Assembly: GCA_030617105.1 (NCBI GenBank)
Contig: JAUWWC010000003.1
Location: 1 to 57,222 of the forward strand
DNA: 57,222 nucleotides
From: Candidatus Nealsonbacteria bacterium
GTDB lineage: Bacteria; Patescibacteriota; Minisyncoccia; Minisyncoccales; GWA2-38-27
Direction of reading: 5' to 3'
The notes under the pieces: generated by a model
What the model saw: only the letters and a program-made list of their open reading frames with translations
The model's database searches: none
Told to the model about the DNA's origin: nothing
Shown: positions 1 to 57,222 of the stretch, in pieces
How positions within the stretch are numbered: position 1 is the first letter of the stretch
How the letters are laid out: each line of letters opens with the position of its first letter
Translations under genes and position numbers: made by a program

Positions 1-53
1 CCAAAACCACGTTAAAGCAAATTGATTTATTAAATTAAAGAGAGATGCATCCA

Positions 54-764
54 TTAAATTAAATTCTTAAGCAGACAGGCGACGGTCATGGGACCAACGC
101 CGCCAGGGACTGGCGTAATATAGCTTGCTTTTTTGGAAACGGTTTTGAAATCAACATCTGCCCCAACATCAATCACTATTACTCCCTTTTTAACCATTTC
201 TCCTTTGATAAGATTTGGCTTGCCCACGCCAGAAATCACAATGTCAGCTTTTTTAATCTTATCAATATTTGAAAACTTTATCTTTTGCTTGTTTAACCAG
301 ATAGATAAAGGACGGCCAACTAATCTTCCTTTTCCAATTAAAACAATCTTTTTATGTTTTATAGATATCTTGTATTCTTTTAATAGACGCTCTACTGCGC
401 AAACAACTGGCGAAGAAATTTCAGCATTTTTTTCTGCAGGAATAAGATTTAGAATTTCTTCAGTATTAAATTTCTTGGGAAGAGGAAGTTGAATTACAAT
501 TCCTGAATTATTTGGATCTTGAGCAATTTTTATAATTTCTTTTTTAAGCTTAGCAGCGTTGATTGTTGAAGCAAACTTAAACAACTCAAAATCAATCCCT
601 ACTTTCTCACAGGCTTTCTGTTTCTGACGGATAAAAATTTCAGAGACCAGGTCTCTGCCAACCAAAACAATAGCTAATTTTAATCTCAGCTGCTTGTTTT
701 TTATTTCTTTCTTAAGACTGTTCAGAATCTTGTTAGATAACTTTTTCCCATCAAGAATTCTCAT
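54..764 (-). CDS. folD: Methylenetetrahydrofolate dehydrogenase/cyclohydrolase, shortened
   Basis: ILDGK start, GIVIQLPLP, IDVG and ITPVPGGVGPMTVA motifs; adjacent to glyA; lacks the KDVDG segment. Confidence 0.9.
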   Translation of the reverse strand: MRILDGKKLSNKILNSLKKEIKNKQLRLKLAIVLVGRDLVSEIFIRQKQKACEKVGIDFELFKFASTINAAKLKKEIIKIAQDPNNSGIVIQLPLPKKFNTEEILNLIPAEKNAEISSPVVCAVERLLKEYKISIKHKKIVLIGKGRLVGRPLSIWLNKQKIKFSNIDKIKKADIVISGVGKPNLIKGEMVKKGVIVIDVGADVDFKTVSKKASYITPVPGGVGPMTVACLLKNLI

Positions 765-2002
765 GGTAATGGAAATTTTTGGCAGAGTTTCTTAATCTCT
801 TGCCTGATTTCTGAACAAGGTTTTGAATTAGAAATTACTTCACTAACCCATGAAGCAATTTTCCGCATTTCTTTTTCTTTCATTCCCCGAGTTGTTATAG
901 CTGGCGTGCCTAAACGTATTCCTGAAGGATTAAAAGGAGGATTTGGGTCATAAGGAATCGTGTTCTTGTTAACAGTAATGCCAGCTTTCTCAAGACGATT
1001 CTGAGCCTCTTTTCCTGAAATTCCTTTATTCCTTAAATCAATCAAAATTAAATGATTATCTGTTCCTTTAGTAACTAAATCAAAACCATGCTTCAAAAGT
1101 TCAGAAGCTAATGTCTTGCAATTTTTCACAATCTGCCTTCCATATTTTTTAAACCCTGAGCTAGATGCTTCTTTTAAACAAACAGCGATAGCAGCAATAT
1201 TATTTTCATGAGGACCGCCCTGAAGACCAGGAAAAACTGCTTTATCAATTTTCTGAGCAAGCTCTGAATCCTTTTTCAATCCTTTTCTAGTTACCATTAT
1301 GATTCCACCACGAGGACCTCTTAAGGTCTTATGAGTAGTAGTCGTAACAATATGAACATGAGGAACTGGGCTGGGATGGACGCCAGCAACTATTAAGCCA
1401 GCGATATGAGCAATATCTGAAGCCAGATAAGCATTGACTGAATCTGCAATCTTGGTAAACTTTTTCCAGTCAAAAATCCGAGGATAAGCAGTGGCTCCAA
1501 CCCAAATAAGTTTTGGCTTTGCCTTTTTAGCTATTTTTTCTACTTTGTCATAATTAATTAAACTTGTCTTTTTATCAACTCCATACTGAACAGATTTAAA
1601 ATACTTGCCAGAAAAACTTACTTTCCATCCATGAGTTAAATGCCCGCCCTGAGGCAAAGACATTCCCATTATAGTATCTCCTGGCTTGCAAAGGGCGAAA
1701 TAAACTGCCTGGTTTGCTGGTGAACCAGAATAGGGCTGAACATTAACATGTGCAACTTTAAATAATTTCTTTGCTCTTTGCCTGCATATATCCTCAATCT
1801 TGTCATAATATTCCAAACCAGCATAATATCTTTTTTTAGGATATCCCTCAGCATATTTATCAGTTAAAACCGAACCCAAGGCCTCTCTCACAGCAGAAGA
1901 GGTATGATTTTCCGAAGGAATCATCTCAAGAGATGTCTTCTGTCTTTCTATCTCTTTGTCAATCAATTTTGCGATTTGTTCATCAACTTTTTTAAGCTTC
2001 AT
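761..2002 (-). CDS. glyA: Serine hydroxymethyltransferase
   Basis: SEN, KYAEGYPKKRYY, GGHLTHG, TTTTHKTLRGPRGG (PLP lysine) and SGIRLGT motifs. Confidence 0.98.
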   Translation of the reverse strand: MKLKKVDEQIAKLIDKEIERQKTSLEMIPSENHTSSAVREALGSVLTDKYAEGYPKKRYYAGLEYYDKIEDICRQRAKKLFKVAHVNVQPYSGSPANQAVYFALCKPGDTIMGMSLPQGGHLTHGWKVSFSGKYFKSVQYGVDKKTSLINYDKVEKIAKKAKPKLIWVGATAYPRIFDWKKFTKIADSVNAYLASDIAHIAGLIVAGVHPSPVPHVHIVTTTTHKTLRGPRGGIIMVTRKGLKKDSELAQKIDKAVFPGLQGGPHENNIAAIAVCLKEASSSGFKKYGRQIVKNCKTLASELLKHGFDLVTKGTDNHLILIDLRNKGISGKEAQNRLEKAGITVNKNTIPYDPNPPFNPSGIRLGTPAITTRGMKEKEMRKIASWVSEVISNSKPCSEIRQEIKKLCQKFPLP

Positions 2003-2044
2003 TATTTTATTCTATTCCATTTTCCGCATTTGGTCAAAATAAAA

Positions 2045-2068
2045 AAGCCTGCGAATGCCTTGCAGGCT
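2045..2068 (-). terminator. Intrinsic terminator of the 2067-2336 cassette
   Basis: agcctgc...gcaggct inverted repeat followed by a T-run on the minus strand. Confidence 0.6.
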
Positions 2069-2336
2069 ATGTTGAAATTAGAAGTCCTATGGCTCGTGAA
2101 GGAGGTCCTTCATGTTTTTTATGCCGACAAACAATTACATGAGACGCCTTTAAGTGAAAGAGGCTATGTACTAAGGGCCGCTCTGGAACAATTATTTGTT
2201 CCCATTCAGTATTGCAATGACGGCACTTTCGGAATGTTCCATCCATTACCATACGTATGCTCTGTTTTGGCGAAGGATGAGGCCTAGTGATTCTTCCACA
2301 TATCCTACACTCAATAACGAACGGTGTAAATATCAT
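2067..2336 (-). CDS. Hypothetical zinc-ribbon protein
   Basis: CRIC and CRHC pairs; AGGAG SD; TTGACA at 2399-2404; downstream hairpin. Confidence 0.7.
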   Translation of the reverse strand: MIFTPFVIECRICGRITRPHPSPKQSIRMVMDGTFRKCRHCNTEWEQIIVPERPLVHSLFHLKASHVIVCRHKKHEGPPSRAIGLLIST

Positions 2337-2400
2337 ATCAGTCTCCTATTTATATAAATGTAAATGTGCACCTATCTTTATATCACATCTCTTTTTATTG

Positions 2401-3771
2401 TCAAGGTCTTAAGATTTCTGGTTTCTTTTTGGTGAGGTTAATTACAAGTGAAGGAGTGCTTTTCGGCAAGTTGCCAGCATTCAGAATTAAATCTGGTTTA
2501 GTTTCGTGTTCCTCAAACTGCTCTAAAATTTCCTGAATTTTGAGCAAAGGGCCTTTACCAGCAATATTAGCTGAAGTACTTGTTAATGGCTTTTTTATTT
2601 TCTTAATTATTTCATTAACCAACTTATAATCTGGAATTCTCAAACCAATTGTCTCTTCCCTGCCAAATAATATTTTTGATAAACCGCACCTCTCCTTTCT
2701 TTTTAAAACCACTGTTATTTTCCCTGGCCAAACTTCTCGTAAAAAGTGTTCCTGTTTTTCATCTATTATTGCTAACTTCTTTGCCATTTCAATGTCTTTG
2801 ACAAAAATAGGGATTGGTTTTTTCTTATCTCTTCCTTTTATTGCAAAAATCTTCTCTATTGCTTTATCATTAGCAGCATCAGCTAAGAGACCATAGACAG
2901 TGTCTGTGGGGGAAACTATGACCTGTCCCCTTTCAAGATATTCTACTGATTTCTTAACCACATCTCTTGCCCGATAAGACATAAGCTCAAAATGCCTGTG
3001 CTGCCAGAAAAGCTTTTTAAACTTTTTAAAAGACCTTAAAAAATAAGAGACCTTTATTATATCTGCTGGATTGCCAAAATCAAGCCAAAAATCTTGAATC
3101 TTCTGAATTTTCATCTTCTTTTCTCTGGCTAAAAGGTTTATAGCATCAGTAATTTCATATTCACCTCTGGGAGATTTGGTAATTTTGCTAATCTTTCCAA
3201 AAACATCAGAAGTAAATTTGTAAAGTCCAGCATTAACTATATTTCCAATAAACTCTTTTGGCTTCTCAACAACTTTCTTTAAAAGTCCGTTATCTTCAAC
3301 AAGAACGCCGTACTTTTCAGGATTTTTGTGATAAATCCCAGCAACATAGCTGTATTTCCCTTTAATATTTATTGCTTTCAAATCTCTTACTGAATAAAGA
3401 TTATCTCCGCAAAGATAAAGAAATTGGCTTTTTCCAACAATATCTTTTACGCATTTTAAAGGACAGGCCGTGCCATACATTTTATCCTTAGGACCTAAAA
3501 TCTCATACTGGCTCACCATCTTTATTTTATACTGGCTTTTCCTCAAACTCTTCAGAGGCGGATTATATGTTTTTAAAAATTCCTCTACTAACTCTTCTTT
3601 AAAACCAGTCACTAAAATTAAATCTCTATAACCTGCTAAAAAAAGATTATCTAACAAATATGCTAAAAAGGGTCTTTTCTTGACCCTAATAAGGTGCTTG
3701 GATTTTTCTTTAGTAAGATGAAGCATACGGGTCCCTTGACCCGCTGCTGCAATAACTACTTTTTTAACCAT
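2401..3771 (-). CDS. tsaC: Fusion of a sugar-nucleotidyltransferase domain and a TsaC/Sua5 threonylcarbamoyl-AMP synthase domain
   Basis: N-terminal AAGQGTRM...EKP...RGEYEITD; C-terminal PTDTVYGL, KGR...KP and STSAN motifs. Confidence 0.88.
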   Translation of the reverse strand: MVKKVVIAAAGQGTRMLHLTKEKSKHLIRVKKRPFLAYLLDNLFLAGYRDLILVTGFKEELVEEFLKTYNPPLKSLRKSQYKIKMVSQYEILGPKDKMYGTACPLKCVKDIVGKSQFLYLCGDNLYSVRDLKAINIKGKYSYVAGIYHKNPEKYGVLVEDNGLLKKVVEKPKEFIGNIVNAGLYKFTSDVFGKISKITKSPRGEYEITDAINLLAREKKMKIQKIQDFWLDFGNPADIIKVSYFLRSFKKFKKLFWQHRHFELMSYRARDVVKKSVEYLERGQVIVSPTDTVYGLLADAANDKAIEKIFAIKGRDKKKPIPIFVKDIEMAKKLAIIDEKQEHFLREVWPGKITVVLKRKERCGLSKILFGREETIGLRIPDYKLVNEIIKKIKKPLTSTSANIAGKGPLLKIQEILEQFEEHETKPDLILNAGNLPKSTPSLVINLTKKKPEILRP

Positions 3772-4348
3772 GTTTAAAGCCAGGCTTTGCTGCTAATTCA
3801 AAGGCTTTTTTGTTTAAGTCAAGGTATTTTTCAGGGACAATTTTAGTAATGGCTTTTAAAATTGAATTGGGCTTCAGAGGAATTAATTTTTTATGAACTG
3901 CGTAACTTAAAAGATAAATTCCTGAAACCACTTCTTTGCCTAATTCTTTCTGGCAAATTTCAGAAGCAGGAATTATTTTAGGGTTTTTTGTTATGGTTTT
4001 CAATTTTCTTAAAATCTCTTTTTCTTTAGGACTACCAGGAAAAGAAAGCGTAAATTTATTAACTAAAAAGATAGTCTTTGAATTAGCATAAAAGAACGCT
4101 CTTAAACTCTCCAAAGTTTCCAAGCCCAAAATTAAATCAGCTGAACCCAAAGCAACTAATGGAGAATATACCTTTTCCCCAAACCTTATATGGGTCTCCA
4201 CTTCACCTCCTCGTTGAGATAATCCGTGCAATTCGGACGTCTTTATATCATACACCTCAATTAAAGCTGCCTCAGCTATAATCTGGGTTAATGTAATCAA
4301 TCCTTGTCCTCCAGTTCCTGAAATAATTATATTAAAAGTTTCTGGCAT
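3764..4348 (-). CDS. iorB: Indolepyruvate ferredoxin oxidoreductase beta subunit
   Basis: GTGGQG, SELHGLSQRGG and N..AF motifs; follows iorA. Confidence 0.9.
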   Translation of the reverse strand: MPETFNIIISGTGGQGLITLTQIIAEAALIEVYDIKTSELHGLSQRGGEVETHIRFGEKVYSPLVALGSADLILGLETLESLRAFFYANSKTIFLVNKFTLSFPGSPKEKEILRKLKTITKNPKIIPASEICQKELGKEVVSGIYLLSYAVHKKLIPLKPNSILKAITKIVPEKYLDLNKKAFELAAKPGFKHG

Positions 4349-4349
4349 A

Positions 4350-5966
4350 TTACTTCTTGCGTTTTAATCTTTTTGCCCAATAAGCGCACATTCTCCGAGC
4401 AACAATTACTGAAACCTCTTTTTTGTTTAAAAATTCTTTAATTGTATTTTGAAGCTCTTTAATGTTTATTGGATCAATAACCTTTATATTCTTAACCCCG
4501 CAAGCTTTGGCAACCTCATCAATCTTTATTTCCTCAGTGGGCTCGCCCATTCCAGTCTGTCCAACGCCTGGATGAGTTTGATGACCAGTCATTGCTGTAA
4601 TCCGATTATCCATCACAATAATCAAAGGGTTTGATTTATTAAAAACAGTATTGATTAAAGCAGGAATTCCAGCATGAAAAAAGGTTGAGTCGCCAATCAA
4701 AGTAATCAACTTCTGACCGCTCCCCTTTTTAATACCGTGGGCTATGCCAATAGAAGAACCCATGCAAGAAAGATAATCCTGAAGATTATGAGGAGGGAAA
4801 CCAGCTAACATATAACAGCCAATGTCGCCGCCAAAGATTGTTCCCTTAGGAGCTGCTTTTTTAATAGCGGAAAATACAAACCAATAAGAACAATTAGGGC
4901 AGAGTCTGGGAAATCTCTTAGGAACATTCAAAGAAGAAGATTTTGGAATTCTGTATTGCTTGCCAGATAATTTTGCTACAGCTAAGCCAACTTTCTCTGT
5001 ATTTAATTCTCTAACTTCAGGCAAAACATCTTTTCCTAAAATCTGAAGTTTTGGATTATTTTCCTTGGCTAAGGCCTTAATCTCTTTTTCTAAAAATGGC
5101 TCCAGTTCTTCCACAATCAAGACTTTCTTAAGTCCTTTGATAAAGTTTTTAATCTTTTTCTCTGGCAAAGGATAGAAAAAAGCAAGCTTTAAAACCGGGA
5201 TATTCATTTTAAACTCTTTAAGAACTTCCATCACATACAAATAAGAAATCCCCGAGGTTATAATCCCAAGCTTATCCGAGGCCCGTCCTTGGATAATTCC
5301 AGTTTTTTCAGCGAATTCTCTAATTCTCTCTATCTTGTCCAAAAGTTCCTCTTTCATTTCCAAAACCCTAGGCGGCATAGTAACGAATCTATTAACATCT
5401 TTAACAAATCTTCCTGTAGTTTTAGACCTCTTTATTTTACCTATTTCCACCGGCATTTTCTGATGAGCTATCCTGGTAGTTGTCCTAACTATCACTGGAA
5501 TATTGAACTTCTCTGAAACCTTAAAACCTAATTTTACAAACTCCTTTGCTTCTTGAGCATCTGATGGCTCTAATATTGGGATATGAGCTAAATAAGCAAA
5601 AGCCCTACTGTTTTCTTCTGATTGGCCAGAGCTCCAACAAGAAGGATCATCAGCTACTATTATTACTGTAGGTCCTTTAGTGCCGGTATAAACGAAAGGG
5701 AGCAAAGCATCTGAAGCCACGTTCAAGCCAAAGTTCTTCATAGCTACCAAGCATTTCAATCCAGAAAAACTGGCTCCAACAGCAGCTTCCAAGGCCACTT
5801 TCTCATTTGTTGAAAACTCAAAGTAAATACCGTGCTTTTTAGCTATCTTGCCAAAAATAATACCGATTTCTGAACTAGGCGTACCAGGATAAGCTGATAC
5901 AAAATCCACCCCTGCTTCCAGAGCCCCCTGCACAATCGCCTCATTGCCTAATAGTATTTTTTTCAT
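4350..5966 (-). CDS. iorA: Indolepyruvate ferredoxin oxidoreductase alpha subunit, no C-terminal ferredoxin domain
   Basis: LGNEAI, YPGTPSSEI, NEKVA, DIGCY and GDSTFFHAG...DN TPP motifs. Confidence 0.92.
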   Translation of the reverse strand: MKKILLGNEAIVQGALEAGVDFVSAYPGTPSSEIGIIFGKIAKKHGIYFEFSTNEKVALEAAVGASFSGLKCLVAMKNFGLNVASDALLPFVYTGTKGPTVIIVADDPSCWSSGQSEENSRAFAYLAHIPILEPSDAQEAKEFVKLGFKVSEKFNIPVIVRTTTRIAHQKMPVEIGKIKRSKTTGRFVKDVNRFVTMPPRVLEMKEELLDKIERIREFAEKTGIIQGRASDKLGIITSGISYLYVMEVLKEFKMNIPVLKLAFFYPLPEKKIKNFIKGLKKVLIVEELEPFLEKEIKALAKENNPKLQILGKDVLPEVRELNTEKVGLAVAKLSGKQYRIPKSSSLNVPKRFPRLCPNCSYWFVFSAIKKAAPKGTIFGGDIGCYMLAGFPPHNLQDYLSCMGSSIGIAHGIKKGSGQKLITLIGDSTFFHAGIPALINTVFNKSNPLIIVMDNRITAMTGHQTHPGVGQTGMGEPTEEIKIDEVAKACGVKNIKVIDPINIKELQNTIKEFLNKKEVSVIVARRMCAYWAKRLKRKK

Positions 5967-8362
5967 ATAACAAAGTTTATTAGTTTGCCAGAGATAAATA
6001 TTGTTTTTTTAATCTCTTTGCCTCTTGTATATTTTAGCACTTTGTCTCGCGATAAAGCAATTTTCTTAGCTTCTTTTTCTGAAATATCAGCTTCAACTTC
6101 TATTTTATCACGAACCTTGCCATTAATCTGAATAACTAAAGTAATCTTTTTTTCTTTAACCAATTTTGAATCATATTTTGGCCATTTCTGCTCACAGCAC
6201 ATTCCTTTAAATCCTGCTCTCTCCCAAAGCTCCTCTGTTATATGCGGAGCAAAAGGACTTAATAGAATTAAGAATAATGAATAATCTTTTTCAGAAATCT
6301 CTTTTTGCTTTTCTAATCCATTAGCTAAAATCATTAAAGCAGAAACAGCAGTATTAAACTTCAGATTCTCAATATCTTCTGAAACTTTTTTAATTGTCTT
6401 GTGAATTAATTTTGGATTTTGGATTTTGGCATTTGGGTTTTGGATTTTTTCAGAAAGTTGCCAAACTTTCTGGAGGAATCTTCTAACTCCCTTGACTCCT
6501 TTAGTGTCCCAGGGAATCATCTGTTCAAAAGGACCCATAAACATTTCATAAATTCTCATAGCATCAGCTCCATGTTCTTTTATAACTTGTTCAGGATTAA
6601 TGACATTACCTTTTGACTTAGACATCTTAATTCCTCCCTCACCAAGAACTATTCCATGAGAAGTCCTTTTTTTATATGGTTCTGGCCCAACTCCTCTTGG
6701 TACAGCTCCAATATCCCATAAGAATTTATAAATAAATCGAGAATACAATAAATGCAAAGTAGTATGTTCCATCCCTCCATTATACCAATCCACTGGCATC
6801 CATTTTTCAAGGAGCTTAGCTCCTGCTAACTTCTTATCATTTTGAGAATCGCAATAACGAAGATAGTACCAATTAGAACCAGCCCAGTTTGGCATCACAT
6901 CTGTTTCCCGACGGCCGGCATTGCCGCACTCAGGACAAGCTACTTTTATCCAAGTTTTAACTTTTGCTAAAGGCGACTCACCGCTCTTGGTTGGTTTGTA
7001 TCCCTTAACCTTTGGCAATTCCACTGGCAAATCTTTTTCAGGAACTGGCTGCCAGCCGCACTTCTCGCATTTTATCATTGGTATTGGCTCGCCCCAATAC
7101 CTCTGTCTGGAAAAAATCCAATCCCTCAACCTATAATGAACCGCTGTCTTAGCAGAACCTTTTCTAGTCAACCATTCAGTTATCCTTTGTTTGGCTTGTT
7201 CTGACTTCATTCCAGTAAATCTGCCAGAATTAATTAAAATGCCTTCTCCTTCATAAGCTTGTTTTGAGGGATCATATTTAGAATCTTTTGGCTTGATAAC
7301 TTCAATAATAGGAAGATTATATCTTTTAGCAAAATCAAAATCACGCTGATCATGACCTGGCACAGCCATTATAGCGCCTGTGCCATAATGCATTAAAACA
7401 TAATCAGCTATAAAAATAGGGATTTTTCTGTTATTAACCGGGTTTGTGGCTTTAATGCCTTTTAATTCTATACCTGTTTTTTCTTTATCTTCTGCAATTC
7501 TTTCTTTCTCTATCTTCTTTTTTGATTTTTCAATATAATCTTTAACTTGTTTATAATTTCTAATTTTATGTTTAAGCTTTTCAATCAATGGATGCTCTGG
7601 AGCTAATACTAAATATGTACAGCCAAACAAAGTATCAGGCCTGGTAGTAAACACGGGAATTGGAAACTTTATCTCAGCTCCCTCGCTTCTTCCTATCCAT
7701 TCTTTTTGAGAAATCTTAACTCTTTCTGGATAATCAACCTTATCTAAGTCCTGAATTAACCTGTCAGCATATTTTGTAATCTTCAAGAACCATTGTTCTC
7801 TTTCTTTTCTTGTTGCCTTTTTCCCGCAGCGCTCGCATTTCCCGTCAATAACCTCTTCATTTGCTAAACCAATTTTGCAGGATGGACACCAATTAATCGG
7901 CATTTTAGCTTTGTAGGCCAGACCTTTTTTAAATAATTGAATAAATATCCATTGAGTCCATTTATAATATAATGGGTCAGTGGTATTAATCTCTCTTTTC
8001 CAATCAAAAGAAAGACCCAGATTTTTCTGCTGACGTTTGAAATTAGTTGTATTTTTCTTAGTGGCAATTGCTGGATGAATACCGGTTTTAATAGCATAGT
8101 TTTCAGTAGGCAGACCAAAAGCATCCCAGCCCATTGGAAACAAAACATTAAAACCCTGCATTCTTCTTTTCCGAGCTAAAATGTCTAAACCAATATAGCT
8201 TCTACAATGGCCAACATGAAGTCCTTCACCAGAAGGATAAGGAAACTCCACCAAAACATAATATTTTGGCTTTTTTGATTTATCTAAAGCTCTAAAAACA
8301 TCCATCTCCTCCCATATTTTCTGCCACTTTTTCTCAATTTTCTCTGGTCTATACTTTTCCAT
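5963..8362 (-). CDS. leuS: Leucine-tRNA ligase
   Basis: FPYPSG.GLHVGH, FTTRPDT and KMSKSKGN motifs; VIQINGKVR C-terminus. Confidence 0.98.
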   Translation of the reverse strand: MEKYRPEKIEKKWQKIWEEMDVFRALDKSKKPKYYVLVEFPYPSGEGLHVGHCRSYIGLDILARKRRMQGFNVLFPMGWDAFGLPTENYAIKTGIHPAIATKKNTTNFKRQQKNLGLSFDWKREINTTDPLYYKWTQWIFIQLFKKGLAYKAKMPINWCPSCKIGLANEEVIDGKCERCGKKATRKEREQWFLKITKYADRLIQDLDKVDYPERVKISQKEWIGRSEGAEIKFPIPVFTTRPDTLFGCTYLVLAPEHPLIEKLKHKIRNYKQVKDYIEKSKKKIEKERIAEDKEKTGIELKGIKATNPVNNRKIPIFIADYVLMHYGTGAIMAVPGHDQRDFDFAKRYNLPIIEVIKPKDSKYDPSKQAYEGEGILINSGRFTGMKSEQAKQRITEWLTRKGSAKTAVHYRLRDWIFSRQRYWGEPIPMIKCEKCGWQPVPEKDLPVELPKVKGYKPTKSGESPLAKVKTWIKVACPECGNAGRRETDVMPNWAGSNWYYLRYCDSQNDKKLAGAKLLEKWMPVDWYNGGMEHTTLHLLYSRFIYKFLWDIGAVPRGVGPEPYKKRTSHGIVLGEGGIKMSKSKGNVINPEQVIKEHGADAMRIYEMFMGPFEQMIPWDTKGVKGVRRFLQKVWQLSEKIQNPNAKIQNPKLIHKTIKKVSEDIENLKFNTAVSALMILANGLEKQKEISEKDYSLFLILLSPFAPHITEELWERAGFKGMCCEQKWPKYDSKLVKEKKITLVIQINGKVRDKIEVEADISEKEAKKIALSRDKVLKYTRGKEIKKTIFISGKLINFVI

Positions 8363-8391
8363 GCTTAATTCTTAATCATACCATAAATTTT

Positions 8392-9138
8392 TTAAATTCT
8401 GAATAAATTTCTGGCGTTTTGGGAGGTAGTTTGAGCGACTTTTTGAAAATCTATATCCTTTATCTTAGCAATGTCCTGGACAATGTATTTTATAAAAACT
8501 GGTTCGTTGCGCTCAACTCCTGCTTGCAAGGGCGTAAGATAAGGACAATCGGTTTCTATTAGAATTTTATCCAAAGGAGTTTTCTTAATCACCTCTTTCA
8601 AATCAAACTTATACATTATTCCATTGATTCCTAAATAAAACCTCATATCTAAATATTCCTTTGCCTGTTTCCAAGTTCCAGTGAAACAGTGAATTACTCC
8701 TGAAGTCTGATTTTCTCTCAAAATCTCCAACAAATCATTATGGGCTTTTCGGCAATGAAAAATCACTGGCAAGTTTAATTCTTTAGCCAAATTTAATTGT
8801 TGTAAAAAAACTTCTTTTTGCTTTTCTTTAAATAATCCATAATCTTTAAAATAATCAAGTCCAATCTCGCCTATTGCAACTATTTTATCAGATTGGCATA
8901 AACTTCTATACTTTGAAGCATTAAAGTTTTCATCTTTTACATGAATAGGATGAAGACCAATTGCTGCATAAATTCCCTTCTCATATCTCTCTGCAATTTC
9001 TACTGCTTTTTTGCTTGTCTCATAGTTTGAACCAACATTTATTATCCAAACATCCTCAGCCAAAGAACGTTTGATAACTTCATCAAAGTCGCTCCTAAAA
9101 TCATTAAAATTAAGATGCGCGTGAGTATCAATTAGCAT
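8392..9138 (-). CDS. tatD: TatD family nuclease
   Basis: DTHAH, GLHP, GEIGLDY, HCF and ETDCPYL motifs. Confidence 0.95.
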   Translation of the reverse strand: MLIDTHAHLNFNDFRSDFDEVIKRSLAEDVWIINVGSNYETSKKAVEIAERYEKGIYAAIGLHPIHVKDENFNASKYRSLCQSDKIVAIGEIGLDYFKDYGLFKEKQKEVFLQQLNLAKELNLPVIFHCRKAHNDLLEILRENQTSGVIHCFTGTWKQAKEYLDMRFYLGINGIMYKFDLKEVIKKTPLDKILIETDCPYLTPLQAGVERNEPVFIKYIVQDIAKIKDIDFQKVAQTTSQNARNLFRI

Positions 9139-9194
9139 AATACTATCTTACCTCTTTTTTTGTTTCAATTTCAAGTATTAAAAAAGGGATGGCA

Positions 9195-9857
9195 TTAAAC
9201 CACCCCTAACAAGTTTTGAGTTCTTTGGAACAAATTAATTGCCTGATTTTTACTAAATTCTCTGTCTGATTTAACGACTCTTAAAAATTCCATAACTTCT
9301 TTAAGCAGGGGCTCTCCCTTCTCCACCAATAAATGAGCAAAAGTAATTGGAAGAAATTCAGGGTTGCTTTGGTAATAGTTAGCGAATTCATGATAACTAC
9401 AAGCAAAGGAAAGATGAATTAAGGCAGAAGATAAATTGCGCTTATTTCCCTTTTGGTCATAAATTTCCAGACGGTTGAAGGCATTTTTTAATCTTTGCTG
9501 GGCTTTTTGCTGAAGAAACTGAATTGCTTCTGCTGATACTGGTAAAAACAATATAGTGTTACTTCTTAGTTCGCTAAATTCTACTTTTTTTGTTTTATCA
9601 TCTGACAATAATAAACCAGTTATAATAGGGTCAGTGATTATGGGGTCAAACAGTTTCCGTCTTCTTTCAAATTCGCCCTTACCAATCATCAAAATATCTA
9701 ATCTTGACGGCTCATAAAGACGAGCTTTGGTTTCTCTTTCTAATACAGCCAATAAATCAATGTCATCACCTAGCCAATCGCCATATCGTATCAGAAACTT
9801 AATATCTTTTGGATTGATTTTTCCATTTACTCTCTGAATAATCTCTCTTTTATTCAT
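9195..9857 (-). CDS. Hypothetical protein, possible minimal nucleotidyltransferase plus helical domain
   Basis: YGDWLGDDIDLLAV resembles the hG(S)..DxD motif; AAGGAG SD; TTGACA-17-TAAAGT promoter with -35 at 9942-9947. Confidence 0.65.
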   Translation of the reverse strand: MNKREIIQRVNGKINPKDIKFLIRYGDWLGDDIDLLAVLERETKARLYEPSRLDILMIGKGEFERRRKLFDPIITDPIITGLLLSDDKTKKVEFSELRSNTILFLPVSAEAIQFLQQKAQQRLKNAFNRLEIYDQKGNKRNLSSALIHLSFACSYHEFANYYQSNPEFLPITFAHLLVEKGEPLLKEVMEFLRVVKSDREFSKNQAINLFQRTQNLLGVV

Positions 9858-9991
9858 CTTATTATCTCCTTGTTATTTGTCCAATTATACAATTTTAAAG
9901 AAACTGTTCTTCTAACATACTTTACCAAACTCATAAACTTCTGTCAAGAAAAAAAGCGCCTCACAAAAAATGAAGCGCATTTCAATGATTT

Positions 9992-10123
9992 CTATTTTTT
10001 TAACTTCCGTCTTCTCAGCTTCCCTCGACCGCAAACCATACATCTGCCCCTTTGACTAGTTAAAGTTTTCTTTCCCCCGCATTGCATACTATGACAAGGC
10101 GTTCTCTTGTTCTTACGTCCCAT
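9992..10123 (-). CDS. 43-aa basic four-Cys micro-protein, not in the ORF track
   Basis: Hand translation MGRKNKRTPCHSMQCGGKKTLTSQRGRCMVCGRGKLRRRKLKK; GAAAGGG SD; TTGACA-17-TAAATT promoter with -35 at 10207-10212. Confidence 0.65.
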   Translation of the reverse strand: MGRKNKRTPCHSMQCGGKKTLTSQRGRCMVCGRGKLRRRKLKK

Positions 10124-10212
10124 CTAAAGGCCCTTTCAATAATATTTGTTAAACAAATTGAATTTTAAAAAAACAATAATTTTAATTTAATGCAAATTAG
10201 AATTTTTGTCAA

Positions 10213-11736
10213 TTAAATTTTGGGGAATAATAGCTTTTCTTTTTTGATTCTTGTTCCAGATTTAATATTAGTCCAGCTGTCTTTGTAATTTGGGTTTTTA
10301 CCCAATAATTTCTCAATTTTTAAAGATTTGGCAATTTCTAAAGCAGTATCAGGTATAAAAATATAAACTTGCCAAGCAAGTTGATGAAGAGCATCTAATA
10401 GACCATATAATACCCAATTTAATTCTTCCTTTTTTCCTTCTTTGGCCAGTTGCCAAGGTTTATTTTTCTCAATATATTTATCAGCTTCACTAATAAATTT
10501 CCAGATAGAAGACAAAGCTTCATTGAACTGATAATTATTCAAATATTTATCTAAATCCTGCCAGGCCTTTTTCCAATTATAAATTTTCTCATCAACTCTT
10601 AAAGCATGGCTGTCTGGATTCTTATCTATTTTTGGAACCTTACTATCACAATATTTCTCAGCCATTGTTAAAACCCTTGCTACTAAATTCCCAATTCCTG
10701 ATGCTAAATCAGAATTATATCTTTGCTCAAACTTTTCATAGGTAAAATCACCATCCTCAGTTGAGGGGATCTCCCGTAAAAGAAAATACCTAACAGCATC
10801 TGTTCCATATTTTTTAACAAGCTCAAAGGGATCAATCACATTGCCCAATGACTTAGACATCTTCTGCCCATCAACAGTTATAAAGCCGTGAGCAAAAATC
10901 TTCTTTGGCAAAGGCAGTCCTAAAGACAATAATAAACTCCCCCAAATTACACTATGGTGCCAAAGTATGTCTTTTCCAATAACATGAACATCTGCTGGCC
11001 AAAATTTTCTAAATTTATCATTTGGATAACTAATGGTTGTTAAGTAATTTATTAAAGCGTCCACCCAAACGGACAATGTCAATTTCTTATCAAACGGAAG
11101 TGGAACTCCCCACTCAACTGTTTTTCTAGAAATACTTAAATCCCGCAAGGGTTCTTTCAATCGGTTTAAAATCTCACTTCTTCTGCTTTCTGGAATAACG
11201 AAATTTTTGTTCTCTTGAATATACTTCAAAAGTTGTCTCTGATATTTACTCATCCTGAAAAAGTAAGTCTCTTCTTCAATCGTTTCCAGGGCTTTACGAT
11301 GTACAGGGCATTTATTATCCACTAAATCTTTTGGCAAATAAAAACTTTCGCAATCTACACAATATAAACCTTTATATTTCCCTTTGTAGATACCACCTTT
11401 TTTGTATATCTTTTTGATAAGCTCTTGAACAACTTTTATATGTCTTTTTTCTGTAGTTCTAATAAAATCATCGTTGGAAATATTCAATACTTTACATAAA
11501 TCTCTAAAGTACTTACTTGTTTCATCTACAAATTCCTGAGGTTTTTTGTTCGCTTTTTGCGCATATCTCTGAATTTTTTGGCCATGCTCGTCCAGCCCGG
11601 TGCTGAAATGCACATCAAAACCCTGCAATCTTTTATATCGCGCTAAAACATCAGCCTGAACTTTCTCCAAGGCATGGCCGAGATGCGGCTTCTCCGAGGG
11701 ATAATCTATGGCCGTAGAAATATAAAACTTTTTCAT
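10213..11736 (-). CDS. metG: Methionine-tRNA ligase, short form
   Basis: PHLGH, DEHGQKI, zinc knuckle, GKDI and KMSKSLGN motifs. Confidence 0.97.
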   Translation of the reverse strand: MKKFYISTAIDYPSEKPHLGHALEKVQADVLARYKRLQGFDVHFSTGLDEHGQKIQRYAQKANKKPQEFVDETSKYFRDLCKVLNISNDDFIRTTEKRHIKVVQELIKKIYKKGGIYKGKYKGLYCVDCESFYLPKDLVDNKCPVHRKALETIEEETYFFRMSKYQRQLLKYIQENKNFVIPESRRSEILNRLKEPLRDLSISRKTVEWGVPLPFDKKLTLSVWVDALINYLTTISYPNDKFRKFWPADVHVIGKDILWHHSVIWGSLLLSLGLPLPKKIFAHGFITVDGQKMSKSLGNVIDPFELVKKYGTDAVRYFLLREIPSTEDGDFTYEKFEQRYNSDLASGIGNLVARVLTMAEKYCDSKVPKIDKNPDSHALRVDEKIYNWKKAWQDLDKYLNNYQFNEALSSIWKFISEADKYIEKNKPWQLAKEGKKEELNWVLYGLLDALHQLAWQVYIFIPDTALEIAKSLKIEKLLGKNPNYKDSWTNIKSGTRIKKEKLLFPKI

Positions 11737-11793
11737 AATCTTAAAAGGAGGTTCTAGCCTCCTTTTAGTTTTACCATAATTTTAATATAAAAT

Positions 11794-12822
11794 CTACACT
11801 GTTACTGCTTTTCCATCTCTTCTTCTTTGCAAAAACTCTTTCAGGAATTCAAATAATATGCCAAATAAAGGAATGGCTAAAACTGCTCCAAGCAATCCCC
11901 AAAGATTTGCTCCAACAACCAAAGAAATTAAAACCAAAGCAGGAGGCAGGCCAACAAATTTCTTCATTAATATAGGAGAAAGAATGCTGTTCTCAATTTG
12001 CTGAATTAAGGCAAAGGTAATCAGAACAAAAATTGCCTTGAACATCTCTGTTGGGAAAATAATCAAAAATAGAACAATTCCTGTCAGAAGTGGTCCTACA
12101 TAAGGAATAAAATTAAACACACCAGCGAATAAAGCCAAAGTAAAAGGATATTTTACATTAAAAAGCGAAAAGGCAACATAAGAGGCTAAACCAACAAATA
12201 AACAAGCTAAAACCCGCGCGCCAAACCAACCAGCTACTTTCTTTTGACATCGTGCCCAAACATTCAATACCTGAGCTTCATATCTTTTAGGAAACAAGAG
12301 AATTAAAGTTCTCTCAATTGATTTCTCTTCCATAGAAAGAAAGATAGCAGTAATAATAACAAATAAAGTTGTGAAAACACCGCCAAAGATAGTAAATAAA
12401 ACACTAAAAATATTCTCTGCCATTCCTTCCAAAGTTTCTCCCAGAGCTTTCAAAAAACTCTCAATATTCTCAAATGCCTGAAAACCAAGTCCTTTTAATG
12501 GAGGAGAGATTTTCTCAAAATATTCAGGAAAGGACTCTAAAAATGCCTGAATCTCAGAGATAAACAAAGGAATGACTAAAAAAATTAATAAACTTAGCAT
12601 TCCAAAAGTGCCAACATAAATAAGCACAACACTAAGAATGCGGGGAATTCTTCTCTTCTGTAAAAAATTAACAGCTGGATTAAATAATACAGAAATTGTC
12701 AAAGCAAAAATAAACCAAATCAGAATATCTCTAATTGAGTAAAGAATATAGAAACAGGCAACAGCAATAGAAATCTTTACAATTGTTCTCCAAGATATAT
12801 CTAATACTTTTTCTCCATTCAT
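11794..12822 (-). CDS. AI-2E family transporter
   Basis: Multiple TM segments; NFIPYVGP, QQIENSILSP and G.LGAVLAIP motifs. Confidence 0.9.
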   Translation of the reverse strand: MNGEKVLDISWRTIVKISIAVACFYILYSIRDILIWFIFALTISVLFNPAVNFLQKRRIPRILSVVLIYVGTFGMLSLLIFLVIPLFISEIQAFLESFPEYFEKISPPLKGLGFQAFENIESFLKALGETLEGMAENIFSVLFTIFGGVFTTLFVIITAIFLSMEEKSIERTLILLFPKRYEAQVLNVWARCQKKVAGWFGARVLACLFVGLASYVAFSLFNVKYPFTLALFAGVFNFIPYVGPLLTGIVLFLIIFPTEMFKAIFVLITFALIQQIENSILSPILMKKFVGLPPALVLISLVVGANLWGLLGAVLAIPLFGILFEFLKEFLQRRRDGKAVTV

Positions 12823-14081
12823 AATCTTAATAATTTTTGAAATTTACCTTTGTCTTTAAATGGGCCTATTAAAGCTAAATTCAACTTCTTAGGCTGAAAA
12901 ATATCTTTACTAACCTTTAAAATATCATTAACACTTACTTTATTAATTTTAGCATAAATTTCTTTTGAAGTTAAAATTCTATTCTCAAGAAGCTCTTGGC
13001 CTCCATAAAAAGATGCCTGAGCATCAGAAGCTTCCAATTGCAAACTCATTTTTCCTTTAATATAATCTTTGGCTTTTTTAAGTTCTTGAGCTGGGATTTT
13101 TTTCTGAGAAATCTTTTTATACTCTTTCAAAATAGTTGAAATTGCTTTCTCAACATTTTTATTATCAACACCTACCTGAGTAATTAAAAATCCAGTATCT
13201 GGATCAGCTGAAACCTCCGTGCTAATATAATAAGCCAATCCAAGTTTTTCTCTAACCTCAATAAATAATCTTGAACTCATCATCCCTCCTAAAATAATTC
13301 CCAAAATTTGCTGAGCATATCTTAGAGCGTGAGAAAGGCTATAAGCTCTTGCGCCAAGACAAAGATGGGTCTGGTCAGTTCTTCTTTCTTTTAAAAGACA
13401 TTCTGGTCCTGTCTGTCGCTCAATAACCTTTACTTTTCCAGGGGGCTTAGTAGTTTTTATTTTTGAAAAAGCATGCTTGATTTTCTTAATTACCTGATTT
13501 TCTAATTTCCCGGCTAAACAAACAATAGTGTTTGAGGCAACATATTGATTCTTTAGATAATCTCCAAGTTTTTGCTGAGAGATTCCCAATACAGTCTCTT
13601 TTGTTCCAGCAATATTCCATCCAGCTGGCTGGTCACCATATAAAAGTTCTCTCCATAGAATTTGGACATAAGACATTGGGTTGTCAAAAAGCATATTAAT
13701 CTCTTCAAGAATGACTCCTTTTTCTCTTTTAATCTGTTGAGCATTAAGCTTTGAGTTTAAAAAAATATCAGAAACCCAATCTAAAGCTAAATCAAAATGA
13801 TTAGCATCAACTTTGGCAAAAAATCCAGTGTATTCTTCCCCAGTAAAAGCATTGTAGATTCCTCCCACCTTATCTAAGGTTTCAGCAATAGCCGTAGTAT
13901 TGGGTCGCTTCTTGGTTCCCTTAAAAAGCATGTGTTCTAAAAAATGAGAGATGCCCTTTATTTGTTTCTTCTCGTACTTAGAGCCAGTGCCAACCAATAC
14001 TAAAACCGTTACTGCTTGAGTCCCCTTTTGCGGAACAGTAATAATCCTTAATCCATTTTCTAAAGTTGTTTTCTTAAACAT
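12819..14081 (-). CDS. M16 family zinc peptidase
   Basis: HFLEH inverted zincin motif; NAFT; SRLF.EVREK.GLAY. Confidence 0.95.
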   Translation of the reverse strand: MFKKTTLENGLRIITVPQKGTQAVTVLVLVGTGSKYEKKQIKGISHFLEHMLFKGTKKRPNTTAIAETLDKVGGIYNAFTGEEYTGFFAKVDANHFDLALDWVSDIFLNSKLNAQQIKREKGVILEEINMLFDNPMSYVQILWRELLYGDQPAGWNIAGTKETVLGISQQKLGDYLKNQYVASNTIVCLAGKLENQVIKKIKHAFSKIKTTKPPGKVKVIERQTGPECLLKERRTDQTHLCLGARAYSLSHALRYAQQILGIILGGMMSSRLFIEVREKLGLAYYISTEVSADPDTGFLITQVGVDNKNVEKAISTILKEYKKISQKKIPAQELKKAKDYIKGKMSLQLEASDAQASFYGGQELLENRILTSKEIYAKINKVSVNDILKVSKDIFQPKKLNLALIGPFKDKGKFQKLLRL

Positions 14082-15367
14082 TCTATTAAATCTTTAATCT
14101 TAACTCTCTTCTGTTTCATTGTGTTTCTATCTCTCACAGTAACATCATCATTTTTCAAACTATCAAAATCAATGGTTATTGCAAAAACACATCCAATTTC
14201 ATCTAATCTTCTGTATCTTCTTCCGATTGAGCCGACTTCATCGTATTGAGTCATAAAATGAGGTTTGAGTATCTGATAAACCTGTTTTGCTTTTTTAACT
14301 ATTTCTGCCTTGTTTTTTACTAAAGGCAGAACTGCTGCTTTGATTGGGGCTAAGGATTTATCAAGCTTAAGTAAAACTTCAAGCTCTTTTGCTGACTTAG
14401 TAGTTTTTGTTCTTCCTCCTTTTACTTCAGTATAAGCATCACAAAGAAAGGCAAATAAACTCCTATCAACACCAACTGATGTCTCAATAATATATGGGAA
14501 ATATCCTTCATATTTTAAATCCTCTCCACTATGCTTTGAATGATTAGATAAATCCCAATCCCCCCTATTATGAATTCCTTCTATCTCCTGCCATCCAAAA
14601 GGAAACCTATACTCAATATCAATTGCTCTTTTAGCATAATGAGGAAGTTCGTTTTTAGGAACTTCTTTTGCTCTTAAATTCTTTTTACTAATCCCTAAAT
14701 TCAAATACCAATTTATTCTTTGTTTTTTCCAATAATCAAAGAGCTTTGGACCTGTTTTTGGTTCACAAAACCACTGCATTTCCATTTGCTCAAATTCACG
14801 AGTTCTATAAATAAAATCTTTAGGAGTAATTTCGTTTCTAAATGCCTTGCCAATCTGAGCTATGCCAAATGGAATCTTCATTCTCATTGATTGCAAAACA
14901 TTCTTGAAATTAGTATAGATTCCCTGACAAGTTTCAGCTCTTAAATAAGTTGCTGCTGCTTCATCTTCAACAGGTCCAACAAATGTCTTCATCATTAGAT
15001 TAAACTTCTTTGGCTTTGTTAATGCTCCCCCGCAATCGGGACACCCTGATGGTTTTTTGATTTCGTCTAAACGAAATCGCTTATGGCATTTCTTACATTC
15101 CACTAATTCATCAGCAAAACCAGCTGTTAAATGACCAGAGGCCTTCCAAACTTTAGGACTCATTAAGATAGCTGCATCAAAGCCAACAATATCATTTTGC
15201 TTTTTGAGCATCTCATCCCACCAGACCTTTTTAATATTATTCTTCATTTCTACACCCAAAGGACCAAAATCATAACAAGAGCCAAATCCTCCATAAATCT
15301 CAGACGAAGGAAAAACAAAACCTCTTCTTTTGCTTAAAGATACAATTTTTTCCATTAAATCCGCCAT
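14060..15367 (-). CDS. glyQS: Glycine-tRNA ligase, alpha2 type
   Basis: RRGFVFPSSEIYGG, YLRAETCQG, FRNEITP, REFEQME and SIGRRYRR motifs. Confidence 0.97.
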   Translation of the reverse strand: MADLMEKIVSLSKRRGFVFPSSEIYGGFGSCYDFGPLGVEMKNNIKKVWWDEMLKKQNDIVGFDAAILMSPKVWKASGHLTAGFADELVECKKCHKRFRLDEIKKPSGCPDCGGALTKPKKFNLMMKTFVGPVEDEAAATYLRAETCQGIYTNFKNVLQSMRMKIPFGIAQIGKAFRNEITPKDFIYRTREFEQMEMQWFCEPKTGPKLFDYWKKQRINWYLNLGISKKNLRAKEVPKNELPHYAKRAIDIEYRFPFGWQEIEGIHNRGDWDLSNHSKHSGEDLKYEGYFPYIIETSVGVDRSLFAFLCDAYTEVKGGRTKTTKSAKELEVLLKLDKSLAPIKAAVLPLVKNKAEIVKKAKQVYQILKPHFMTQYDEVGSIGRRYRRLDEIGCVFAITIDFDSLKNDDVTVRDRNTMKQKRVKIKDLIECLRKQL

Positions 15368-15410
15368 TAGTTTATTCTAACTTATTTTCCCAAAAACAAA
15401 AAGGGCTGGA

Positions 15411-15623
15411 TTATTTCCCAGCCCTATTAAAAGATTCCTCCTTGAAGGCTCGCAACTTTTCCCCAGCTTTCTTGAGAAGTCCTCTATAGTTGTCATCCGG
15501 AAGCTTTCTTTCAACCCAGCGCGTAATTCTATAGCCGGCAAAACCATAAACATAAAGTAGTACCTTTCGTTCATCAGTAGAAAGATCGGGACACTGCTCT
15601 ATTATCTCTTTTGTAGTTTCCAT
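15411..15623 (-). CDS. Hypothetical protein
   Basis: AGGAGG SD inside the end of the upstream gene; agggctgg/ccagccct hairpin at its stop. Confidence 0.6.
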   Translation of the reverse strand: METTKEIIEQCPDLSTDERKVLLYVYGFAGYRITRWVERKLPDDNYRGLLKKAGEKLRAFKEESFNRAGK

Positions 15624-15624
15624 T

Positions 15625-16227
15625 TCAAAAACCTCCTTTCGGTTTTCTTAAAGACCAAATTCCAACTACAAAATGTAGTAAAAAACAATTAATTGGATAA
15701 AACAACATATAAGCGCCTTTCCATTCGAGAAATACAGCAATCAGATGAAATATATAAGCTGCGCTAAAGATAAACCAAGGCAATGGGTTTTGCTCGTTTT
15801 CGGGATTCTTCCATAATCCACGGTAAGTGGGTATAAAAGAAATCGCAATACTGGGTTGCAAAATCAAATTAGCATAAATAGCGCCAGTCCTAGTAAAACG
15901 ATACCGCCACCAAACAAGAAGAGCGATAATGCCTAAAACTAAAGCAATATCATCCCAAAAATCTAATTTAGAGAAATTGCCCCTAAATAAACATCGGAAA
16001 AACACTAGAATACAAGCAATAGTGCTAACAGTAGGCAATATTGCTAAAGGCCAATGCTCGCCCATTATAAAATAGCTGACACAGTTTGAGCTAGAGATAA
16101 AAACCCATAACAACCAAGTAGCTTTTCTAGGACAAGAAATACCAAGAACTGCCTGTTTGTTATATCTGTAAAATGCTACAACATGCATTAAGCCAGCAGT
16201 AACTCCTAATATCACTTCGATAGTCAT
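15625..16227 (-). CDS. Hypothetical multi-pass membrane protein; start reassigned to MTIEVILG
   Basis: 6-7 hydrophobic segments; GGAGG SD and TTGACT-17-TATAAT promoter ahead of ATG 16227. Confidence 0.75.
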   Translation of the reverse strand: MTIEVILGVTAGLMHVVAFYRYNKQAVLGISCPRKATWLLWVFISSSNCVSYFIMGEHWPLAILPTVSTIACILVFFRCLFRGNFSKLDFWDDIALVLGIIALLVWWRYRFTRTGAIYANLILQPSIAISFIPTYRGLWKNPENEQNPLPWFIFSAAYIFHLIAVFLEWKGAYMLFYPINCFLLHFVVGIWSLRKPKGGF

Positions 16228-16344
16228 AAAGCACCTCCATTTCTGTTTTAAAAGAGCCAATCTTTTTTGATAAGTTATTATATTTTCTAAAAAACAAAAA
16301 GTCAAGAAAAAAGTCCTGTTCAGAAAATCCTGACTCAGGACTTA

Positions 16345-16581
16345 TTACAATAATCCAAACCTCTCTTTTTTTCTAACAATGAATGGCTTAAGTTTTTTTC
16401 TATCTTCAAAATGAACACAATGTACAAAATCAGCAAAACAGAATCTCTCAGACCATTTTTTCTGATGAATCTTGCATCCAGTAATTCTTTTTAGATCTCT
16501 AATCTTTTCTTCAATAATATATGTTGCGCAAAATTTAAAAAACAGACATGCTCCACACTCTTTTTCTATATCTTCTTTCAT
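16345..16581 (-). CDS. Small Cys-rich hypothetical protein; start MKEDIEKE
   Basis: GAGGTG SD before ATG 16581; CGAC...C...C motif; agtcctg/caggact hairpin downstream. Confidence 0.6.
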   Translation of the reverse strand: MKEDIEKECGACLFFKFCATYIIEEKIRDLKRITGCKIHQKKWSERFCFADFVHCVHFEDRKKLKPFIVRKKERFGLL

Positions 16582-16610
16582 AATCCCACCTCTTTTCTTT
16601 TTTAAAGAAC

Positions 16611-18167
16611 TTATTTTGCAAGCTTTGAAGCTTCGCCTTGAATAAATGATTCTGTCCACTGATCTTCTCCAGTAATTACTGCTTCATTAATAATTGTCTG
16701 GCCAGATGCTAAAGAAACTTGAAAAGAAATGCTCGGTGCTTCATTAAGAATACCTGTTCCTGCTTCCATATCTCCAATCATCCAGACAATTTCTCTGCTT
16801 CCGCTGTCATAAGCAAACTTTGACGATTCGCTTTCAGGGAAAATATTACCAAATAAGTTTACTTCTGAAGGCAAAATTGCTTTTACTTTAACATTTTTAA
16901 CATCGTTGAGATAATTCTTAGCCTGCCAGGTTATAGTATAAATATCACCTTGTTGAGAAGCTTGTTGAGAAATCTCTAATTTTGAATTTACTTTTGTTTC
17001 AAACTCTTCTTTTACCTGAGAAATCAAAATTGTATTCTTTAAAAGAGCATTTCTTTCTTCAAGGCTGCTAATTGCCCAGTCATCTTTGAGATTAATCCAA
17101 AACTCAACTTTTCCTTCTTTGCCCTGGTCTAAAAACTTAAGCTTTGGAACATCTCTCCAATCCCAGATTACAGAATTGTCTCCTGTTTGAAATTGGCCTG
17201 ATTCACTTTTTATTGTATCAAAATCAAATCCATCTCCATCAAGAGTTGCTACTAAAAACAAATCCTTGAATGGCTCTTCGCTAATATTCCTAAAGAAAAC
17301 TTCATAATGAAGCAAATCGCCAGGACTGGCAGTATAATTACTTTGTCCATTTATATGCTGAAAAATAGAAAGCTGGGGCCTGGTAATCTCTACCCCTCTT
17401 GTTATTTCTTTTAAAATAATAAATTCATCATCCTGCCAAACACCAATAGCAGCTTTAAACATTTTCTGTTCTTTAAGTTCTCCAGAAAGATTGCCGCTGA
17501 TTTCAATTCTTCCTCCTTCAGCTTTATTTAAAAGAGAAATCTCCCATTCTGTCTTATCCAAACCCTTAGGGTCACTTGTTAAAAACTCAAAGCCATCAGG
17601 ATACTCAATTCTTATACCTAAATTAGTAAGTGGGTAGTCCAAGCTTGAGAAATAATTTAAAGAAAACTTGAAATCCCTGCCTGCTTCTATTCTTGAGGCA
17701 AGGTCAAAATCAAAAGTCAAAGGAACTGCATCAATTACAGTATTTAATGTAGTGGTTGATTCATAACGTGCTTGTAGGTTTTTCACGCGATAACTCAACC
17801 AGGCCTTAGCTGTCTTCACTTCCCCGTCTCTTCCTAAAAGCCGTCCCTTAAATTGGAAGGTTTTTTCTTCTCCAGGATAAATATCTCCTAATTCCTCAGT
17901 CCCTATTTCTATTCTTCTTGAAACACCCTGTTCTAATAAAGTATATTCTGGGAATTCAAAAATAAGGCGGGGCTCTTCTAATCTAACATCCCCATTATTC
18001 TTATACTTCACTGTATATTCAATTTCCCGTGCAACTGATGCATTTCCAGGACCTAAGATTTCCAATTTCAGAATCTCTTTTGAATAAGGATTTCTCTGCC
18101 AATACCAATAACCAGCTATTCCAAGAATTGCAGCTAAAGCTATAACTAAAATGATAACTTTTCTCAT
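16611..18167 (-). CDS. Membrane-anchored extracellular beta-sandwich repeat protein (DUF11-like)
   Basis: N-terminal TM anchor; repeated Y...Y.N.G Ig-like segments. Confidence 0.7.
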   Translation of the reverse strand: MRKVIILVIALAAILGIAGYWYWQRNPYSKEILKLEILGPGNASVAREIEYTVKYKNNGDVRLEEPRLIFEFPEYTLLEQGVSRRIEIGTEELGDIYPGEEKTFQFKGRLLGRDGEVKTAKAWLSYRVKNLQARYESTTTLNTVIDAVPLTFDFDLASRIEAGRDFKFSLNYFSSLDYPLTNLGIRIEYPDGFEFLTSDPKGLDKTEWEISLLNKAEGGRIEISGNLSGELKEQKMFKAAIGVWQDDEFIILKEITRGVEITRPQLSIFQHINGQSNYTASPGDLLHYEVFFRNISEEPFKDLFLVATLDGDGFDFDTIKSESGQFQTGDNSVIWDWRDVPKLKFLDQGKEGKVEFWINLKDDWAISSLEERNALLKNTILISQVKEEFETKVNSKLEISQQASQQGDIYTITWQAKNYLNDVKNVKVKAILPSEVNLFGNIFPESESSKFAYDSGSREIVWMIGDMEAGTGILNEAPSISFQVSLASGQTIINEAVITGEDQWTESFIQGEASKLAK

Positions 18168-18170
18168 GCT

Positions 18171-18869
18171 TTAATCATATCTAAGCTCTTTCAAAAAATC
18201 AAGAGAGATTGTCTCTAATGCTTTTTTATGAGAATCTTGTATTTTCAATCTTAATAAAATGTTCCAGTCCTTTTTAAGAAAAAGACGTAGAATCTTAATA
18301 ACCTCTGGGCATATCTCTTTATCAACTGAACCCTCAAAACAAACAGAGCAGACTATTGCTCCTTCTTCTGGATTAAAATATAGTTTTCCAGGACCAAGTT
18401 TTTTCTGGCAACCAATACAATGATATAAATCAATTTGGTATCCTAAGATTGATAATAAGTTCCAGAGAAAATAATAGTAGATCAAAGAATAATTATTTAT
18501 TTTGTCAAAAACCTCTCTTAATAAATTCCAAATATCTTCATCTTTTTCTTCTCCCTTAATTAACTCATCAGCGTTTTCAGCAATTTGACTAGCGGTCTCT
18601 AATTTGTCTAAATCCTCCCTTATATTCTTAAACTTTTCAATTGCCATTGCATCAGTTAAGGTCTTATGATTCTTTCCTTGTATAAATTCAATTTCTGATA
18701 AATAAAAAAGCTCTACTCCAGCTCTAAGTTTTGATTTAATTTTTCTAATTGCTTTACCTAAAATCTTTAGTTTGCCAAAGTCCTTAGTATAAATAGTAAA
18801 AACCTGATCTGCCTCTCGCAAATCAGTTTTCTTTAATATAAAAGCTTGAGTTCTGTAATGAATCGCCAT
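18171..18869 (-). CDS. recO: DNA repair protein RecO
   Basis: EAD..FT...GK...RK.KS N-terminus; CxxC...CxxC zinc site. Confidence 0.93.
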   Translation of the reverse strand: MAIHYRTQAFILKKTDLREADQVFTIYTKDFGKLKILGKAIRKIKSKLRAGVELFYLSEIEFIQGKNHKTLTDAMAIEKFKNIREDLDKLETASQIAENADELIKGEEKDEDIWNLLREVFDKINNYSLIYYYFLWNLLSILGYQIDLYHCIGCQKKLGPGKLYFNPEEGAIVCSVCFEGSVDKEICPEVIKILRLFLKKDWNILLRLKIQDSHKKALETISLDFLKELRYD

Positions 18870-19165
18870 TATAGATTTTTTCCTCCAAGTTCCTTCAAGT
18901 ATCTAATTTTTCTGTCTACAGCTGCCTTCTCCCTAGGAGTTTTTACATTTCTTTTGCTAGTCTGCAGGTCCCGAATAGCCCTTCTGTATTCATGTTTATC
19001 AATCTGACTTCCATATTTTGGCCCAAATACTTCTCTTGTCATACTGCTCCTTTGCCTATGATAATACTTCTTACCACCAGTTCCTGGTATTCTTCCGTGA
19101 TGCTTTCTAAGGGTTGTGCCTAATTCCCTTCTTGAAATAGATTTTCTTTTATTGTAAATACCCAT
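18869..19165 (-). CDS. Small highly basic hypothetical protein
   Basis: Tightly packed between ileS and recO; K/R-rich. Confidence 0.7.
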   Translation of the reverse strand: MGIYNKRKSISRRELGTTLRKHHGRIPGTGGKKYYHRQRSSMTREVFGPKYGSQIDKHEYRRAIRDLQTSKRNVKTPREKAAVDRKIRYLKELGGKNL

Positions 19166-19169
19166 ATTT

Positions 19170-21926
19170 TTATTTTTTAATTTTAATATAATGTTTTTGT
19201 TTTGCTATTTTTATTTCTTTGCCAGATACTTTTTTCTTAACATTAAACTCCTTAGCTCCTACTTGTTTTTTGAAATCTTCCAAATTAGCTGGTTCAAAAG
19301 TAGATTCAATTATAATTTTATCTTTTGGTTTTAGGCCAGCTTTTTTTCTCATTTGTTGAATGTGCCTAATAACTTCTCTGGCAATTCCTTCTTTCCTCAA
19401 TTCTTTACTGATTTTAGTATCTAATTTAATTCCCTTGCCAAAAGTAATTTTCTTAACATTAACTTCATCTTTTATCAGCTCAAGCAATTCTTTCTCGTTT
19501 CTTAATTCTTTATTCTTAATTCTTAATTCCGCAAGAGGTTGTCGGACTTTAATTCCTTTTTCAGCTCTTTGAGCTAAAGCCAAAGTAACGATATCTCTAA
19601 CCTGAATCATTTTCTCTTCAAGTTTATCATTTATTTTTCCTGGCTTAGGCCAATCGCATAAATGCACTGATTCAGGCATATTGTTTGTTTTCAAGTTGCT
19701 ATACATTTCTTCTGCAAAAAACGGCATTACTGGAGCAATAAGTTTTAATAAATTTAAAAGCACATAATACAAAGTTGAAATTGCCTGCTCTCTTTTTTCA
19801 GCTCCTTGCTTGAATCTTTTTCTTGATCTCCTGACATACCAGAGAGATAAATCCTGAATAAAGAAATCTTCTATTGTTAAAACAGCAGAAGTAGCATTGT
19901 GCTTGTCTAAGTTTTTTGTAGCTCTTTTAATTACATTATTCAATCTTGAAATAATCCATTCATCTAATATGTTATTTGATTTTAGTTCTTTTTTAGGAAA
20001 GTCTTTTTTATCTACATAAGTATTTAAAAATGTAAATACATTAAACAGGGTTAGTAGTTTTCTCTTTATTTCTTCAGCACCTTTATATCCAAACCTCAAA
20101 TCATAAACAGGATTTTGCCTTGAATACATCCATCGCATAGGATCTGCTCCAATCTTTTCAACTGCATCATCAAACCAAATAGCATTTGCTTTTGATTTAT
20201 GCATTTCTTCTCCATGCTCATCTTTTACAGAAGCATGCCCAAAAACTGTTTTCATTGGATTAGTGCCTTCTAAAACAGTGCTCATTACAATTAATGCGTA
20301 AAACCAGTTCTTGAATTGTCCTGGAAATGATTCACAAATCAAATCAGCTGGAAACCAATCTTTTTCCATTGTAGAAAAAGGAACTATTCCAGCATCAAGC
20401 CAGGGATTTCCAACATCAGGAATCCGAGAAATCTCTTGTTTGCATTTAGAGCATTTAATTTTTACATTATCAACCCATGGACGATGAGGAGAATGTGGTT
20501 CAAACTTATCCCATCCAGAAACAGCTCTTTTTTTTAATTCTTGCTTTGAGCCGATTACCTCAAAATTATTGCATTTACATTCATAAATCGGGAGAGCCAA
20601 ACCCCAATAACGTTTCTTAGAAATCAACCAATCCTGCATATTCTTCAACCAGTCCAATTCCCTATCCAAGCCAAAAGAGGGAATCCAATCTACTTTCTTA
20701 GCAACTTCTTTTAACTGCTTTCTTAATTTATCCATTGAAATATACCACTCATCAACTACTCTAAAAATCAGTTCTGTTTTGCATCGCCAGCAAGTTGGAT
20801 AACGGTGCGTATAATCTTCAATTTTATATACTCTTCCCTTTTTTTCTAAATCTTTGAAAATCAAATCTCTAACTTGTTCAGAACCAACAAACTTGCCTGT
20901 TAGTTTCCCAAAGCCCTGCCTATAATTGCTTTCATCATCACTCAAATCAATTACTGGCAGATTTAATTCTTTGCTTAATTGATAATCTTCTGCACCGCAT
21001 CCAGGAGCAATATGAACAATTCCTGTTCCTTCTTCTTGGGTTACATCTTTCCATAAAATAACTTTATGTTTTTCTTTGTCAAACAAACCTTCATACTGCA
21101 GCCCTTGTAATTTCTTGCCTTTGAATGTTTCAATAACCTTACCCGCTTCAATCAAATCTGCTTTTTCTTTAAGCAAAATATACATGATATTTTTGCTTTT
21201 TACTCTTGCATACTCTAAATCAGAATGAACAGCTAAAGCAGTATTGCCTGGTAATGTCCATGGAGTTGTTGTCCAAACAAGAAAGAAAGTATTTTTTCTA
21301 CCAATAACTGACAGCTTTACAAAAATTGACTTATGAGTAATCTCCTTATATTCTTCAGTCAAAATCTCGTGTTGGGAAATTGCCGTACCACACCTTGGAC
21401 ACCAAGGAACACTATCGCGGCCTTTGTATAATAATCCTTTTTTCCAGCAAATCTTAAGAAAGTTCCAAATAGTATAATTATTCTTGTCAGACATTGTATA
21501 ATACGAATTATCCCAATCCATCCACTGGCCCAATCTAATTGACTGTTCTGTTTGAATCTTTGAATATTTTAAAACTCTTTGCTTGCAGGCATTAACAAAC
21601 TTATCAATGCCAAACTTTTCAATATCTTTTTTATTCCTAAATCCTTTTTCTTTCTCAACTTCAACTTCAACCCAAAGGCCCTGACAGTCAAAACCATTCT
21701 GAAACCTTTGCTCAAATCCCTGCATTGCCTTATATCTTTGAAACAAATCTTTATATGTTCTTCCCCAGGCATGATGAACGCCCATAGGATTATTAGCTGT
21801 AATAGGACCATCTAAAAACGACCAGTGCTTTTTGCCTTGGTTTTTCTTCTTTAGTTTGCTGAAAATCTTCTTCTGTTTCCAGAATTTCAATATCTTTTGT
21901 TCCAATTTCGGAAAATCAATACTCAT
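19170..21926 (-). CDS. ileS: Isoleucine-tRNA ligase; start MSIDFPK
   Basis: DGPITANNPMGVHH, WTTTPWTLP, GTGIVHIAPG and EMHKSK motifs; ATGA overlap with the upstream gene. Confidence 0.96.
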   Translation of the reverse strand: MSIDFPKLEQKILKFWKQKKIFSKLKKKNQGKKHWSFLDGPITANNPMGVHHAWGRTYKDLFQRYKAMQGFEQRFQNGFDCQGLWVEVEVEKEKGFRNKKDIEKFGIDKFVNACKQRVLKYSKIQTEQSIRLGQWMDWDNSYYTMSDKNNYTIWNFLKICWKKGLLYKGRDSVPWCPRCGTAISQHEILTEEYKEITHKSIFVKLSVIGRKNTFFLVWTTTPWTLPGNTALAVHSDLEYARVKSKNIMYILLKEKADLIEAGKVIETFKGKKLQGLQYEGLFDKEKHKVILWKDVTQEEGTGIVHIAPGCGAEDYQLSKELNLPVIDLSDDESNYRQGFGKLTGKFVGSEQVRDLIFKDLEKKGRVYKIEDYTHRYPTCWRCKTELIFRVVDEWYISMDKLRKQLKEVAKKVDWIPSFGLDRELDWLKNMQDWLISKKRYWGLALPIYECKCNNFEVIGSKQELKKRAVSGWDKFEPHSPHRPWVDNVKIKCSKCKQEISRIPDVGNPWLDAGIVPFSTMEKDWFPADLICESFPGQFKNWFYALIVMSTVLEGTNPMKTVFGHASVKDEHGEEMHKSKANAIWFDDAVEKIGADPMRWMYSRQNPVYDLRFGYKGAEEIKRKLLTLFNVFTFLNTYVDKKDFPKKELKSNNILDEWIISRLNNVIKRATKNLDKHNATSAVLTIEDFFIQDLSLWYVRRSRKRFKQGAEKREQAISTLYYVLLNLLKLIAPVMPFFAEEMYSNLKTNNMPESVHLCDWPKPGKINDKLEEKMIQVRDIVTLALAQRAEKGIKVRQPLAELRIKNKELRNEKELLELIKDEVNVKKITFGKGIKLDTKISKELRKEGIAREVIRHIQQMRKKAGLKPKDKIIIESTFEPANLEDFKKQVGAKEFNVKKKVSGKEIKIAKQKHYIKIKK

Positions 21927-22495
21927 GGTTCTATGTATTGGCCAACATTTGGCCAAAGATCTCCCATCTTTCTTCTTTCTAAAAGCTCATCTTCGCTTAG
22001 ACCTTTTAAATAACCCACCAAAAGCCATACAGGATCAGCATGACTTACAATTAAAATTGTCTTGTTATTATGTTCTTTCTCAATGTCTTTTATAACAGCA
22101 ATTGCTCTTTTTCCAACATCTCTCCAGTTTTCTCCTTTAGCAGGCCTTTTGAAAAATCTTTGCTTTTTATTAGAAAAAAATTGACGATACCTCTCTCCTG
22201 GCTTTCCGTGGAAAACTCCGAAATTTGTATCTCTTAATCTTTTATCAAATTTAATCTTTTCTAACCCAAGTTCTTTAGCAACAATTTTTGCTGTTTGTTT
22301 GGTTCTGAAATAATCTGAAGAATAAATCAAACCAATTCCTTTGCCATTAAGTCTTTTTGCTACAATCTTGATTTGTTCTTTTGCATTTTTAGTTATAGAG
22401 AGAATAAATTGATCAGATTTACGATAAAGAACATCCATTTTCTTTGCCTGATACCTTGTCTCCCCATGCCTTAATAATATATATTTGTTTTTCAT
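21923..22495 (-). CDS. Histidine phosphatase family protein
   Basis: LLRHGET, IYSSD..R..QTA and LIVSH motifs. Confidence 0.92.
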   Translation of the reverse strand: MKNKYILLRHGETRYQAKKMDVLYRKSDQFILSITKNAKEQIKIVAKRLNGKGIGLIYSSDYFRTKQTAKIVAKELGLEKIKFDKRLRDTNFGVFHGKPGERYRQFFSNKKQRFFKRPAKGENWRDVGKRAIAVIKDIEKEHNNKTILIVSHADPVWLLVGYLKGLSEDELLERRKMGDLWPNVGQYIEP

Positions 22496-22496
22496 A

Positions 22497-24013
22497 TTAC
22501 ATCTTTTCTGGGCTGGAAAGACCCATTAAATCTAAAGTATTTTTAAGAATGCTTTGAGTTGCCAAAATCAAAGATAATCTGGCTTGGCTTAATTCTTTAT
22601 CTTCAGTAAGAACTCTGCAGTTTTTATAAAACTTATGAAAACTCTCAGCTAAATCAATAGCATATTGCGGTATTCTCTGAACCTGATAATCTTTTGCAGT
22701 GTCTTCAATAATTTCTGGAAACCTAATCAACTGCTTAATCAAATCTAATTCGCTTGAATGATTTAGCAATTTTGAATTTTGAATTTTGAATTTTGAATTT
22801 GTTTGTAATTTGGAATTTGTTATTTGGGATTTCTTAAGTATGTTGCATATTCTTGCATAAGCGTACTGTACATAATAAACAGGGTTTTTCTGTGACTTTT
22901 CTTTAGCTAAACTTAAATCAAAATTCAAATGACTCCCCGAATTTCTTGTTAAAAAGAAAAACCGAGCAACATCCAATCCAACTTCATCAATTAATTCTTC
23001 CAGGGTTATATAAGTACCTGTTCTTTTGGACATCCTGACCTGCTTGCCTTTTTCAAAAAGCCGAACCATTTGCATAATAATAAAATCTACCTGTTCTTTC
23101 TTATAACCCAAAGCTTTAACCACGGCTTTCATTCTTCCTATATATCCATAATGATCAGCTCCCCAAAAGAAAACTAACTTGTCAAAACCTCTTTTAAATT
23201 TATTCTTTAAATAAGCAATATCAGAAGAAAAATAAGTTTTCTCGCCATCTGCTTTTACTAATACCCTATCCTTATCATCTCCAAACTTGCTTGATTTAAA
23301 CCACAAAGCCCCTTCTTTTTCATAAGCTAATTTTTTCTTTTTCAGCCAATTCAAGATTTTATCAACTTCCTTGCTTTTATACAAACTATTTTCAGAAAAC
23401 CAAACATCAAACTTAATTTTTAGTTTTTTTGTAATTATTTTTTGGTTTTCTTTTTGAATTTGCAAAGCTGTTCTCTTCTCGCCTTTGTAAAGGCCTTTTT
23501 TCAAATCTTCTACTTGTTTACCACGATCGTTAACATAAAACTCGCGAAATACATTATATCCTGCTTTTTCTAAAACATTTGACAAAACATCTCCGCAAAA
23601 CCCTCCACGTCCATTTCCCAAAGTCAAAGGACCAGTAGGATTTGCTGAAATAAATTCAACATTTATTTTTTGCCTTTCCCTATTTTCAAATCTCCAAACT
23701 TCTCTTTTTCTTTCAAAATGTTCCCTACTTGCTTTTGCAAATACTTTCTTGAAACAAAAAAATTAATAAAACCCGGCTTAACAACTTCGACTTTGTCGAG
23801 GAATTTCGAATTTCGAATTTCGAATTTCGAATTTATTAAATTGGCTATCTTCATTGGATCTTCTTTTCCAATTACCATCGCCACATTCGTGGCATAATCC
23901 CCGTGTGTTTTTTCTCTTGGTTCCTCAACCAAAACTCCAGAAACCTTAAATCCAAGTTCCTTTATCGCTTTTTCTACTAATTTTCTAATATCATCCCTAA
24001 TCATTATTTCCAT
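22497..24013 (-). CDS. argS: Arginine-tRNA ligase, split by a 1-nt frameshift in an A6 run at 23666-23671
   Basis: 5' ORF has HGDYATNVA and PGFINF; the -1 frame continues INVEFISANPTGPLTLGNGRG...MSKR...YVQYAYAR...PEKM. Confidence 0.93.
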
Positions 24014-24067
24014 CTTACCCTATTTTCTTCAAAAATTCAAAAAACAGAGGCCCGTCCTCCGCAAAAG

Positions 24068-24144
24068 CTTGACAGATTTGAGAATATGCGATAAACTGTA
24101 AATATCGTGAAAAACTAAAATAGCAACTTAAAAATTTGAAAGGA
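24068..24144 (+). repeat. Promoter/leader direct repeat, family 1, copy 1
   Basis: 76/77 identical to 25022-25098; contains TTGACA-17-TAAACT and GAAAGGA. Confidence 0.95.
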
Positions 24145-24155
24145 GGTGCTTTACA

Positions 24156-24428
24156 ATGAATATTGTTCTTTATATCATCGCATTCGTTGTTATCCTTATC
24201 GTTTCTGTTTTGATAAATTCATGGGAGTACGGAAGTACGCGCAACCGACTTCTTGAACAAATCAAAAATAGTTACCAAGAATATAATGTCACTTCCGAAA
24301 CTTTCCATAATAACGACTATGTCTATGGTACTCGGTTTATCGCCACCTTAGTGAAAAAAAATGACCCAAATTGCAGAATTAATGTTGTCAACAGCAACGA
24401 TACAGGAATAAAGGAAATTTCTTTGTGA
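24156..24428 (+). CDS. Hypothetical protein with N-terminal TM helix
   Basis: AGGAGG SD; own promoter; hairpin after the stop. Confidence 0.75.
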   Translation: MNIVLYIIAFVVILIVSVLINSWEYGSTRNRLLEQIKNSYQEYNVTSETFHNNDYVYGTRFIATLVKKNDPNCRINVVNSNDTGIKEISL

Positions 24429-24434
24429 AATAAA

Positions 24435-24530
24435 GTGCCGAGAACAGTTCTCGGCACATTTTTTATTGCAGAAAATACTACGAGAACTGTTCTCGTAGTG
24501 ATTAAAATGGAAGAGAACTGTCCTCTTCCA
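24435..24530. repeat. Three 23-bp palindromes with core GAGAAC-W-GTYCTC
   Basis: 24435-24457, 24477-24499 and 24508-24530; outer arms differ but stay complementary. Confidence 0.9.
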
Positions 24531-24531
24531 A

Positions 24532-24750
24532 TTATTTTTTCTTAAAATCTTCTTCTGTTAATTGTGCCTGATGTAAAATAGATTTAAAAGTTCCATAAGG
24601 AATCTCTTTCTTGTTAGCAGGAACTATAACTGTTAAAATCTTCTTTCCAAATTTACGAAATTTTACATGACTGCCTTTTTGAGATATATAAACAAAGCCC
24701 TTCTTTTGAAGGACTTTAATAATTTCAGTAGATGAATAAAGCTTAGGCAT
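24532..24750 (-). CDS. hicA: HicA family toxin
   Basis: GF...QKGSH.K, VP...KEI..GT..SIL.QA. Confidence 0.93.
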   Translation of the reverse strand: MPKLYSSTEIIKVLQKKGFVYISQKGSHVKFRKFGKKILTVIVPANKKEIPYGTFKSILHQAQLTEEDFKKK

Positions 24751-24961
24751 GATTGAGAGATAAAGTAACTAATTCTGGTCTCTCAACTTTAGGCAAATGA
24801 ACTATTTTCTCATTTTCAAAGTATAATTCCAAAGCTTCATCCAAATTATCTAAAGCTTCTTTTTTGGTCTTGCCGAAACTAGATACATCAACATTAAGAC
24901 ATTGGGCAACATAATACTTGCCTTCTTTCCAAACTACATTTTTTAAGTTTATTTTACGCAT
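24743..24961 (-). CDS. hicB: HicB family antitoxin, short form without a DNA-binding domain
   Basis: YVA.C......S.GKT..EAL.NL.EALELY. Confidence 0.92.
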   Translation of the reverse strand: MRKINLKNVVWKEGKYYVAQCLNVDVSSFGKTKKEALDNLDEALELYFENEKIVHLPKVERPELVTLSLNHA

Positions 24962-25021
24962 ATATTATTTATTACTAACTATTTTAATTTTATCAAAACC
25001 CAAGAAATAAGTCAATAAAAA

Positions 25022-25098
25022 CTTGACAGATTTGAGAATATGCGATAAACTGTAAATATCGTGAAAAACTAAAATAGCAACTTTAAAATTTGAAAGGA
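25022..25098 (+). repeat. Promoter/leader direct repeat, family 1, copy 2
   Basis: 76/77 identical to 24068-24144. Confidence 0.95.
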
Positions 25099-25103
25099 AA
25101 GAA

Positions 25104-25343
25104 ATGATGATTGAAGAACTTTACAAAATATCAAAAGTATTGTTTATGGGTTCATTCCCTACCGCGCTTGGGAGGATTGGGGTTGTTTGGCTTCTTTCCT
25201 GCTGGATTGTATGGATTATTGTATCAATAAGATACAAAAATCTAACGATTTCTACTACTGTGGGTCTGATTGGTGTCATAGGTTTTATCTCAGCAGTGCT
25301 AATATCTGTGTATATCAATCAGCCATTTACGTGGAAAACCTAA
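25104..25343 (+). CDS. Small hypothetical membrane protein
   Basis: Two hydrophobic helices; AAAGGA SD; terminator downstream. Confidence 0.7.
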   Translation: MMIEELYKISKVLFMGSFPTALGRIGVVWLLSCWIVWIIVSIRYKNLTISTTVGLIGVIGFISAVLISVYINQPFTWKT

Positions 25344-25367
25344 ATTGAAAATCAGGAACAAATCTTC

Positions 25368-25398
25368 GAAGGCATCAAAATTGATGCCTTCTTTTTTT
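25368..25398 (+). terminator. Intrinsic terminator
   Basis: gaaggcatcaa-aa-ttgatgccttc followed by T7. Confidence 0.8.
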
Positions 25399-25422
25399 AT
25401 TGAATTATGATAATATAAAGTA

Positions 25423-25872
25423 ATGAAAATCTTAGCTGAAAATAGAAAAGCGAGGTTTGATTATGAAATCCTGGAAAGGTTTGAAGCAGGCATGGTTTTG
25501 ATTGGCCAAGAAGTCAAATCAATAAAATCAGGAAGAATGAGTTTAAAAGGCTCTTATGTGACGCTAAGAGGAGAAGAGCCGTATTTAGTCGGAGCTAATA
25601 TCCCTGCTTATCAGCCAAAGAACATTTCTCCGGATTATGAGCCAGAGAAACCAAGAAAGCTTCTTCTGAATAAATCAGAAATTAAGCATTTAATCGGTAA
25701 AACAAAGGAAAAGGGCTTGACTTTAGTGCCCTTAAAAGTGTATACTAAGAAAGGAAAAATAAAGCTTGGGTTTGGAATAGGAAAAGGAAGAAAGAAAGCT
25801 GATAAAAGAGAATTAATTAAAAAAAGAGAAACAGAAAGAGAAATAGACAGAGAATTAAAATCACGGGGATGA
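25423..25872 (+). CDS. smpB: SsrA-binding protein
   Basis: NRKARFDY, EAG.VL.GQEVKS, RKLLL and DKRE motifs. Confidence 0.97.
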   Translation: MKILAENRKARFDYEILERFEAGMVLIGQEVKSIKSGRMSLKGSYVTLRGEEPYLVGANIPAYQPKNISPDYEPEKPRKLLLNKSEIKHLIGKTKEKGLTLVPLKVYTKKGKIKLGFGIGKGRKKADKRELIKKRETEREIDRELKSRG

Positions 25873-26185
25873 ATAGTTTCGACAGAAGTTTTTTGTCAAA
25901 ATAGAGCAGGTAAAATATTCTCAAATAAGTGCCAACTTGTTTAAGAAACCCGCGTTAGCTTTTGCTTAACGCCGTCAAGATTACCGATTCTCGCTAAGTA
26001 ATCTTTGGCGTGATAATAGCGAGATAGATAGTTCTTTTTGTCTCAGAAAAACTATCAAAACAAACGAGACTAAGGTGTTGGAATTTTGTCTGTTTCCAAT
26101 TTAACACTCTAAAACTAAAACAGACTAAACCTGTAGAACTATTTTGATAAAACTTTTGGATGCGAGTTCGCCCTCGCCATCTCCA
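25865..26185 (+). ncRNA. ssrA: tmRNA; tag reading frame 25931-25969 encodes ANLFKKPALAFA*
   Basis: GGGGATG/CATCTCC-A acceptor stem with G3:U; TTCGAC near the 5' end; GCGAG/CTCGC T-stem; AATAAGT before the resume codon; follows smpB. Confidence 0.95.
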
Positions 26186-26187
26186 CA

Positions 26188-26697
26188 GTGCAAAGAAAAC
26201 CATTGGTCAACAATCGAATAAGAGCTAGAGAAGTAAGACTAATTGATGAAACTGGAAAGCAATTAGGAGTTTTGGCGTTAGAAAAAGCGCTCCAAATAAC
26301 CAGGGAGCGCGATTTGGATTTAATTCAGGTTACTGAAAAAGTTGAGCCGCCTGTTTGCAAAATAATGGATTATGGAAAATATCTTTACCAGTTAAAAAAG
26401 AAAGAAAGATCAGCTAAACATCATAAAGGCGGTGAACTCAAAGGAATAAGATTGACTTTTGGGATTTCTGAACATGACTTAGAAACAAGGACAAAGCAAG
26501 CAGAAAAGTTTCTAAAAACAGGAAATAGGGTAAGAATAGAGATGAAATTAAGAGGCAGGCAAAAAGCGCTTCAGGGATTTGCTAGAGAAAAGATAAGGAA
26601 ATTCCTGGAAATCTTGGAAAAAACAATCCCAATAAAAATAGAAAGGGAATTAAAAAGACAACCAAGAGGATTAACAATGATTATATCTAAAAAGTAA
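26188..26697 (+). CDS. infC: Translation initiation factor IF-3
   Basis: N.RIRAREVRLID, PPVCKIMDYGKY; precedes rpmI-rplT. Confidence 0.96.
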   Translation: MQRKPLVNNRIRAREVRLIDETGKQLGVLALEKALQITRERDLDLIQVTEKVEPPVCKIMDYGKYLYQLKKKERSAKHHKGGELKGIRLTFGISEHDLETRTKQAEKFLKTGNRVRIEMKLRGRQKALQGFAREKIRKFLEILEKTIPIKIERELKRQPRGLTMIISKK

Positions 26698-26698
26698 T

Positions 26699-26881
26699 AT
26701 GAAAACAAGAAAATCAATCAAAAAACGCTTCAAAATAACTAAAACTGGCAAGGTTCTTAGAAGAGCAACTGGTCAGGACCACTTTCGGGCAAAGAAATCA
26801 GGGAAAAAAATAAGAAAGACCCGAAAATGGGTTAAGCTTTCCAAGCCATTGGCTAAGAAGATTAAAAAACTATTAAGGTAA
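26699..26881 (+). CDS. rpmI: 50S ribosomal protein L35
   Basis: KT.KS..KRFKIT.TGK; synteny. Confidence 0.95.
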
Positions 26882-26882
26882 T

Positions 26883-27230
26883 ATGGTTAGAGTAAAAAGA
26901 GGAAAAACTGCTCATAAGCGCAGGAAAAAAGTATTGAAATATACCAAGGGTTTTCGCTGGGGAAGAAAATCAAAATACAAAGCAGCAAAAGAAGCATTGC
27001 TTCATGCCAGGTCTTATGCTTACCGAGACAGAAGAACCAAGAAAAGAGAATTTAGAAAACTCTGGTAAATCCGAATCAATGCTGCCTGCAGAAAACAGGG
27101 TTTGACTTACAGCCGATTTATTTACGGATTAAAAGAAAAAAAGATTGAACTTGACAGAAAAGTATTATCTGAATTAGTAAAAGATAATGGCAAGATATTT
27201 GAAAAGATTGTAGAGAAAGTAAAGGAATAA
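26883..27230 (+). CDS. rplT: 50S ribosomal protein L20 with an in-frame TAA at 27066-27068
   Basis: MVRVKRG...[32 protein letters not shown]....[11 protein letters not shown]; homology continues in frame past the stop. Confidence 0.93.
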
Positions 27231-27257
27231 AAAACCCCGTCAAGACGACGGGGTTTT
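27231..27257. terminator. Bidirectional terminator
   Basis: aaaaccccgtc...gacggggtttt between convergent genes. Confidence 0.85.
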
Positions 27258-27268
27258 GCTTTCAGAAA

Positions 27269-28714
27269 TTATTTTATTTCCGAAACACAACGAAGACAAA
27301 GTTCCTCTCGAGCACGACCAAGTATACAAATCAAATCATTCACAGTATTGTACTTTAAACTATCAACTCCTAAATACTCTATCCTATCTTTAATCATAGG
27401 ATGTAAATGAGCCAAAACTTCTCCTCTTCTGGTTGTCTTACCGCAAGAACAATAAGAAAGAAGCGGCGGGAAAGAAGCTCGTATATGAATTTCTGCTTTG
27501 ATGTTAATGCCATTTATTTCTTTCTCGAATATCATTCTTATTTTAGGAGCTAATTTTGACTTAATCTGAACACCTCTAACTACTGAATCCTCGCAAACAA
27601 CGATTATTATACGGCCGTTTGACAAGATATCTTGTGATATTATAGTCAAACCTGCATTTTCTAACATCCGCAGGAAATCCTCAATTGTCTCTGCTGTAAT
27701 CACAATCTTATAATGAGCTGTTTCTCTTCTATCTTCTGGGGTCGGACGCAAAAAACTTCTTGCAAAACCATATTTAAACAAACACTTCTTGCGAAATGGA
27801 ACTCTATCTATCTTGCCCAACATAATCTGTCGGTCAAACTCTGCTTTATAACCATCTGCATGAACTTCGCCAGAATCGGGAACACCTATAACTACATGGG
27901 GAATAAAACCTTCTTCAATGTCCTTACGGGCCAAGCAAGCCCCTAATTGTTCTCTTATCAAAGTAACAGGGACTCCATGCACTATAGCAGCTGCCGAGGA
28001 GGTGTAAACACTGTAAAAACTACACTCTTCTACCCTCGCTTTTTTAACAACACGGTTTACTAGCCTCCAGGATCCATCTTTCAATAATACAATCTCCCCT
28101 GGTTTAATATCGTAGTAAGGCCTAAATCCAAGATTATCAAATCCTCCACATTCTGAAGAAACAATTACAGCAGAATCAGTTGTTCCAATAACTAAAGGCC
28201 ACTGACCAGAAGAATTACGCACAGCGTAAATTCCTTCTTTTGAAAGAAGAAGAAGCGAATAAGCTCCTTTCACTTTTTCACTCATCTTCTTAATGCCGTG
28301 GACAATATTAACTCCTTGAACTATAAGCTTGGCTATTACCTCGATATCATCCCCCTCTTCAAAAATATGACCAATTTTATCAAACTCGTCTACTAATTCC
28401 CGACGATTAGTAATGTTGCCGGTGAAACAAATACTGAATGGACCGAATTTCGATTTCTTTACATGAAAAGGCTCTCTCTCTGACCCGCAATATCCTAATC
28501 CTTCAGTACCAACAAACTGATCTATTATGCTCCTAAAATTAGCTGGGAAAAGACCTGGTTTGCTTTTACTTGTAATCACTCCTCCATTAATAGCTGCTAA
28601 ACCAGTATGTTCTTCGCCAAGGTGCCTGTTGTAAAAAGTTCCCCAAAAAAGTGTTTTTCTGAAAAATGAACTACTTACACTACTATCAACGCTAATTCCA
28701 AATAATCCTGCCAT
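27269..28714 (-). CDS. Divergent amidophosphoribosyltransferase-like protein lacking the catalytic N-terminal Cys
   Basis: Ntn domain (GNITN, GAYSL, SECG) plus PRTase domain (VPDSG, EDSVVRG); LCLRC end; begins MAG rather than MCG. Confidence 0.82.
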   Translation of the reverse strand: MAGLFGISVDSSVSSSFFRKTLFWGTFYNRHLGEEHTGLAAINGGVITSKSKPGLFPANFRSIIDQFVGTEGLGYCGSEREPFHVKKSKFGPFSICFTGNITNRRELVDEFDKIGHIFEEGDDIEVIAKLIVQGVNIVHGIKKMSEKVKGAYSLLLLSKEGIYAVRNSSGQWPLVIGTTDSAVIVSSECGGFDNLGFRPYYDIKPGEIVLLKDGSWRLVNRVVKKARVEECSFYSVYTSSAAAIVHGVPVTLIREQLGACLARKDIEEGFIPHVVIGVPDSGEVHADGYKAEFDRQIMLGKIDRVPFRKKCLFKYGFARSFLRPTPEDRRETAHYKIVITAETIEDFLRMLENAGLTIISQDILSNGRIIIVVCEDSVVRGVQIKSKLAPKIRMIFEKEINGINIKAEIHIRASFPPLLSYCSCGKTTRRGEVLAHLHPMIKDRIEYLGVDSLKYNTVNDLICILGRAREELCLRCVSEIK

Positions 28715-28821
28715 TTTCTTTCTCCTTTTTTAAAATTCCATTCTTTTAGTTTTCAGTTTTCAACGAACATCTCTGATATTTTTTACTACCATATCTTAAA
28801 AACAAAAACAAGCTAAAATTA

Positions 28822-30534
28822 CTAAAAATAGTTTAATAGTTTGGATAGAGGTTGAGTGTTGATAATATCTTTTTTTTCTGCCCAGCCGCGGCGGGCTTGG
28901 GCAATGCCAAATTTAATAAGCTCTAATTGTTCTATACGATGGGCATCAGTATTAATTATCATTTTCACTCCTATTTTTTTTGCTTTTCTAATATTGATAT
29001 CTTTTAAATCTAATCTATCAGGAAATGAGTCAATTTCAAGAATTGTATTTGTCTCTTTTGCTGTTTTTAAAATCTTATCAAAATCAATTTGATATTCATC
29101 TCTGCGTTTAAGTATTCTTCCAGTTGGATGAGAAATAATATCAACATTAGGATTTTTCATTGCTGTAATTATTCTTTCAGTCATTCTTTTTTTATCCATT
29201 TTCATGCTGGAATGAACTCCAGCAATGACAAAATCTAGCTTAGCTAAAGCTTCATCTTTAATATCAATCGAACCATCATTCATAATATTAGATTCGCAAC
29301 CTTGGAGAATTCTAATTTTAGAACCAAACTTCTTATTTAATTTATCAATCTCTTTTCTCTGTTTTGCTAATTGCTTCTCATTTAATCCATGCTCTATTCT
29401 TAAAAACTTGGTATGGTCTGCAATTCCAATATATTTATATCCCATATTGATGCCTGCTTTTGCTATTTTTTCAATTGAATTTACTCCGCCATCCCAATTG
29501 GAATGACAATGCAAGTCGCCTTTAATATCATTATATTCAATAATCTTAGGCAATTTCTTTTTCCGAGCAAGTTCTATCTCTCCTTGATTTTCTCTCATTT
29601 CCGGAGCAATTAAATCAAGCCCTATTGCATTATATACTTCTTTTTCTGTTTTCCCGGCAATCATGTGTCTACCTTTGAAAACTCCGTATTCATTTAATTT
29701 CAATCCTTTACTTATGGCAAGCCGGCGAGTAGCAATGTTATGTTCTTTAGAGCCAGTAAAATACTGTAAAGCAGAACCATAACTTTTTAAAGGAACAACT
29801 CTCAAATCCATATCAAACTTGCCCTTGGTTCTAACAGAAGAACGAGTAGAACCCTTGCTCCAAACTTTGACTACTTCAGGCATAGAAACAAAAAAAGCCA
29901 TTACTTTCTCTGGCTTTTTTGAAACTACTAAAATATCAACATCTCCTATTGTTTCTTTTACTCTTCTGACAGAACCTGCAATGCTTATCTTTTCAACTTC
30001 TTTTAGTTTACTTAATCTTTCTAAAACTTTATCTACAAGCGGCATTATCTCTCCTAAAAGAAATCTTCCTTTGCTTCTTTTTAAAAAAGCAATTCCTTGT
30101 AAAATATTCTTTTCTGTTTTTTCTCCAAACCCTTCTAAAGGAGCTATTTTATGAGCTTTAGCTGCTTTTTCTAAATCTTTTAAATTTTTAATCTTTAATT
30201 TTTGGTAAAGAAGTTTTACTTTTTTCACTCCCATCCCTTCAACTGCAATCAATTCTCCTAAATTTATTGGTGTTTCCTTTTTTAATCTTTCATAAGTTCT
30301 AACCCTGCCTGTTTTTAAATATTCTTCAATCTTTAAAGCAATGTTTTTTCCTACTCCAGGAATCTCTTTTAATGTCTTTAACCCTCCTTGCTTGTAAACA
30401 TCTTCAATGTCTTGTTCCAAGCTTTCTAAAACAATTGCAACTTTTTTATAAGCGTAAGCTCTGAAAGAACCATTATCCATTTCAAGATAATTCGCCATGT
30501 CGTAAAATATCTTGGCTATTTCTTGATTTTTCAT
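28822..30534 (-). CDS. polX: DNA polymerase X with PHP domain
   Basis: GSVRR.KETIGDVD, YFTGSK.HN, DLHCHS.W and NTDAH motifs. Confidence 0.96.
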   Translation of the reverse strand: MKNQEIAKIFYDMANYLEMDNGSFRAYAYKKVAIVLESLEQDIEDVYKQGGLKTLKEIPGVGKNIALKIEEYLKTGRVRTYERLKKETPINLGELIAVEGMGVKKVKLLYQKLKIKNLKDLEKAAKAHKIAPLEGFGEKTEKNILQGIAFLKRSKGRFLLGEIMPLVDKVLERLSKLKEVEKISIAGSVRRVKETIGDVDILVVSKKPEKVMAFFVSMPEVVKVWSKGSTRSSVRTKGKFDMDLRVVPLKSYGSALQYFTGSKEHNIATRRLAISKGLKLNEYGVFKGRHMIAGKTEKEVYNAIGLDLIAPEMRENQGEIELARKKKLPKIIEYNDIKGDLHCHSNWDGGVNSIEKIAKAGINMGYKYIGIADHTKFLRIEHGLNEKQLAKQRKEIDKLNKKFGSKIRILQGCESNIMNDGSIDIKDEALAKLDFVIAGVHSSMKMDKKRMTERIITAMKNPNVDIISHPTGRILKRRDEYQIDFDKILKTAKETNTILEIDSFPDRLDLKDINIRKAKKIGVKMIINTDAHRIEQLELIKFGIAQARRGWAEKKDIINTQPLSKLLNYF

Positions 30535-30537
30535 ACA

Positions 30538-31179
30538 TTATGTCTTTGGCAAAAGGAATACTCTTTGCCGCGATGTTTTTGGAAGAATGTCTTTCATAAT
30601 AAATAAAAATAAAAGGGCAGCTATTACATTAAAAACGCTTACTCCAATAAAAAGAGGTATAAAACCAAAAGATTGAGCTACTGTTCCTCCTATGATTCCG
30701 GTTATTCCTGCTCCAAGCCCAAGCGCAGAACTGTCCAAACTCCAGCAGAATGCTTCTCTTCTTTTTTCAATATGACGGGTAAATATTGCTGACCAGGAAG
30801 GAATAGCCATTGCCATTCCCAAAGCATGGATTACTTGAGCAATATATATATGCCAAGATATGGTAGCGAATATAAAGATGATGGGCGTGATAGCAGTTAA
30901 AAGAGTACCGATAAATAAAGCGTAATAATCATCTTTTTCTCCATGATTTAAATCCAAATAATGAGCTATAGGTATTTGAAGAACAGATTTTACAAGCAAA
31001 TAAATTCCAACAGCTATTCCAACAACTCTGGCATTTCCTCCTTGAATATTATTAACAATAAAAATAGCTAAAATCGGACCAATCAAGCCCCAGCCAGAAT
31101 TCAAAAACAAATCAGAGAAAACCATTATCTTCACAACTTTATTTATCCCCTTTCTTTTTTTCTTTTTTTTCTTTACCAT
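30538..31179 (-). CDS. Half-size (about 6 TM) MFS-like membrane protein
   Basis: Six hydrophobic helices with an MFS-like pattern. Confidence 0.75.
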   Translation of the reverse strand: MVKKKKKKRKGINKVVKIMVFSDLFLNSGWGLIGPILAIFIVNNIQGGNARVVGIAVGIYLLVKSVLQIPIAHYLDLNHGEKDDYYALFIGTLLTAITPIIFIFATISWHIYIAQVIHALGMAMAIPSWSAIFTRHIEKRREAFCWSLDSSALGLGAGITGIIGGTVAQSFGFIPLFIGVSVFNVIAALLFLFIMKDILPKTSRQRVFLLPKT

Positions 31180-31220
31180 AATTATTTTATTCTACCAAAC
31201 CTTAATTTTTAAATCAAATA

Positions 31221-31244
31221 AAAAGGCTGGTTGTTTAACCAGCC
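31221..31244 (-). terminator. Intrinsic terminator after the Gam-like gene
   Basis: ggctggtt...aaccagcc with a T-run on the minus strand. Confidence 0.7.
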
Positions 31245-31264
31245 CTGTTTTCATTGCCCCGCGA

Positions 31265-31810
31265 CTACTTCTTTGGCAGAACTTTCTTAAGTTTTTTTGT
31301 ATCCCTGACAATCTCAACTACTTCAGCGGGTTTAACTACAAATTGTTCTTTTTGCCCAATCCTTACTCCCTTAATCCTGCTAGCCATTTCAGGTTCTTTT
31401 AGCATTGCTTCTTTATCCAGCTCTTCTTTAACCCTGATGAAACGTTTGAGTCTGTGACGTTTACATAGTGCTATAACTTTTTTAACATTCCGAAGCGAAA
31501 CAGCAGGTGGATTCAATTGCCAAAAAATACTTCCGGTTAAAAGATCGACTCTTTTTCTCTTACCTCCGTCCGTCAGCATACTACGATGAGCTCGGGCAAA
31601 GACATATATTGATTTAAAAAGTTCATCTATCGTCTCCTGGAGAGGCAAACTTATTTGTACCGCTCGAGTTTTAATTTGTTCTATATCTTCATTAATCCTT
31701 GTCTGAATCTGCTCAAGCTTCCTTTGACACTTTCCTATTTCACTAACAAATAATGAAACTTCTTCAATTGATTTGGGAACTACTATTGGTCTCTTTTTTT
31801 CCTTAGCCAT
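31265..31810 (-). CDS. Mu Gam-like host-nuclease inhibitor
   Basis: N-terminal coiled coil; G.I.W...PP.V; FIR.KEELDKEA.L.....A..I.GV.I...E.F.V.P. Confidence 0.85.
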   Translation of the reverse strand: MAKEKKRPIVVPKSIEEVSLFVSEIGKCQRKLEQIQTRINEDIEQIKTRAVQISLPLQETIDELFKSIYVFARAHRSMLTDGGKRKRVDLLTGSIFWQLNPPAVSLRNVKKVIALCKRHRLKRFIRVKEELDKEAMLKEPEMASRIKGVRIGQKEQFVVKPAEVVEIVRDTKKLKKVLPKK

Positions 31811-31878
31811 CTTTTTCTCCTTTTAAAAGTGCAACATTTTCTCAATTTTACTCAATGTTTGGTTATACCCTAAATCAT

Positions 31879-32607
31879 TTAAAAAAGCAAGTTCTGTAAG
31901 GTTTTTGCGTTTTCAACTGCGTGGCCAAGGGCGTCGTTATTGAAGTATACAAAAACGTCTCTATTTTGTTTTTGCCATTTTTTTATCTTTTTGGCAAGAG
32001 TTTCTAATTCTTTTTTAGTATATTTTGAAGAGAATAAAACTTTAGAGCCATGCATTCTAATATAGACAAAATCAGCAGTCAGTTCCTCGGCTTTAGGATA
32101 AGAAGGAGAATCAGCAATTACCCAGGCAGCATTGTATTTTTTTAATAAATTATAAATCTTTTGCTTGCACCAAGTCTCATGCCTGAATTCAAAAGCAACA
32201 GAGACCGGGTCTCTGATAAACTTTAAAAACTTTTCTAATCTTTTAATATTCTCATCACTTGCTTTAAAATTCGGAGGAAACTGAAATAAAATTGGACCAA
32301 GTTTTTCTTTAAGATTTAAAGCGTTCTTAATAAATACTTTCCAGGCAGCATTAACACCCTTTAATCTTTTAATATGAGTAATAAAACGGCTGGCTTTGAC
32401 AGAGAATAAAAAATCCCCAGGAGTCTGGGAATACCAATCCTTATAAATAGCTGGTTTTGGCAAACGATAAAAAGAATAGTTTACTTCAGTAGTTTTAAAA
32501 TGCTGAGAAAAGTATTTTAATTTATATTTAGAACTTAAGCTTTTAGGATAAAAAACTTGTTCCCAATGAGGATAAACCCAACCAGATGTACCAATATATA
32601 TTGCCAT
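31879..32607 (-). CDS. DUF72 family protein
   Basis: IGTSGW.Y..W, EVN.SFY, LFQFPP, EFRH..W, YIRMHG and YFNND motifs. Confidence 0.93.
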   Translation of the reverse strand: MAIYIGTSGWVYPHWEQVFYPKSLSSKYKLKYFSQHFKTTEVNYSFYRLPKPAIYKDWYSQTPGDFLFSVKASRFITHIKRLKGVNAAWKVFIKNALNLKEKLGPILFQFPPNFKASDENIKRLEKFLKFIRDPVSVAFEFRHETWCKQKIYNLLKKYNAAWVIADSPSYPKAEELTADFVYIRMHGSKVLFSSKYTKKELETLAKKIKKWQKQNRDVFVYFNNDALGHAVENAKTLQNLLF

Positions 32608-32612
32608 GGTTT

Positions 32613-33251
32613 CTAAATCCTAGGCTTTTTGTGTTTGTGAAACTTATTATCCATTTCTCTAATGACTTCAAGTAAAACCGGATCATCAAAATGTTCTCTT
32701 GCCCACAACCACCACGGTCCTTGAGGGGGTTTTTTATACTTTTTCCAGTATTCCATAGATTGCAGAAAATCCTCTAATCTATCCATCTGACGGAAAAATC
32801 TTCCCTCAATGGTCAATCCCTTTTCGTAATCCAACCAAAGATTTTTTATCTCTTTTCTTAAGCTGGGGGGAAGACCTGACGTAAGTTTTTCTATTCCATT
32901 CTTTTCTTTTCTATATTTTTCCCGAGCTATTCTCTTTTTTTCAGAATTTGAAAATCTTGGCCAGGTCTTCATTAATTCTGCTCTTTTCTTTTTAGTTCTT
33001 GGAAGAACTGAATCGTAGGGAGTTGTGTCGCCAGCATATATTTCACATAAATCATGGATTAAAGCTATTTTAAGAACTTTTTCAATATTAAGTCCTTTTT
33101 TCTTCCTGCCCAAAATCCAAGCCATTATTGCTGCTCGAAAAGTATGTTCAGCAATACTCTCTGGATTCTTTATATCATTTATTATCCATCCCCTCCTGGG
33201 TTTACCTTTCAATTTTCCTATTTCATGGAAAAAATTAACTAATTCTTTCAT
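32613..33251 (-). CDS. HD-domain phosphohydrolase, YfbR/HDDC2-like
   Basis: R.GW, ESIAEH and HDL.E...GD motifs. Confidence 0.9.
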   Translation of the reverse strand: MKELVNFFHEIGKLKGKPRRGWIINDIKNPESIAEHTFRAAIMAWILGRKKKGLNIEKVLKIALIHDLCEIYAGDTTPYDSVLPRTKKKRAELMKTWPRFSNSEKKRIAREKYRKEKNGIEKLTSGLPPSLRKEIKNLWLDYEKGLTIEGRFFRQMDRLEDFLQSMEYWKKYKKPPQGPWWLWAREHFDDPVLLEVIREMDNKFHKHKKPRI

Positions 33252-33325
33252 GTTTATACTATAACTATTATTATTTAAAAAAACAACCCCACCAAGGCGG
33301 AGCTGTTTTAATCACTAACTAATAA

Positions 33326-33796
33326 TTAGCTATATTTTATCTTCTTAATCTTATAAACTGTTTTTATTGGAGAGGAAACAACAACTTCATCTCCAGTTTT
33401 GTGGCCTAAAAGAGCTACTCCAACTGGCGACTCATTGCTAATCCTGCCTAACGAGGGATTAGCTTCAAGCGTCCCTACAATTGTGAATTCGTCTCTCTCT
33501 CCATCTACTTTTACTTTAACTGTTGCTCCTAAATTAATCATTTTTGATTCTTTTTTAGAAGGGGGCTTAATCAGAAAAGCATTTTTTAAAATATTTTCAA
33601 GCTCAGCTATCCTTGTTTCAAGAAAACTCAAATCTTCTTGAAAAGAAAGATACTCAGGATTTAAATCCTCTGATTCCCATATCTTTGGAGCCTCCCCTTT
33701 AGTCTTAGCAGCTCTAAGATTCTTCAGGGTTTGGTGCTCTTTTTTGAAGTTCTCTAATCCTTTTTTTGTTAAATAGAATTTTTTTCTTTCTGTCAT
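33326..33796 (-). CDS. greA: GreA/GreB family elongation factor
   Basis: YLT..G, RIAELE.IL, IVG..EA.P..G.IS.ESPVG.ALLG. Confidence 0.88.
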   Translation of the reverse strand: MTERKKFYLTKKGLENFKKEHQTLKNLRAAKTKGEAPKIWESEDLNPEYLSFQEDLSFLETRIAELENILKNAFLIKPPSKKESKMINLGATVKVKVDGERDEFTIVGTLEANPSLGRISNESPVGVALLGHKTGDEVVVSSPIKTVYKIKKIKYS

Positions 33797-33976
33797 ATTT
33801 TTGCCTCCTTTATTTCATTTTAGTTTTTTTAAATAATGTGTCAATAGCTGTTTAATAAAACTAACTAATATAGGTTTTTTAGTTTACTTTTTAAAGTTTT
33901 CCACAAGTATATATTATTGTATTCCAGCCAACTGTTTTGTCAAGAGCCAAGCACTGTGGAAAACTCATGCAAAACA

Positions 33977-34000
33977 AAAACTTAGCCGGGCTAAGTTTTT
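33977..34000. terminator. Hairpin or terminator
   Basis: aaaaacttagc-cgg-gctaagttttt. Confidence 0.7.
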
Positions 34001-34019
34001 CAGTTATATATATTATCTA

Positions 34020-34964
34020 TTAAAGAAAGTACTCGCACTCATTACATCTTTCCTCGCAAATACACTTTTTAGATTTACCAAAAATAGATAATAAGTGTCC
34101 TTTTGGTATAATTGGCAATTCCCCTATATCAGCCTCAATGTTTCTTATTCCTGACTCAGACCTTAATTGTTTTGCTATAAGGTTATTTATTCTTTTCAAA
34201 CTTGGAGAAACTATGCCTATGATTAAATTTTGGTGATGACCAGAAGGAAATCTTACTAAGTTATAAACTAAGGGGCAATTTTCAAATTTCTTTGTTAGTT
34301 TAGAAATAACCTTGGAAGGAGCTTCAACCCCAATAGTAGCACTTACTGAATAAAATTTCTCAATATTTAATAATCCCTGAATTATTAACATATCATTCTC
34401 AATTAATTTCTCAACCCTTTTTTTAACGCCAACTGAGGTTAATCCTGTCTTTTTAGCAATATCTACAAAGCTTTTTCTTCCATCCTGAGACAGGGCTTTA
34501 ATTATCTCAAAGTCAATCTCATCTAAAGCTGCTAAACTCCAAGAACTAGGAGCAGGGTAATCTTCAACTGAGAAATCAGCTACTTTCATCCTATCACACA
34601 AAACAGCAAACTTTATATCTTTTATCTTTAACTTCTCTTTCTTTTCTCGCATAAGCCCCATAACTATCCTATAGGCCTTGCCAGTAACAATATCGTTGTC
34701 AACTAATAAAACCTTTCTTCCTTTGACTTTGTCTTGTTCCAATCCTTTTCCATAATCATCCATTGTAAAAAAAGTGATATCTTTCTTTTTCTGAGATAAC
34801 CACTTATAAAGACCTTCTCCATAAAAAACGCCATCGTCTTCCAAGCCAATGACACATGCTTTATCCTTTCCAAAATACCTCTCTACATTTTTCCCTATCC
34901 CATTAATAAACTTCTTGATTGGCTTAAGAGTTAAAAGAGTATTTTTCTGCATATTTTTTAACAT
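34020..34964 (-). CDS. PRTase-like domain fused to an Lrp/AsnC regulator
   Basis: VLLVDNDIVTG (PRPP-loop-like); LDEID..II..L..DGR.S...IAK HTH; Cys-rich tail. Confidence 0.8.
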   Translation of the reverse strand: MLKNMQKNTLLTLKPIKKFINGIGKNVERYFGKDKACVIGLEDDGVFYGEGLYKWLSQKKKDITFFTMDDYGKGLEQDKVKGRKVLLVDNDIVTGKAYRIVMGLMREKKEKLKIKDIKFAVLCDRMKVADFSVEDYPAPSSWSLAALDEIDFEIIKALSQDGRKSFVDIAKKTGLTSVGVKKRVEKLIENDMLIIQGLLNIEKFYSVSATIGVEAPSKVISKLTKKFENCPLVYNLVRFPSGHHQNLIIGIVSPSLKRINNLIAKQLRSESGIRNIEADIGELPIIPKGHLLSIFGKSKKCICEERCNECEYFL

Positions 34965-35808
34965 AATGTTTTATTAACTTATCACGTAGTTCAGGAGTTG
35001 AAGTAGCAATTAGTAAATCTACCTTGGCATGCTGTCTGCCAGGAATAAATTGGTAATCCTGGTAACTGCCATCTGAATCAACACTAACGACCTGGCAACC
35101 AGCTTTCTTAGCAATTGGAAAACCGGGGTCTATTTCTGAACGAGGTTCATTAAACATTACATAGGCATCAATTAGGCCTGAAGCAAGAAAAGCATAGATA
35201 TATGAACCGCCATGGGGATAGAAAAGCCCTTTAGGATGCATATTTCTTACTAAATCCCCGAAAATATCAAGAAACTTTGCAGAATATTGAGAACTCATTA
35301 TGTAACTGGATAAAACAATAGGTTCTGTTAGTTTTTTCCTGACACCAGGTTTAACTTTCTTTTTGTGCTCTCCATTCATTGAAACTAAATAATTTCCATC
35401 TTCTTCAGTGATATAATATTTATCATTAACAATATCAGCGATACCGCAGCATAAAGGGTTTCTCTTTTTGTCAAAGAAACTTAGGGCTGTATACCAATTA
35501 TGTTCAAATCCCCGAAGGTAAAGCATTGAACCATCAAAAGGATCAACTGAACCGTAAATTTCTCCTCCGTTTTTAATATCTCTATCTTCTGGCTCAGAAA
35601 AAATAGTTGCTTTTACTTTATGCTCTTTTAGAAGCTTTTCTAAAATATCTTCTCCTACTCTGTCAATCCCAATTTCAAGGTCTTCTGGCCTGTTTATTGT
35701 TTCACCCAAAACCTGCCTGCCTTTGTCTTGGTTAGCCATTTTTTTCACTTCTTGAGTCGTCTCAACTAAATACTCAACTAACAACTTTTTTAAATCTTGC
35801 CTTTGCAT
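34924..35808 (-). CDS. Inositol monophosphatase/FBPase family protein
   Basis: ID...E, IFSE and VDPFDGS motifs. Confidence 0.82.
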   Translation of the reverse strand: MQRQDLKKLLVEYLVETTQEVKKMANQDKGRQVLGETINRPEDLEIGIDRVGEDILEKLLKEHKVKATIFSEPEDRDIKNGGEIYGSVDPFDGSMLYLRGFEHNWYTALSFFDKKRNPLCCGIADIVNDKYYITEEDGNYLVSMNGEHKKKVKPGVRKKLTEPIVLSSYIMSSQYSAKFLDIFGDLVRNMHPKGLFYPHGGSYIYAFLASGLIDAYVMFNEPRSEIDPGFPIAKKAGCQVVSVDSDGSYQDYQFIPGRQHAKVDLLIATSTPELRDKLIKHYVKKYAEKYSFNS

Positions 35809-35862
35809 ATATAAAAAGGTCTTTGATTGATTTTAACATAACCAAATTTATATGCCAATTGA

Positions 35863-37482
<1,620 letters not shown>

Positions 37483-37489
37483 TTATAAA

Positions 37490-37777
37490 TTACTCAATAA
37501 TTGCTAATATATCTTCTTCTTTAGCAATCAAATATTCTTTATCGCCGACCTTTATTTCATTTGGACCATATTTGGTAAATAAAACTTTGTCTCCTGGTTT
37601 TACTTCCAAAGGAATAACTTTTCCAGCTCTTTTTTGACCTGGGCCAACAGCAATCACCCGGCCTTGTTCAGGTCTTTCTTTCTCAGCTGTGTCTGGAAGC
37701 AAAATCCCAGCTTTTGTTTTTTCCTCCTCTTTTATCGGCTCAATTAATATATGATCAGATAATGGTTTAATGTTCAT
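37490..37777 (-). CDS. groS: Co-chaperonin GroES
   Basis: IKPL.D, GILLPDTA.KE.P..G.V.AVG.G. Confidence 0.98.
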   Translation of the reverse strand: MNIKPLSDHILIEPIKEEEKTKAGILLPDTAEKERPEQGRVIAVGPGQKRAGKVIPLEVKPGDKVLFTKYGPNEIKVGDKEYLIAKEEDILAIIE

Positions 37778-37788
37778 AAAATTATAAT

Positions 37789-37862
37789 GCGAATCTACGA
37801 ATGATATACGAATGTTGCGAATAATTTATTCGCGGCATTCGCATTTAATTCGCGTCATTCGG
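37789..37862. repeat. Mirror array of 4x CGAAT then 4x ATTCG in the groES leader
   Basis: CGAAT at 37790, 37798, 37809 and 37818; ATTCG at 37828, 37837, 37848 and 37857. Confidence 0.85.
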
Positions 37863-37934
37863 ATTATGTTATATTTTTTAATATCTATCATTTTACCCAC
37901 CCAAAGATATTTGTCAAGTCTTTGTCAAGCCCTA

Positions 37935-37976
37935 TCAAAAAAACAGCCCCGAAATCAATTTATTTGATAACGGGGC
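37935..37976 (-). terminator. Cassette terminator, family 2, copy A
   Basis: 27 bp (37935-37961) identical to 39075-39101; gccccg...cggggc stem with T-run. Confidence 0.75.
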
Positions 37977-37987
37977 CGCGTTCCTAT

Positions 37988-38293
37988 TTAAACAAGGCTT
38001 AAAAATAAAGCTCGCTCAAACTCTTCTAGGCTGCAATTGATCTTTACTTCCACTGGATCCGATATGTGAGAATCTATCGAGACTGAATTCTCTTGGTAAT
38101 CAATGGTAATAGTTATTTTTTCTTCTCCTAATTCATAAACAACTTCCTCTTTTTTGTTTGTTAAAACGTCCTTAAGCGCCAGTTTTGGGATGCTCCTGAA
38201 TTTTGTTTCGATACCCATGACGCAAAACCTAAAACGAATCATAGAGTCTATGTCAACACGTCGAGTTCCATTTTGTTGATCTCTTACTATCAT
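37988..38293 (-). CDS. Hypothetical protein; start MIVRDQQ
   Basis: AAGGAG SD within the repeated leader precedes ATG 38293. Confidence 0.7.
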   Translation of the reverse strand: MIVRDQQNGTRRVDIDSMIRFRFCVMGIETKFRSIPKLALKDVLTNKKEEVVYELGEEKITITIDYQENSVSIDSHISDPVEVKINCSLEEFERALFLSLV

Positions 38294-38298
38294 TTCTG

Positions 38299-38391
38299 AT
38301 CTCCTTTTATTAAATTTTGAAATTACATTACATACAGCAACGCACTGCAATGTTTATACACTATCACACATCCCTGCTCCTGTCAAGCCCA
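38299..38391 (-). repeat. Promoter/leader direct repeat, family 2, copy A
   Basis: 85/93 identical to 39695-39787; TTGACA-17-TAGTGT and AAGGAG. Confidence 0.93.
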
Positions 38392-38801
38392 GTTTGATTT
38401 TCGGGAGTAATTTCGATAGTACCTTTAGAATGTATAAATTTAACTCTAAACAAATTAAAAAATCCTTTTTGTCCTAAAATCCCAAATCCATGAGGGCTAA
38501 TCTCGTAAGAAAAACCAGCCATAATATTATAGCGCCAGCCACCAATCTCAAGGGTTAAATTATGAAGATAAACTTCAAACGGCTCTCCAGCTATCCCGCT
38601 GAATTCCATTTTCTTCCCAGAACGAATATCAATACCAAAAAGCTCTCCAATTTCCGCATTAAAGATATTAAAATCAGCTCCTGAATCAATTAATGCCTCA
38701 TATTTAATTATTCTTCCATTATATAAAAGCCCAATCGGAATGATTGGCTTTAATAATTCTGTGCCATCAGCTAATCTAAATTTCTTATAGCCAAAACGCA
38801 T
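38364..38801 (-). CDS. Retropepsin-like (clan AA) aspartyl protease
   Basis: ALIDSGAD catalytic motif and ILG..GFF motif. Confidence 0.85.
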   Translation of the reverse strand: MRFGYKKFRLADGTELLKPIIPIGLLYNGRIIKYEALIDSGADFNIFNAEIGELFGIDIRSGKKMEFSGIAGEPFEVYLHNLTLEIGGWRYNIMAGFSYEISPHGFGILGQKGFFNLFRVKFIHSKGTIEITPENQTGLDRSRDV

Positions 38802-38807
38802 ATCAAT

Positions 38808-39020
38808 TTAAGAAATAAAAGAATTTCCCCCTACATAGGGTAAAACAGTAATGGGAACTTTAAAAAGAATTGGGCATTTATATCCTTCTTTTTTGGCCTT
38901 CTCTAAAGTTTCCTTGGCAGAGTCATCAAAAGAAATTACCTTTTTTTCGTCCTCACTAAGGGCCACCCATTTCCCTTTATATTTTTTAGCAATTTCTGTA
39001 AAATCAAGTATTTGTTCCAT
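38808..39020 (-). CDS. DUF5678-like small protein, partner of the protease
   Basis: KKY.GKWVA......V........E....A...G...P..F.VP pattern. Confidence 0.8.
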   Translation of the reverse strand: MEQILDFTEIAKKYKGKWVALSEDEKKVISFDDSAKETLEKAKKEGYKCPILFKVPITVLPYVGGNSFIS

Positions 39021-39074
39021 AATTTTATTTCATTTTAATTTTAACAAATATTAGAAGACAAAGTCAAGTACTAT

Positions 39075-39117
39075 TCAAAAAAACAGCCCCGAAATCAATT
39101 TGTCTGATTTGAGGGCT
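39075..39117 (-). terminator. Cassette terminator, family 2, copy B
   Basis: Shares 27 identical bp with 37935-37961; agccc...gggct stem. Confidence 0.7.
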
Positions 39118-39131
39118 TATTGCTTTTTAAG

Positions 39132-39689
39132 CTATTTAATCTTTAGCAATCCTCGCAATTCTGGGATAGACATTTTGTTATAGCCAGCTCTTAAAACAAA
39201 ACTCTGTCTTTCTACGTCAAGTTCCTCTCTTTCTTTTTTGCTCATTGATTCTTCAAATCCTAGGTCGCATCGGAAAAGTCCCTCTCTTATCAATTCACAT
39301 TTTTCTGTACACGCTGAGTAACCGGCCACAAGTTTATCCGTTTCATCTAAAACAATTTCATCTTCTTTCGACCAAGCAGGTATGCAAAAAACTAAAATTT
39401 TAGTTACCTCTCTTGGAATAAAATAATGAGCTGTATTGGGTGGAATAAGTATTAATGTTCCAGCTTTTATTTCATAAACGTTGGCTCCTATAACCAACTT
39501 CCCCTTGCCTTCAATGATAAAATAAAACTCAGTTGTAATTTTATGGTAATGAGAAACACCGGGAGCACTCATTGTAACTAAGGCTGTGCTTGCTTTGTCA
39601 AAATCTTGTTTTGAGCTTAATACTCTAATCTCCCCACAAATATCTTTTATTGGCTGAACTTTCTCAACAGATATCACAATCTCTTCCAT
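39132..39689 (-). CDS. Cupin domain protein
   Basis: HYH...TEFYFIIEG.G...G......PPNTAH. Confidence 0.85.
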   Translation of the reverse strand: MEEIVISVEKVQPIKDICGEIRVLSSKQDFDKASTALVTMSAPGVSHYHKITTEFYFIIEGKGKLVIGANVYEIKAGTLILIPPNTAHYFIPREVTKILVFCIPAWSKEDEIVLDETDKLVAGYSACTEKCELIREGLFRCDLGFEESMSKKEREELDVERQSFVLRAGYNKMSIPELRGLLKIK

Positions 39690-39694
39690 TATTT

Positions 39695-39787
39695 ATCTCC
39701 TTTTATTAAATTTTAAATTTACATTACATACAGCAACGCACTGCAATGTTTATATCCTATCACACATCCCCAGCCCTGTCAAGCCCA
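39695..39787 (-). repeat. Promoter/leader direct repeat, family 2, copy B
   Basis: 85/93 identical to 38299-38391; TTGACA-17-TAGGAT. Confidence 0.93.
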
Positions 39788-39801
39788 AGAAGCTAAGCTC
39801 T

Positions 39802-42483
39802 TTAGTTTTTAAAAAATCTTTTTCTTAAAAATTTGCCAGTGTATGATTTGGGATTTTTAGCTATTTCATATGGTGTTCCTTCGGCCACGATATATCCTCC
39901 TTTATCCCCTCCTTCAGGTCCGAGATCTATACACCAATCCGCGTTTTTAATAACATCTCCGTTGTGTTCCGAGCTTAAAATAGTATTTCCTTTATTAACT
40001 AACTCTCTTAAAACTTTAACCAATTTCTTAATATCATCTGGGTGAAGACCAGTTGTTGGCTCATCTAAAATGTATAATGTTTTGCCAAAGGATTTCCTGG
40101 AAAGCTCAGTTGCTAATTTTACTCTTTGGGCTTCACCTCCAGACAAAGAAGGAGCTGGCTGACCAAGCTGGATATATGATAAGCCAACTTGATTTAATGT
40201 TTTTAATTTAGAGTAAAGTCCAGGAATATTCTTGAAGAAATCCAATGCCTCTTCATTTGTCATTTCTAAAACTTCAGCAATATTTTTACCTTTATACTCA
40301 ATTTCAAGCGCCTCTTTATTATATCTCTTGCCTTTGCATTCCTTGCACTCAACATAAACATTTGGAAGAAAATACATTTCAACTTTAATCTGACCCTGAC
40401 CCTCACAGGCCTCGCATCTTCCTCCCTTAACATTGAAACTGAACTGACCAGGTAAATAACCTCTAACTCTAGCTTCCCTGGTTTTTGAAAAAAGCTCCCT
40501 TATATATGAAAAAGCGCCAGTGTAGGTTGCAGGATTAGAACGAGGAGTTCTGCCAATCGGTGACTGGTCAACTAAAACAACCTTGTTTAAGGATTCAATG
40601 CCTAAAATCTTCTTATGCTTTCCTGGTTCTTGTTTTGCATGATAAAACTTCTTAAGCAATGCCCTGGCTAAAATATCATTCATTAAAGAACTCTTGCCAG
40701 AACCAGAAACTCCAGTTATACAAACAAATTTACCCAAGGGAATTTTAACATCAATATTTTTAAGATTGTGCTCGGCTGCTCCTTTGATAGCTAAATAATT
40801 AGTCTTGGGTTTTTGGTCTGAACGGCCAATTTCTACTTTCTTCTTTCCAGATAAATATTGACCTGTTAAAGTTTTTGACTTGAGCAGCTGTTTAGGTGTC
40901 CCTTGAAAAATAACTCGGCCTCCATCTTTTCCGGCTCCGGGACCGATATCAATAATCATGTCAGATGAAATAATTATTTCGTACTCGTGCTCCACTATAA
41001 TTAGTGAGTTACCTAACTCCCTTAATTTTTTCAAACTTTCAATTAATCTTCCTTGGTCCCTGGGATGAAGACCAATTGAAGGTTCATCTAAAATGTATAA
41101 AACTCCTGTTAGTTTTGAACCAATTTGAGTAGCTAATCTTATCCTCTGTTCTTCTCCTCCAGCTAAAGTAGCAGCTTTCCTATCCAAAGTTAAATAATCA
41201 AGCCCAACATCAATAAGGAACTGGAGGCGAATAAGAATTTCTTTAACTATTGGCTGAGCAATTTTAGAAAACTCTTTCTCAAATAAAAGCCTTGTTTGAT
41301 TAATTGGCATCTCTACTATTTCATCAATTGACTTGCCCTCTACTTTCACTGCTAAAACTTCTGGTTTTAATCTTTTGCCCAAACATTTAGGGCATTGTCT
41401 TTTTACCATATACTGTTCAATCTCCTGACGAGTCCAGTCAGAATTAGTTTCATGATACTTTGTTTCAAGATTAGATATTACACCCTCAAAACTATTATCT
41501 CCATAAAGAACAATATTCAATATCTTTTTTGGTAAACTCTCAATCGGCTCATCTAAAGAAAAATCATATCTATCTGCCAAACCAGAGAGCTGATGTAAAG
41601 AACGAAAAGACATAATTGCTCCTTCAGCAATAGTTAGCTTTGGGTTTGGAATAAGCAATTCTGGATCAATTCTTAATTTCTCGCCCAAACCAGTACAAAC
41701 AGGACAAGCACCATAAGGACTATTGAAAGAGAAAAGACGTGGCTCTAATTCAGGAATAGAAATGTTGCATTTCTCGCAAGTAAAATTAGTGCTGAAAACT
41801 GAATCGTTGACAACAACGCTACCTTTGCCTATTTTTAAACCTATTTCCAAAGAATCTTTTAATCGCGATTTATCCAAATCTTTATTAATTATCAAACTAT
41901 CTATCACTACTTCAATATTATGATATGTCTTCGGCACCTCTCCAATAGCACAAATTACCCTATCGGTTCTGACTCTGACAAATCCTTTTCTTTTAATCTG
42001 TTCTAAAGAATAATTTGTTGGCGCTGAAATAATAATTTCTGTTTTCTTAACAAATTTCAGAATTTGTTCAACTATTTGATTAACCGTTTGTTGTGAAATT
42101 GGCTTTCCACACTTTGGACAATGTGGCTTTCCAGCCCTTGCAAATAAAAGACGGAGATAATCATAAATCTCCGTTATAGTGCCAACTGTAGAACGAGGGT
42201 TATGCCCTGCTTTTCTCTGGTCAATAGAAATAGCTGGACTAATTCTTTCAATCTTTTCAACATTTGGCTTATCCATTACTCCCAAGAACTGCCTGGCATA
42301 AGTAGATAAACTTTCAACATATCTTCTCTGACCCTCAGCGTATAGAGTATCAAAAGCCAAAGAACTCTTGCCAGAACCTGAAATTCCGGTAATCACTACT
42401 AATTTATTCCTGGGAATATCAACATCAACATTCTTCAAATTATGCACTCTTGCCCCCCGAATTTTAATAACATCCTTTCCCAT
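39802..42483 (-). CDS. uvrA: Excinuclease ABC subunit A; start [10 protein letters not shown]
   Basis: GARVHNLKN, two GxSGSGKS Walker A motifs, zinc fingers, LSGGEAQR. Confidence 0.98.
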
Positions 42484-42558
42484 AAGTAATCCATTATACA
42501 TCAAAGCAGGAAAGAATTCAATATTGACTCTTTTAGGAAATTCTGATAACATATATTA

Positions 42559-42930
42559 ATGCACATAGGAAAACTCCTCTTTCATATTGTTTCTGGGATT
42601 TTAGGACTTTTTTTGGCTGCTAAGTTTGTGCCAGGAGTAGAATTTATGGGCAGTTACAAAATGTTAATAATAATTGGAGGAGTTTTAGGAATAATCAATT
42701 TCTTTATTAAACCAATCTTAAAAGCAATCTCTCTGCCTATCAGAATATTAACTTTTGGTCTTTTTAGTTTAGTGATAAATATGGCAATGATCTGGCTAAT
42801 AGAGATTCTTTTCCCAAAAGAAATAGAAATCACTGGCCTCTGGCCCCTTTTCTTAACTACTCTCATTATCTGGGCTCTAAATTTCTTTTTTGGAGTACGT
42901 AATAAAGAGCTTAGACGGACTAAGTTTTAA
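42559..42930 (+). CDS. 4-TM phage-holin-family (YvlD-like) membrane protein
   Basis: N..IKP.L...SLP...LT.GLF..VIN. Confidence 0.85.
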   Translation: MHIGKLLFHIVSGILGLFLAAKFVPGVEFMGSYKMLIIIGGVLGIINFFIKPILKAISLPIRILTFGLFSLVINMAMIWLIEILFPKEIEITGLWPLFLTTLIIWALNFFFGVRNKELRRTKF

Positions 42931-42933
42931 TTT

Positions 42934-43152
42934 ATGGAAAAAATTCTACCAATTGCTCAAAGCATAGTTGCTATTCTTTTAATTGTCTTTGTGCTTGTCC
43001 AGCAAAGAGGAACTGCTTTAGGTTCTGCTTTTGGAGGTGAAGGAGGTGGTTTTTATGCTACTCGTCGGGGCATCCAGAAAAAGATATTCTGGGCAACTAT
43101 AGTCTGCGGAGCCTTATTTATTATTTTGGCTTTACTAAATCTTATTATTTAA
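42934..43152 (+). CDS. secG: Preprotein translocase SecG
   Basis: VL.QQRG..LG.AFGG.....RRG. Confidence 0.92.
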   Translation: MEKILPIAQSIVAILLIVFVLVQQRGTALGSAFGGEGGGFYATRRGIQKKIFWATIVCGALFIILALLNLII

Positions 43153-45044
43153 TGTCTAAAAAATGGCCCGATAGGAAACAATGGAGACAATTTTTTAAAG
43201 TTCTAAGCAAAAAAGAAAAAATTGCTTTTCTTTGTTTTTTTCTTTTATTTCTCTTTTCCTTTAGCTTTCTCCTGCTCAATTTCTATTTCAAAAACACTGA
43301 AAAAGTTCCAGCCAAAGGAGGAACTCATATTGAAGGAGTAGTTGGCCAGCCAAGATTTATTAATCCTGTGTATGCCAATTCTGATGTAGATAGGGACTTA
43401 GTTCAGCTTATCTTTTCTGGCTTGATGAAGTATGATGAAAACCTAAACATAGTTCCTGATTTAACTGAAAGATATGAAATTGAACAAGAAGGTAAGGTAT
43501 ATAAGTTCTATTTAAAAGATGACCTGCTCTGGCAGGACAAAACACCTCTTACTGCTGATGATGTAATCTTTACAATCAAAACAATCCAAAACCCGGATTT
43601 CAAAAGCCCGCTTCAGGCAAATTGGGTAGGAGTAGAAGTGGAGAAAATTGATGAATTAGGAATTAAATTTACTTTAAAGAAACCATATGCTGCTTTTATA
43701 GAAAACTGCACTTTGGGTATTTTGCCAAAACATATCTGGCAAAGCGTGTCTTCAGAAAGTTTCGCTTTTGAATCTCACAACTTAGAACCAATTGGTTCAG
43801 GCCCTTACAAATTAAATAAGATAAAACAAACTAATTCCAACCAGGTAAAATACTTAACTTTAGTTCAGAATTCTCTTTATTACGCTAAAAAGCCAAACAT
43901 CTCTAAAATTGAATTCCTATTCTTTACTAATGAACAAGAACTAATCAAAGCAGCCAGAAAAAGAAAAATCAAAGGATTATCTTTAATTTCCTCTGCTGAC
44001 CTCGGAAAGAAATGGCAAAACTATTCTTTTTTATTGCCAAGATATTTTGCTGTATTCTTCAACCAGGAGGAATCAAAGGTCTTAGCTGAAAAAGAAGTTC
44101 GTTTAGCTCTAAACTATGGAACCAATAAAACAGAAATTAGTCAAAAAATTGTCAATTCCCCTATTCTGCCAGAAATTTATGGATTTGAACAACCGTCGGA
44201 AATCTATGAATTTGATATTGAAAAAGCTAAAAACATCTTAGAACAAGCTGGGTTTAAAGATGAAGATGGAGACGGCTTAAGAGAAAAGGTTATTACAAAA
44301 GAACCTGCTTTTAAATTCAAAAATTATTTAGCAAAAGGCTCAAAAGGCAAGGAGGTAACAGAATTGCAAAAATGTTTAGAGGGTGAAGTAACCGGATATT
44401 TTGGGCCTCAGACAGAACAGCTGGTAATTGAATTCCAAAAAGAATATATTGGAGAGGTCACAGGAACCGTAGGCCCAAAAACCCGAGCTAAATTAAATGA
44501 AATCTGTTTTGAAGAACCAGACGAAATTCTGCCTCTTAAGTTTTCATTAGTAACAGTTGACCAGGCCCAAATGCTTGAAAATGCTGAACTCTTAAAAGAA
44601 CAATGGGGAGTTCTGGGAGCTGAAGTTGAAATTGAAAAATACCCTCTTTTCCAATTAGAACAGGATTTTATTAAACCAAGGAATTACGAGAGCTTGCTCT
44701 TTGGAGAAGTCTTAGGAGCAATTCCTGACCCTTTTCCTTTCTGGCATTCTTCTCAGAAAAGAGATCCTGGATTAAATCTGGCTTTGTATGAAAACAATAA
44801 AGCGGATAAACTTTTAGAAGAAAACAGAAAAGCATCAGACCCAGAAATCAGAGCTGAAAAATTAGTTCTTTTCCAGAACGTCTTAATTGAAGACGCTCCT
44901 TGCCTTTTCCTTTACAGCCCTGATTTTGTTTATGCAGTTTCAAAAGAAATAAAAGGGATAGAAATTAAAAAAATCACTGATCCATCAAAACGCTTTGTAG
45001 GAATTGAAAATTGGTACATCGAAACAAAAAGAGTATGGAAATAG
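43152..45044 (+). CDS. Family-5 ABC solute-binding protein with an inserted peptidoglycan-binding domain
   Basis: IFSGL, PDL, TADDV.FT, PIGSGPY; insert L.KGSKG.EV..LQ..L...G.FGP.T...V..FQ...TG.VGP.TR..LN. Confidence 0.88.
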   Translation: MSKKWPDRKQWRQFFKVLSKKEKIAFLCFFLLFLFSFSFLLLNFYFKNTEKVPAKGGTHIEGVVGQPRFINPVYANSDVDRDLVQLIFSGLMKYDENLNIVPDLTERYEIEQEGKVYKFYLKDDLLWQDKTPLTADDVIFTIKTIQNPDFKSPLQANWVGVEVEKIDELGIKFTLKKPYAAFIENCTLGILPKHIWQSVSSESFAFESHNLEPIGSGPYKLNKIKQTNSNQVKYLTLVQNSLYYAKKPNISKIEFLFFTNEQELIKAARKRKIKGLSLISSADLGKKWQNYSFLLPRYFAVFFNQEESKVLAEKEVRLALNYGTNKTEISQKIVNSPILPEIYGFEQPSEIYEFDIEKAKNILEQAGFKDEDGDGLREKVITKEPAFKFKNYLAKGSKGKEVTELQKCLEGEVTGYFGPQTEQLVIEFQKEYIGEVTGTVGPKTRAKLNEICFEEPDEILPLKFSLVTVDQAQMLENAELLKEQWGVLGAEVEIEKYPLFQLEQDFIKPRNYESLLFGEVLGAIPDPFPFWHSSQKRDPGLNLALYENNKADKLLEENRKASDPEIRAEKLVLFQNVLIEDAPCLFLYSPDFVYAVSKEIKGIEIKKITDPSKRFVGIENWYIETKRVWK

Positions 45045-45619
45045 ATTTAAAAGACAAAACACCAGACATCCGTTATCTATATGATATGAAGGATGTTATA
45101 TATGATAAAGAATGGTTAAAAACAGCCCCTAATCTTGAACTTTATTATATGTATAGGGGCTTGAAAAAGAAAGGAGAGCTGAGATATGATATTACTATTA
45201 TTCCAGCAAGAATGTTGGGTAAAGAATTTACCAAAACTAAAGGCCACGAGCATATTGGAAAATATGGAGAAGTATATATTGTTCTTGAAGGCAAAGCTAT
45301 ATACTTCATGCAAAAACAAAAACAAGATATTATTGAAGATGTTTTTGCAATAAAAGCAAAAAAGGGTGATGTTGCTGTTATTCCTCCTGACTATGCCCAT
45401 GTCACTATTAATCCCTCAGACAAAGATTTAAAAATGGCAAACTGGATGGCATCAAAAGCTAAAAGCGATTACACTCCTATTCAGAAAATGCAAGGCGCTT
45501 GCTATTTCTATACTACAGATGGGTGGATTAAGAATAAAAACTATAAACAAGTTCCCAAACTCCGCTTTGAAAAACCGAAAAAATCAATACCAGAAGATTT
45601 AAGCTTTCTGAAAGGATAA
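45035..45619 (+). CDS. Cupin-type (archaeal-like) glucose-6-phosphate isomerase family protein
   Basis: LRYDITII...LG.EF.KTKGH.H, E.Y.VL.G, IPP.YAH.TINP. Confidence 0.85.
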   Translation: MEIDLKDKTPDIRYLYDMKDVIYDKEWLKTAPNLELYYMYRGLKKKGELRYDITIIPARMLGKEFTKTKGHEHIGKYGEVYIVLEGKAIYFMQKQKQDIIEDVFAIKAKKGDVAVIPPDYAHVTINPSDKDLKMANWMASKAKSDYTPIQKMQGACYFYTTDGWIKNKNYKQVPKLRFEKPKKSIPEDLSFLKG

Positions 45620-45704
45620 GCCGAGGTGGTGAAATTGGCTAGACACGTAGCGTTCAGAGCGCTATGGAGGAAACTCCATGTGGGTTCGACTCCCACCCTC
45701 GGCA
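45620..45704 (+). tRNA. tRNA-Leu (anticodon CAG), CCA not encoded
   Basis: GCCGAGG/CCTCGGC-A acceptor; TAGCG-TTCAGAG-CGCTA anticodon arm; long variable arm; GGTTCGACTCC. Confidence 0.96.
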
Positions 45705-45705
45705 C

Positions 45706-47388
45706 ATGCAAAAAACACAATCAAAAAAGCTCAGAATAATTCCTCTTGGAGGATGCGAAGAAGTCGGTAGAAATATGACTGTTTTTGAGTATGGAAAAGA
45801 TATTGTGATTTTAGATATGGGTATTCAATTCCCTGAAGAAGACATGCCAGGAATTAATTATGTTATTCCTAACACTAAATATCTAAGAGGCAAGGAAAAA
45901 AACATCCGGGCTGTTATCTTTACTCACGGCCATATGGACCATATTGGCGCTGCTCCCATACTTTTAGACAAAATAGGAAATCCTCCAATTATTGGCAGAC
46001 CATTTACCATAGAATTGATTAAATACCGGCAAGAAGATTACTCCAAGGGCAGCTCTAAAAGACTTAAGCCAATTTACGTAAAAAAACTTGAGGAAAAGAT
46101 TAAACTAGGTGCTTTTGATATAGGTTTTTTTCCGGTTGATCACGCTATAATAGATGCCATAGGAGTAATTATTAAAACCCCTGCAGCAACTGTTATTCAT
46201 CCTGGAGACTGGATGATTGAACATAAACCAGTTGGCAGGAAGAAAATAAAATATAATCATTTGGCTAAGCTGCCAAGACCAACAGTTTTAATGCTTGAAA
46301 GTATAGGCGCGACTCAGACTAAGAAGCCTGTAACTGAAAAACAGATGCTTGATAACTTAAAAAGATTAATTAAAGACGCGCCTGGCAGAATTATTATTGC
46401 TACTTTTTCCTCGCAGGTTCAAAGAATTAAGCAGATTATAGAATATGCTTCTGAAGTTGATAAAAAGATTGCCTTGGATGGATTCTCTATAAAAATCAGC
46501 GTAGAGATTGCTAAAAAACTAGGCTATATTAAAACCGAAAAAGGCACTATTGTAACTATAGATAAAATAAGTGATTATCCAGATAAAAGAGTTGTTATCC
46601 TCTGCACTGGTGCCCAAGGAGAAGAAAAAGCAGTTCTGCCAAGAATAGTTAATAACGACCACCGCTTTATTAAGATTAAAAAGAATGACACAGTTATCTT
46701 CTCTTCCTCAGTTGTCCCTGGCCATGAACGTACTGTTCAACGTCTTAAAGATAATCTCTACCGTTTATCTGATAATGTTATCCACAGCGATGTTATGGAT
46801 GTTCATACCTCCGGACACAGCAATGTCCAAGACATCCAAGAGATTATAAGGCAGATTAAACCAGACTATTTTATTCCTGTTTATGCCAATCACTTTATGC
46901 TTAGAGAAGCTGCTAGAATAGCGCATAAAATAGGCGTGCCAGAAAGTAGGATTGTTGTTCCAGACAATGGCTCTGTTATAGAGGTTAGTAAAGAAAGTAT
47001 TGAAACAGGAAAAAAGAAAGTTCCTACTAACTATGTATTTGTTGATGGATTAGGCATTGGGGACGTTGGAGAAATCGTGTTGAGAGATCGCCAAATGCTG
47101 GCTCAAGATGGAATGTTTGTTATTGTGGCAGTTGTGGATAAAAGAACTGGTCAAGTTAAGGGTTCTCCTGATATAATATCAAGAGGATTCATATATTTAA
47201 GAGAATCAAAGGATTTGCTTGCTCAAACAAGAAAAAAGGTAATTAATATTGTCAATAAAACAGCTGCGAGCGGAGGCGCAGTTAACTGGATCCATGTTAA
47301 AAATGAACTCAGGAAAAAGATTGGCCAGTTCCTGTTTTCTAAAACCAAAAGAAGACCCATCATATTACCAGTAGTCATAGAAGTTTAA
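45706..47388 (+). CDS. rnj: Ribonuclease J; start MQKTQ, after the tRNA
   Basis: PLGG..EVGRNM, THGHMDHIG, TGAQGE and HTSGH motifs. Confidence 0.96.
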   Translation: MQKTQSKKLRIIPLGGCEEVGRNMTVFEYGKDIVILDMGIQFPEEDMPGINYVIPNTKYLRGKEKNIRAVIFTHGHMDHIGAAPILLDKIGNPPIIGRPFTIELIKYRQEDYSKGSSKRLKPIYVKKLEEKIKLGAFDIGFFPVDHAIIDAIGVIIKTPAATVIHPGDWMIEHKPVGRKKIKYNHLAKLPRPTVLMLESIGATQTKKPVTEKQMLDNLKRLIKDAPGRIIIATFSSQVQRIKQIIEYASEVDKKIALDGFSIKISVEIAKKLGYIKTEKGTIVTIDKISDYPDKRVVILCTGAQGEEKAVLPRIVNNDHRFIKIKKNDTVIFSSSVVPGHERTVQRLKDNLYRLSDNVIHSDVMDVHTSGHSNVQDIQEIIRQIKPDYFIPVYANHFMLREAARIAHKIGVPESRIVVPDNGSVIEVSKESIETGKKKVPTNYVFVDGLGIGDVGEIVLRDRQMLAQDGMFVIVAVVDKRTGQVKGSPDIISRGFIYLRESKDLLAQTRKKVINIVNKTAASGGAVNWIHVKNELRKKIGQFLFSKTKRRPIILPVVIEV

Positions 47389-47390
47389 TT

Positions 47391-48368
47391 ATGAAAATAT
47401 TAAGTGGCATCCAACCAACAGGTTCAATACATATAGGGAATTACTTAGGCGCTATTAAGCAATGGGTTGAGCTCCAAGAAAAAAATGAATGCATTTTTTT
47501 CATTGCTGATTTGCATTCTCTAACTATTCCCTACAAACCAGAAGAACTGGCAAAAAATATCATTGAAGCGGCTATTGCCCACTTAGCAGCTGGCATTGAT
47601 CCTCAAAAGAGCATTTTCTTTGTCCAATCAGATATTAAAGAACATACAGAACTTTGTTGGCTTTTAAATACTGTGTGTCCAGTTGGTGAGCTTCAAAGAA
47701 TGACCCAGTATAAAGAAAAGACAAAGCAGTTTAAGAAAAACATTAATGCTGGCCTTTTAGTTTATCCTGTTTTGCAGGCAGCTGATATTTTACTTTACAA
47801 AGCAGAAGGAGTGCCAGTGGGCAAAGACCAGGTCCAGCATATTGAGCTAGCAAGAACAATTGCCAGAAAATTCAATCAGAGATTTGGCAAAGTATTTCCA
47901 GAACCCAAAGCTCTGCTTCCTAAAATAGGAGCTAAAATAATGGCTTTAGACAATCCAAAGCAAAAGATGTCAAAATCATTAGGCCCGCAAAGCTATATTT
48001 CTCTTTTTGAAGATTCAAAAGAAATCAAGAAAAAAATAATGTCAGCTGTTACTGACACTGGCAAAGTAATAAAATACAATCCTAATAGAAAACCAGGAAT
48101 CTCTAATCTTTTAACAATTTACAGTTTGTTCAGTGAAAAACCAATAAAAGAATTAGAAAAGAAATTCAAAGACAAGGGTTATGCTTATTTCAAAAAATCC
48201 CTAACTCAACTCTTAATTGACTCTTTAGAACCTTTTCGCAAGAAAAGAAAAGAACTCCTCTCAAGAGAAGTCTTTGTTAAAGAAACTCTTAAAGTAGGAG
48301 CAAAGCGAGCCCAACCAATTGCCGAATCCACCATTCACGAAACCCGCGCCAAAATGGGCCTCGCCTAA
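47391..48368 (+). CDS. trpS: Tryptophan-tRNA ligase
   Basis: SGIQPTG..HIGNYLGA, YPVLQAADIL, VPVGKDQ and KMSKS motifs. Confidence 0.98.
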   Translation: MKILSGIQPTGSIHIGNYLGAIKQWVELQEKNECIFFIADLHSLTIPYKPEELAKNIIEAAIAHLAAGIDPQKSIFFVQSDIKEHTELCWLLNTVCPVGELQRMTQYKEKTKQFKKNINAGLLVYPVLQAADILLYKAEGVPVGKDQVQHIELARTIARKFNQRFGKVFPEPKALLPKIGAKIMALDNPKQKMSKSLGPQSYISLFEDSKEIKKKIMSAVTDTGKVIKYNPNRKPGISNLLTIYSLFSEKPIKELEKKFKDKGYAYFKKSLTQLLIDSLEPFRKKRKELLSREVFVKETLKVGAKRAQPIAESTIHETRAKMGLA

Positions 48369-48455
48369 TGTATCTAAAAAAAAGCCGCTGCGAAAAATAA
48401 CAGCGGTTTTTAATTTTTACCACCTAGCCTTACTACAAGGAACGCTATTTGCTAA

Positions 48456-48599
48456 CTAATGAAGAGCGACTCCGAAACCAACTCCAAAAAGTAAGGCAAG
48501 AAAAATTGCAAGATAAAGTGAGCCAAACTTTAATCCTATTGGAAACCCAATAACTCCAAATACCAATCCCAACATAGGACCACTATATTTATCTTTCAT
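48456..48599 (-). CDS. 47-aa Gly-rich two-helix membrane peptide, not in the ORF track
   Basis: MKDKYSGPMLGLVFGVIGFPIGLKFGSLYLAIFLALLFGVGFGVALH; TTGACA-16-TATAAT at 48666-48693; GAAAGGG SD. Confidence 0.65.
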   Translation of the reverse strand: MKDKYSGPMLGLVFGVIGFPIGLKFGSLYLAIFLALLFGVGFGVALH

Positions 48600-49054
48600 T
48601 TCTTTCCCTTTCAAATTTTAAAAGACCTTAAATTTCTAATTTTTCACTAAATATCACTATTTATAATTATATTCATTTACTGAATCCTGTCAATAACAAA
48701 AAAAAATGGTAGGTATCCCTTTATGGACAGTAATCCATTTTCTGTGTCCAATTTTCTGTTTTTTTCAAAACAAAAAGCCGTTTAAATGTCTGTCTAAAAA
48801 TAAGCAGGTCAAAAGAAGAACAAACTCTTTTTTCTTACCTTGAATCTATTTTATCTCGCGAGTGGAGAAAAAAGAACCTGAGAGAATCTTCCTAAACTTT
48901 ATCCTCTTACATTAGAAACTGCCTCTCCGTGAGCATTGACTTCGCTGGTGGTAGACAGCAGAACTTACATTAAACGGCTAACTTCCATTTTAAAGATTAT
49001 AAATAATTAGTCAAGTCCCTTTTATAATTGTTTTAAAATTGGTATTATAAAAGA

Positions 49055-49654
49055 ATGTGGCTGATAAATTTTGCTAAAAAAATAATGGTTTTGTTATGGA
49101 GAATCTTTCTTGTTATTGGTATTTTTTGGGCGGGTATTTCCATATTTTTGCAAACCGAAAATATCACTCTTGAAAATGGAACATTAGCAACACTTTTAGG
49201 TATTGTTCTAGCTTTCATAGCAATAATCTCTGTTCTTTGTTATAAACTAATCTGGATGCAGATAAAAGAAGATGTAGATAAAGAGAGAGAATTTTCAAAG
49301 GCAGAGATTCTTCTTACTCAAGGTTATCTTCTTTGGCGAATTTATGAAAAACATAAAGATAATAATCTACTAACAGAAGCTATAACTTATACTGAAGGAG
49401 TAATCATAATTTTAAATCCTTTTGAGAGAAAACTACAAAGAAAATACGGGAAGTTTATTTGTATAGCGAAGGGTAATTTAGCTTATTATTTGGCGGAAAG
49501 AGGAAGGACAGATGATAAGGAAAAAATTAAAGCATTGATGGGATATGTTCTAACTAAAAAAAGAAAATATCCAAGTTGTGCTAAACTTTGGACAGATGAC
49601 TGTTCAATTATATCTCAAAAATTTCCAGGACTAAATCTTTCTTGTGATTGTTAA
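49055..49654 (+). CDS. Hypothetical membrane protein with a TPR-like helical C-terminus
   Basis: Two N-terminal TM helices; A.GNLAYYLAE TPR-like motif. Confidence 0.7.
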   Translation: MWLINFAKKIMVLLWRIFLVIGIFWAGISIFLQTENITLENGTLATLLGIVLAFIAIISVLCYKLIWMQIKEDVDKEREFSKAEILLTQGYLLWRIYEKHKDNNLLTEAITYTEGVIIILNPFERKLQRKYGKFICIAKGNLAYYLAERGRTDDKEKIKALMGYVLTKKRKYPSCAKLWTDDCSIISQKFPGLNLSCDC

Positions 49655-49835
49655 CTTCCTATTGCTCCTCCTGTTGGCATAATAAACTTTAATCTTAATT
49701 TAATCTTAATTTAATTATATCATAGATTAAATAAAAAGAAAAACCTATGAAACAGGAACACCCACAAAAGAAGGCATTTTTTGACCTCCTGAGCCGTGCG
49801 AAACCCGCGCCAAAATGGGCTTAACATAATTATAA

Positions 49836-51179
49836 TTACTTTTCTTTTTCAATAAGAGCTGCGAGCTCTTTTTTCTTTTGGGAGAGTAATTTTTGTGTCT
49901 TGGCTTCAATGGTTAAACGGAGCAAGGGTTCTGTTTGAGAAGGACGAACGTTAAACCACCAATCTTTGTATTCTATAGTAACCCCGTCTAAATAATCTTG
50001 TTTTCCATCTGAATATTTTTCTTTAATTTTGCCTAACATTGCTTCCTTACCTTCAACCTCAAAATTAATCTCAGCTCCTTTAGCATAAGGAGATAATTCT
50101 CTTACAAGCTCTGAAACTTTTTTATTTGATTCTGAAATTATTTGTAATAGGATTAAAAAAGTAATGAATCCAGAATCTAAATAATAATTATCTTTAAAAA
50201 TGTAATGTCCTGATAATTCTCCTCCCATTATTCCATCCTTTTCTAACATGCCATTTCTAATCTCAACAACCCCAACAGCCGTTCGAATAGGCTTGCCTCC
50301 CCATTTTTTAATAAATTCTGGTATTGCTTTGGAGCAAATTAAATTGTAAGCAATTCCTTTTCCAGGGTTTTTCTTTAAAAGATATTTAGCTAAAAGTAAA
50401 AGAGTGATATCACCTCTAATAAAATTACCCATTTCATCTATCAAATAAATTCTATCTGCATCGCCATCAAAAATAACACCGAAATCTGCTTTTTTGTCTT
50501 TTACCGCCTTACTGATTTGATCAGTAGCTCCCTGTTCAAAAACATTTGAAGCATGGGCAGGAAAACTACCATCTAATTTAAAGTTTAGAGGAATTATTTC
50601 AATAGGCAACTTTGGAGAAATTAGAGGAATCACTTTTCCTGCCATGCCATTGCCAGCATCAATTACTACTTTAAATGGCTTTATTTTTTTAACATCAACA
50701 AAAGAAAAAATATGATTTAAATAATCCTGCCAGATATCTTTTTCTTTAATCTTGCCTTTCTTTTCAACTTTTGGAAAATCCCCTTTCTCAATTGTCTGAA
50801 TCATATCTTTTCCTCGAACCAAATCTAGGCCTTCAGCTATTCTCTTAATTAATTTAAAGCCATTATACTTTTTAGGATTATGGCTGGCAGTTACCATGAT
50901 GCCTGCATCATATTCATAATTACCAACAGTGAAATATAAGCATTCAGTAGGAACTTGGCCAATGTTATACACATCAGCTCCTTGAGCAGTAATCCCTTTG
51001 CTTAATGCTTCAAAAAGGACTGGAGAAGAAAGACGCATATCCTGACCAACTACTACTTTTTTAGCTTTTACATGTTCAGCAAAAGCCTGCCCAATCTTAA
51101 AACTCACCTCTTCGTTTAAATCTTTAGGGTAAATTCCTCTAATATCACGTGATTTAAATATAGACAAATTGACTTTCAT
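49836..51179 (-). CDS. Phosphomannomutase/phosphoglucomutase
   Basis: DIRG, TASHNP, FDGDADR, GELSGH and R.SQTEP motifs. Confidence 0.95.
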   Translation of the reverse strand: MKVNLSIFKSRDIRGIYPKDLNEEVSFKIGQAFAEHVKAKKVVVGQDMRLSSPVLFEALSKGITAQGADVYNIGQVPTECLYFTVGNYEYDAGIMVTASHNPKKYNGFKLIKRIAEGLDLVRGKDMIQTIEKGDFPKVEKKGKIKEKDIWQDYLNHIFSFVDVKKIKPFKVVIDAGNGMAGKVIPLISPKLPIEIIPLNFKLDGSFPAHASNVFEQGATDQISKAVKDKKADFGVIFDGDADRIYLIDEMGNFIRGDITLLLLAKYLLKKNPGKGIAYNLICSKAIPEFIKKWGGKPIRTAVGVVEIRNGMLEKDGIMGGELSGHYIFKDNYYLDSGFITFLILLQIISESNKKVSELVRELSPYAKGAEINFEVEGKEAMLGKIKEKYSDGKQDYLDGVTIEYKDWWFNVRPSQTEPLLRLTIEAKTQKLLSQKKKELAALIEKEK

Positions 51180-51203
51180 ACAAATTTATTATACCATAGA
51201 TTT

Positions 51204-52052
51204 ATGAGTTTTTCAGTAGGTATTATTGGTCTTCCTAATGTTGGAAAATCCACTTTATTCAAGGCCTTAACTAAAAAGAAAGTTAACATTGCTGATTATC
51301 CTTTTACTACTATTGACCCTAATGTAGGAATAGTAATTGTGCCTGATAAAAGATTAAAGCAAATTGCTTCAATTATCCAGCCAGAAAAAACCATTGAAAC
51401 CGTTATCAAGTTTATAGATATTGCCGGCTTGGTAAAAGACGCTCACAAAGGAGAAGGAATGGGAAACCAATTCTTATCATATATTAGACCATGTGATGCA
51501 GTCATAGAAGTAGTTAAGGCTTTTGGAGATTCTAATCCAGAACAAGATATTGAAACAATCAAAAACGAGCTATTGATGAAAGACCGGGAAAATAATGATA
51601 ATGTTTTAGCTTCCAAACCCAAAATATATCTTTTTAATATCCGAGAGAAAATAAACTTACCAGAGATTCCTAATTCTTTTGTTATTGATTTGAAAACAGA
51701 AGAAGAGGCTTCTGAGCTATCTCCAGATGAAATAAAAGAATTAGGCATCCAATCCAAGGTTGACCAATTAATTCTCGCTTGCTACAATATTTTAGACCTA
51801 ATTACTTTCTTTACTATAACCGGAGGAAAAGAAGCCAGGGCCTGGACTCTGAAAAAAGGCTCTGATGCTATTACGGCTGCAGCCAAGGTTCATACTGATT
51901 TTGCTGAGAAATTCATCAAGGCAGAGACAATCCCCTGGCAAAAATTAATAGAAGCAGGCTCCTGGAATAAAGCAAAAGAATTAGGTGAAGTAAAAACAGC
52001 TGGAAGAGAATATATTGCGCAGGACGGAGATATAATAGAATTTAAGATTTAA
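51204..52052 (+). CDS. ychF: YchF/Ola1 ATPase, shortened
   Basis: GLPNVGKST, YPFTTIDPN, DIAGLV and HTDF...FI.AE motifs; DGD C-terminus. Confidence 0.92.
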   Translation: MSFSVGIIGLPNVGKSTLFKALTKKKVNIADYPFTTIDPNVGIVIVPDKRLKQIASIIQPEKTIETVIKFIDIAGLVKDAHKGEGMGNQFLSYIRPCDAVIEVVKAFGDSNPEQDIETIKNELLMKDRENNDNVLASKPKIYLFNIREKINLPEIPNSFVIDLKTEEEASELSPDEIKELGIQSKVDQLILACYNILDLITFFTITGGKEARAWTLKKGSDAITAAAKVHTDFAEKFIKAETIPWQKLIEAGSWNKAKELGEVKTAGREYIAQDGDIIEFKI

Positions 52053-52056
52053 TTAA

Positions 52057-52467
52057 ATGAAACCTTACGAATTAACTTATTTAATTTCATCAGATGTTTC
52101 TGAGCAGGAATTGAAAGATATTTCTGAGAAGATAAAAACTTTCATTCAGGAAGAAGAAGGTATTGTTAAAAAAACAACAGAACCATCTAAAACAAAACTT
52201 GGTTACTCAATAAAAGAAAAAGAAGAATGCTTTTTGGCTGTTTTGAATTTCTCTTTAAATCCTGAAAAAATAGCAAATTTAGAAAAGAAACTCAAATCTG
52301 ATACACAAATTCTCCGTTATCTAATTTTAAACAAAGAGGTTTCTGAAAAAACCCAAATAAAAAAGGTTTTACCAAAAGTTGAGGAACCTACGGCTGAAAA
52401 GCCGAAAACTGAAAAGGTCGAACTAAAAGAAATTGACAAAAAAATAGAAGAAATATTACAAGAGTAA
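52057..52467 (+). CDS. rpsF: 30S ribosomal protein S6
   Basis: YEL, L.Y.I.., ILRYL; rpsF-ssb-rpsR synteny. Confidence 0.92.
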   Translation: MKPYELTYLISSDVSEQELKDISEKIKTFIQEEEGIVKKTTEPSKTKLGYSIKEKEECFLAVLNFSLNPEKIANLEKKLKSDTQILRYLILNKEVSEKTQIKKVLPKVEEPTAEKPKTEKVELKEIDKKIEEILQE

Positions 52468-52468
52468 T

Positions 52469-52927
52469 ATGAACCTAAACAAAGTCATTCTTATTGGCCG
52501 TCTTACCAAAGATCCAGAAACAAAAACCATTCCTTCGGGTCACATGGTTTGTAGTTTTGGACTGGCAACTAACAGAACATGGACTGACCGACAAACAAAC
52601 CAAAAACAAGAAAAGGTTGAATTCCATAATATTGTTCTCTGGAGGAAATTAGCTGAAATTGCTTCCCAATATTTGCGTAAAGGAAGCTTAGTTTTAATTG
52701 AAGGAAGAATCCAAACAAGGTCCTGGGAAGACCAATCAGGGAATAGAAAATACAGAACAGAAGTTGTTGCTGAAAATATACAATTAGCGCCAAAAAGTCT
52801 TTCTCCAACAAACACTGCCCAAACCGCTTCTTTCCAGAAAGAAACGCCTCAAGAAGATATTCCAATCATTGAAGAAGAAGAAGAAAAACAAGATAAAGAG
52901 ATTGACGTAAAAGACATCCCGCTTTAA
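52469..52927 (+). CDS. ssb: Single-stranded DNA-binding protein
   Basis: NKVILIGRLTKDPE, EGRIQTRSW; acidic DIP tail. Confidence 0.97.
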   Translation: MNLNKVILIGRLTKDPETKTIPSGHMVCSFGLATNRTWTDRQTNQKQEKVEFHNIVLWRKLAEIASQYLRKGSLVLIEGRIQTRSWEDQSGNRKYRTEVVAENIQLAPKSLSPTNTAQTASFQKETPQEDIPIIEEEEEKQDKEIDVKDIPL

Positions 52928-52929
52928 TT

Positions 52930-53127
52930 ATGGACTGTTATTTTTGCCAAAGAAATATCAGAGAAATTGACTTTAGAAATACAGAACTTCTTAAGAGATT
53001 CGTTTCTGGCCTGGGTAAAATCAAAGCCAGGAAAAGAACTGGAGTGTGTTCTAAACACCAGAGGCATCTAGCAAAAGCAATAAAAAGAGCCCGACATCTC
53101 GGGCTGTTATCTGCTACGACTAAATAA
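52930..53127 (+). CDS. rpsR: 30S ribosomal protein S18 (Zn-binding type)
   Basis: CYFC, IDF.N...L..F....GKI..R..TG.C.KHQR...AIKRAR. Confidence 0.96.
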   Translation: MDCYFCQRNIREIDFRNTELLKRFVSGLGKIKARKRTGVCSKHQRHLAKAIKRARHLGLLSATTK

Positions 53128-53128
53128 A

Positions 53129-54115
53129 TTACGCCTGTTCTACAATAGCTTTTTTGAGCTTTTTTATTATCTCAGGATTCTCTTTTAAAAACGCTTTTGC
53201 TCCTTCCATTCCTTGTCCTAATTTCTGATTATCGTATTGATACCAGCTTCCTGATTTCTTAATAATATCCTGCTTTAATCCAACATTCAAAAGATCTGCT
53301 ATATATGATATTCCTTCATTATAATAAATATCAAACTCAGTAACTTTAAAAGGAGCAGCCACTTTATTCTTAACTATTTTTGCCTTAATTCTGCTTCCAA
53401 TAATCTCATCTCCGTGCTTTATCTGACCAACTCTTCTTAAATTAATCCTTACTGAAGAATAAAACTTAAGAGCTAACCCTCCCGGTGTAACTTCTGGATT
53501 CCCCCATTGAACTCCAATCTTCATTCTAGTTTGGTTCAAGAATATAACAGAGGTTTTGGTTTTAGCTACAATTGAAGCTAACTTTCTAAGAGCAGCAGAC
53601 ATTAATCTTGCCTGAAGCCCTATTTGAAACTCGCCTATTTCTCCAGCAATTTCTGCCTTAGGAGTCAAAGCAGCTACTGAATCAATAACAATAACATCTA
53701 CTTTGCTTGATCTAATCAAGCTCTCAACAATCTGTAATGCCTGTTCTCCTGAATCTGGCTGAGAAATTAAAAGGTCATTAGTATTAACTCCAATTCTCTT
53801 GGCATAATCAGGATCCAAAGCATGTTCTGCATCTATAAAGGCGGCTACTCCGCCTTTTTTTTGGGCTTCAGCGCAGATATGCAACGCCAACGTGCTTTTT
53901 CCTGTGGATTCAATCCCATAAATCTCAATTACTCTTCCTCTGGGGATTCCACCTATCCCTAAGGCTCTATCCAAAGAAATAGAACCAGTTGAAATAGCAT
54001 TAACATCAACACGACCTACCTCTCTAAGCTTCATAATCGCGCCTTCGCCAAAGCGCTGTTTAATCTCATCTATTGTTTCTTGCAGCTCGTTTTTTTCTTC
54101 TTTTTCTTTTGCCAT
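53129..54115 (-). CDS. recA: Recombinase A
   Basis: [22 protein letters not shown] and KNKVAAPF motifs. Confidence 0.99.
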
Positions 54116-54151
54116 AATGATATTTTAGTTTAAAATATCGAAATTAAAATG

Positions 54152-56338
54152 TCAAACTTTTTCCCATTCGCCTTTGTCTTCTGGGGTTTCTGATTCGGTC
54201 TCCACGTCCCCATAGACCTCGCGTGCCCTTGCTCCTTCCCCAGGTCCAACTATTCCTCGCTCCTCTAAAATATCAATCAATCTAGCTGCTCTCGCATAAC
54301 CAACTCGCAGTCTTCTCTGAAGCAAAGAAGCAGAGGCCTTATTTGCTTCAATTACTAATCTCTTTGCTTCTCCATAAAGAGGGTCCTCTTGACCATAAGA
54401 AACCCCGGTACCTTGTTCTTGCTCTGCTGAATCTTTTTCTAATTCCTGAATTAAGTCAGTTTTCATTTCTTTTTGCGCTTTCAATTCTTCTTTTTTTGAA
54501 CCTATATGCTTAACTACTTTCTTAACTTCTTTTTCTGAAACATAAGAGCCTTGAATTCTTTTAGGCTTAACTATCTCAGCTGAAACGTAAAGCATATCTC
54601 CCAAGCCCAATAGCTTCTCAGCTCCAGCCATATCCAGAACTGTTCTGGAATCAACTTGAGAAGCAACCTGGAAAGTAATCCTAGACGTTATATTTGCTTT
54701 AATCAAACCAGTAATTACTTCTACTGACGGCCTCTGGGTAGCCACTATCAAATGAATACCAACTGCTCTTGCCATCTGGGCTAAACGAACAATCCCTGCC
54801 TCAATCTCTCTGCCCTTAGCTGCCATTAAATCAGCAAGCTCATCAATAATCAGAATAATAAAAGGTAGAGGAGCAGTTCCATTTTTTAAAGTCAGCTCAT
54901 TGAAAGAAGCAATATCTCTTGCCCCGGCTTCTGACAATAAATCAAACCTTCTTTCCATTTCTCCAGTTAGCCACTTTAACACACCGATGGTTTGCTTAGC
55001 ATTATAAATTACAGGGCATAAAAGATGCGGAAGATTATTATAAACTGGGAACTCAACTCTTTTAGGGTCAACTAAAATAAATCTCAGGGTTTCTGGACTA
55101 GCGCTTTTAAAAGAAGTGCTTGGCTGGTAAAGCAAACTCAAAATTAGAGAGTTCAAAAATATAGTTTTTCCCGTACCCGTGGAGCCGGATACCAAAAGAT
55201 GAGGCATTCTTGCCAAATCAGTATAAACTGGAACACCAGAAACATCCCTGCCCAAAGCAATTACCAGATTTGATAAAGATTTCTGGAAATTAGGACCTTC
55301 AATCAAATTTCTCAATCTGACCTGAGCACGAACCTTATTAGGAACCTCTATGCCAACTAAAGACCTGCCTGGAATAGGAGCTTCAATTCTAATTGGATGG
55401 CTAGCCAAAGCCAGAGCCAAATCATTAGACAGGCCAGTGATTTTAGACAGCTTCACTCCTTCAGCCGGCTTTAAAGTATATTGCGTAACAGTTGGACCAA
55501 TATTTATTTCTGACATTGTTACCTCAATGCTAAAGTTCTCTAAGGTCTTTTTAATAACTGCTGAATTTACTCTGGTGTCGCCGCTGGTAGGCGCGCCGCG
55601 ATCCGGCTCTAAAAGATTAAAAGGAGGGGGTTGATAAGAAAAAGTTCTATCCCCAAGCACTGGCCTTGTCTCTAATTTCATTCCGCTAAGCGGTTCATCT
55701 TGCTTTAATTCTTCTGAAGCAAGGTCAGGAATCTCTTTAACTTTAAACTTGGGCATAAAGATTCTTTTAATAATAGACGGCTTAACAGGAGCTTCTTTAT
55801 CCAGGGCTTCAGGAGATTCAGGAGCTTCTTTTTTACGAGGCCTGCCTAAAAGATGCCAGAAAATCAAACCTCCAATGGCAATTAAAGCTAAGAATATAAT
55901 TTGGGTTGCCCAAAATCCAAAATATCTTAAAAATGGCCAGGTTAAAACATAACCCAGCCAGCCTCCTTTCATAGAATCTGGATTAAAACTTCCTAAAACC
56001 CCGGTTATTCCAAAAATTAAGACCAAACCAGCCAAAATTACCGGCCAGATAAAAAACTTCTGTTCACGTTTAGCAGTCAAAAGCACAAATCCTGCTAAAA
56101 TAAAAACTAAGGGAATTAGAAAAACTGTCTCTCCGATTAAAAACCTGCTGGCTTGCATAAAATAGAGGCCTGCTTTTCCAGCTTTGTCAAAAAAACTCAA
56201 GCCAGTGATTACTGCTATTAAAACCATCAAAACCCCTAAAATCATTTGCTTTATTTCAGCAGGCAAAGCAAAACGAGCAAATCTTTTTCCCCGTTTATCA
56301 AATCTCTTTTTAAATTTTCTCTTTTTTCTCTGTGCCAT
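54152..56338 (-). CDS. ftsK: DNA translocase FtsK
   Basis: 4-TM N-terminus; GSTGTGKT, DELADLM, ATQRPS; gamma domain LQRRLRVGYARAAR. Confidence 0.97.
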   Translation of the reverse strand: MAQRKKRKFKKRFDKRGKRFARFALPAEIKQMILGVLMVLIAVITGLSFFDKAGKAGLYFMQASRFLIGETVFLIPLVFILAGFVLLTAKREQKFFIWPVILAGLVLIFGITGVLGSFNPDSMKGGWLGYVLTWPFLRYFGFWATQIIFLALIAIGGLIFWHLLGRPRKKEAPESPEALDKEAPVKPSIIKRIFMPKFKVKEIPDLASEELKQDEPLSGMKLETRPVLGDRTFSYQPPPFNLLEPDRGAPTSGDTRVNSAVIKKTLENFSIEVTMSEINIGPTVTQYTLKPAEGVKLSKITGLSNDLALALASHPIRIEAPIPGRSLVGIEVPNKVRAQVRLRNLIEGPNFQKSLSNLVIALGRDVSGVPVYTDLARMPHLLVSGSTGTGKTIFLNSLILSLLYQPSTSFKSASPETLRFILVDPKRVEFPVYNNLPHLLCPVIYNAKQTIGVLKWLTGEMERRFDLLSEAGARDIASFNELTLKNGTAPLPFIILIIDELADLMAAKGREIEAGIVRLAQMARAVGIHLIVATQRPSVEVITGLIKANITSRITFQVASQVDSRTVLDMAGAEKLLGLGDMLYVSAEIVKPKRIQGSYVSEKEVKKVVKHIGSKKEELKAQKEMKTDLIQELEKDSAEQEQGTGVSYGQEDPLYGEAKRLVIEANKASASLLQRRLRVGYARAARLIDILEERGIVGPGEGARAREVYGDVETESETPEDKGEWEKV

Positions 56339-56347
56339 ATTTAAAAA

Positions 56348-57178
56348 TTACTCCTCTGCCAGCAATCCTCTCTCCCTGGCTCCTTCCACGTATAGTTTTC
56401 TAATCTGCGCTGAACTCAGGGATTGTTCGTAGATCCGGACATCGTCGATTGTGCCGCTGAAATGAGACTGGTCAGCATAATATCTTCCGATAAAAAGATT
56501 GCGGGTATTGGTAAGGTCATAATCGAGAACACTACTTCTACTACTATTCAATGACCCATCAATATACCATTTTACTTGTGAGGCATCTATAGTCAGAACA
56601 TAGTGATGCCAACCAGCGCTTATAGAACCATCTGTATAAAGACCTCCTGCATTCCCAACAGTTCTTAACTTCCCATCTGTTTCAAGTCTCCAATCTATTC
56701 CATTCCACGCACCACCATTATAAGAAGTTTTAGTGAAGAAAATTTGCTCTGATGCGGGAGTTATATCATTTGCTTTCATCCACATTTCTACGCTTACAGG
56801 GTTATTGCCCCAGTGAAATATCTCATTATCTACAACCTCCACATAATCATCCACGCCGTCAAAACTCAACGCATAACCTTTTCCACTTGGGGTATCTCCT
56901 TCTGCAGTCCAAGTAGCTCCATTAATTGTTCCGTCATTACCATAACCGCTGGCATCTGCTGTGGGGTCTGCTTGGTCGTCAAAATCCCAGATTCCTACTG
57001 CATAAGCACCTAAAGCGTGATGCACGCTGGCACTGAATTGAAGCCCTTTGGCTATTCTTGCTTTTTCTCTGGCTGATCTGGTAGCTACTAATACAATACT
57101 TGCTATAACACCAATAATAGCTATTACTACTAATAATTCAATGATGGTAAATGCCCTTTGGTTTTGAGTTTTAAACAT
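56348..57178 (-). CDS. Type IV prepilin-like protein with a LamG/concanavalin domain
   Basis: A|FTIIELLVVIAIIG N-methylation motif; ALSFDGVDDYV, WHH, YIDG and F.G.IDDVRIY LamG motifs. Confidence 0.9.
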   Translation of the reverse strand: MFKTQNQRAFTIIELLVVIAIIGVIASIVLVATRSAREKARIAKGLQFSASVHHALGAYAVGIWDFDDQADPTADASGYGNDGTINGATWTAEGDTPSGKGYALSFDGVDDYVEVVDNEIFHWGNNPVSVEMWMKANDITPASEQIFFTKTSYNGGAWNGIDWRLETDGKLRTVGNAGGLYTDGSISAGWHHYVLTIDASQVKWYIDGSLNSSRSSVLDYDLTNTRNLFIGRYYADQSHFSGTIDDVRIYEQSLSSAQIRKLYVEGARERGLLAEE

Positions 57179-57222
57179 CTTTTTTGCGTTAAGCCTGGCT
57201 TAACGCAATATATCATTTGTTA

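Follow-up and report, generated by a model that had tools for sequence, protein, structure and literature searches.

Leaderless transcription mixed with Shine–Dalgarno (SD)-led genes is described for group C of the GeneMarkS-2 classification, which includes Mycobacterium, Streptomyces and Deinococcus and is reported for Actinobacteria and Deinococcus-Thermus (PMC6028130). A literature search found no report of a group C-type mix in CPR bacteria. A different kind of control at gene starts is described for the suhB 5′ UTR, where Nus factors loaded at boxA repress translation (PMC5725501). We analysed the 543 kb genome of Candidatus Nealsonbacteria, an ultra-small, uncultured organism represented by a CPR/Parcubacteria-type MAG, and within it a stretch of 57,222 nucleotides, referred to as the window.

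Genome-wide statistics rest on 341 operon-head genes (108 RBS-led, 111 leaderless-type and 122 in neither class), with starts set to the first ATG by a crude in-house gene caller that missed several small cassettes (including 2067-2336, 24156-24428 and 9992-10123) and misfiled some genes, such as the P-type ATPase at C15:12077, put in the RBS class despite its TAGAAT-6. Pfam families were assigned at E ≤ 1e-5, and all transcription start sites are predicted from promoter position.

Operon heads with a promoter next to the start codon

Two start-site architectures exist among the operon heads. The extended −10 motif TGnTAnnnT was found at spacer 5-9 from the ATG in 42 of 341 heads, whereas windows of equal width placed at spacers 15-49 averaged 4.6 (p 5e-27); this ninefold enrichment is confined to spacer 5-9. 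TAnnnT occupied the same spacers in 115 of 341 heads, against a mean of 60 in background windows (p 1e-12), and a −35-like peak was present 29-31 nt upstream of the ATG. Promoters scoring above the 95th percentile of shuffles preceded 152 of 341 heads; their −10 end lay 6-11 nt from the ATG in 35 SD-less cases, whereas 44 of 56 SD genes had it at a distance of 48-65 nt. The expectation that SD and −10 spacing would separate the gene classes genome-wide was borne out. No alternative in-frame start lies farther upstream in 99 of the 111 leaderless-type genes.

In the window, the glyA promoter (2003..2042, minus strand) reads TTGACC-17-TAGAAT-6-ATG, with the ATG at 2002 and the SHMT domain beginning at residue 3. 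Also of leaderless type are glyQS (TAGAAT 6 nt from ATG 15367; 15368..15407, minus) and smpB (TAATAT 6 nt from ATG 25423; 25383..25422, plus), and the MFS gene, with TGGTAGAAT 9 nt from ATG 31179 (31180..31219, minus), would be leaderless or have a leader of 2-3 nt. Boxes at 6 nt precede the HD-domain gene (TATAGT, ATG 33251; 33252..33291, minus), a 199-aa gene (TGGTATTAT, ATG 49055; 49015..49054, plus) and recA (TTGACA ... TAAAAT, ATG 54115; 54116..54155, minus). The phosphomutase gene (ATG 51179, minus) and ychF (ATG 51204, plus) diverge from a 24-nt gap (51180..51203) in which both −10 boxes overlap, TATAAT-8 for phosphomutase and TACCAT-6 for ychF, and there is no space for a leader. Upstream of tatD (9139..9178, minus), TAAGAT lies 6 nt from ATG 9138 with TTGAAA 18 nt farther up; because AGAGG is present as well, the class of tatD is ambiguous.

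The original prediction gave seven named core genes a −10-like hexamer close to the ATG and no SD. The hexamer is in place, at 6-8 nt, in glyA, tatD, glyQS, the HD gene and the phosphomutase gene, but argS (TAGGGT-3 only) and uvrA (TAATAT-0) do not fit the pattern. As for the absence of an SD from core genes, tatD with its AGAGG is ambiguous, and an exception is greA (ATG 33796; 33326..33840, minus), a core gene with a strong AAGGAGG, which follows TTGACA-17-TAAAAT in a leader of ~20 nt and has no boxA (5.9 bits). Besides greA, an RBS also leads a few other genes with Pfam families, so the core/accessory split is statistical and not absolute.

RBS-led cassettes in the window

All 12 accessory starts named beforehand are ATG codons, ten on the minus strand and two (24156 and 25104) on the plus strand, and every one has a purine-rich motif (GGAG, GAGG, AGGA or GAAAGG(G)) 5-10 nt upstream. 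The promoters, terminators and stand-alone positions ascribed to them were found less uniformly. Eight of the 12 have a TTGAC-N16-18-TAnnnT-type promoter 49-66 nt ahead of the ATG, and in 10 of 12 a hairpin with a T-run lies ≤90 nt past the stop; the 78-aa ORF with ATG 16581 (16345..16681, minus; GTTCTTTAAAAA of 13.7 bits 17 nt ahead of the ATG, RBS AGAGGTGG) is not stand-alone, because its leader falls inside the DUF11 gene upstream, at that gene's 3′ end.

On the minus strand, the 89-aa orphan (ORF 2067-2336; 2067..2436) has a boxA-like GCACATTTACAT (10.7 bits) ending 21 nt ahead of ATG 2336, RBS TAGGAGA and a terminator past the stop. The 220-aa orphan (9195..9957) has a TTGACA promoter 61 nt upstream, a weak boxA-like GTTTCTTTAAAA (8.0 bits) and RBS AAGGAGA; the 43-aa ORF (ATG 10123; 9992..10223) has a TTGACA promoter 60 nt upstream, RBS TTGAAAGGG and a terminator; and the 200-aa orphan (ATG 16227; 15625..16327) has TTGACT-17-TATAAT 49 nt upstream, a boxA-like GCTCTTTTAAAA (13.3 bits) and RBS GGAGGTG. 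The glutamine-amidotransferase-domain gene (481 aa; 27269..28814) carries a boxA-like GTTCGTTGAAAA (12.0 bits) 42 nt ahead of its ATG, RBS AAAGGAGA and a terminator, and in the Mu Gam-like gene (181 aa; 31265..31910), also with a terminator, a boxA-like GCACTTTTAAAA (13.2 bits) adjoins RBS AAGGAGA. RBS AAAGGAGA and a terminator are found again in the 101-aa orphan (ATG 38293; 37988..38393; TTGACA-17-TAGTGT 64 nt upstream) and the cupin-domain gene (185 aa, ATG 39689; 39132..39789; TTGACA-17-TAGGAT 64 nt upstream, boxA-like GTAAATTTAAAA of 9.7 bits). The 47-aa ORF (ATG 48599; 48456..48699) has TTGACA-16-TATAAT 66 nt upstream, a boxA-like GGTCTTTTAAAA (11.0 bits), RBS TTGAAAGGGAAAG and a terminator. 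On the plus strand, the 90-aa orphan (ATG 24156; 24056..24428) has a TTGACA promoter 58 nt upstream, a boxA-like GCAACTTAAAAA (10.6 bits), RBS GAAAGGAGGTG and a terminator; the 79-aa orphan (ATG 25104; 25004..25343) has the same promoter and leader, with a boxA-like GCAACTTTAAAA (10.1 bits), RBS TTGAAAGGAAAG and a terminator.

Leader fragments recur between distant cassettes as claimed: GGAGGTGCTTT is common to the leaders of 16227 and 24156, and the boxA 3′ half plus the RBS to those of 25104 and 48599. Longer stretches are common to 24156 and 25104 (~55 nt) and to 38293 and 39689 (~65 nt).

Two gene pools

The two architectures mark two real gene pools. Of the 91 SD-led heads, 25 could be assigned to a Pfam family, as compared with 99 of 124 in the leaderless-type group (Fisher p 1e-14); for proteins of ≤150 aa the figures were 8 of 51 and 24 of 34 (p 6e-7). 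RBS-led genes are richer in GC (0.377, compared with 0.339; p 1e-13) and shorter (median 139.5 versus 227 aa), and their native codon score is lower (p 6e-7). In a same-genus genome (~52% of the genome covered), tblastn matches were found for 14 of 108 RBS-led versus 57 of 111 leaderless-type genes (p 7e-10). The gene pool is thus distinct, as predicted, in Pfam content, GC, codon score, length and conservation.

Most RBS heads are monocistronic (95 of 108, versus 59 of 111 leaderless heads). Near-identical promoter modules that form a 17-member family stand ahead of unrelated genes, and only 10 of 108 RBS-led genes have paralogues. Adjacent RBS–RBS head pairs numbered 38, against 32.4 ± 3.8 in shuffles; the cassettes are scattered. 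Start class was kept in all four orthologues within the genus, and the leaderless-type state in 27 of 42 orthologues in the relative G001.

A boxA-like element in cassette leaders

Unbiased motif discovery on the leaders of RBS-led genes (EM, 40 random seeds) returned GTTCTTTAAAAA, estimated to be present in 72% of leaders. The motif agrees with the published boxA consensus GYTCTTTAANA (PMC5725501) and is intermediate between the NusB-binding consensus of E. coli, UGCUCUUUAACA, and that of B. subtilis, AUGAUCUUUGAAA (PMC13753749); it fits a boxA-like element, new here. The original prediction recognised neither the recurring leader fragment as boxA-like nor the likely absence of a canonical anti-SD (see below).

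With a PWM trained on the same leaders as were counted, only 52 of 108 RBS heads reach 9 bits at 8-60 nt ahead of the ATG, versus 6 of 233 others (p 2.5e-24; shuffle mean 1.6). The motif is AT-rich and degenerate, with 282 of 410 genome matches inside genes, and has specific G1 and C4 positions. In the organism's own rRNA leader, which was outside the training set, the best match (13.1 bits) lies 40 nt upstream of the 16S start, right after a hairpin, and TGTTCTTTAAAAAAT, TGCTCTTTGAAAAAA and GGACTTTAACAATC occupy similar positions in the rRNA leaders of relatives. In three relatives, the PWM matched 13 of 62 RBS heads versus 7 of 354 others (p 2e-7), and orthologous leaders keep boxA and RBS at 45-55% protein identity. 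These data suggest a separate control route for variable genes through the boxA-led module.

Both nusB and nusA are present, and the RNA-binding domain of Rho was not found in the genome. An inositol-monophosphatase-family gene (34924..35808, minus; weak Pfam match, 1.6e-8) might take a SuhB-like role, by analogy with E. coli SuhB, a Nus-complex member of the same family (PMC4807359).

RBS, anti-SD and operon-internal genes

Genome-wide, GGAG, GAGG and AGGA are most frequent at spacers 6-9; at spacer 7 they occur in 56 genes, compared with 2.35 in the background. The RBS consensus is GAAAGGAGA (G42 A65 A73 A79 G G A68 G55 A57, in percent), and GG lies 10-11 nt ahead of the ATG in 58 of 108 RBS heads. 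RBS-led heads make up 26% of heads, versus 10-13% in relatives, that is, 2-3 times more. Mean RBS duplex energy was −8.2 kcal/mol with a canonical tail, and −3.9 and −5.4 kcal/mol with the own tails of G001 and G007. A canonical CCUCCUUUC-type tail would be expected to select just this consensus, an observation that counts against a model without an anti-SD.

Inspection of the 16S anti-SD itself relied on relatives: the organism's own 16S is represented by ~350 nt of its 5′ part at the start of contig C10, its 3′ end being unassembled. CCTCC (CCUCC in RNA) was absent from nine of nine readable 16S 3′ ends of same-order relatives, same genus included, the closest of which is only about 85-87% identical to the own 16S over the compared part. 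The tail of the same-genus relative is matched by two metagenome 16S copies. No uL1 was found in the genome, and this absence, together with the CCTCC-less tails, fits the uL1-less, anti-SD-less Parcubacteria subgroup described in PMC9297842. The organism's own ribosome probably lacks a canonical anti-SD.

Of 249 closely following genes, 202 overlap the upstream stop or sit ≤5 nt from it. SD motifs precede 32 of 249, a frequency no higher than that at internal in-frame ATGs (229 of 1935) and hence at background level. Stop–start coupling of SD-less internal genes is a third regime, which the original prediction overlooked.

Model and alternative explanations

We consider it fairly probable that translation starts in three ways, at leaderless core heads, at coupled SD-less internal genes and at accessory boxA-plus-RBS modules, on ribosomes likely to have no canonical anti-SD. 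Core operon first genes would use a sigma-70 promoter, often with an extended −10 (TGnTAgAAT), that ends 6-9 nt from the ATG; the transcript would therefore start at, or ≤~3 nt from, the start codon, and the ribosome would bind the 5′ AUG directly. Downstream cistrons without an SD would be translated by termination–reinitiation, with a stop that overlaps the next ATG or is ≤5 nt from it. Some 100-140 genes, small, richer in GC, poorly conserved and mostly monocistronic, would each have a self-contained module of a TTGACA-17-TGnTATAAT promoter, 48-65 nt from −10 end to ATG, a boxA-like GTTCTTTAAAAA, RBS GAAAGGAGA and usually a terminator. The nascent boxA may recruit NusB–S10 (with NusA) to RNA polymerase, as on the rRNA operon, and the RBS would place the 30S subunit at the canonical SD distance through pairing that is probably weak, partly G-U wobble, with a U-rich degenerate 16S tail. 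If Rho, which was not found, is indeed lacking, the classical anti-Rho role of boxA would have no target; for this reason, and because boxA lies 5-25 nt ahead of the RBS as in E. coli suhB, we favour a role for loaded Nus factors in gating the translation or elongation of the accessory pool. The direction of any such effect is a guess. Accessory-pool expression would follow the supply of free Nus factors and would therefore be tied to rRNA synthesis; the stage-specific expression originally proposed is plausible through boxA/Nus factors or CsrA.

An ordinary genome mixing leaderless and SD-led genes, with its own canonical anti-SD, plain SD-led cassettes and an A/U-rich motif acting as a generic standby or enhancer and not as a Nus site, would account for the canonical consensus and spacing of the RBS, its best pairing with a canonical tail and the excess of RBS-led heads over relatives, and the same two motifs occur at 6-8 nt in group C (PMC6028130). 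We nevertheless hold this to be unlikely, given the nine CCTCC-less tails of the order, the apparent lack of uL1 as in the published anti-SD-less subgroup, the lack of SD enrichment in internal operon genes, unlike group C, and a motif whose G1 and C4 are specific and which recurs after a hairpin in the rRNA leader. Distinctly less probable is recent acquisition of the cassettes from phage, plasmid or other CPR donors whose promoter, SD and terminator were kept. Higher GC and GC3, lower codon score, short length, few same-genus homologues, one Mu Gam-like gene and the 17-member module family all point that way; however, the module precedes non-homologous genes with few paralogues, the leaders' boxA is of the type in the lineage's own rRNA leader, the cassettes are unclustered, start class is kept within the genus and three orthologous leaders retain boxA and RBS across genera. 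In a non-systematic look, cassette borders showed neither repeats nor integrases and no linked mobility genes were noticed, and the mobile pool that had been proposed is not upheld.

CsrA prefers GGA in leaders, and the AAGGA core could in principle be chiefly a CsrA site, with the small-gene pool a CsrA regulon repressed at the start and the fixed spacing reflecting start-codon occlusion. csrA is present (C1:13433-13645, Pfam 1.7e-25), and 11 of 31 relatives have it too, G001 and G007 among them; A-A-G-G-A are the most conserved RBS positions, and csrA's own leader has two GGA motifs. We regard this as very improbable: the relative G009 has no csrA match, yet some of its heads are RBS-led and share the consensus, most leaders (judged by eye) have one GGA and not the pair usual for the CsrA dimer, and the RBS spacing equals canonical SD spacing. 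CsrA could act as an added layer, not as the RBS reader. Gene-calling bias, in which AT-rich intergenic DNA and in-frame stops (TAA, TAG) mimic −10 boxes at mis-called starts, deserves hardly any credence. Starts were indeed set to the first ATG, stop codons give TAnnnT peaks at spacers 0, 1 and 3, and the TAnnnT background is high (60 of 341 per 5-nt window); but the extended −10 is enriched only at spacer 5-9, with matching −35 boxes 29-31 nt upstream, Pfam domains begin within the first residues of glyA, tatD, recA and smpB, the state is kept in most G001 orthologues, and the divergent pair at 51180-51203 leaves no space for leaders.

Comparison with known systems

The mix of leaderless-type and RBS-led genes is like group C, in which 25-50% of operon first genes have a Pribnow box 6-8 nt from the start and other genes an RBS at equal distance (PMC6028130). 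Internal genes use an SD in group C (PMC6028130), but here they have one at background level; a further difference is that start class here separates core from accessory genes, in a lineage whose 16S tails have no CCUCC. The CCTCC(T)-less tails of relatives and the apparent lack of uL1 are shared with the anti-SD-less, uL1-less Parcubacteria of Tsurumaki et al. (2022, PMC9297842); the portions of that paper considered here are silent on gene starts and on a positioned GGAG-type motif ahead of a gene subset, which persists in this genome. The hairpin-then-boxA order in the own and relatives' rRNA leaders is like that of the rrn antitermination site (NusB–S10, NusA, NusG, SuhB; PMC13753749, PMC4807359), but in this genome dozens of protein-coding leaders carry a copy of the element. 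An rRNA-type boxA a few nucleotides upstream of the SD in an mRNA leader is known from the E. coli/Salmonella suhB 5′ UTR, where Rho, not found in the present genome, carries out the transcription effect (Baniulyte et al., 2017, PMC5725501). The gamma-proteobacterial survey in that report gives 0-7 boxA sites per genome, mostly ahead of translation-related genes, whereas here the element is found in at least 52 leaders, mostly of orphan genes.

Genome and gene calls

The assembly holding the window (542,946 bp in 17 contigs, 96% complete by marker genes, about 35% GC), of which the window is the entire contig C9, encodes a gene set typical of ultra-small CPR bacteria. Pfam annotation identified aminoacyl-tRNA synthetases, GroES/EL, RecA, FtsK, pilin-like proteins and a tmRNA beside smpB; uL1 was searched for in the genome and not found. 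Genes were called with a simple codon-score caller that takes the first ATG as the start, yielding 607 genes, although so crude a caller overlooked some small cassettes. Among the called genes, 602 had 60 nt of upstream sequence, including 341 operon heads and 249 same-strand followers within 20 nt.

Two window genes were found in pieces. rplT (26883-27230) consists of a 61-aa N-terminal part and a separate 42-aa ORF, and argS (22497-24013) of a gene for the N-domain (23663-24013) and a catalytic portion (22497-23627) whose only start is a TTG. Both breaks could stem from frameshifts or errors of assembly, or be genuine. smpB, the tmRNA (25865-26188) and infC follow one another in a head-to-tail arrangement at 25423-26697, the infC ORF starting with a GTG at 26188, the final base of the tmRNA match. 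Window positions 57135-57222 and the opening stretch of contig C7, which both span the start of a pilin-like gene, are reverse complements of one another; the assembly broke here at the 5' ends of pilin paralogues.

Three regimes at gene starts

The original prediction set stand-alone accessory cassettes with strong SD sequences against apparently leaderless core genes, and this observation is real. All 12 cassette ATGs (2336, 9857, 10123, 16227, 16581, 24156, 25104, 28714, 31810, 38293, 39689 and 48599) are preceded by GGAG, GAGG, AGGA or GAAAGG(G). The promoter ascribed to most cassettes was found for eight (TTGAC-N16-18-TAnnnT, 49-66 nt upstream) and the usual terminator for ten (hairpin and T-run after the stop), but ORF 16581 is not stand-alone, since its leader lies within the upstream gene. 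Among the seven core genes said to have a -10-like hexamer near the ATG, glyA, tatD, glyQS, the HD gene and the phosphomutase have one at 6-8 nt, whereas argS and uvrA do not. The claimed lack of an SD in core genes holds as a statistical split, with an exception in greA, a core gene with a strong AAGGAGG.

Genome-wide, GGAG/GAGG/AGGA upstream of heads gave a sharp peak at spacers of 6-9, with 56 genes at spacer 7 compared with a background of 2.35, and was carried by 90 of the 341 operon heads. Its frequency in followers (32/249) was not above that at internal in-frame ATGs (229/1935). TGnTAnnnT at a spacer of 5-9 was present in 42/341 heads, other spacers averaging 4.6 (p = 5e-27), and a -35-like peak lay 29-31 nt upstream of the ATG in heads. 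A full promoter scan placed 152/341 heads above the 95th percentile of shuffles, with a bimodal distribution. The distance from the end of the -10 box to the ATG was 6-11 nt in 35 heads without an SD and 48-65 nt in 44 of the 56 with one; the genome-wide check of SD and -10 spacing suggested with the prediction separates two classes of head.

With the RBS definition later widened to AAAGG, AAGGA and AAGGG, we distinguished 108 RBS heads (operon-first genes with a purine-rich motif), 111 leaderless heads (a -10 box a few nt before the ATG), 122 heads of neither kind, 215 coupled genes and 34 coupled genes with the motif. No in-frame ATG, GTG or TTG lies between the upstream stop and the ATG in 99 of the 111 leaderless-type genes, a class defined by absence of the RBS motif. 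Of the 249 followers, 202 overlap the upstream stop or lie within 5 nt of it (41 at -4 and 42 at +1). The patterns in heads and followers thus define three regimes: heads of leaderless type, followers that are coupled and lack an SD, and heads with both a leader and an RBS. In the position of the -10 box, and in having neither an SD nor an upstream start, the leaderless heads agree with the group C type of leaderless gene; their transcripts are predicted to begin at the A of the AUG or a few nt from it. SD-independent initiation of core genes, either leaderless or coupled, is the best reading of these data. At one divergent pair in the window, phosphomutase (minus strand) and ychF (plus strand), only 24 nt (51180-51203) separate the two ATGs; their -10-like boxes overlap, and the -35 region of each gene is located within the coding sequence of the other.

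A boxA-type element in RBS leaders

The RBS has the consensus GAAAGGAGA, with its GG 10-11 nt upstream of the ATG. EM motif discovery over positions -70 to -16 of the 108 RBS leaders, with 40 random seeds, converged on GTTCTTTAAAAA (G, T/A/C, T/A, C, T/A, T, T, A/T/G, A, A/C, A, A) at an estimated occupancy of 72%. This agrees with the consensus GYTCTTTAANA stated in the accessible part of Baniulyte et al. (PMC5725501) for boxA, the NusB-S10 loading element of rRNA leaders. Motif discovery on orphan leaders, proposed with the original prediction, thus brings out a boxA-type motif, and the leader fragment reported there to recur between distant cassettes, TTTAAAATTTGAAAGG, is the 3' half of boxA plus the RBS.

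Perfect boxA matches numbered 17 in the genome and 3-8 in shuffles. At 9 bits or more and 8-60 nt before the ATG, 52 of the 108 RBS heads had the motif, compared with 6 of the 233 other heads (p = 2.5e-24), counts that are partly circular because the matrix (PWM) was trained on the same leaders; shuffled leaders at this threshold averaged 1.6 and never exceeded 6. Most copies of the motif end 15-40 nt upstream of the ATG, and 9 of the 12 window cassettes reach the 9-bit score. Sequences outside the training set gave the same picture. The top PWM match in the genome's own rRNA leader (13.1 bits) lies 40 nt before the 16S start, directly 3' of a hairpin, and rRNA leaders of four relatives (G001, of the same genus, G006, G010 and G013) have boxA-type motifs at comparable positions. 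Applied to three relatives, the PWM scored in 13/62 RBS heads versus 7/354 others (p = 2e-7). In orthologous leaders boxA and RBS are retained while the remainder drifts, as seen for the GH130 and glycine-zipper genes compared with G001 and for a radical-SAM gene compared with G007.

The genome encodes NusB (6e-37) and NusA (1e-29); a Rho RNA-binding domain was searched for in it and not found. By its consensus, its copy in the rRNA leader and the presence of NusB and NusA, the leader element fits boxA; binding of NusB-S10 to it, with an effect on termination or translation, is putative. Three hairpin leaders on contig C5 end in GCACTTTAACAAT or AACCTTAAAAAT plus GAAAGGAGA, and therefore belong to the boxA-RBS family counted genome-wide. 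A composite boxA-RBS-ATG pattern matched 36 times in this genome and once in the built-in control. Most of 150 other genomes scanned across the phylum were near control and a few were elevated (15 versus 3, 10 versus 1, 19 versus 4 and 10 versus 0), so the strict pattern is not a general CPR trait. Literature retrieved for boxA with Patescibacteria or CPR consisted, judged by title, only of microbiome surveys.

Other readings of the leader were considered. A second -10 box is ruled out by the A-rich 3' positions and the specific G1 and C4 of the motif. A hairpin sequestering the RBS by pairing it with the boxA region was dropped, as inspection by eye gave only 4-bp A/U-rich stems. In a test for a CsrA regulon, csrA was present and the core of the RBS was AAGGA. 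The csrA gene (C1:13433-13645) is RBS-led, with two GGA motifs in its own leader, and CsrA was found in 11 of the 31 relatives searched.

A scattered accessory gene pool

The proposed core-versus-orphan split was borne out by Pfam families (E <= 1e-5), found in 25/91 SD-led heads versus 99/124 leaderless-type heads (p = 1e-14) in a comparison that left out 138 heads of neither kind and the coupled genes. It persisted among proteins of 150 aa or less (8/51 versus 24/34, p = 6e-7). RBS-class genes are shorter than leaderless ones (median 139.5 versus 227 aa); they are also higher in GC (0.377 versus 0.339, p = 1e-13) and GC3 (0.317 versus 0.258), lower in native codon score (p = 6e-7) and more often monocistronic (95/108 versus 59/111 heads). 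Paralogues are rare among them (10/108), and N-terminal hydrophobic segments do not separate the classes (35% versus 32%). By tblastn, 14/108 RBS-class and 57/111 leaderless genes were found in the 311 kb fetched of the roughly 600 kb of G001; the fetched parts of two other relatives gave 2 versus 29 (G009) and 7 versus 32 (G007). Taken together, these traits of Pfam content, length, GC, codons and tblastn matches mark the pool as accessory and compositionally atypical. The pool had also been called distinct and probably mobile or stage-specific; it is distinct, but its mobility is not supported. Clustering into islands was absent, with 38 adjacent RBS-RBS head pairs compared with 32.4 +/- 3.8 in shuffles, and unsystematic inspection brought up no integrase, att site or flanking repeat where cassettes end.

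The 17 members of one family of promoter modules (cTTGACAAATTTAAATA..GGGTGTATAAT), nearly identical even in the -35/-10 spacer, lie ahead of unrelated, small RBS-class genes on contigs C10, C11, C17, C8 and C1. Four of these promoter modules form a tandem array at C11:1252-3117, with intervals of about 250 nt. On the best reading, the accessory genes make up a large pool, scattered over the genome, that a promoter-boxA-RBS-terminator module drives. In the window, a HicA-family toxin gene and its upstream 72-aa partner (DUF7387) occupy 24532-24961, between the duplicated cassettes 24156 and 25104.

16S tails and pairing with the RBS

Rfam models did not find the genome's own 16S and 23S, and a text search recovered only the 5' ~350 nt of the 16S, at the start of C10. 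The RBS is of purine-rich type and at SD distance; its complementarity to 16S is judged on the tails of relatives, the own 3' end being unassembled. After GGATCA, the anti-SD CCTCC was absent from all nine readable tails of relatives; the other three of the 12 loci (L042, L044 and L045) had no recognisable 3' end within the fetched stretch. The same-genus tail reads TCTCATAT... and was repeated in two metagenome copies, and family-level tails read TTTCTTTTTT..., TTTCAAAA... and TTTAACTTTA... A metagenome scan with the V2 stretch of the own 16S gave 0 matches, and one with the rRNA-leader stretch gave six loci, none closer than 92.5% to the own fragment. In L104, the closest long metagenome locus (91%), insertions displace the 3' exon beyond the fetched stretch.

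Large insertions near the 16S 3' end occur in close relatives (L104 and L045), one with a long ORF right after AAGTCG; such insertions are the probable reason that assembly of the own 16S stopped after the first ~350 nt. In nine relatives (L034-L041 and L043) a conserved trailer of ~150 nt, rather than the 23S, comes after the 16S. It contains a hairpin and a second boxA-like element, CAACT(T/C)TAA(G/A)AA, in several cases followed by a terminator-like hairpin. At least three of these trailers then run into what resembles the start of the next gene.

G001 and G007 have positioned GGAG-type motifs of the same consensus ahead of 13% of heads. Duplex energies of these RBS regions with their own tails were -3.9 (G001) and -5.4 (G007) kcal/mol; controls gave about -2 kcal/mol, and pairing with a canonical tail about -7 to -8 kcal/mol. 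Position by position, the G007 tail corresponds to the canonical tail with C-to-U changes, from which we infer that G-U wobble pairing with GGAG would survive.

Regulatory reading and comparison with known systems

CPR bacteria account for a large share of bacterial diversity. To our knowledge, their translation initiation has barely been studied. Nothing relevant on leaderless initiation in CPR, Patescibacteria or Saccharibacteria was found in the accessible full-text literature, where the term was confined to other contexts and to reference lists; the search covered article texts, and a grouping of CPR genomes might be given in Table S4 of PMC6028130. The present genome points to a lineage that lacks a canonical anti-SD and starts its core genes either leaderless or through stop-start coupling. 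Gene callers trained on SD sequences would then misplace starts, which bears on gene-start annotation in thousands of CPR MAGs. The variable pool, of host-interaction type, carries an rRNA-style boxA and a strong RBS and, if confirmed, would offer a testable handle on accessory-gene control in ultra-small symbionts and sharpen the question of what GGAG does where the 16S tail cannot pair canonically.

One answer, which we consider improbable, is that Parcubacteria lacking an anti-SD express their accessory genome by an rRNA-style route. The leader boxA would load NusB-S10 beside a relic SD-like motif, and the Nus/S10 complex, rather than SD:anti-SD pairing, would gate or recruit the small subunit. 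Dozens of fast-evolving genes would then form one regulon, with output tracking rRNA synthesis and Nus supply.

An anti-SD-less, uL1-less subgroup of Parcubacteria is described in the accessible part of PMC9297842; the relatives examined here share its tail state, and uL1 was likewise not found in our genome. If confirmed, the boxA-bearing leaders, of which there are at least 52, would far exceed any known set of boxA sites in mRNAs; the survey of Baniulyte et al. gives 0-7 sites per genome, as far as its accessible text goes. Set against the NusB-binding elements given for E. coli (UGCUCUUUAACA) and B. subtilis (AUGAUCUUUGAAA) in the available portion of PMC13753749, the leader motif GTTCTTTAAAAA is intermediate between the two.

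What the first reader, a model, noticed from the sequence alone, without database searches (positions are those of the whole stretch)
24060..25400. Second locus with the same architecture: a 77-bp duplicated promoter/leader, two unrelated membrane orphans, hicBA between them
Seen: 24068-24144 and 25022-25098 differ at one base, and each has TTGACA-17-TAAACT plus an SD. Identity stops right at the SD. Each copy drives a different small TM protein followed by a hairpin, and hicB-hicA lies between them in the opposite orientation. This repeat is unrelated in sequence to the 38-39 kb one, so the cassette-TA-cassette layout occurs twice independently. Inference: recombination between the copies would excise cassette 1 plus hicBA, which the toxin would penalise, much as TA cassettes are thought to stabilise superintegron arrays. 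The locus is next to smpB-ssrA, a common integration hotspot.
Basis: partly seen in the sequence, partly recalled or inferred. Interest (0 to 1): 0.82.

Follow-up and report, generated by a model that had tools for sequence, protein, structure and literature searches.

The report
Duplicated promoter in a variable gene islet
A tiny uncultured bacterium carries two near-identical copies of one promoter-plus-leader, each driving a different small membrane protein with a toxin-antitoxin pair between them, most likely because two alternative versions of a variable gene slot were stacked by recombination.

Summary
24063-24144 and 25017-25098 match at 80 of 82 bases and are the only two copies in the 543-kb genome. 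Each holds TTGACA-17-TAAACT, an unstructured A-rich leader and a Shine-Dalgarno site, and identity ends inside that site. R1 drives ORF-A (90 aa) and R2 drives ORF-B (79 aa). Between them lie three REP-type hairpins and hicB-hicA on the other strand with its own promoter.

The repeat is the native promoter-leader of a variable small-ORF slot between argS and smpB-ssrA in a Nealsonbacteria-like CPR family. It is single-copy in two relatives, each time before a different ORF. The interval is empty in 11 of 24 family loci and holds varied cargo in 13, five with a toxin gene.

This genome looks like two slot versions stacked: argS-R-ORF-terminator, as in G002, plus hicA-hicB-R-ORF-B, as in metagenome relatives. 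R1 and R2 share three bases that differ in three relatives, so duplication or gene conversion was recent.

No integrase or attC is present, and the islet is not at the ssrA 3' end. Stabilisation by the toxin-antitoxin pair is plausible but untested; a third locus on contig C11 keeps four repeated promoter-terminator units without any such pair. The closest known analogue is the PeSL regulatory cassette of T4-type phages.

The parts
22497..24013 (-). argS, read as two ORFs (22497-23627 and 23663-24013) because of a 1-nt shortfall in an A-run; left border of the islet
   Evidence: Pfam Arg_tRNA_synt_N, tRNA-synt_1d and DALR_1. The gap between the two parts is 38 nt here and 39 nt in relatives.
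24044..24062 (-). Hairpin h plus T-run on the minus strand just upstream of argS. It corresponds in position and build to the hicA terminator of relatives where hicBA abuts argS.
   Evidence: Terminator scan. Same place in G002, in G041 after hicA and in an X4 contig joining 24044 to 24504.
24063..24144 (+). R1: promoter (TTGACA-17-TAAACT), about 50 nt of unstructured leader, and the start of the Shine-Dalgarno site
   Evidence: Fold z-score +0.31. 88% identical to the single copy in G002 at the same place.
24156..24428 (+). ORF-A, 90 aa: N-terminal membrane anchor plus a domain of about 60 aa
   Evidence: No Pfam, PHROG or NCBIfam match. One distant homologue, P0005, of the same build.
24435..24530 (.). 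Three REP-type hairpins (24435-24457, 24477-24499, 24508-24530) with core GAGAACNGTYCTC. They act as two-way terminators between ORF-A and hicA and are the proposed junction of the two stacked modules.
   Evidence: The same hairpin flanks a Y1 (IS200-like) transposase gene in G001 and G005. There are only 2 exact cores in the own genome, both here.
24532..24750 (-). hicA toxin gene (72 aa)
   Evidence: PF07927, 64.2 bits; phrog_353 'toxin'.
24743..24961 (-). hicB-like antitoxin gene (72 aa, short form), overlapping hicA by 8 nt
   Evidence: DUF7387, 29.2 bits. 65-85% amino-acid identity to hicB next to hicA in G020, G041, G012 and G033.
24987..25015 (-). hicBA's own promoter-like site (TTGACT-17-TAAAAT with TG)
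   Evidence: Homology with the G020 hicBA module runs to 25015 and stops at the R2 border.
25017..25098 (+). R2: second copy of the promoter-leader
   Evidence: A source-run contig bridges hicB into R2 (24166-25051, no differences). A 97%-identical contig from another study covers 24736-25062.
25104..25343 (+). ORF-B, 79 aa, two hydrophobic helices (by eye)
   Evidence: Homologue P0002 at 73% identity, with conserved N- and C-terminal motifs.
25368..25391 (+). Intrinsic terminator of ORF-B
   Evidence: 10-bp stem, then T7.
25423..26188 (+). smpB (25423-25872) and tmRNA (25865-26188); right border of the islet
   Evidence: PF01668, 175 bits; RF00023, 113 bits.

Best explanation
R is the sigma-70-type promoter, unstructured A-rich leader and ribosome-binding site that natively heads a variable small-ORF slot in the argS|smpB-ssrA intergenic space of a Nealsonbacteria-like CPR lineage. 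This genome holds two alternative fillings of that slot in tandem.

- Module 1 is argS-h-R1-ORF-A-REP terminator. This is the layout seen in same-genus G002.
- Module 2 is REP hairpin-hicA-hicB (own promoter)-R2-ORF-B-terminator-smpB. This is the layout suggested by contigs of close relatives, where hicA abuts argS and hicB abuts R.

The two were most likely stacked by recombination between two allelic versions of the islet, taken up by natural transformation. The event would have had a homologous anchor on the argS side and an illegitimate or REP-associated join in the hairpin cluster at 24435-24530.

The two R copies have since been homogenised by gene conversion, or the event is very recent. 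Functionally, both copies should drive constitutive expression of two unrelated small membrane proteins, each insulated by its own terminator, while hicBA is transcribed divergently from R2.

What is shown: the repeat, the gene content, the variability of the interval, single copies of R in relatives, and the shared distinctive bases of R1 and R2. What is inferred: promoter activity, the recombination route, and any anti-deletion role of hicBA.
For: - R is single-copy at the same place in G002 (88% identity, continuous with the argS-side hairpin h) and in G005 (75%). Each time it precedes a different ORF, and similarity ends at the Shine-Dalgarno site. An X2 contig again shows the leader followed by another ORF from 24146 on.
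- Of the 24 family loci where argS neighbours smpB (of 30 smpB loci fetched), 11 have intervals of 29-100 nt and 13 have 206-1409 nt with differing cargo. Five of those 13 carry a toxin gene.
- ORF-A's terminator is matched by a G002-like contig that then runs on to smpB (joint 24467 to 25423; sequence).
- The hicB|R junction occurs at 97% identity in run X3, from another study. An X4 contig joins hairpin h directly to the hicA end.
- hicBA lies in the same interval and orientation in G041 and G012.
- At 25040, 25042 and 25043, R1 and R2 both read A, G, C, whereas G002, X3 and X4 read G, A, T.
- recA and comEC are present in the genome.
- The leader is unstructured (z-scores +0.31 and +1.36), and Rfam gives no cis-regulatory family over the repeats.
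Against: - No RNA data were available, so promoter activity and the transcription start are consensus-based only.
- The (b)-type layout is pieced together from separate short Logan contigs of differing depth (13.2, 20.9 and 4.48 in X4). These need not come from one genome.
- The near identity of R1 and R2 would also fit an in-situ duplication or insertion of a circle through R.
- Homology-facilitated illegitimate recombination is rare where it has been measured (passages of PMC5361080).
- No relative in hand carries ORF-A itself in a single-module context.
Confidence: 0.6

Rival explanations
1. PeSL-like mobile regulatory cassette. R acts as a portable recombination substrate. A 954-bp circle (R-ORF-A-hairpins-hicBA) arose by exchange between R copies and was inserted by a single crossover at the resident R of an argS-R-ORF-B-smpB chromosome. 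Excision and reinsertion continue at a low rate.
For: - A single crossover through R gives exactly this layout, with near-identical repeats.
- The same genome has a four-unit array of promoter-terminator repeats before unrelated ORFs on C11 and a second two-copy promoter repeat at 38-39 kb.
- In G020, hicBA is also flanked by local direct repeats, one containing the -10 and leader of hicB.
- PeSL mini-circles are documented in T4-type phages (abstract of PMC2839356).
Against: - There are only 2 copies of R in the genome, and single copies in relatives always at this one locus.
- R itself carries no stem-loop.
- No circle junction can be distinguished from the tandem form in 31-mer contigs.
- Contig depths of the two incoming junctions are equal (7.63 and 7.53), so no excess of either form is visible.
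Confidence: 0.2
2. Assembly artefact. Two strain variants of the islet, or a chromosome plus a small circle, were threaded into one contig through the shared 82-nt sequence.
For: - The source is a metagenome with several related organisms in the same run: G002-like and empty-site relatives appear as 'joints'.
- Logan 31-mer contigs break inside the 62-nt identical core and cannot phase the two sides.
Against: - All four flanks occur as exact contigs in the likely source run at similar depth: 23900-24097 at 7.63, 24166-25051 at 7.53, and 25054-25500 at 9.2.
- The hicB-to-R junction exists at 97% identity in a run from another study.
- Contig ends of this assembly overlap by exactly 127 nt (C4/C9 and C13/C5). 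This suggests a 127-mer graph, in which an 82-nt repeat is spanned by single words taken from reads. That step is inference.
Confidence: 0.07
3. Integron-like or integrase-driven cassette system next to ssrA, with hicBA as a stabilising cassette as in Vibrio superintegrons.
For: There is superficial likeness: small ORFs, hairpins after the ORFs, a toxin-antitoxin pair inside, and a neighbouring tmRNA gene. Toxin-antitoxin cassettes are known to police excision in chromosomal integrons (abstract of PMC13108822).
Against: - The genome has one tyrosine recombinase, on contig C8 and not linked to this locus.
- Each ORF has its own promoter rather than a shared Pc.
- The hairpins are REPs that flank a Y1 transposase in relatives, not attC sites.
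- The islet lies upstream of smpB, and ssrA is followed directly by infC.
Confidence: 0.03

Closest known systems
PeSL regulatory cassettes of T4-type phages (Arbiol et al. 2010, PMC2839356; Comeau et al. 2014, PMC4122927; abstracts seen)
   Same: Repeated strong sigma-70-like promoter units flank small genes of unknown function in hypervariable regions. Recombination between nearby copies would delete or circularise the intervening gene or genes.
   Different: The host here is a bacterial (CPR) chromosome, not a phage. R has no stem-loop inside the repeat, although the C11 units do. R has only two copies. No mini-circle has been shown.
Promoter reuse / putative mobile promoters in prokaryotes (Nijveen, Matus-Garcia and van Passel 2012, PMC3575422; abstract and opening text seen)
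   Same: Highly similar promoter regions sit upstream of non-homologous genes within one genome, with no association to a known mobile element.
   Different: Here both copies sit 954 bp apart in one variable islet, and the origin can be traced to the native promoter of that slot.
Stacked orphan immunity-gene arrays in Vibrio T6SS clusters (Kirchberger et al. 2017, PMC5361080; passages seen)
   Same: At a locus with a conserved upstream anchor, a newly acquired variant is added rather than exchanged, and the old variant is kept. The mechanism proposed there is homology-facilitated illegitimate recombination.
   Different: The cargo here is small membrane proteins plus hicBA, not effector-immunity pairs, and only two modules are stacked.
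Toxin-antitoxin cassettes in chromosomal integrons (Richard et al. 2024, PMC13108822; abstract seen)
   Same: A promoter-bearing toxin-antitoxin module lies inside a segment that recombination between flanking repeats could excise, so its loss could be penalised.
   Different: There is no integrase, no attC and no promoterless cassettes. Any deletion would be RecA-type between 82-nt repeats. The effect has not been tested.
REP elements with REP-associated Y1 transposases (RAYTs); the name is recalled, and the family assignment rests on PF01797
   Same: The three hairpins match the palindromes that flank a Y1_Tnp gene in G001 and G005.
   Different: No cognate transposase was found in this genome; the best match is 27% identity on C16. 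Only a handful of copies exist, three of them at this locus.

Membership tests
HicAB type II toxin-antitoxin | Toxin with a HicA domain | tested here: met
   PF07927, 64.2 bits against a cut-off of 27; phrog_353 'toxin'. A G-S-H motif is visible in the translation; its catalytic role is recalled, not tested.
HicAB type II toxin-antitoxin | Adjacent, co-oriented, overlapping partner gene of HicB type | tested here: met
   The 72-aa ORF overlaps hicA by 8 nt. DUF7387 scores 29.2 against a cut-off of 27.9; UPF0150 is only weak. The pair is conserved together in four relatives.
HicAB type II toxin-antitoxin | Antitoxin with a DNA-binding domain for autoregulation | tested here: not met
   The protein is only 72 aa, and Pfam reports no HTH or RHH family.
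HicAB type II toxin-antitoxin | Toxicity of HicA and its neutralisation by HicB | not testable with these tools
   This needs expression assays.
Integron / superintegron cassette array | Adjacent IntI-type tyrosine recombinase | tested here: not met
   PF00589 has one match in the genome, on contig C8.
Integron / superintegron cassette array | attC sites after promoterless cassettes read from a common promoter | tested here: not met
   Each ORF has its own promoter copy and terminator. The hairpins belong to a REP family tied to a Y1 transposase in relatives. attC core motifs were checked by eye only.
ssrA-targeted genomic island | Insertion at the 3' end of the tmRNA gene, with an integrase and a repeat of the ssrA end | tested here: not met
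   tmRNA is 25865-26188 and infC starts at 26188. The variable DNA lies upstream of smpB. There is no integrase in the window region.
PeSL-type regulatory cassette | Repeated strong sigma-70-like promoter | tested here: met
   10 of 12 consensus matches in both copies. Activity was not measured.
PeSL-type regulatory cassette | Stem-loop terminator as part of the repeated unit | tested here: not met
   R folds no better than shuffled sequence, and the terminators lie outside the repeat and differ. The feature is met by the C11 units.
PeSL-type regulatory cassette | Mini-circles or unit-wise gain and loss between close relatives | tested here: inconclusive
   31-mer contigs cannot tell a circle or deletion from the tandem form. 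Relatives do differ in slot content.
Promoter reuse (putative mobile promoter) | Near-identical upstream regions before non-homologous genes in one genome | tested here: met
   ORF-A and ORF-B differ in length and build and have different sole homologues; they were not aligned to each other.
REP / Y1-transposase (RAYT) system | Palindromic repeats flanking a Y1 transposase gene | tested here: inconclusive
   Met in G001 and G005. In this genome no cognate gene was found, and there are only 2 exact cores.

The most novel reading that the evidence does not exclude
Ultra-small CPR genomes use portable promoter-leader (and promoter-terminator) units, as T4-type phages use PeSLs. RecA-mediated exchange between copies would shuffle, stack, excise and re-insert small genes of unknown function as R-bounded units or mini-circles. 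The argS|smpB slot would be one such exchange point, where the swap boundary sits at the ribosome-binding site, and resident toxin-antitoxin pairs would counter-select loss of the segment they sit in.
Probability: 0.2. Interest if true: 0.7.

Novelty: new variant of a known kind. Interest (0 to 1): 0.45.

Why it matters
CPR bacteria have very small genomes, yet large numbers of small unknown membrane proteins that differ between close relatives. This locus shows in detail how such genes may turn over: a fixed promoter-leader 'socket' beside essential genes, with interchangeable small ORFs and toxin-antitoxin pairs as cargo. In this genome two fillings are kept side by side. If the same logic holds at the other promoter-repeat loci of this genome, it would extend the phage PeSL idea to cellular genomes. 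It would also give a concrete, PCR-testable model for accessory-gene flux, and for the anti-deletion role of toxin-antitoxin pairs, in organisms that cannot yet be grown alone.

Tried and rejected
- **40-mer scan.** An exact 40-mer of R in metagenome contigs gave 0 hits.
- **Degenerate leader pattern.** It found only G002-like and G005-like contigs: 2 metagenome and 2 genome records. No further slot variants could be read.
- **Structured leader RNA or riboswitch.** Rejected. Fold z-scores are +0.31, +1.36 and -0.07, and Rfam at E up to 1 gives nothing over the repeats; the only sub-threshold hit nearby covers the hairpin cluster.
- **R as a dispersed mobile element.** Rejected. There are 2 copies in the genome, and among 40 relatives R was found once each in G002 and G005.
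- **Phage origin of ORF-A or ORF-B.** There are no PHROG hits. The viral-contig scans gave nothing for ORF-A and one 22-residue match for ORF-B. That match lies at the end of an unrelated 227-aa protein and was rejected.
- **Deletion or circle evidence.** Only Logan 31-mer contigs were served. They break in the identical core, so neither form could be seen or excluded. The 'skips' of 1385 and 1409 nt in X1 come from other species with empty intervals (12 differences in 83-95 nt), not from deletion alleles.
- **Steps judged low in value.** No structure or complex prediction was run, given orphan 79-90-aa membrane proteins and a textbook toxin-antitoxin pair.
- **Literature.** No paper supplements were consulted.
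Full report
**Observation.** The window is contig C9 of a 542,946-base, 17-contig genome rated 96% complete. A same-genus relative's contig is titled Candidatus Nealsonbacteria, so this is a CPR/Patescibacteria organism.

The repeat finder gives 24063-24144 and 25017-25098 as an 82-nt direct repeat with 2 mismatches, 954 nt apart. A whole-genome search finds only these two copies.

Both copies carry TTGACA-17-TAAACT, with 10 of 12 consensus positions, followed by about 50 nt of A-rich leader and GAAAGGA. After that the sequences diverge, GG versus AA, a few bases before the two start codons. The leader folds no better than shuffled sequence, with z-scores of +0.31 and +1.36. Rfam reports no cis-regulatory family over it. 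It therefore reads as a plain promoter with an unstructured translation leader.

**Anatomy.** From left to right the locus holds:
- argS on the minus strand, ending at 24013.
- A hairpin with a T-run on the minus strand (h, 24044-24062).
- R1.
- ORF-A (24156-24428, 90 aa), with an N-terminal hydrophobic helix and a domain of about 60 aa.
- Three hairpins with the core GAGAACNGTYCTC (24435-24530), which score as terminators in both directions.
- hicA (24532-24750; PF07927, 64 bits) and hicB (24743-24961; DUF7387, 29 bits) on the minus strand, with their own TTGACT-17-TAAAAT promoter at 25015-24987.
- R2.
- ORF-B (25104-25343, 79 aa, two hydrophobic helices by eye).
- A strong terminator (25368-25391).
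- smpB (25423-25872).
- tmRNA (25865-26188; 113 bits). ARAGORN missed it.
- infC.

ORF-B has one homologue at 73% identity, with conserved termini. ORF-A has one distant homologue of the same build, at 37% identity and E 1e-4 against 1.84 billion representatives. Both therefore look like real genes of very small families. Neither has a Pfam, PHROG or NCBIfam match.

**Is it an assembly artefact?** Only Logan 31-mer contigs could be laid. In the run that holds 93% of the sampled words, exact contigs cover three stretches:
- 23900-24097, at depth 7.63.
- 24166-25051, at depth 7.53. This one bridges hicB into R2.
- 25054-25500, at depth 9.2.

They break exactly where the 62-nt identical core begins and ends, as expected for 31-mers. 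They confirm every flank at similar depth but cannot phase the two sides.

A run from another study (X3) has a contig 97% identical over 24736-25062. The hicB-to-R junction therefore exists in another population.

Contig ends of this assembly overlap by exactly 127 nt. This suggests a 127-mer graph, in which an 82-nt repeat is spanned by single read-derived words; that step is inference. I put misassembly at about 7%.

**The interval in relatives.** smpB was found in 36 of 39 family genomes, counting G000. Of the 30 loci fetched, 24 have argS divergently next to smpB and 6 do not.

Among those 24, the argS-smpB interval is 29-100 nt in 11 and 206-1409 nt in 13; this genome has the longest. The expanded intervals carry different cargo:
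- G041: hicBA, at 85% and 81% amino-acid identity.
- G012: hicB, a frameshifted hicA, and a DUF2683-like plus RelE/ParE-like pair.
- G001, same genus: a different HicA (PF07927, 39 bits) with an unnamed partner.
- G010: a DUF2683-like plus ParE/RelE-like pair.
- G045: a lone 73-aa antitoxin-like ORF (similarity judged by eye).
- Others: NYN-like (by eye), PHP-like (by eye), a secreted protein, and small ORFs.

Five of the 13 expanded intervals thus hold a toxin gene. The interval is a genuine accessory-gene hot spot. However, it lies upstream of smpB, no integrase is nearby, and ssrA is followed directly by infC.

**Where R comes from.** Among 40 relatives searched with the whole region, R was found in two. 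In same-genus G002 it is 88% identical and continuous with hairpin h and argS. In G005, another genus, it is 75% identical.

In both it is single-copy and drives a different ORF: a 68-aa two-helix protein in G002 and a 91-aa soluble protein in G005. Similarity again ends at the ribosome-binding site. Pattern scans of the metagenome and genome collections returned only G002-like and G005-like contigs. An X2 contig shows the leader up to 24146 followed by yet another ORF. R is therefore the native promoter-leader of a slot whose ORF is replaced between lineages.

**Two layouts that add up to this one.** G002 shows argS-h-R-ORF-terminator-smpB. A G002-like contig in the source run matches ORF-A's terminator and then runs on to smpB (joint 24467 to 25423 with 27 other letters, sequence).

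Contigs of X4 and X3 show the other layout. Hairpin h is joined directly to the hicA end (24044 to 24504), and hicB is followed by R. An ORF-B relative at about 85% identity is also present. G041, G012 and G001 also have a hicAB-type pair abutting argS in this orientation.

This genome equals the left part of the first layout plus the whole of the second, joined in the hairpin cluster. The caveat is that the X4 pieces have different depths and may not be from one genome.

**Recent exchange between the copies.** At 25040, 25042 and 25043, and at the equivalent R1 positions, both copies read A, G, C. G002, X3 and X4 read G, A, T there, which gives them a consensus TATAAT -10.

X3 is about 98% identical over the hicB part of its contig but only about 89% identical over R. 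My count is 5 differences within 25017-25062, listed (table 3), out of 10 differences over the 327-nt contig. R1 and R2 each carry one private change relative to G002.

Either the duplication is younger than the split from X3's organism, or gene conversion keeps the copies alike. The genome has recA in the window (53306-54088) and comEC.

**The hairpins.** The middle hairpin recurs at 93-100% identity at many sites in relatives. In G001 and G005 three copies flank, or lie within, a 232-aa gene with a Y1_Tnp domain (PF01797, 45 bits). This is the pattern of REP elements with their transposase.

This genome has only two exact cores, both here, and a few degenerate copies. No cognate transposase was found; the best match is 27% identity on C16.

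**Other promoter repeats in the genome.**
- **38-39 kb locus.** The repeat there (101 nt, 89%) is a minus-strand promoter-leader. One copy sits before a cupin gene. The other sits before a 101-aa orphan upstream of groES-groEL. A DUF5678 plus retropepsin-like pair lies between, in the same orientation. Its toxin-antitoxin status is unverified. The repeat was not found in 25 relatives.
- **C11 array.** Self-BLAST also shows four units of about 230 nt on C11. Each unit is a terminator hairpin, a spacer, TTGACA-17-TATAAT, a leader and a Shine-Dalgarno site, with 81% mean column identity. Each precedes an unrelated small ORF, and no toxin-antitoxin pair is present.
- **Promoter family.** The C11 promoter core occurs 12 times in the genome at up to 5 substitutions, against 0 for the reversed control.
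- **G020.** hicBA there is flanked by local direct repeats that include the -10 and leader of hicB.

Promoter reuse before unrelated small genes is thus a recurring trait here, with or without toxin-antitoxin pairs.

**Mechanism.** My best reading, at 0.6, is recombinational stacking of two allelic fillings of a promoter-headed slot, followed by concerted evolution of the two R copies.
- The route I favour is uptake of a conspecific variant. One crossover would be homologous on the argS side. The other would be an illegitimate or REP-associated join at 24435-24530. This resembles what was proposed for stacked immunity genes in Vibrio T6SS clusters (passages of PMC5361080).
- The main rival, at 0.2, is single-crossover insertion of a 954-bp circle through R, in the manner of PeSL mini-circles (abstract of PMC2839356).

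It has a precedent in integrons (abstract of PMC13108822). Against it:
- hicBA occurs here in other genera without flanking repeats.
- hicA decays in G012.
- hicBA is absent from 21 of the 24 intervals.
- The C11 array persists without any toxin-antitoxin pair.

I give the anti-deletion role about 0.3.

**Novelty.** Promoter reuse in prokaryotes has been catalogued (PMC3575422; abstract seen). PeSLs and toxin-antitoxin policing of integron arrays have been described. Searches for 'Nealsonbacteria' (41 papers; listing only) and for Patescibacteria with toxin-antitoxin or genomic island surfaced nothing on repeated promoter units. One paper on Patescibacteria gene exchange has no occurrence of 'promoter'. 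These few searches do not prove absence from the literature. I rate the finding as a new variant of a known kind, of moderate interest.

**Limits.**
- No RNA data were available.
- No raw reads were available.
- Transmembrane calls were made by eye.
- The (b)-type parent is inferred from short contigs.
- The functions of ORF-A and ORF-B remain unknown beyond their being small membrane proteins.

Noticed in passing
window 23625-23666: argS is split into two ORFs. The stretch between the two conserved parts is 38 nt here and 39 nt in relatives, and the shortfall lies in an A-run. This is either a homopolymer error in the assembly or a real frameshift in an essential gene.
   Followed up: partly
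window 23800-23830 and 22762-22832: Tandem 7-nt repeats (ATTTCGA and ATTTTGA types) lie inside the argS coding sequence and translate to NSKF-like peptide repeats. The N-terminal domain of argS is far more diverged between same-genus genomes (48-67% identity) than the rest of the protein (80-89%).
   Followed up: no
window 24435-24530; L058 (G001:C7) and L059 (G005:C8): The hairpins belong to a REP-like family conserved at up to 100% identity over 26 nt across genera. In G001 and G005 it flanks a 232-aa Y1 (IS200-like) transposase gene. This genome lacks that gene and has only a few copies of the hairpin.
   Followed up: partly
G000 contig C11:1590-3870 (L056): An array of four to five conserved units of about 230 nt (terminator hairpin, spacer, TTGACA-17-TATAAT, leader and Shine-Dalgarno site). 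Each unit precedes an unrelated small ORF: 117-aa membrane, 66 aa, 116-aa coiled coil, 71 aa, and 132-aa beta-solenoid-like.
   Followed up: partly
G000 genome-wide (C1, C8, C10, C11, C13, C17): Twelve promoters share a 30-nt core that includes the spacer, each within 5 substitutions; the reversed control gives 0. The conserved spacer hints at a regulon or a special promoter class. Parts of the core also occur in relatives.
   Followed up: partly
window 38291-38391 and 39687-39787: A second promoter-leader repeat, on the minus strand. One copy heads a cupin gene. The other heads a 101-aa orphan just upstream of groES-groEL. A DUF5678 plus retropepsin-like aspartyl protease pair lies between them.
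   Followed up: partly
window 37774-37872 and G000:C5:19936-20034: A 100-nt repeat at 89% identity lies immediately upstream of groES and recurs on contig C5. It may be a shared heat-shock control region.
   Followed up: no
L004 (G020:C3) 1336-2174: The hicBA copy of G020, in another genomic context, is flanked by local direct repeats of 55 nt (87%), 41 nt (76%) and 21 nt (100%). The last includes the -10 and leader of hicB.
   Followed up: partly
window 25865-25872: By the Rfam coordinates, the tmRNA gene starts 8 nt before the smpB stop codon. ARAGORN did not report this tmRNA.
   Followed up: no
G000:C5:74779-74903 and 75641-75765; C16:5871-6045 and 6953-7127: Further nearby direct repeats. 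One duplicates the 3' end of an L33-like gene plus its downstream sequence. The other covers the shared N-termini and upstream regions of two paralogous membrane proteins with differing C-terminal parts, next to a Y1-transposase-like gene.
   Followed up: no

Follow-up and report, generated by a model that had tools for sequence, protein, structure and literature searches.

In a Candidatus Nealsonbacteria genome, three 23-bp palindromes stand side by side in the short space between two convergent genes. The question is what kind of element these palindromes are, and what they do at this site. The window, by which we mean the whole analysed stretch of 57,222 nucleotides, is contig C9 of the genome's assembly (542,946 bp in 17 contigs, 33-36% G+C). 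Labels of the form G###, C# and L### denote genomes, contigs and loci, respectively.

Three palindromes with a common core

The palindromes and their neighbours are arranged as follows.

24156..24428, + strand: orphan ORF, 90 aa, hydrophobic N-terminus; stop codon 6 nt before hairpin 1
24435..24457, no strand assigned: hairpin 1, GTGCCGAGAACAGTTCTCGGCAC, composed of GTGCC-GAGAA-CAG-TTCTC-GGCAC; candidate REP-like palindrome with perfect 11-bp arms
24458..24476: AT-rich spacer of 19 nt, ATTTTTTATTGCAGAAAAT
24477..24499, no strand assigned: hairpin 2, ACTACGAGAACTGTTCTCGTAGT, composed of ACTAC-GAGAA-CTG-TTCTC-GTAGT; the canonical form of the family
24500..24507: AT-rich gap of 8 nt between hairpins 2 and 3
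24508..24530, no strand assigned: hairpin 3, TGGAAGAGAACTGTCCTCTTCCA, composed of TGGAA-GAGAAC-T-GTCCTC-TTCCA; one arm mismatch
24532..24750, - strand: hicA toxin gene, 72 aa; PF07927 HicA_toxin, E 1.2e-17, 64 bits against a cut-off of 27
24743..24961, - strand: partner gene in the HicB position, 72 aa, overlapping the hicA start; PF24113 DUF7387, 29.2 bits against a cut-off of 27.9

Together the hairpins fill the 103 bp that separate the convergent stop codons of the orphan ORF and hicA, and hairpin 3 ends 1 nt short of the hicA stop codon. Set within their outer arms, the cores of hairpins 1, 2 and 3 read GTGCC-GAGAACAGTTCTC-GGCAC, ACTAC-GAGAACTGTTCTC-GTAGT and TGGAA-GAGAACTGTCCTC-TTCCA. A single central base lies between the perfect 11-bp arms of hairpins 1 and 2. 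The mismatch of hairpin 3 is inside the core, and because A.C on the + strand becomes G.U on the - strand, this hairpin folds with 8 pairs on the former and 10 on the latter.

A sequence-only reading of the window had described three 23-bp palindromes with AT-rich gaps of 19 and 8 bp and a shared core, whose outer 5 bp differ but stay complementary. The sequence confirms both parts of this description: the outer 5 bp are wholly different among the three hairpins, yet complementary within each of them. The number of cores is also far from what shuffling gives. With at most one mismatch allowed, the core occurs three times in the window, compared to a mean of 0.11 (standard deviation 0.35, maximum 2) in 100 dinucleotide shuffles of the window, none of which reached three. 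For the 126-nt hairpin region, folding z-scores were -6.9 (RNA, + strand), -7.5 (RNA, - strand) and -8.6 (DNA), with 200 shuffles each. An 886-nt contig from a separate assembly of a public run covers 24166-25051 with no differences; that run may be the window's source sample.

We considered whether hairpins 1 and 2 could pair into one long REPIN-like hairpin. This arrangement was rejected, as the arms are just 83% complementary and the folds keep three separate hairpins. A scan of 23900-25500 with Rfam, by E-value, gave no match near its gathering score, the best being AaHKsRNA41 (30.9 bits against 97).

The argS-smpB interval

The hairpins lie in the interval between argS and smpB, whose content differs among relatives. 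It is empty in G016, holds one small ORF each in G002 and G005, and in G001 contains a hicA-like gene together with a TGGAA-type hairpin. In the window, the position of the partner gene (24743-24961) suggests that it encodes the antitoxin of hicA. The 90-aa orphan ORF matched no Pfam or PADLOC family, and none of the four small proteins nearby had a meaningful PADLOC match.

Several other features of this region were observed in passing. At 24044-24062, in the same variable interval and just upstream of the argS start, the - strand carries another terminator-like hairpin, GCGGAGGACGGGCCTCTGT, followed by a T-run. In its GAGGAC..GGCCTC stem it is similar to hairpins that belong to other RAYT-like paralogues (L100, L103 and L118). 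A perfect hairpin with a 10-bp stem and a T7 tail occurs at 25368-25391, 30 nt upstream of smpB, and probably terminates a 79-aa orphan ORF at 25104-25343. In run X1, a contig at about twice this genome's depth joins a hairpin-1-like region (24467) to the smpB start (25423), with 27 other letters between them. Its probable source is a related strain without the hicBA block, in which a similar hairpin stands immediately upstream of smpB.

The argS gene itself, on the - strand, is split at 23655-23675 into ORFs of 116 and 376 aa by a frameshift at the A-run GGCAAAAAATAAATG. In two other runs, contigs from related organisms have one extra base at this A-run, which would restore the frame, and a contig break is seen at 23663 in the probable source run. 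The frameshift could be a homopolymer error of sequencing or assembly, or else a real slippery site. Within the part that encodes the N-terminal domain of ArgS (23755-23896, peptide SKFEIRNSKF), summed contig depth in other metagenomes rises to as much as 6227, compared to about 10-100 nearby. This stretch is a short GAAATTCGAAATTC-type repeat within coding sequence that is common to many organisms, and similar repeats fill a loop of RNase HII in G030 and a loop of prepilin peptidase in G000.

Copies in the genome and its relatives

The sequence-only reading had proposed a pattern search, and had named absence of the motif elsewhere and from relatives as the outcome that would speak against it. 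The search found the motif in both places. This genome has four family copies in all, and the exact GAGAACNGTTCTC core has 128 sites in 16 of 41 genomes (this one and 40 relatives), against 5 sites for a reversed control. The number of copies reaches 13 in G001, 11 in G005, 10 in G013, 12 in G020 and 20 in G176, while the control pattern has 0-1. Sampled more widely across the class, the core was present in 19 of 201 genomes, just 4 of which have at least four copies, and single core hits were about as frequent as control hits. With 128 sites near home and few across the class, the family is therefore patchy and is concentrated in the window's own family.

The fourth copy in this genome (C5:71019-71048) is inside the rnhB ORF. 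Its 30 nt are the reverse complement of hairpin 3 plus TTTTAAT, and are read as GRGQFSS in the RNase HII frame. The 23-mer of hairpin 3 is also found in the rnhB gene of G002 (L127). Two one-mismatch cores elsewhere in this genome, at C16:949 and C17:32072, lack paired arms and were treated as chance occurrences.

The exact 23-mer of hairpin 2 (23/23) occurs on both flanks of a RAYT-like gene in G001:C7 (L038, positions 962 and 1713) and inside a RAYT ORF in G005:C8 (L058/L096). Further exact copies are present in G016 (L010), G001:C1 (L013), the pth gene of G001 (L042) and G005:C4 (L059). The exact 23-mer of hairpin 1 was not found among the relatives' loci examined, but its TGCC/GGCA arms and GAGAA/TTCTC stem are seen in three hairpins of the RAYT-like gene of G019:C80 (L097), and arms and stem of this type also occur in G039 and G013 copies.

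Dispersed copies are mostly bare hairpins of 21-25 bp or inverted doublets, and the bases at their centre vary freely. The doublets, of which there are many among the relatives (G001, G005, G013 and G037), have their two members 23-26 bp apart, resulting in a palindrome of 46-49 bp that resembles REPINs. All 46 cores of G019 belong to GAGAAC doublets, 23 in total, which lie within a MITE-like repeat of about 250 bp with its own terminal repeats (L015, L018-L030), many of them at contig ends. Since these cores ride in the MITE-like repeat, their amplification need not be driven by a RAYT. The same repeat carries a second inverted-repeat module, CATTGCGAGG...GAAGCAATC / GATTGCTTC...CTCGCAATG, and TGTAAGAA-type terminal repeats.

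Other palindrome families were noticed during this search. A sister hairpin family, ACAGAGACCNGGTCTCTG, has about 10 copies in this genome, whereas the general pattern gives 2 hits when the reversed genome is used as a control, and its stem flanks RAYT-like genes in G015 and G001 (L120 and L117). The family TTGCGTTAAGCCWGGCTTAACGCAA has about 15 copies in this genome, several of them less than 100 bp from contig ends, and it therefore probably breaks the assembly. A further family, AAAACTTAGCCSGGCTAAGTTTT, has about 5 copies. Sites of these last two families are found in the window at 57184-57208 and 33976-34000, and on contigs C1, C7, C8, C10, C12, C14 and C15.

Association with RAYT-like genes

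The suggestion that the hairpins are REP-like, and that a RAYT (HUH) gene should be looked for, proved apt as regards the relatives. There, the same hairpins flank a Y1/HUH RAYT-like gene and also sit inside it; in this genome they do not. Across the same 41 genomes, matches to Pfam Y1_Tnp (PF01797) above the cut-off coincide with motif positions. In G001:C7 (which belongs to the same genus), G005:C8 and G013:C19, a gene of 232-234 aa has one hairpin 13-29 nt upstream, another 1-13 nt downstream and a third inside the gene, at codon 54-63. The internal hairpin is read as YENSSRS in G001 and G005 and as NREQFSD in G013, so what is conserved is the DNA and not the peptide.

This layout is general. 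The counts that follow rest on simple heuristics of our own for calling genes and hairpins, and the related genomes are not independent samples. Among 25 RAYT-like ORFs in relatives, a hairpin with perfect arms of at least 7 bp (imperfect hairpins being missed) is present upstream in 19, downstream in 19, on both sides in 15 and internally in 13. The RAYT-like family numbers at least 565 loci. We also collected 80 loci from across the Patescibacteria, using species-representative genomes with titles such as Candidatus Nealsonbacteria, Patescibacteria group, Paceibacterota and similar. By the same perfect-arm rule, at least one hairpin is present in 68 of these loci, both flanking hairpins in 34 and all three hairpins in 20, with a sequence specific to each gene. 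The hairpins that flank a given gene have the same sequence on both sides.

Hairpin sequence and protein similarity go together. All 10 rows (8 of 8 distinct loci) whose protein is at least 67% identical to that of G001:C7 have three hairpins with the GAGAA core, one upstream, one inside and one downstream. Among more distant rows, the exact core occurs in L098 only (55% identity), and a few have a related GAGACC stem. Across these sequences, then, the hairpin stem is seen to track the enzyme clade. No RAYT-like gene examined has the TGGAA sub-type (hairpin 3) as its cognate hairpin. A candidate in G005:C2, which has a TGGAA-type hairpin next to it, was ruled out, given that its internal and downstream hairpins differ in sequence.

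In most of the RAYT-like loci (L095-L124 and L150-L229; for example L095, L096 and L098), we observed a copy of the gene's own hairpin at about codon 55-65. This site is a hypervariable linker rich in Lys and Arg, and the frame in which the hairpin is read differs between genera. The linker is absent from the paralogue on contig C16 of this genome. Two of the 80 loci (L179 and L198) come from records titled as DPANN archaea (Nanoarchaeota and Aenigmatarchaeota), and in one of the two the set of three hairpins is complete; they could reflect mis-binning or transfer between episymbiont lineages.

An alignment of 19 sequences, A1, has an invariant H85-x-H87 and an invariant Y145, the putative catalytic tyrosine. 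The A1 profile matches ISDra2 TnpA (2xma, E 1.8e-5) and E. coli TnpArep (4er8, E 1.5e-3), while a PDB search with a single RAYT-like protein gave no significant match. Four RAYT-like proteins were compared to NCBIfam. All score below threshold for REP_Tyr_transpos (NF047646), at 36-69 bits against a cut-off of 80 bits, but this is the only NCBIfam family matched by three of the four, and IS200 reaches E 7e-4 in one protein only. No tnpB partner was found in the ORF lists of the RAYT-like loci inspected. A genome has 0-6 RAYT-like paralogues, which are divergent (40-50% identity) and not duplicates; in G001, identities are 100, 50, 42 and 40%.

In this genome, neither tblastn with the G001:C7 protein nor a genome search found a cognate RAYT gene in an assembly that is 96% complete and in which several contigs end in palindromic repeats. 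The sole match is a RAYT-like gene of 27% identity (C16:7183-7851) that has no flanking hairpins.

Mobility and pairing of the arms

Comparison of orthologous sites in congeneric genomes shows whole hairpins that are present in one genome and missing from another. Between G001 (L013) and the corresponding site in G000 (C12), a 27-nt indel equals one whole hairpin. A doublet in G001 (L031) has no counterpart at the orthologous site in G000 C1, and at one further site a GAGAAC doublet in G001 is replaced in G000 by a different palindrome, TTGCGTTAAGCCTGGCTTAACGCAA. Likewise, the orthologous G000 site lacks the entire RAYT-like gene of G001:C7 together with its hairpins. Such differences in whole hairpins point to movement, although they are ambiguous as to gain or loss.

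The arms outside the core remain paired despite variation in their sequence. At offsets 1-5, pairing is found in 81, 76, 77, 67 and 52% of 79 copies, respectively, compared to 41, 39, 34, 28 and 29% in shuffles, and exceeds all 500 shuffles at each of these offsets, although the shared ancestry of the relatives means that the statistic overstates independence. Among the 33 copies that are paired at all four positions, 10 different 4-mers occur. The proposal that selection acts on hairpin structure is borne out by this pairing, which is far above that of shuffles while the sequence varies.

Copies inside coding sequences

The three copies in the window are themselves extragenic, but this is not typical of the family. 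ORFs of 110 aa or more contain 40 of 79 cores, 34 of them at a distance of more than 100 nt from either ORF end. The rule behind these numbers, which takes the longest such ORF, is crude: one host ORF (L035) is probably spurious, and the 46 cores of G019 and three sites of G039 were left out. Host genes recognised with Pfam encode prepilin peptidase, peptidyl-tRNA hydrolase (pth), enolase, a Mur ligase, a radical-SAM enzyme, TatD, UvrC, FemAB and RNase HII. None of the frames of the stem contains a stop codon, and its three readings are ENxS, RTVL and E(Q)FS.

The RNase HII gene provides an example. Across 18 aligned relatives, the loop from VVAAAV to KDSKKL is 12-50 residues long, and at least six cases (G000/G002, G013, G001, G010, G005 and G012) have different palindromes there.

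In this genome, copies of the sister family ACAGAGACCNGGTCTCTG were observed in two genes. One, a GAGACC hairpin at 643-655 in folD, is read as GRDLVSE, and the other, at 32201-32213 in a DUF72 gene, is read as IRDPVSV. In folD the hairpin presumably replaces residues, with no obvious insertion relative to what we take to be a typical FolD; not every intragenic copy alters the length of the protein.

Predicted signals of transcription termination

A stem followed by a T-tail, as in a terminator, is recognised on both strands for hairpin 1, on the - strand for hairpin 2 and on both strands for hairpin 3. On the + strand, a T-run directly follows hairpin 1, and the spacer at 24458-24476 provides two hairpins with T-tails, hairpin 1 for the + strand and hairpin 2 for the - strand. 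Within the surrounding 1.6 kb there are 9 terminator-pattern sites, compared to 0.7 expected. An RNA run from the same sample yielded no contig that matches this stretch. As each hairpin has a T-rich tail on at least one strand, and the gap between convergent stop codons is filled, the hairpins are most likely bidirectional terminators, or stabilisers of 3′ ends, for the orphan ORF and hicBA today. This assignment is predicted from sequence.

Probable REP-like elements of a RAYT-like system

We regard it as likely that the palindromes are REP-like elements of a Patescibacteria-wide REP/RAYT-like system that have been orphaned here and that probably double as bidirectional terminators. Under this explanation, each clade of RAYT-like Y1 (HUH) transposases would have its own hairpin, and the GAGAA-NNN-TTCTC stem would be the signature of one clade. 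The 4-5 bp outside the stem vary by lineage but remain paired. If the enzymes act as characterised RAYT and IS200/IS605 Y1 enzymes do, they would recognise the hairpin in single-stranded form, cut it and copy it to new sites. At this locus, three sub-types would have come to lie side by side in the variable argS-smpB interval, which also gathers toxin-antitoxin and orphan genes. As the cognate RAYT gene is not in the assembly, the copies are likely to be relics that no longer move, or else to be served in trans. Given that this genome has just 4 copies and no RAYT-like gene of the GAGAA clade, the REP status of the copies in the window rests on the relatives.

Three main properties expected of a REP/RAYT system were found: a dispersed palindrome, the same palindrome on the flanks of a Y1/HUH gene (in relatives), and presence/absence polymorphism. 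Four others are lacking or blurred: a location outside genes, a RAYT in single copy, a guide tetranucleotide that is unpaired, and a protein score at the curated RAYT level. The overall interpretation in the sequence-only reading therefore holds in part. Its REP-like option and its selection on structure are supported; its attC sites, cassette scars and triple operator are not, as the palindromes are 23 bp long, nearly perfect and found singly in many unrelated contexts, including coding sequence.

Alternative explanations

The best of the alternatives, though an unlikely one, is that the hairpins are ends or derivatives (solo ends, PATE- or MITE-like) of an autonomous IS200/IS605-type insertion sequence, and not REPs of a domesticated RAYT. 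A hairpin-gene-hairpin unit would then move as a whole and leave hairpins behind. Such a unit would fit the hairpins that bracket a transposase-like gene on both sides, the several RAYT-like paralogues per genome, the absence of the entire G001:C7 gene and its hairpins from the orthologous G000 site, the G019 doublet that rides in a MITE-like element, and the higher score of the A1 profile for ISDra2 TnpA than for E. coli TnpArep. However, the paralogues within a genome are only 40-50% identical, with no near-identical copies among them, and the flanking hairpins are identical where an insertion sequence would have distinct left and right ends. Moreover, the NCBIfam matches are to the REP-associated family in three of four proteins, with IS200 at E 7e-4 in one only, and the prevalence of bare 21-25-bp hairpins and inverted doublets among dispersed copies is REP/REPIN-like.

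It is less probable still that the hairpins are nothing but ordinary intrinsic terminators. In that case, local duplication followed by compensatory drift would have produced the cluster, and the likeness to hairpins elsewhere would reflect a favoured terminator stem and not mobility. Tight linkage of the hairpins with one RAYT clade, whole-hairpin indels at orthologous sites and the rarity of the reversed control pattern all disagree with this idea, as does the recurrence of exact 23-mers in further genera and within coding sequences, in which termination would be harmful. Its merits are that all three hairpins fit the pattern of a hairpin with a T-tail and are located exactly between convergent stop codons, and that many other hairpins of this genome are terminators composed of an A-run, a stem and a T-run.

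We see very little chance that the palindromes form a triple operator, with three sites for a dimeric regulator (HicB or another) that reads the duplex palindrome GAGAACNGTTCTC. Three copies of a 13-bp palindromic core beside a toxin-antitoxin pair do resemble an operator array, but these are at the 3′ ends of both neighbouring operons and not at a promoter, and about half of the family copies are inside unrelated housekeeping genes. In addition, the centre bases vary freely and pairing extends beyond the core with variable sequence, which a protein that reads duplex DNA would not need.

Equally improbable are attC-type recombination sites, or cassette scars, of an integron-like system: the variable argS-smpB interval, with small orphan and toxin-antitoxin genes, is reminiscent of a cassette array, but the hairpins are nearly perfect at 23 bp, whereas attC palindromes are longer and imperfect and have extrahelical bases; copies of the family are found within genes and surrounding a Y1 transposase gene rather than between cassettes; and the search for an IntI gene proposed on the sequence alone gave a single tyrosine recombinase gene (PF00589) in this genome.

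Comparison with known systems

The closest known counterparts are the REPs and REPINs of Escherichia and Pseudomonas with their RAYTs. There, as here, copies of a short palindrome are scattered through the genome and also border a Y1/HUH transposase-like gene, which is itself not amplified. Two inverted copies can pair into a single long hairpin, and repeats cluster, often at the 3′ ends of genes. According to excerpts of one study (PMC5581495), RAYTs are typically found in single copy, and REPINs are almost always seen at the flanks of RAYT genes. In excerpts of another (PMC6006769), a REP is described as a short hairpin with a guide tetranucleotide 5′ of the hairpin foot. The Patescibacteria repeats differ from these in being only 21-25 bp long and nearly perfect, with a centre of 1-3 nt. 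The main class has the form CTAC...GTAG, in which these bases are paired in the stem and no unpaired 5′ tetranucleotide is evident, and hairpins 1 and 3 have no GTAG. About half of the copies are intragenic, in contrast to classical REPs. A genome of about 0.6 Mb can have as many as 6 divergent RAYT-like paralogues with a separate hairpin for each, where classical RAYTs are single-copy. A third hairpin is located inside the RAYT ORF, and the proteins are below the NCBIfam equivalog cut-off.

The IS200/IS605 elements also combine a Y1 HUH transposase with subterminal hairpins, and the profile of our family matches ISDra2 TnpA. They differ in that here there are no near-identical gene copies within a genome and the hairpins on both flanks are identical.

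Palindromic DNA in frame inside protein-coding genes of a reduced genome is reminiscent of the Rickettsia palindromic elements (RPEs). The RPEs, of about 100-150 bp, are selfish palindromic DNA found in frame in coding genes and tolerated in surface loops; we know of no transposase dedicated to them. By contrast, the present elements are 23 or about 46 bp long (23-49 bp) and have a linked Y1 gene.

Finally, a GC-containing stem and a T-run between convergent genes are likewise found in intrinsic (Rho-independent) terminators and in REP/BIME clusters that act as terminators or mRNA stabilisers. In the present case the terminator role is predicted, and the stem sequence differs from that of ordinary terminators in being common to several genera and to intragenic copies.

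Implications

CPR genomes are usually regarded as stripped of repeats. To our knowledge, REP/RAYT systems have been studied almost only in Proteobacteria, with repeats that are extragenic by definition and a transposase in single copy. Among the best matches in the literature searched, as far as their accessible text goes, we found no description that links REP/RAYT systems with Patescibacteria. The same REP/RAYT logic would extend to CPR genomes of about 0.5-0.8 Mb, with three new traits: one hairpin type per RAYT-like paralogue, a hairpin conserved inside the RAYT reading frame, and frequent in-frame copies in housekeeping genes.

In annotation, care is needed not to label such hairpins as operators, attC sites or sRNAs. 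If confirmed, the system would help to account for breaks in assemblies and for unusual loop insertions in the proteins of CPR bacteria. It would also be a tractable one in which to study how Y1 enzymes choose their hairpins, because the stem co-varies with the enzyme clade.

A more ambitious reading joins these observations, and we offer it tentatively, as something that could well be wrong when taken as a whole. The Patescibacteria elements may be a distinct, undescribed branch of REP/RAYT systems that is built on a three-hairpin unit and writes in frame into essential genes, with the cluster in the window as a domesticated terminator remnant. On this same tentative reading, the hairpin inside the Lys/Arg-rich linker of the RAYT ORF would be a cis element, involved in autoregulation or forming part of the DNA substrate, and the in-frame hairpins of 21-25 bp would keep supplying loop variation to bacterial genomes that are among the smallest known.

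Follow-up and report, generated by a model that had tools for sequence, protein, structure and literature searches.

The block between uvrA and groES

In the window (the whole 57,222-nucleotide (nt) stretch of DNA analysed), the minus strand carries four small genes between uvrA and groES, arranged as uvrA, promoter/leader copy A, a cupin gene, terminator T1, a DUF5678 gene, a protease gene, promoter/leader copy B, a gene for a 101-amino-acid (aa) protein, terminator T2 and groES. The host is a cellular, Nealsonbacteria-like CPR genome of 543 kb, as the flanking uvrA and groES/groEL genes also attest. A promoter scan and folding placed three separate promoter-like sites and two terminators inside the block. 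No GC anomaly was seen there, the cargo ranging from 0.30 to 0.37 vs 0.34 to 0.40 for the flanks. The features are as follows.

39802..42552, minus strand: uvrA, 916 aa, left housekeeping flank (open reading frame (ORF); tblastn, 61-75% identity to uvrA in 7 family loci)
39687..39787, minus strand: promoter/leader copy A (TTGACA, 17 nt, TGA-TAGGAT, ~60-nt leader, AAAGGAG, ATG; direct repeat; promoter scan 10/12, TG before the -10 hexamer)
39132..39689, minus strand: cargo 1, a 185-aa cupin-domain protein (Pfam Cupin_2, 3.1e-11)
39076..39117, minus strand: intrinsic terminator T1, hairpin plus T7, with the invariant 22-nt core (-15.0 kcal/mol, z -2.8; direct repeat; alignment)
39038..39067, minus strand: putative own promoter of the DUF5678/protease pair (TTGACT, 18 nt, TAAAAT, with TG; promoter scan 10/12)
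38808..39020, minus strand: DUF5678 protein, 70 aa, partner of the protease (PF18929, 1.9e-10)
38364..38801, minus strand: retropepsin-like aspartyl protease, 145 aa (Asp_protease_2, 3.6e-5; PADLOC PDC-M52B, 4.6e-6)
38291..38391, minus strand: promoter/leader copy B, -10 hexamer TAGTGT (direct repeat of copy A)
37988..38293, minus strand: cargo 2, a rare 101-aa protein (no Pfam family below E 0.029)
37935..37979, minus strand: intrinsic terminator T2, with an identical 22-nt core (-24.1 kcal/mol, z -5.1; direct repeat)
37923..37932, minus strand: extra -35 box GGGCTTGACA, either a stub of a promoter/terminator shell or a remnant of a terminator/groES-promoter junction such as that in L089 and L095
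37890..37917, minus strand: putative groES promoter (TTGACA, 16 nt, TAAAAT; promoter scan 11/12)
37780..37875, minus strand: palindromic, ATTCGC-rich repeat of ~96 nt within the groES leader (hairpin -30.5 kcal/mol)
37490..37777, minus strand: groES, right housekeeping flank (ORF; present in 37/39 family genomes)

The original prediction held that two unrelated ORFs share a promoter/leader and a terminator, and both repeats are real. Copies A and B of the promoter/leader align over 101 nt with 11 mismatches (89% identity), a little longer than the 93 nt noted earlier, and the terminator repeats at 39075-39108 and 37935-37968 are 94% identical over 34 nt, with the predicted stretch of 27 identical nt. 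Promoter and terminator activities of these shells are predicted; copy B, with its poor -10 hexamer, is absent from the promoter-scan list. Full copies of the promoter/leader number only two in the host genome by blastn, where six further matches are partial (≤32 nt) and fall in the A/T-rich ribosome-binding part. Among 401 genomes of the order, zero-mismatch matches were confined to the host's own two sites, and each of the four other matches had 3 mismatches. The leader core had no match in scans of metagenome contigs and of viral contigs.

That only these two copies exist, an outcome set against gene capture in the original prediction, thus holds within the genome, but is softened by a diverged third copy with a third cargo on L092, a related metagenome contig of 1.6 kb. 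This copy matches copy A at 31/35 nt and copy B at 30/35 nt, a similarity score reached by 0/500 shuffles, and its shell, with a terminator bearing a T1-type 5' arm, encloses an unrelated Rce1-like gene. This single contig suggests that exchange through the promoter/leader may be ongoing. The leader of L092 carries a hairpin different from that of copies A and B.

Several other origins for the promoter/leader were considered and rejected. A search of 37400-40000 against Rfam gave no match below E 3.9, which sets the leader apart from known RNA elements; with a weak leader hairpin in addition (z -1.2 and -0.45), a riboswitch or other known cis-regulatory leader RNA was discarded. Likeness to the groES promoter is confined to GGGCTTGACA(A/G)GG, and 83/500 shuffles reach its score, so derivation from that promoter is not supported. 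The longest identical run between the two copies is 36 nt, which is not significantly longer than expected by chance (P = 0.065), and gene conversion is therefore not demonstrated.

The 22-nt terminator core, TTGATTTCGGGGCTGTTTTT, was found only at this locus among 39 family genomes, with up to 2 mismatches allowed: twice in the host (G000), twice in G001 and once in G017, each time with 0 mismatches. A search of the genome collection gave 13 matches, of which 11 were in unrelated taxa, and one of viral contigs gave a single match, in an unrelated context. By alignment, inserted modules have the core at either end, with a 5' hairpin arm that differs; thus, homology begins in the hairpin loop. 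Terminator function alone does not account for the identity of the 22-nt core alongside a variable 5' arm.

Each terminator is closely followed by promoter-like DNA. T2 is followed after 5 nt by GGGCTTGACA, whose predicted recurrence at 37923-37932 was confirmed by reading the sequence, and T1 after 7 nt by CTTGACT (promoter match 10/12). The same terminator lies directly against the groES promoter in L089 and L095, and a promoter of the same type as 37890..37917 abuts uvrA in G016.

The joints of the block are imprecise: the protease gene has lost its stop codon, and 37917-37932 contains a doubled -35 box. The joint in L095 consists of a terminator core split after AATTGA, with a duplication of only 6 nt. 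Recombination junctions at the -35 box, as proposed earlier, are supported, and others fall in the terminator loop.

The interval 37837-39741, from T2 to the cupin gene, is reproduced without a single difference in an independent Logan contig of 1905 nt, and the next contig overlaps that one and enters uvrA at a similar depth (13.3 vs 10.0). In the source-like run, summed depth was 80~110 on groES and uvrA vs ~10 on the cargo, and Logan contigs break within promoter copy A. The promoter copies differ at 11 positions and are therefore not a collapsed repeat. Neither circles nor the deletions of 1396 bp (promoter to promoter) or 1140 bp (terminator to terminator) appeared in the Logan contigs of four runs, an assembly type that drops rare forms. 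In run X2, from another study, a contig of 182 nt is identical to part of the cupin gene, too little to indicate a habitat or strain.

Cargo genes and the DUF5678/protease pair

The two cargo ORFs are unrelated, as predicted (BLASTP E = 41); their homology, the alternative named beforehand, is false. The cupin protein has one near homologue only (70% identity). For the 101-aa protein, 1.84 billion representatives yielded one collinear 101-aa homologue (34% identity, E 1.6e-6), a word-indexed search returned only the protein itself, and the best score in the ESM Atlas, 0.79, was uninformative. NCBIfam gave nothing useful for the four proteins of the block.

Between the two cargo genes lies the predicted DUF5678/aspartyl protease pair. 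The Pfam match of the protease, at 24.8 bits, is barely above the 24.3 cut-off; the protein has 264 homologues, the nearest of which are mostly 136 aa long. In an 11-sequence alignment, 9/10 homologues stop after ...E[IL]xxExx at 136~142 aa, and the tenth, P0061, continues with an unrelated tail. The protease studied here has lost its native stop codon and carries nine extra residues (TGLDRSRDV), whose codons come from promoter copy B; the earlier observation that this ORF reads into the repeat is thereby upheld.

The two genes of the pair are separated by 6 nt here, overlap by 4 nt in G005, where they lie downstream of gyrB, and are adjacent and co-oriented in G042; thus, adjacency was found in 2/2 other genomes examined. 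The pair behaves as a portable two-gene module, kept together across different genomic contexts. A model of the complex, built from shallow alignments, scored 0.83 vs 0.33 for the best of 3 controls; the mark for such models is reached by 58/80 solved complexes and 2/110 mismatched pairs. Three runs had at least 80% of contacts in common, with a partner pLDDT of 83, and residues 39 and 41 of the protease, in its DSG motif, are among those in modelled contact. The model suggests that the two products may bind each other.

The only hint of toxicity and its neutralisation is the match of the protease to the PADLOC candidate family PDC-M52B; PADLOC gave no match for the DUF5678 protein. In viral contigs, the protease family had 35 pattern matches with 0 confirmed, and there was no sign there of a phage-borne pair. 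The main texts searched on DUF5678 or PDC-M52 gave nothing relevant. A toxin-antitoxin-like role of the pair is putative; as a possible new module of the toxin-antitoxin or defence kind, the pair is a concrete candidate.

The junction in relatives and similar layouts in the genome

Compared with relatives, the whole 2-kb (1.9-kb) block is an insertion between uvrA and groES. Among 22 groES-upstream loci of relatives, uvrA was present in 7, with a gap of ~50~190 nt in 6 and ~1 kb in one, and the four cargo genes occurred in 0/22. On a contig of run X4, the start of groES is joined to the end of uvrA with ~127 nt between them. Comparison of this interval, suggested with the original prediction, thus revealed empty sites in 6 family genomes and a variable content elsewhere. 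G001, L097 and L099 carry at the junction a 94-aa ORF and a DUF2283 protein; L089, HicA and a partner; L092, an AbiEii-like nucleotidyltransferase next to the Rce1-like membrane protease; L095, 3 kb with a membrane protein and a 658-aa Cys-rich HExxH protein; G017, a DUF4143 ATPase; and G002, a fragment of an rve transposase (insertion sequence) at the contig end. At least six haplotypes are found at this variable junction, and different cargo is bounded by the terminator core in G000, the G001 type, L089, L092 and L095. Fixed cargo in relatives, which had been named as an outcome against the prediction, is false, as different genes occupy the same junction. None of the haplotypes seen has a recombinase at or near the locus, in agreement with the earlier note, and no Phage_integrase ORF occurs at 35~43 kb of the window.

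A similar architecture is found elsewhere in the genome. Promoter/leaders of ~85 nt at 24070-24155 and 25020-25103 of the window differ by 1 mismatch, precede unrelated ORFs of 90 and 79 aa, and flank a HicA (1.2e-17)/DUF7387 pair. The layout of shell, ORF, toxin-antitoxin pair, shell and ORF is thus the same as that between uvrA and groES. G002 and G005 carry a single copy of this promoter/leader at the orthologous argS-smpB site, where the ORFs are different again. On C11, four tandem units of terminator, spacer, promoter and leader (240~255 nt, 77-90% identical) stand before unrelated ORFs; a terminator-promoter composite has five copies on C10 and C17; and a stereotyped promoter of 29 nt has 17 copies vs 0 for a reversed control. 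The cargo pairs compared all gave BLASTP E values of at least 0.47. The shell families on C11, C10 and C17 have sequences wholly unlike that of the uvrA-groES shell.

Proposed origin of the stacked units

The block may be read as a stack of three independent transcription units placed in a normally tight junction. In the first, a sigma-70-type promoter with an extended -10 element, a ~60-nt leader and a Shine-Dalgarno sequence would drive the cupin gene up to T1; in the second, a promoter of its own would serve the DUF5678 and retropepsin-like protease genes, as a toxin-antitoxin-like or defence-candidate module; and in the third, the second promoter/leader copy would drive the gene of the rare 101-aa protein up to T2. 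The shells would perform ordinary transcription start and stop, and their repetition would be both a trace of recombination and a substrate for it. Composite terminator-promoter intergenic DNA would provide short homologies through which cassettes could be stacked, swapped and lost between co-occurring strains. We infer that such events would be homologous, Campbell-type or microhomology-mediated, and would rely on the general recombination of the cell, probably after DNA uptake. That ordinary promoters and terminators act in this way as the substrates on which small accessory and toxin-antitoxin-like genes are stacked and swapped through homology, with no need for a dedicated recombinase, is the explanation we favour, with modest confidence. 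The same reasoning has been put forward for the PeSL cassettes of T4-type phages and for putative mobile promoters. Homologies of 22~100 nt are short for RecA-type exchange, which counts against it.

The dedicated gene-capture system of the original prediction was not borne out: there are two copies in the genome and no exact match in 400 other genomes of the order, the leader core is absent from the metagenome and viral scans, the locus lacks a recombinase, and the joints are imprecise. A site-specific system of the integron or island type, in which the 22-nt core would be an attachment site duplicated by a trans-acting recombinase and the promoter/leader an expression platform, is judged quite unlikely. 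The core is identical in 5/5 copies of the family scan despite its tolerance of 2 mismatches, it forms direct repeats with differing 5' arms around the modules of G000, the G001 type and L089, and the genome does encode two recombinases on C8, one of the tyrosine type and one, of 564 aa, of the serine type. However, none is at or near the locus in any haplotype, and the joints are heterogeneous, as the split core of L095 with its 6-nt duplication, the lost protease stop and the doubled -35 box illustrate. Moreover, the core occurs nowhere else in the 39 family genomes, most of its matches in the genome collection (11/13) are in unrelated taxa, integron cassettes lack the individual promoter that every cassette has here, and the other shell families of the genome use wholly different sequences. 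The metagenome loci were retrieved by exact match, and therefore the invariance of their core is by construction.

A single illegitimate duplication (promoter capture), a local accident that put a promoter/leader and a terminator around a second gene, would agree with the count of two in the genome, with the lack of a further zero-mismatch copy among the 401 genomes and of the leader core in metagenome and viral scans, and with the rarity of both cargo genes. We hold it to be unlikely, given the diverged third copy of L092, which stands before a third cargo and shares the terminator type, the identical layout of shell, ORF and toxin-antitoxin pair at 24.07~25.10 kb of the window, the arrays of other shells on C11, C10 and C17, and the six or more haplotypes at a variable site. 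Mis-joining of a metagenome contig at the repeats, such that the cassettes are not true neighbours, is very improbable: while the flanks are common to many relatives in the source-like run and Logan contigs break inside copy A, the independent 1905-nt contig is free of differences, its overlapping neighbour reaches uvrA at similar depth, and the promoter copies are distinguishable. Duplication followed by divergence, with the cargo ORFs as old paralogues in conserved regulatory DNA, had nothing in its favour and is effectively refuted by the BLASTP result, by the absence of a cupin family match to the 101-aa protein at E up to 1, and by a third cargo that is a polytopic Rce1-like membrane protein; non-coding flanks that remain 89% identical are incompatible with a total loss of coding similarity.

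The genomes of CPR bacteria are tiny, and few mobile elements can be recognised in them; their gain and trade of accessory genes are thus poorly understood. Integrons line up small ORFs that are unrelated to one another, each closed by a hairpin-forming element whose end is conserved, with stabilising toxin-antitoxin cassettes in between, and the promoterless cassettes depend on one common promoter. The present locus likewise combines small unrelated ORFs, hairpin ends and toxin-antitoxin-like cassettes; however, no IntI or attI lies beside the array, the only Phage_integrase match of the genome being on C8, and every unit has a promoter and imprecise joints. Phage morons and defence or toxin-antitoxin islands are autonomous promoter-gene-terminator units that vary among strains and lie between housekeeping genes. 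Strain-variable autonomous units with toxin-antitoxin or defence-candidate modules between conserved genes are found here too, but with no prophage context, integrase or tRNA target, and here the regulatory parts themselves are the repeated element.

A follow-up on the PeSL (promoter-early stem-loop) cassettes reportedly appeared in 2014. The original prediction compared the shells to these regulatory cassettes of T4-type phages, and the analogy fits the anatomy of a stem-loop terminator abutting a sigma-70-type promoter. In the cassettes described by Arbiol et al. (2010; PMC2839356), as at this locus, such intergenic composites flank ORFan-like genes in regions of variable content, the repeats mark the limits of insertions, deletions and replacements that distinguish close relatives, the crossover can fall in the hairpin loop, and no dedicated recombinase is involved. 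Compared with those cassettes (PMC2839356), the present case differs in that the genome is that of a CPR cell rather than a phage, that one locus has two shell copies rather than dozens clustered in hyperplastic regions, and that the repeat continues over a ~60-nt leader as far as the start codon; mini-circles are a feature of PeSLs, and none was seen here in assembled contigs.

Putative mobile promoters, or "promoter propagation in prokaryotes", were defined by upstream DNA with an identity of 80% or more along 50 nt or more, searched from -150 to -50 (Nijveen, Matus-Garcia and van Passel, 2012; PMC3575422). At 89% over 101 nt, the present repeat falls within that definition, and in both cases similar DNA precedes non-paralogous genes of one genome by an unexplained mechanism of mobility (PMC3575422). 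However, the -150 to -50 search would catch only half of this repeat (PMC3575422), the terminator is reused too, and the copies are neighbours in an insertion hotspot that holds other cargo in relatives. In the main texts of the literature searched on CPR hotspots, toxin-antitoxin systems and intergenic repeats, this arrangement was not found.

A broader version of the favoured explanation is put forward only tentatively, and we consider it possible but doubtful. CPR bacteria would have a PeSL-like, recombinase-independent cassette economy, in which terminator-promoter(-leader) units would be portable adaptors. With these, ORFan, toxin-antitoxin and defence-candidate genes would be able to enter, accumulate and replace one another at hotspots by essential genes (uvrA-groES, argS-smpB and the C11, C10 and C17 arrays). 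The stacks would owe their stability to toxin-antitoxin-like pairs, and the adaptors would be exchanged between strains and genera. The uvrA-groES junction is a hotspot between two essential genes whose content is different in every haplotype seen. If shell recombination were a general route, it would account for ORFans and modules of the toxin-antitoxin or defence kind being equipped for expression on arrival, would extend a mechanism of T4-type phages to cellular genomes, and would make native promoters, leaders and terminators available as ready-made parts in a lineage without genetic tools.

The ATTCGC-rich palindrome of the groES leader is a separate insertion, outside the promoter/terminator shells. 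It is missing from the groES leader in contigs of relatives, in which 37778 is joined to 37873, and a second copy (91%) lies at C5:19936-20023.

Repeated promoter/leader and terminator units at the uvrA/groES junction

The original prediction held that two expression units share promoter, leader and terminator around unrelated ORFs, and every detail of this was borne out (89% identity over 101 nt in the promoter/leader, 27 nt identical in the terminator, BLASTP E = 41 between the cupin and the 101-aa protein). The two units and the gene pair between them are arranged as follows.

Features of the block between uvrA and groES
42552-39802, minus: uvrA
39787-39687, minus: promoter/leader copy A, 101 nt
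39689-39132, minus: cupin protein, 185 aa (Cupin_2, 3.1e-11)
about 39117-39076, minus: terminator T1
39067-39038, minus: separate promoter, that of DUF5678
39020-38808, minus: DUF5678 (family match, 1.9e-10)
38801-38364, minus: retropepsin-like aspartyl protease (Asp_protease_2, 3.6e-5, barely above the Pfam cut-off)
38391-38291, minus: promoter/leader copy B
38293-37988, minus: 101-aa ORF, no family
about 37979-37935, minus: terminator T2
37932-37923, minus: stray GGGCTTGACA
37917-37890, minus: groES promoter
37875-37780, minus: palindromic repeat
after the palindromic repeat, minus: groES and groEL

Copies A and B differ at 11 of 101 positions, and their homology extends from 3-4 nt upstream of the -35 hexamer to the start codon, where it tapers off. 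T1 and T2 have 34 nt in common at 94%, including the 27 identical nt, and both are predicted to fold into good intrinsic terminators (-15.0 kcal/mol, z -2.8, and -24.1 kcal/mol, z -5.1, respectively). The three top sites of a promoter scan of the stretch were those of groES (11/12), copy A (10/12, with an extended -10) and DUF5678 (10/12); copy B, which has a weaker -10 hexamer, TAGTGT, was absent from the scan list. The leader hairpin is weak, and Rfam returned no RNA family in the promoter/leader region. "Homology up to the ATG" was considered as a precise joint and rejected, because the ribosome-binding context is generic in the window's own genome, G000 (for example, 19/20 nt at C11:3115-3134, on another of its contigs).

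Within G000 (543 kb, 17 contigs, 96% complete), these are the only two full promoter/leader copies, and six further matches are partial, at most 32 nt long, and lie in the A/T-rich ribosome-binding part. Across the 401 genomes searched within the order, 0-mismatch matches to the promoter pattern CTTGACAGGNNNNGGGATGTGTGATA are confined to the two sites in G000; four further matches, in 3 other genomes, have 3 mismatches. An exact search with the 22-nt leader core found nothing in the metagenome collection, and its 20-nt version likewise had no match in viral contigs. The two-copy shell is beyond chance, yet rare.

The family is Nealsonbacteria-like, one of the relatives being a named Candidatus Nealsonbacteria MAG. 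Of 39 family genomes, 37 yielded a groES gene, and the DNA upstream of it was compared in 20 of these and at two same-genus loci (22 loci in all, seven of which included uvrA within the fetched stretch). The uvrA-groES gap measures about 50-190 nt in six genomes (G016, G010, G025, G006, G014 and G013) and is wider in G009, at about 1 kb, and none of the four cargo genes was detected at any of the 22 loci (tblastn, E up to 1e-3). In the sequencing run holding the window's DNA, the cargo lies on one contig at a depth of about 10 with no differences, and the flanks sum to 80-110; in another run, X4, about 127 nt separate the groES start from the uvrA end on a relative's contig. On these sequences, the block is an insertion into a tight uvrA/groES junction. 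By eye, the last uvrA codons in G010 and G025 (L060, L065; TACTTGACA) themselves form the groES -35 box, and in G016 (L056) the uvrA stop codon overlaps it; in these cargo-free relatives uvrA and groES are fused at the regulatory level.

Cargo proteins and the clipped DUF5678/protease pair

The GC content of the cargo genes is unremarkable. The cupin has one homologue at 70% identity. The 101-aa protein found only itself in a word-indexed search, and a full scan of 1.84 billion representatives yielded a single collinear homologue, likewise 101 aa long (34% identity, 1.6e-6), besides weak, repeated matches to two giant proteins, of which one is fn3-rich. At E <= 1e-5 the protease has 264 homologues, the nearest (about 72-86% identical) being mostly 136 aa long.

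As had been predicted, the protease ORF reads into the repeat. In an 11-sequence alignment, 9 of the 10 homologues terminate at ...E[IL]xxExx, and the G000 protease continues for 9 extra C-terminal residues, which are encoded by copy B; the native stop codon was thus lost at the joint. Such a loss would mark an illegitimate, not a site-specific, event. In both of the other genomes examined, G042 and G005 (where the pair follows gyrB directly), DUF5678 and the protease are likewise adjacent, and the sandwiched pair may be described as a portable module with a clipped end.

A modelled complex of DUF5678 and protease scored 0.83, against 0.33 for the best of 3 controls, with shallow alignments; 58 of 80 solved complexes attained the mark used, as did 2 of 110 mismatched pairs. 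Three runs had at least 80% of contacts in common, the partner pLDDT was 83, and among the contacts are residues 39 and 41 of the protease DSG motif and DUF5678 residues 49-61. The model supports predicted binding of the two products. Since the genes are adjacent, the protease has a full-length match to the PADLOC defence-candidate family PDC-M52B (4.6e-6) and a complex is predicted, an inhibitor/protease pair behaving like a toxin-antitoxin module is plausible.

An invariant terminator core amid variable cargo

The 20-nt terminator core TTGATTTCGGGGCTGTTTTT, searched with up to 2 mismatches in the 39 family genomes, occurs at the uvrA/groES locus only, twice each in G000 and G001 and once in G017, all with 0 mismatches. 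Exact-match scans placed 8 of 12 metagenome matches on related contigs and 2 of 13 genome-collection matches in relatives, the rest belonging to unrelated taxa. In nine aligned contexts the only invariant columns are the 22 of the core, an invariance that for scan-derived copies follows by construction from the exact-match search. The 5' arm of the hairpin, upstream of the core, varies among the nine, and the shared sequence therefore starts in the hairpin loop.

Arrangements at the junction in relatives and metagenome contigs
G001, L097, L099: uvrA, hairpin, core, own promoter, 94-aa ORF and DUF2283 protein (5.2e-15), core, groES promoter
L089: core, partner and HicA (3.3e-8), hairpin and core, groES promoter
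L095, left: uvrA, hairpin, AATTGA, 3-kb insert
L095, 3-kb insert: 162-aa membrane protein and 658-aa Cys-rich HExxH protein
L095, right: AATTGA, rest of core, groES promoter
L092, first part: AbiEii/DUF6036-like nucleotidyltransferase, G000-shell-type promoter, Rce1-like membrane protease (1.6e-12)
L092, second part: terminator (T1-type 5' arm and core), then G001-type pair
G017 type: DUF4143 ATPase, gene fragment, core, hairpin, groES promoter
G002 (L027, L018; G002:C20): rve-family transposase C-terminus and contig end, directly upstream of groES promoter

The interval thus holds empty sites and different cargo across relatives, in line with the original prediction, and on this sequence comparison the junction is a strain-variable hotspot whose joints are marked by the terminator core. 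Given the rve-family C-terminus immediately ahead of the groES promoter, an IS element occupies the same hotspot in the same-genus G002. In L095 the core is divided by the insert, with 6 nt duplicated. The right end of the G000 block reads T2, GATAGGGCTTGACA, then AAGACTTGACAAAT, apparently a fusion between a terminator-promoter junction of the L089/L095 type and a groES promoter of the G016 type, by which the -35 box is doubled. The 658-aa protein of L095 (5604-7580, minus), which adjoins the 162-aa membrane protein in this one hotspot haplotype, has an HETLH motif and a weak M6-metalloprotease-domain match (E 0.0021).

A search of the genome and relatives for the repeat units, which found two full copies in G000 only, did yield a third, diverged copy on L092. 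Its promoter is identical to copy A at 31/35 nt and to copy B at 30/35 nt, scores reached by 0 of 500 shuffles; its longer leader has, by eye, GTAAATTTA(A/C)AATTT and the TCAGAAATGA start context in common with copy B, and its cargo shows no relation to either of those in G000 (E >= 0.7).

Recurrence at other loci and a proposed route of cassette exchange

Self-comparison of G000 gave 36 repeat families, several of them local, intergenic and ahead of unrelated ORFs with Shine-Dalgarno sites. One lies between argS and smpB.

Features of the argS-smpB site
22497-24013, minus: argS-like genes
24070-24155 and 25020-25103, plus: two promoter/leaders of about 85 nt, 1 position different
25423-25872, plus: smpB

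These promoter/leaders stand ahead of unrelated 90-aa and 79-aa membrane-like ORFs (no similar pair among the cargo, E >= 0.47), with a HicA (1.2e-17)/DUF7387 pair on the opposite strand between them; this is the same order of shell, ORF, toxin-antitoxin pair, shell and ORF as in the uvrA/groES block. G002 and G005 have one copy at this site (85% and 75% identical), followed by other small ORFs, and G001 has none. At C11:1252-3767 (L108, L003), four tandem intergenic units of 240-255 nt, 77-90% identical and each made of terminator, conserved spacer of about 110 nt, promoter and leader, precede unrelated ORFs of 71, 116, 66 and 117 aa. A compact terminator-promoter composite (AGAGGGTTAATAGCCCTCTTTTT directly followed by TTGACA) has 5 copies at C10:22085-24627 and C17:3357-5017. 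Genome-wide, a stereotyped 29-nt promoter (TTGACAAATTTAAATAGCGGGTGTATAAT, up to 6 mismatches), which has a conserved spacer, was found in 17 copies, against 0 for the reversed control; most of these copies precede small ORFs close to contig ends, and the promoter part of the 29 nt occurs in 8 of the 39 family genomes, including G000. This recurrence changes the reading of the uvrA/groES block, and the idea of a shell with changing payload is upheld.

In T4-type phages, composites of a stem-loop and a sigma-70 promoter (PeSL) are described as flanking ORFans and recombining with each other without a dedicated recombinase, the crossover being able to fall in the loop (PMC2839356). "Putative mobile promoters" are defined as stretches of 50 nt or more that are at least 80% identical and stand ahead of non-paralogous genes (PMC3575422). 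The stem-loop and sigma-70-type promoter anatomy of the G000 block fits the former, as had been proposed, and also the latter definition. For this reason we favour, by analogy, a route in which cassettes would be stacked and exchanged at terminator-promoter composites, driven by homology or microhomology and carried out by general recombination functions. Against it, the uvrA/groES shell has two copies only and the homologies are short; no recombinant forms were seen in the data, which are contigs only.

The 22-nt core would also suit an attachment site, given its strict identity beside a variable 5' arm, and G000 does encode one tyrosine and one large serine recombinase. Both, however, lie on another contig, no rve transposase was found in the genome, and the heterogeneity of the joints (the split core of L095, the doubled -35 box, the lost protease stop) argues against a precise site-specific system. 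The "gene-capture system" originally proposed is not demonstrated, and we regard the finding as a variant, from a cellular (CPR) genome, of the known reuse of promoters and terminators, here at an accessory-gene hotspot; to this is added the repetition of the pattern at several G000 loci.

Three other features of the genome were recorded. The argS-like frame consists of two ORFs of 116 and 376 aa, about 35 nt apart, and may represent a split gene, a frameshift or an error in calling the start. The ATTCGC-rich palindromic repeat (about 96 nt, hairpin -30.5 kcal/mol) between the groES promoter and start codon has a second copy at C5:19936-20023 and 5-7 matches each in G015, G035, G053 and G038; it is missing from the groES leader site on relatives' contigs, and within the chaperonin leader it resembles a miniature mobile or REP-like element. 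Finally, a 12-member repeat family (56348-57222 and the ends of C2, C7, C12 and C15) comprises paralogous prepilin-like proteins with an N-terminal FTIIELLVV motif and a large C-terminal domain, which probably break the assembly at contig ends.
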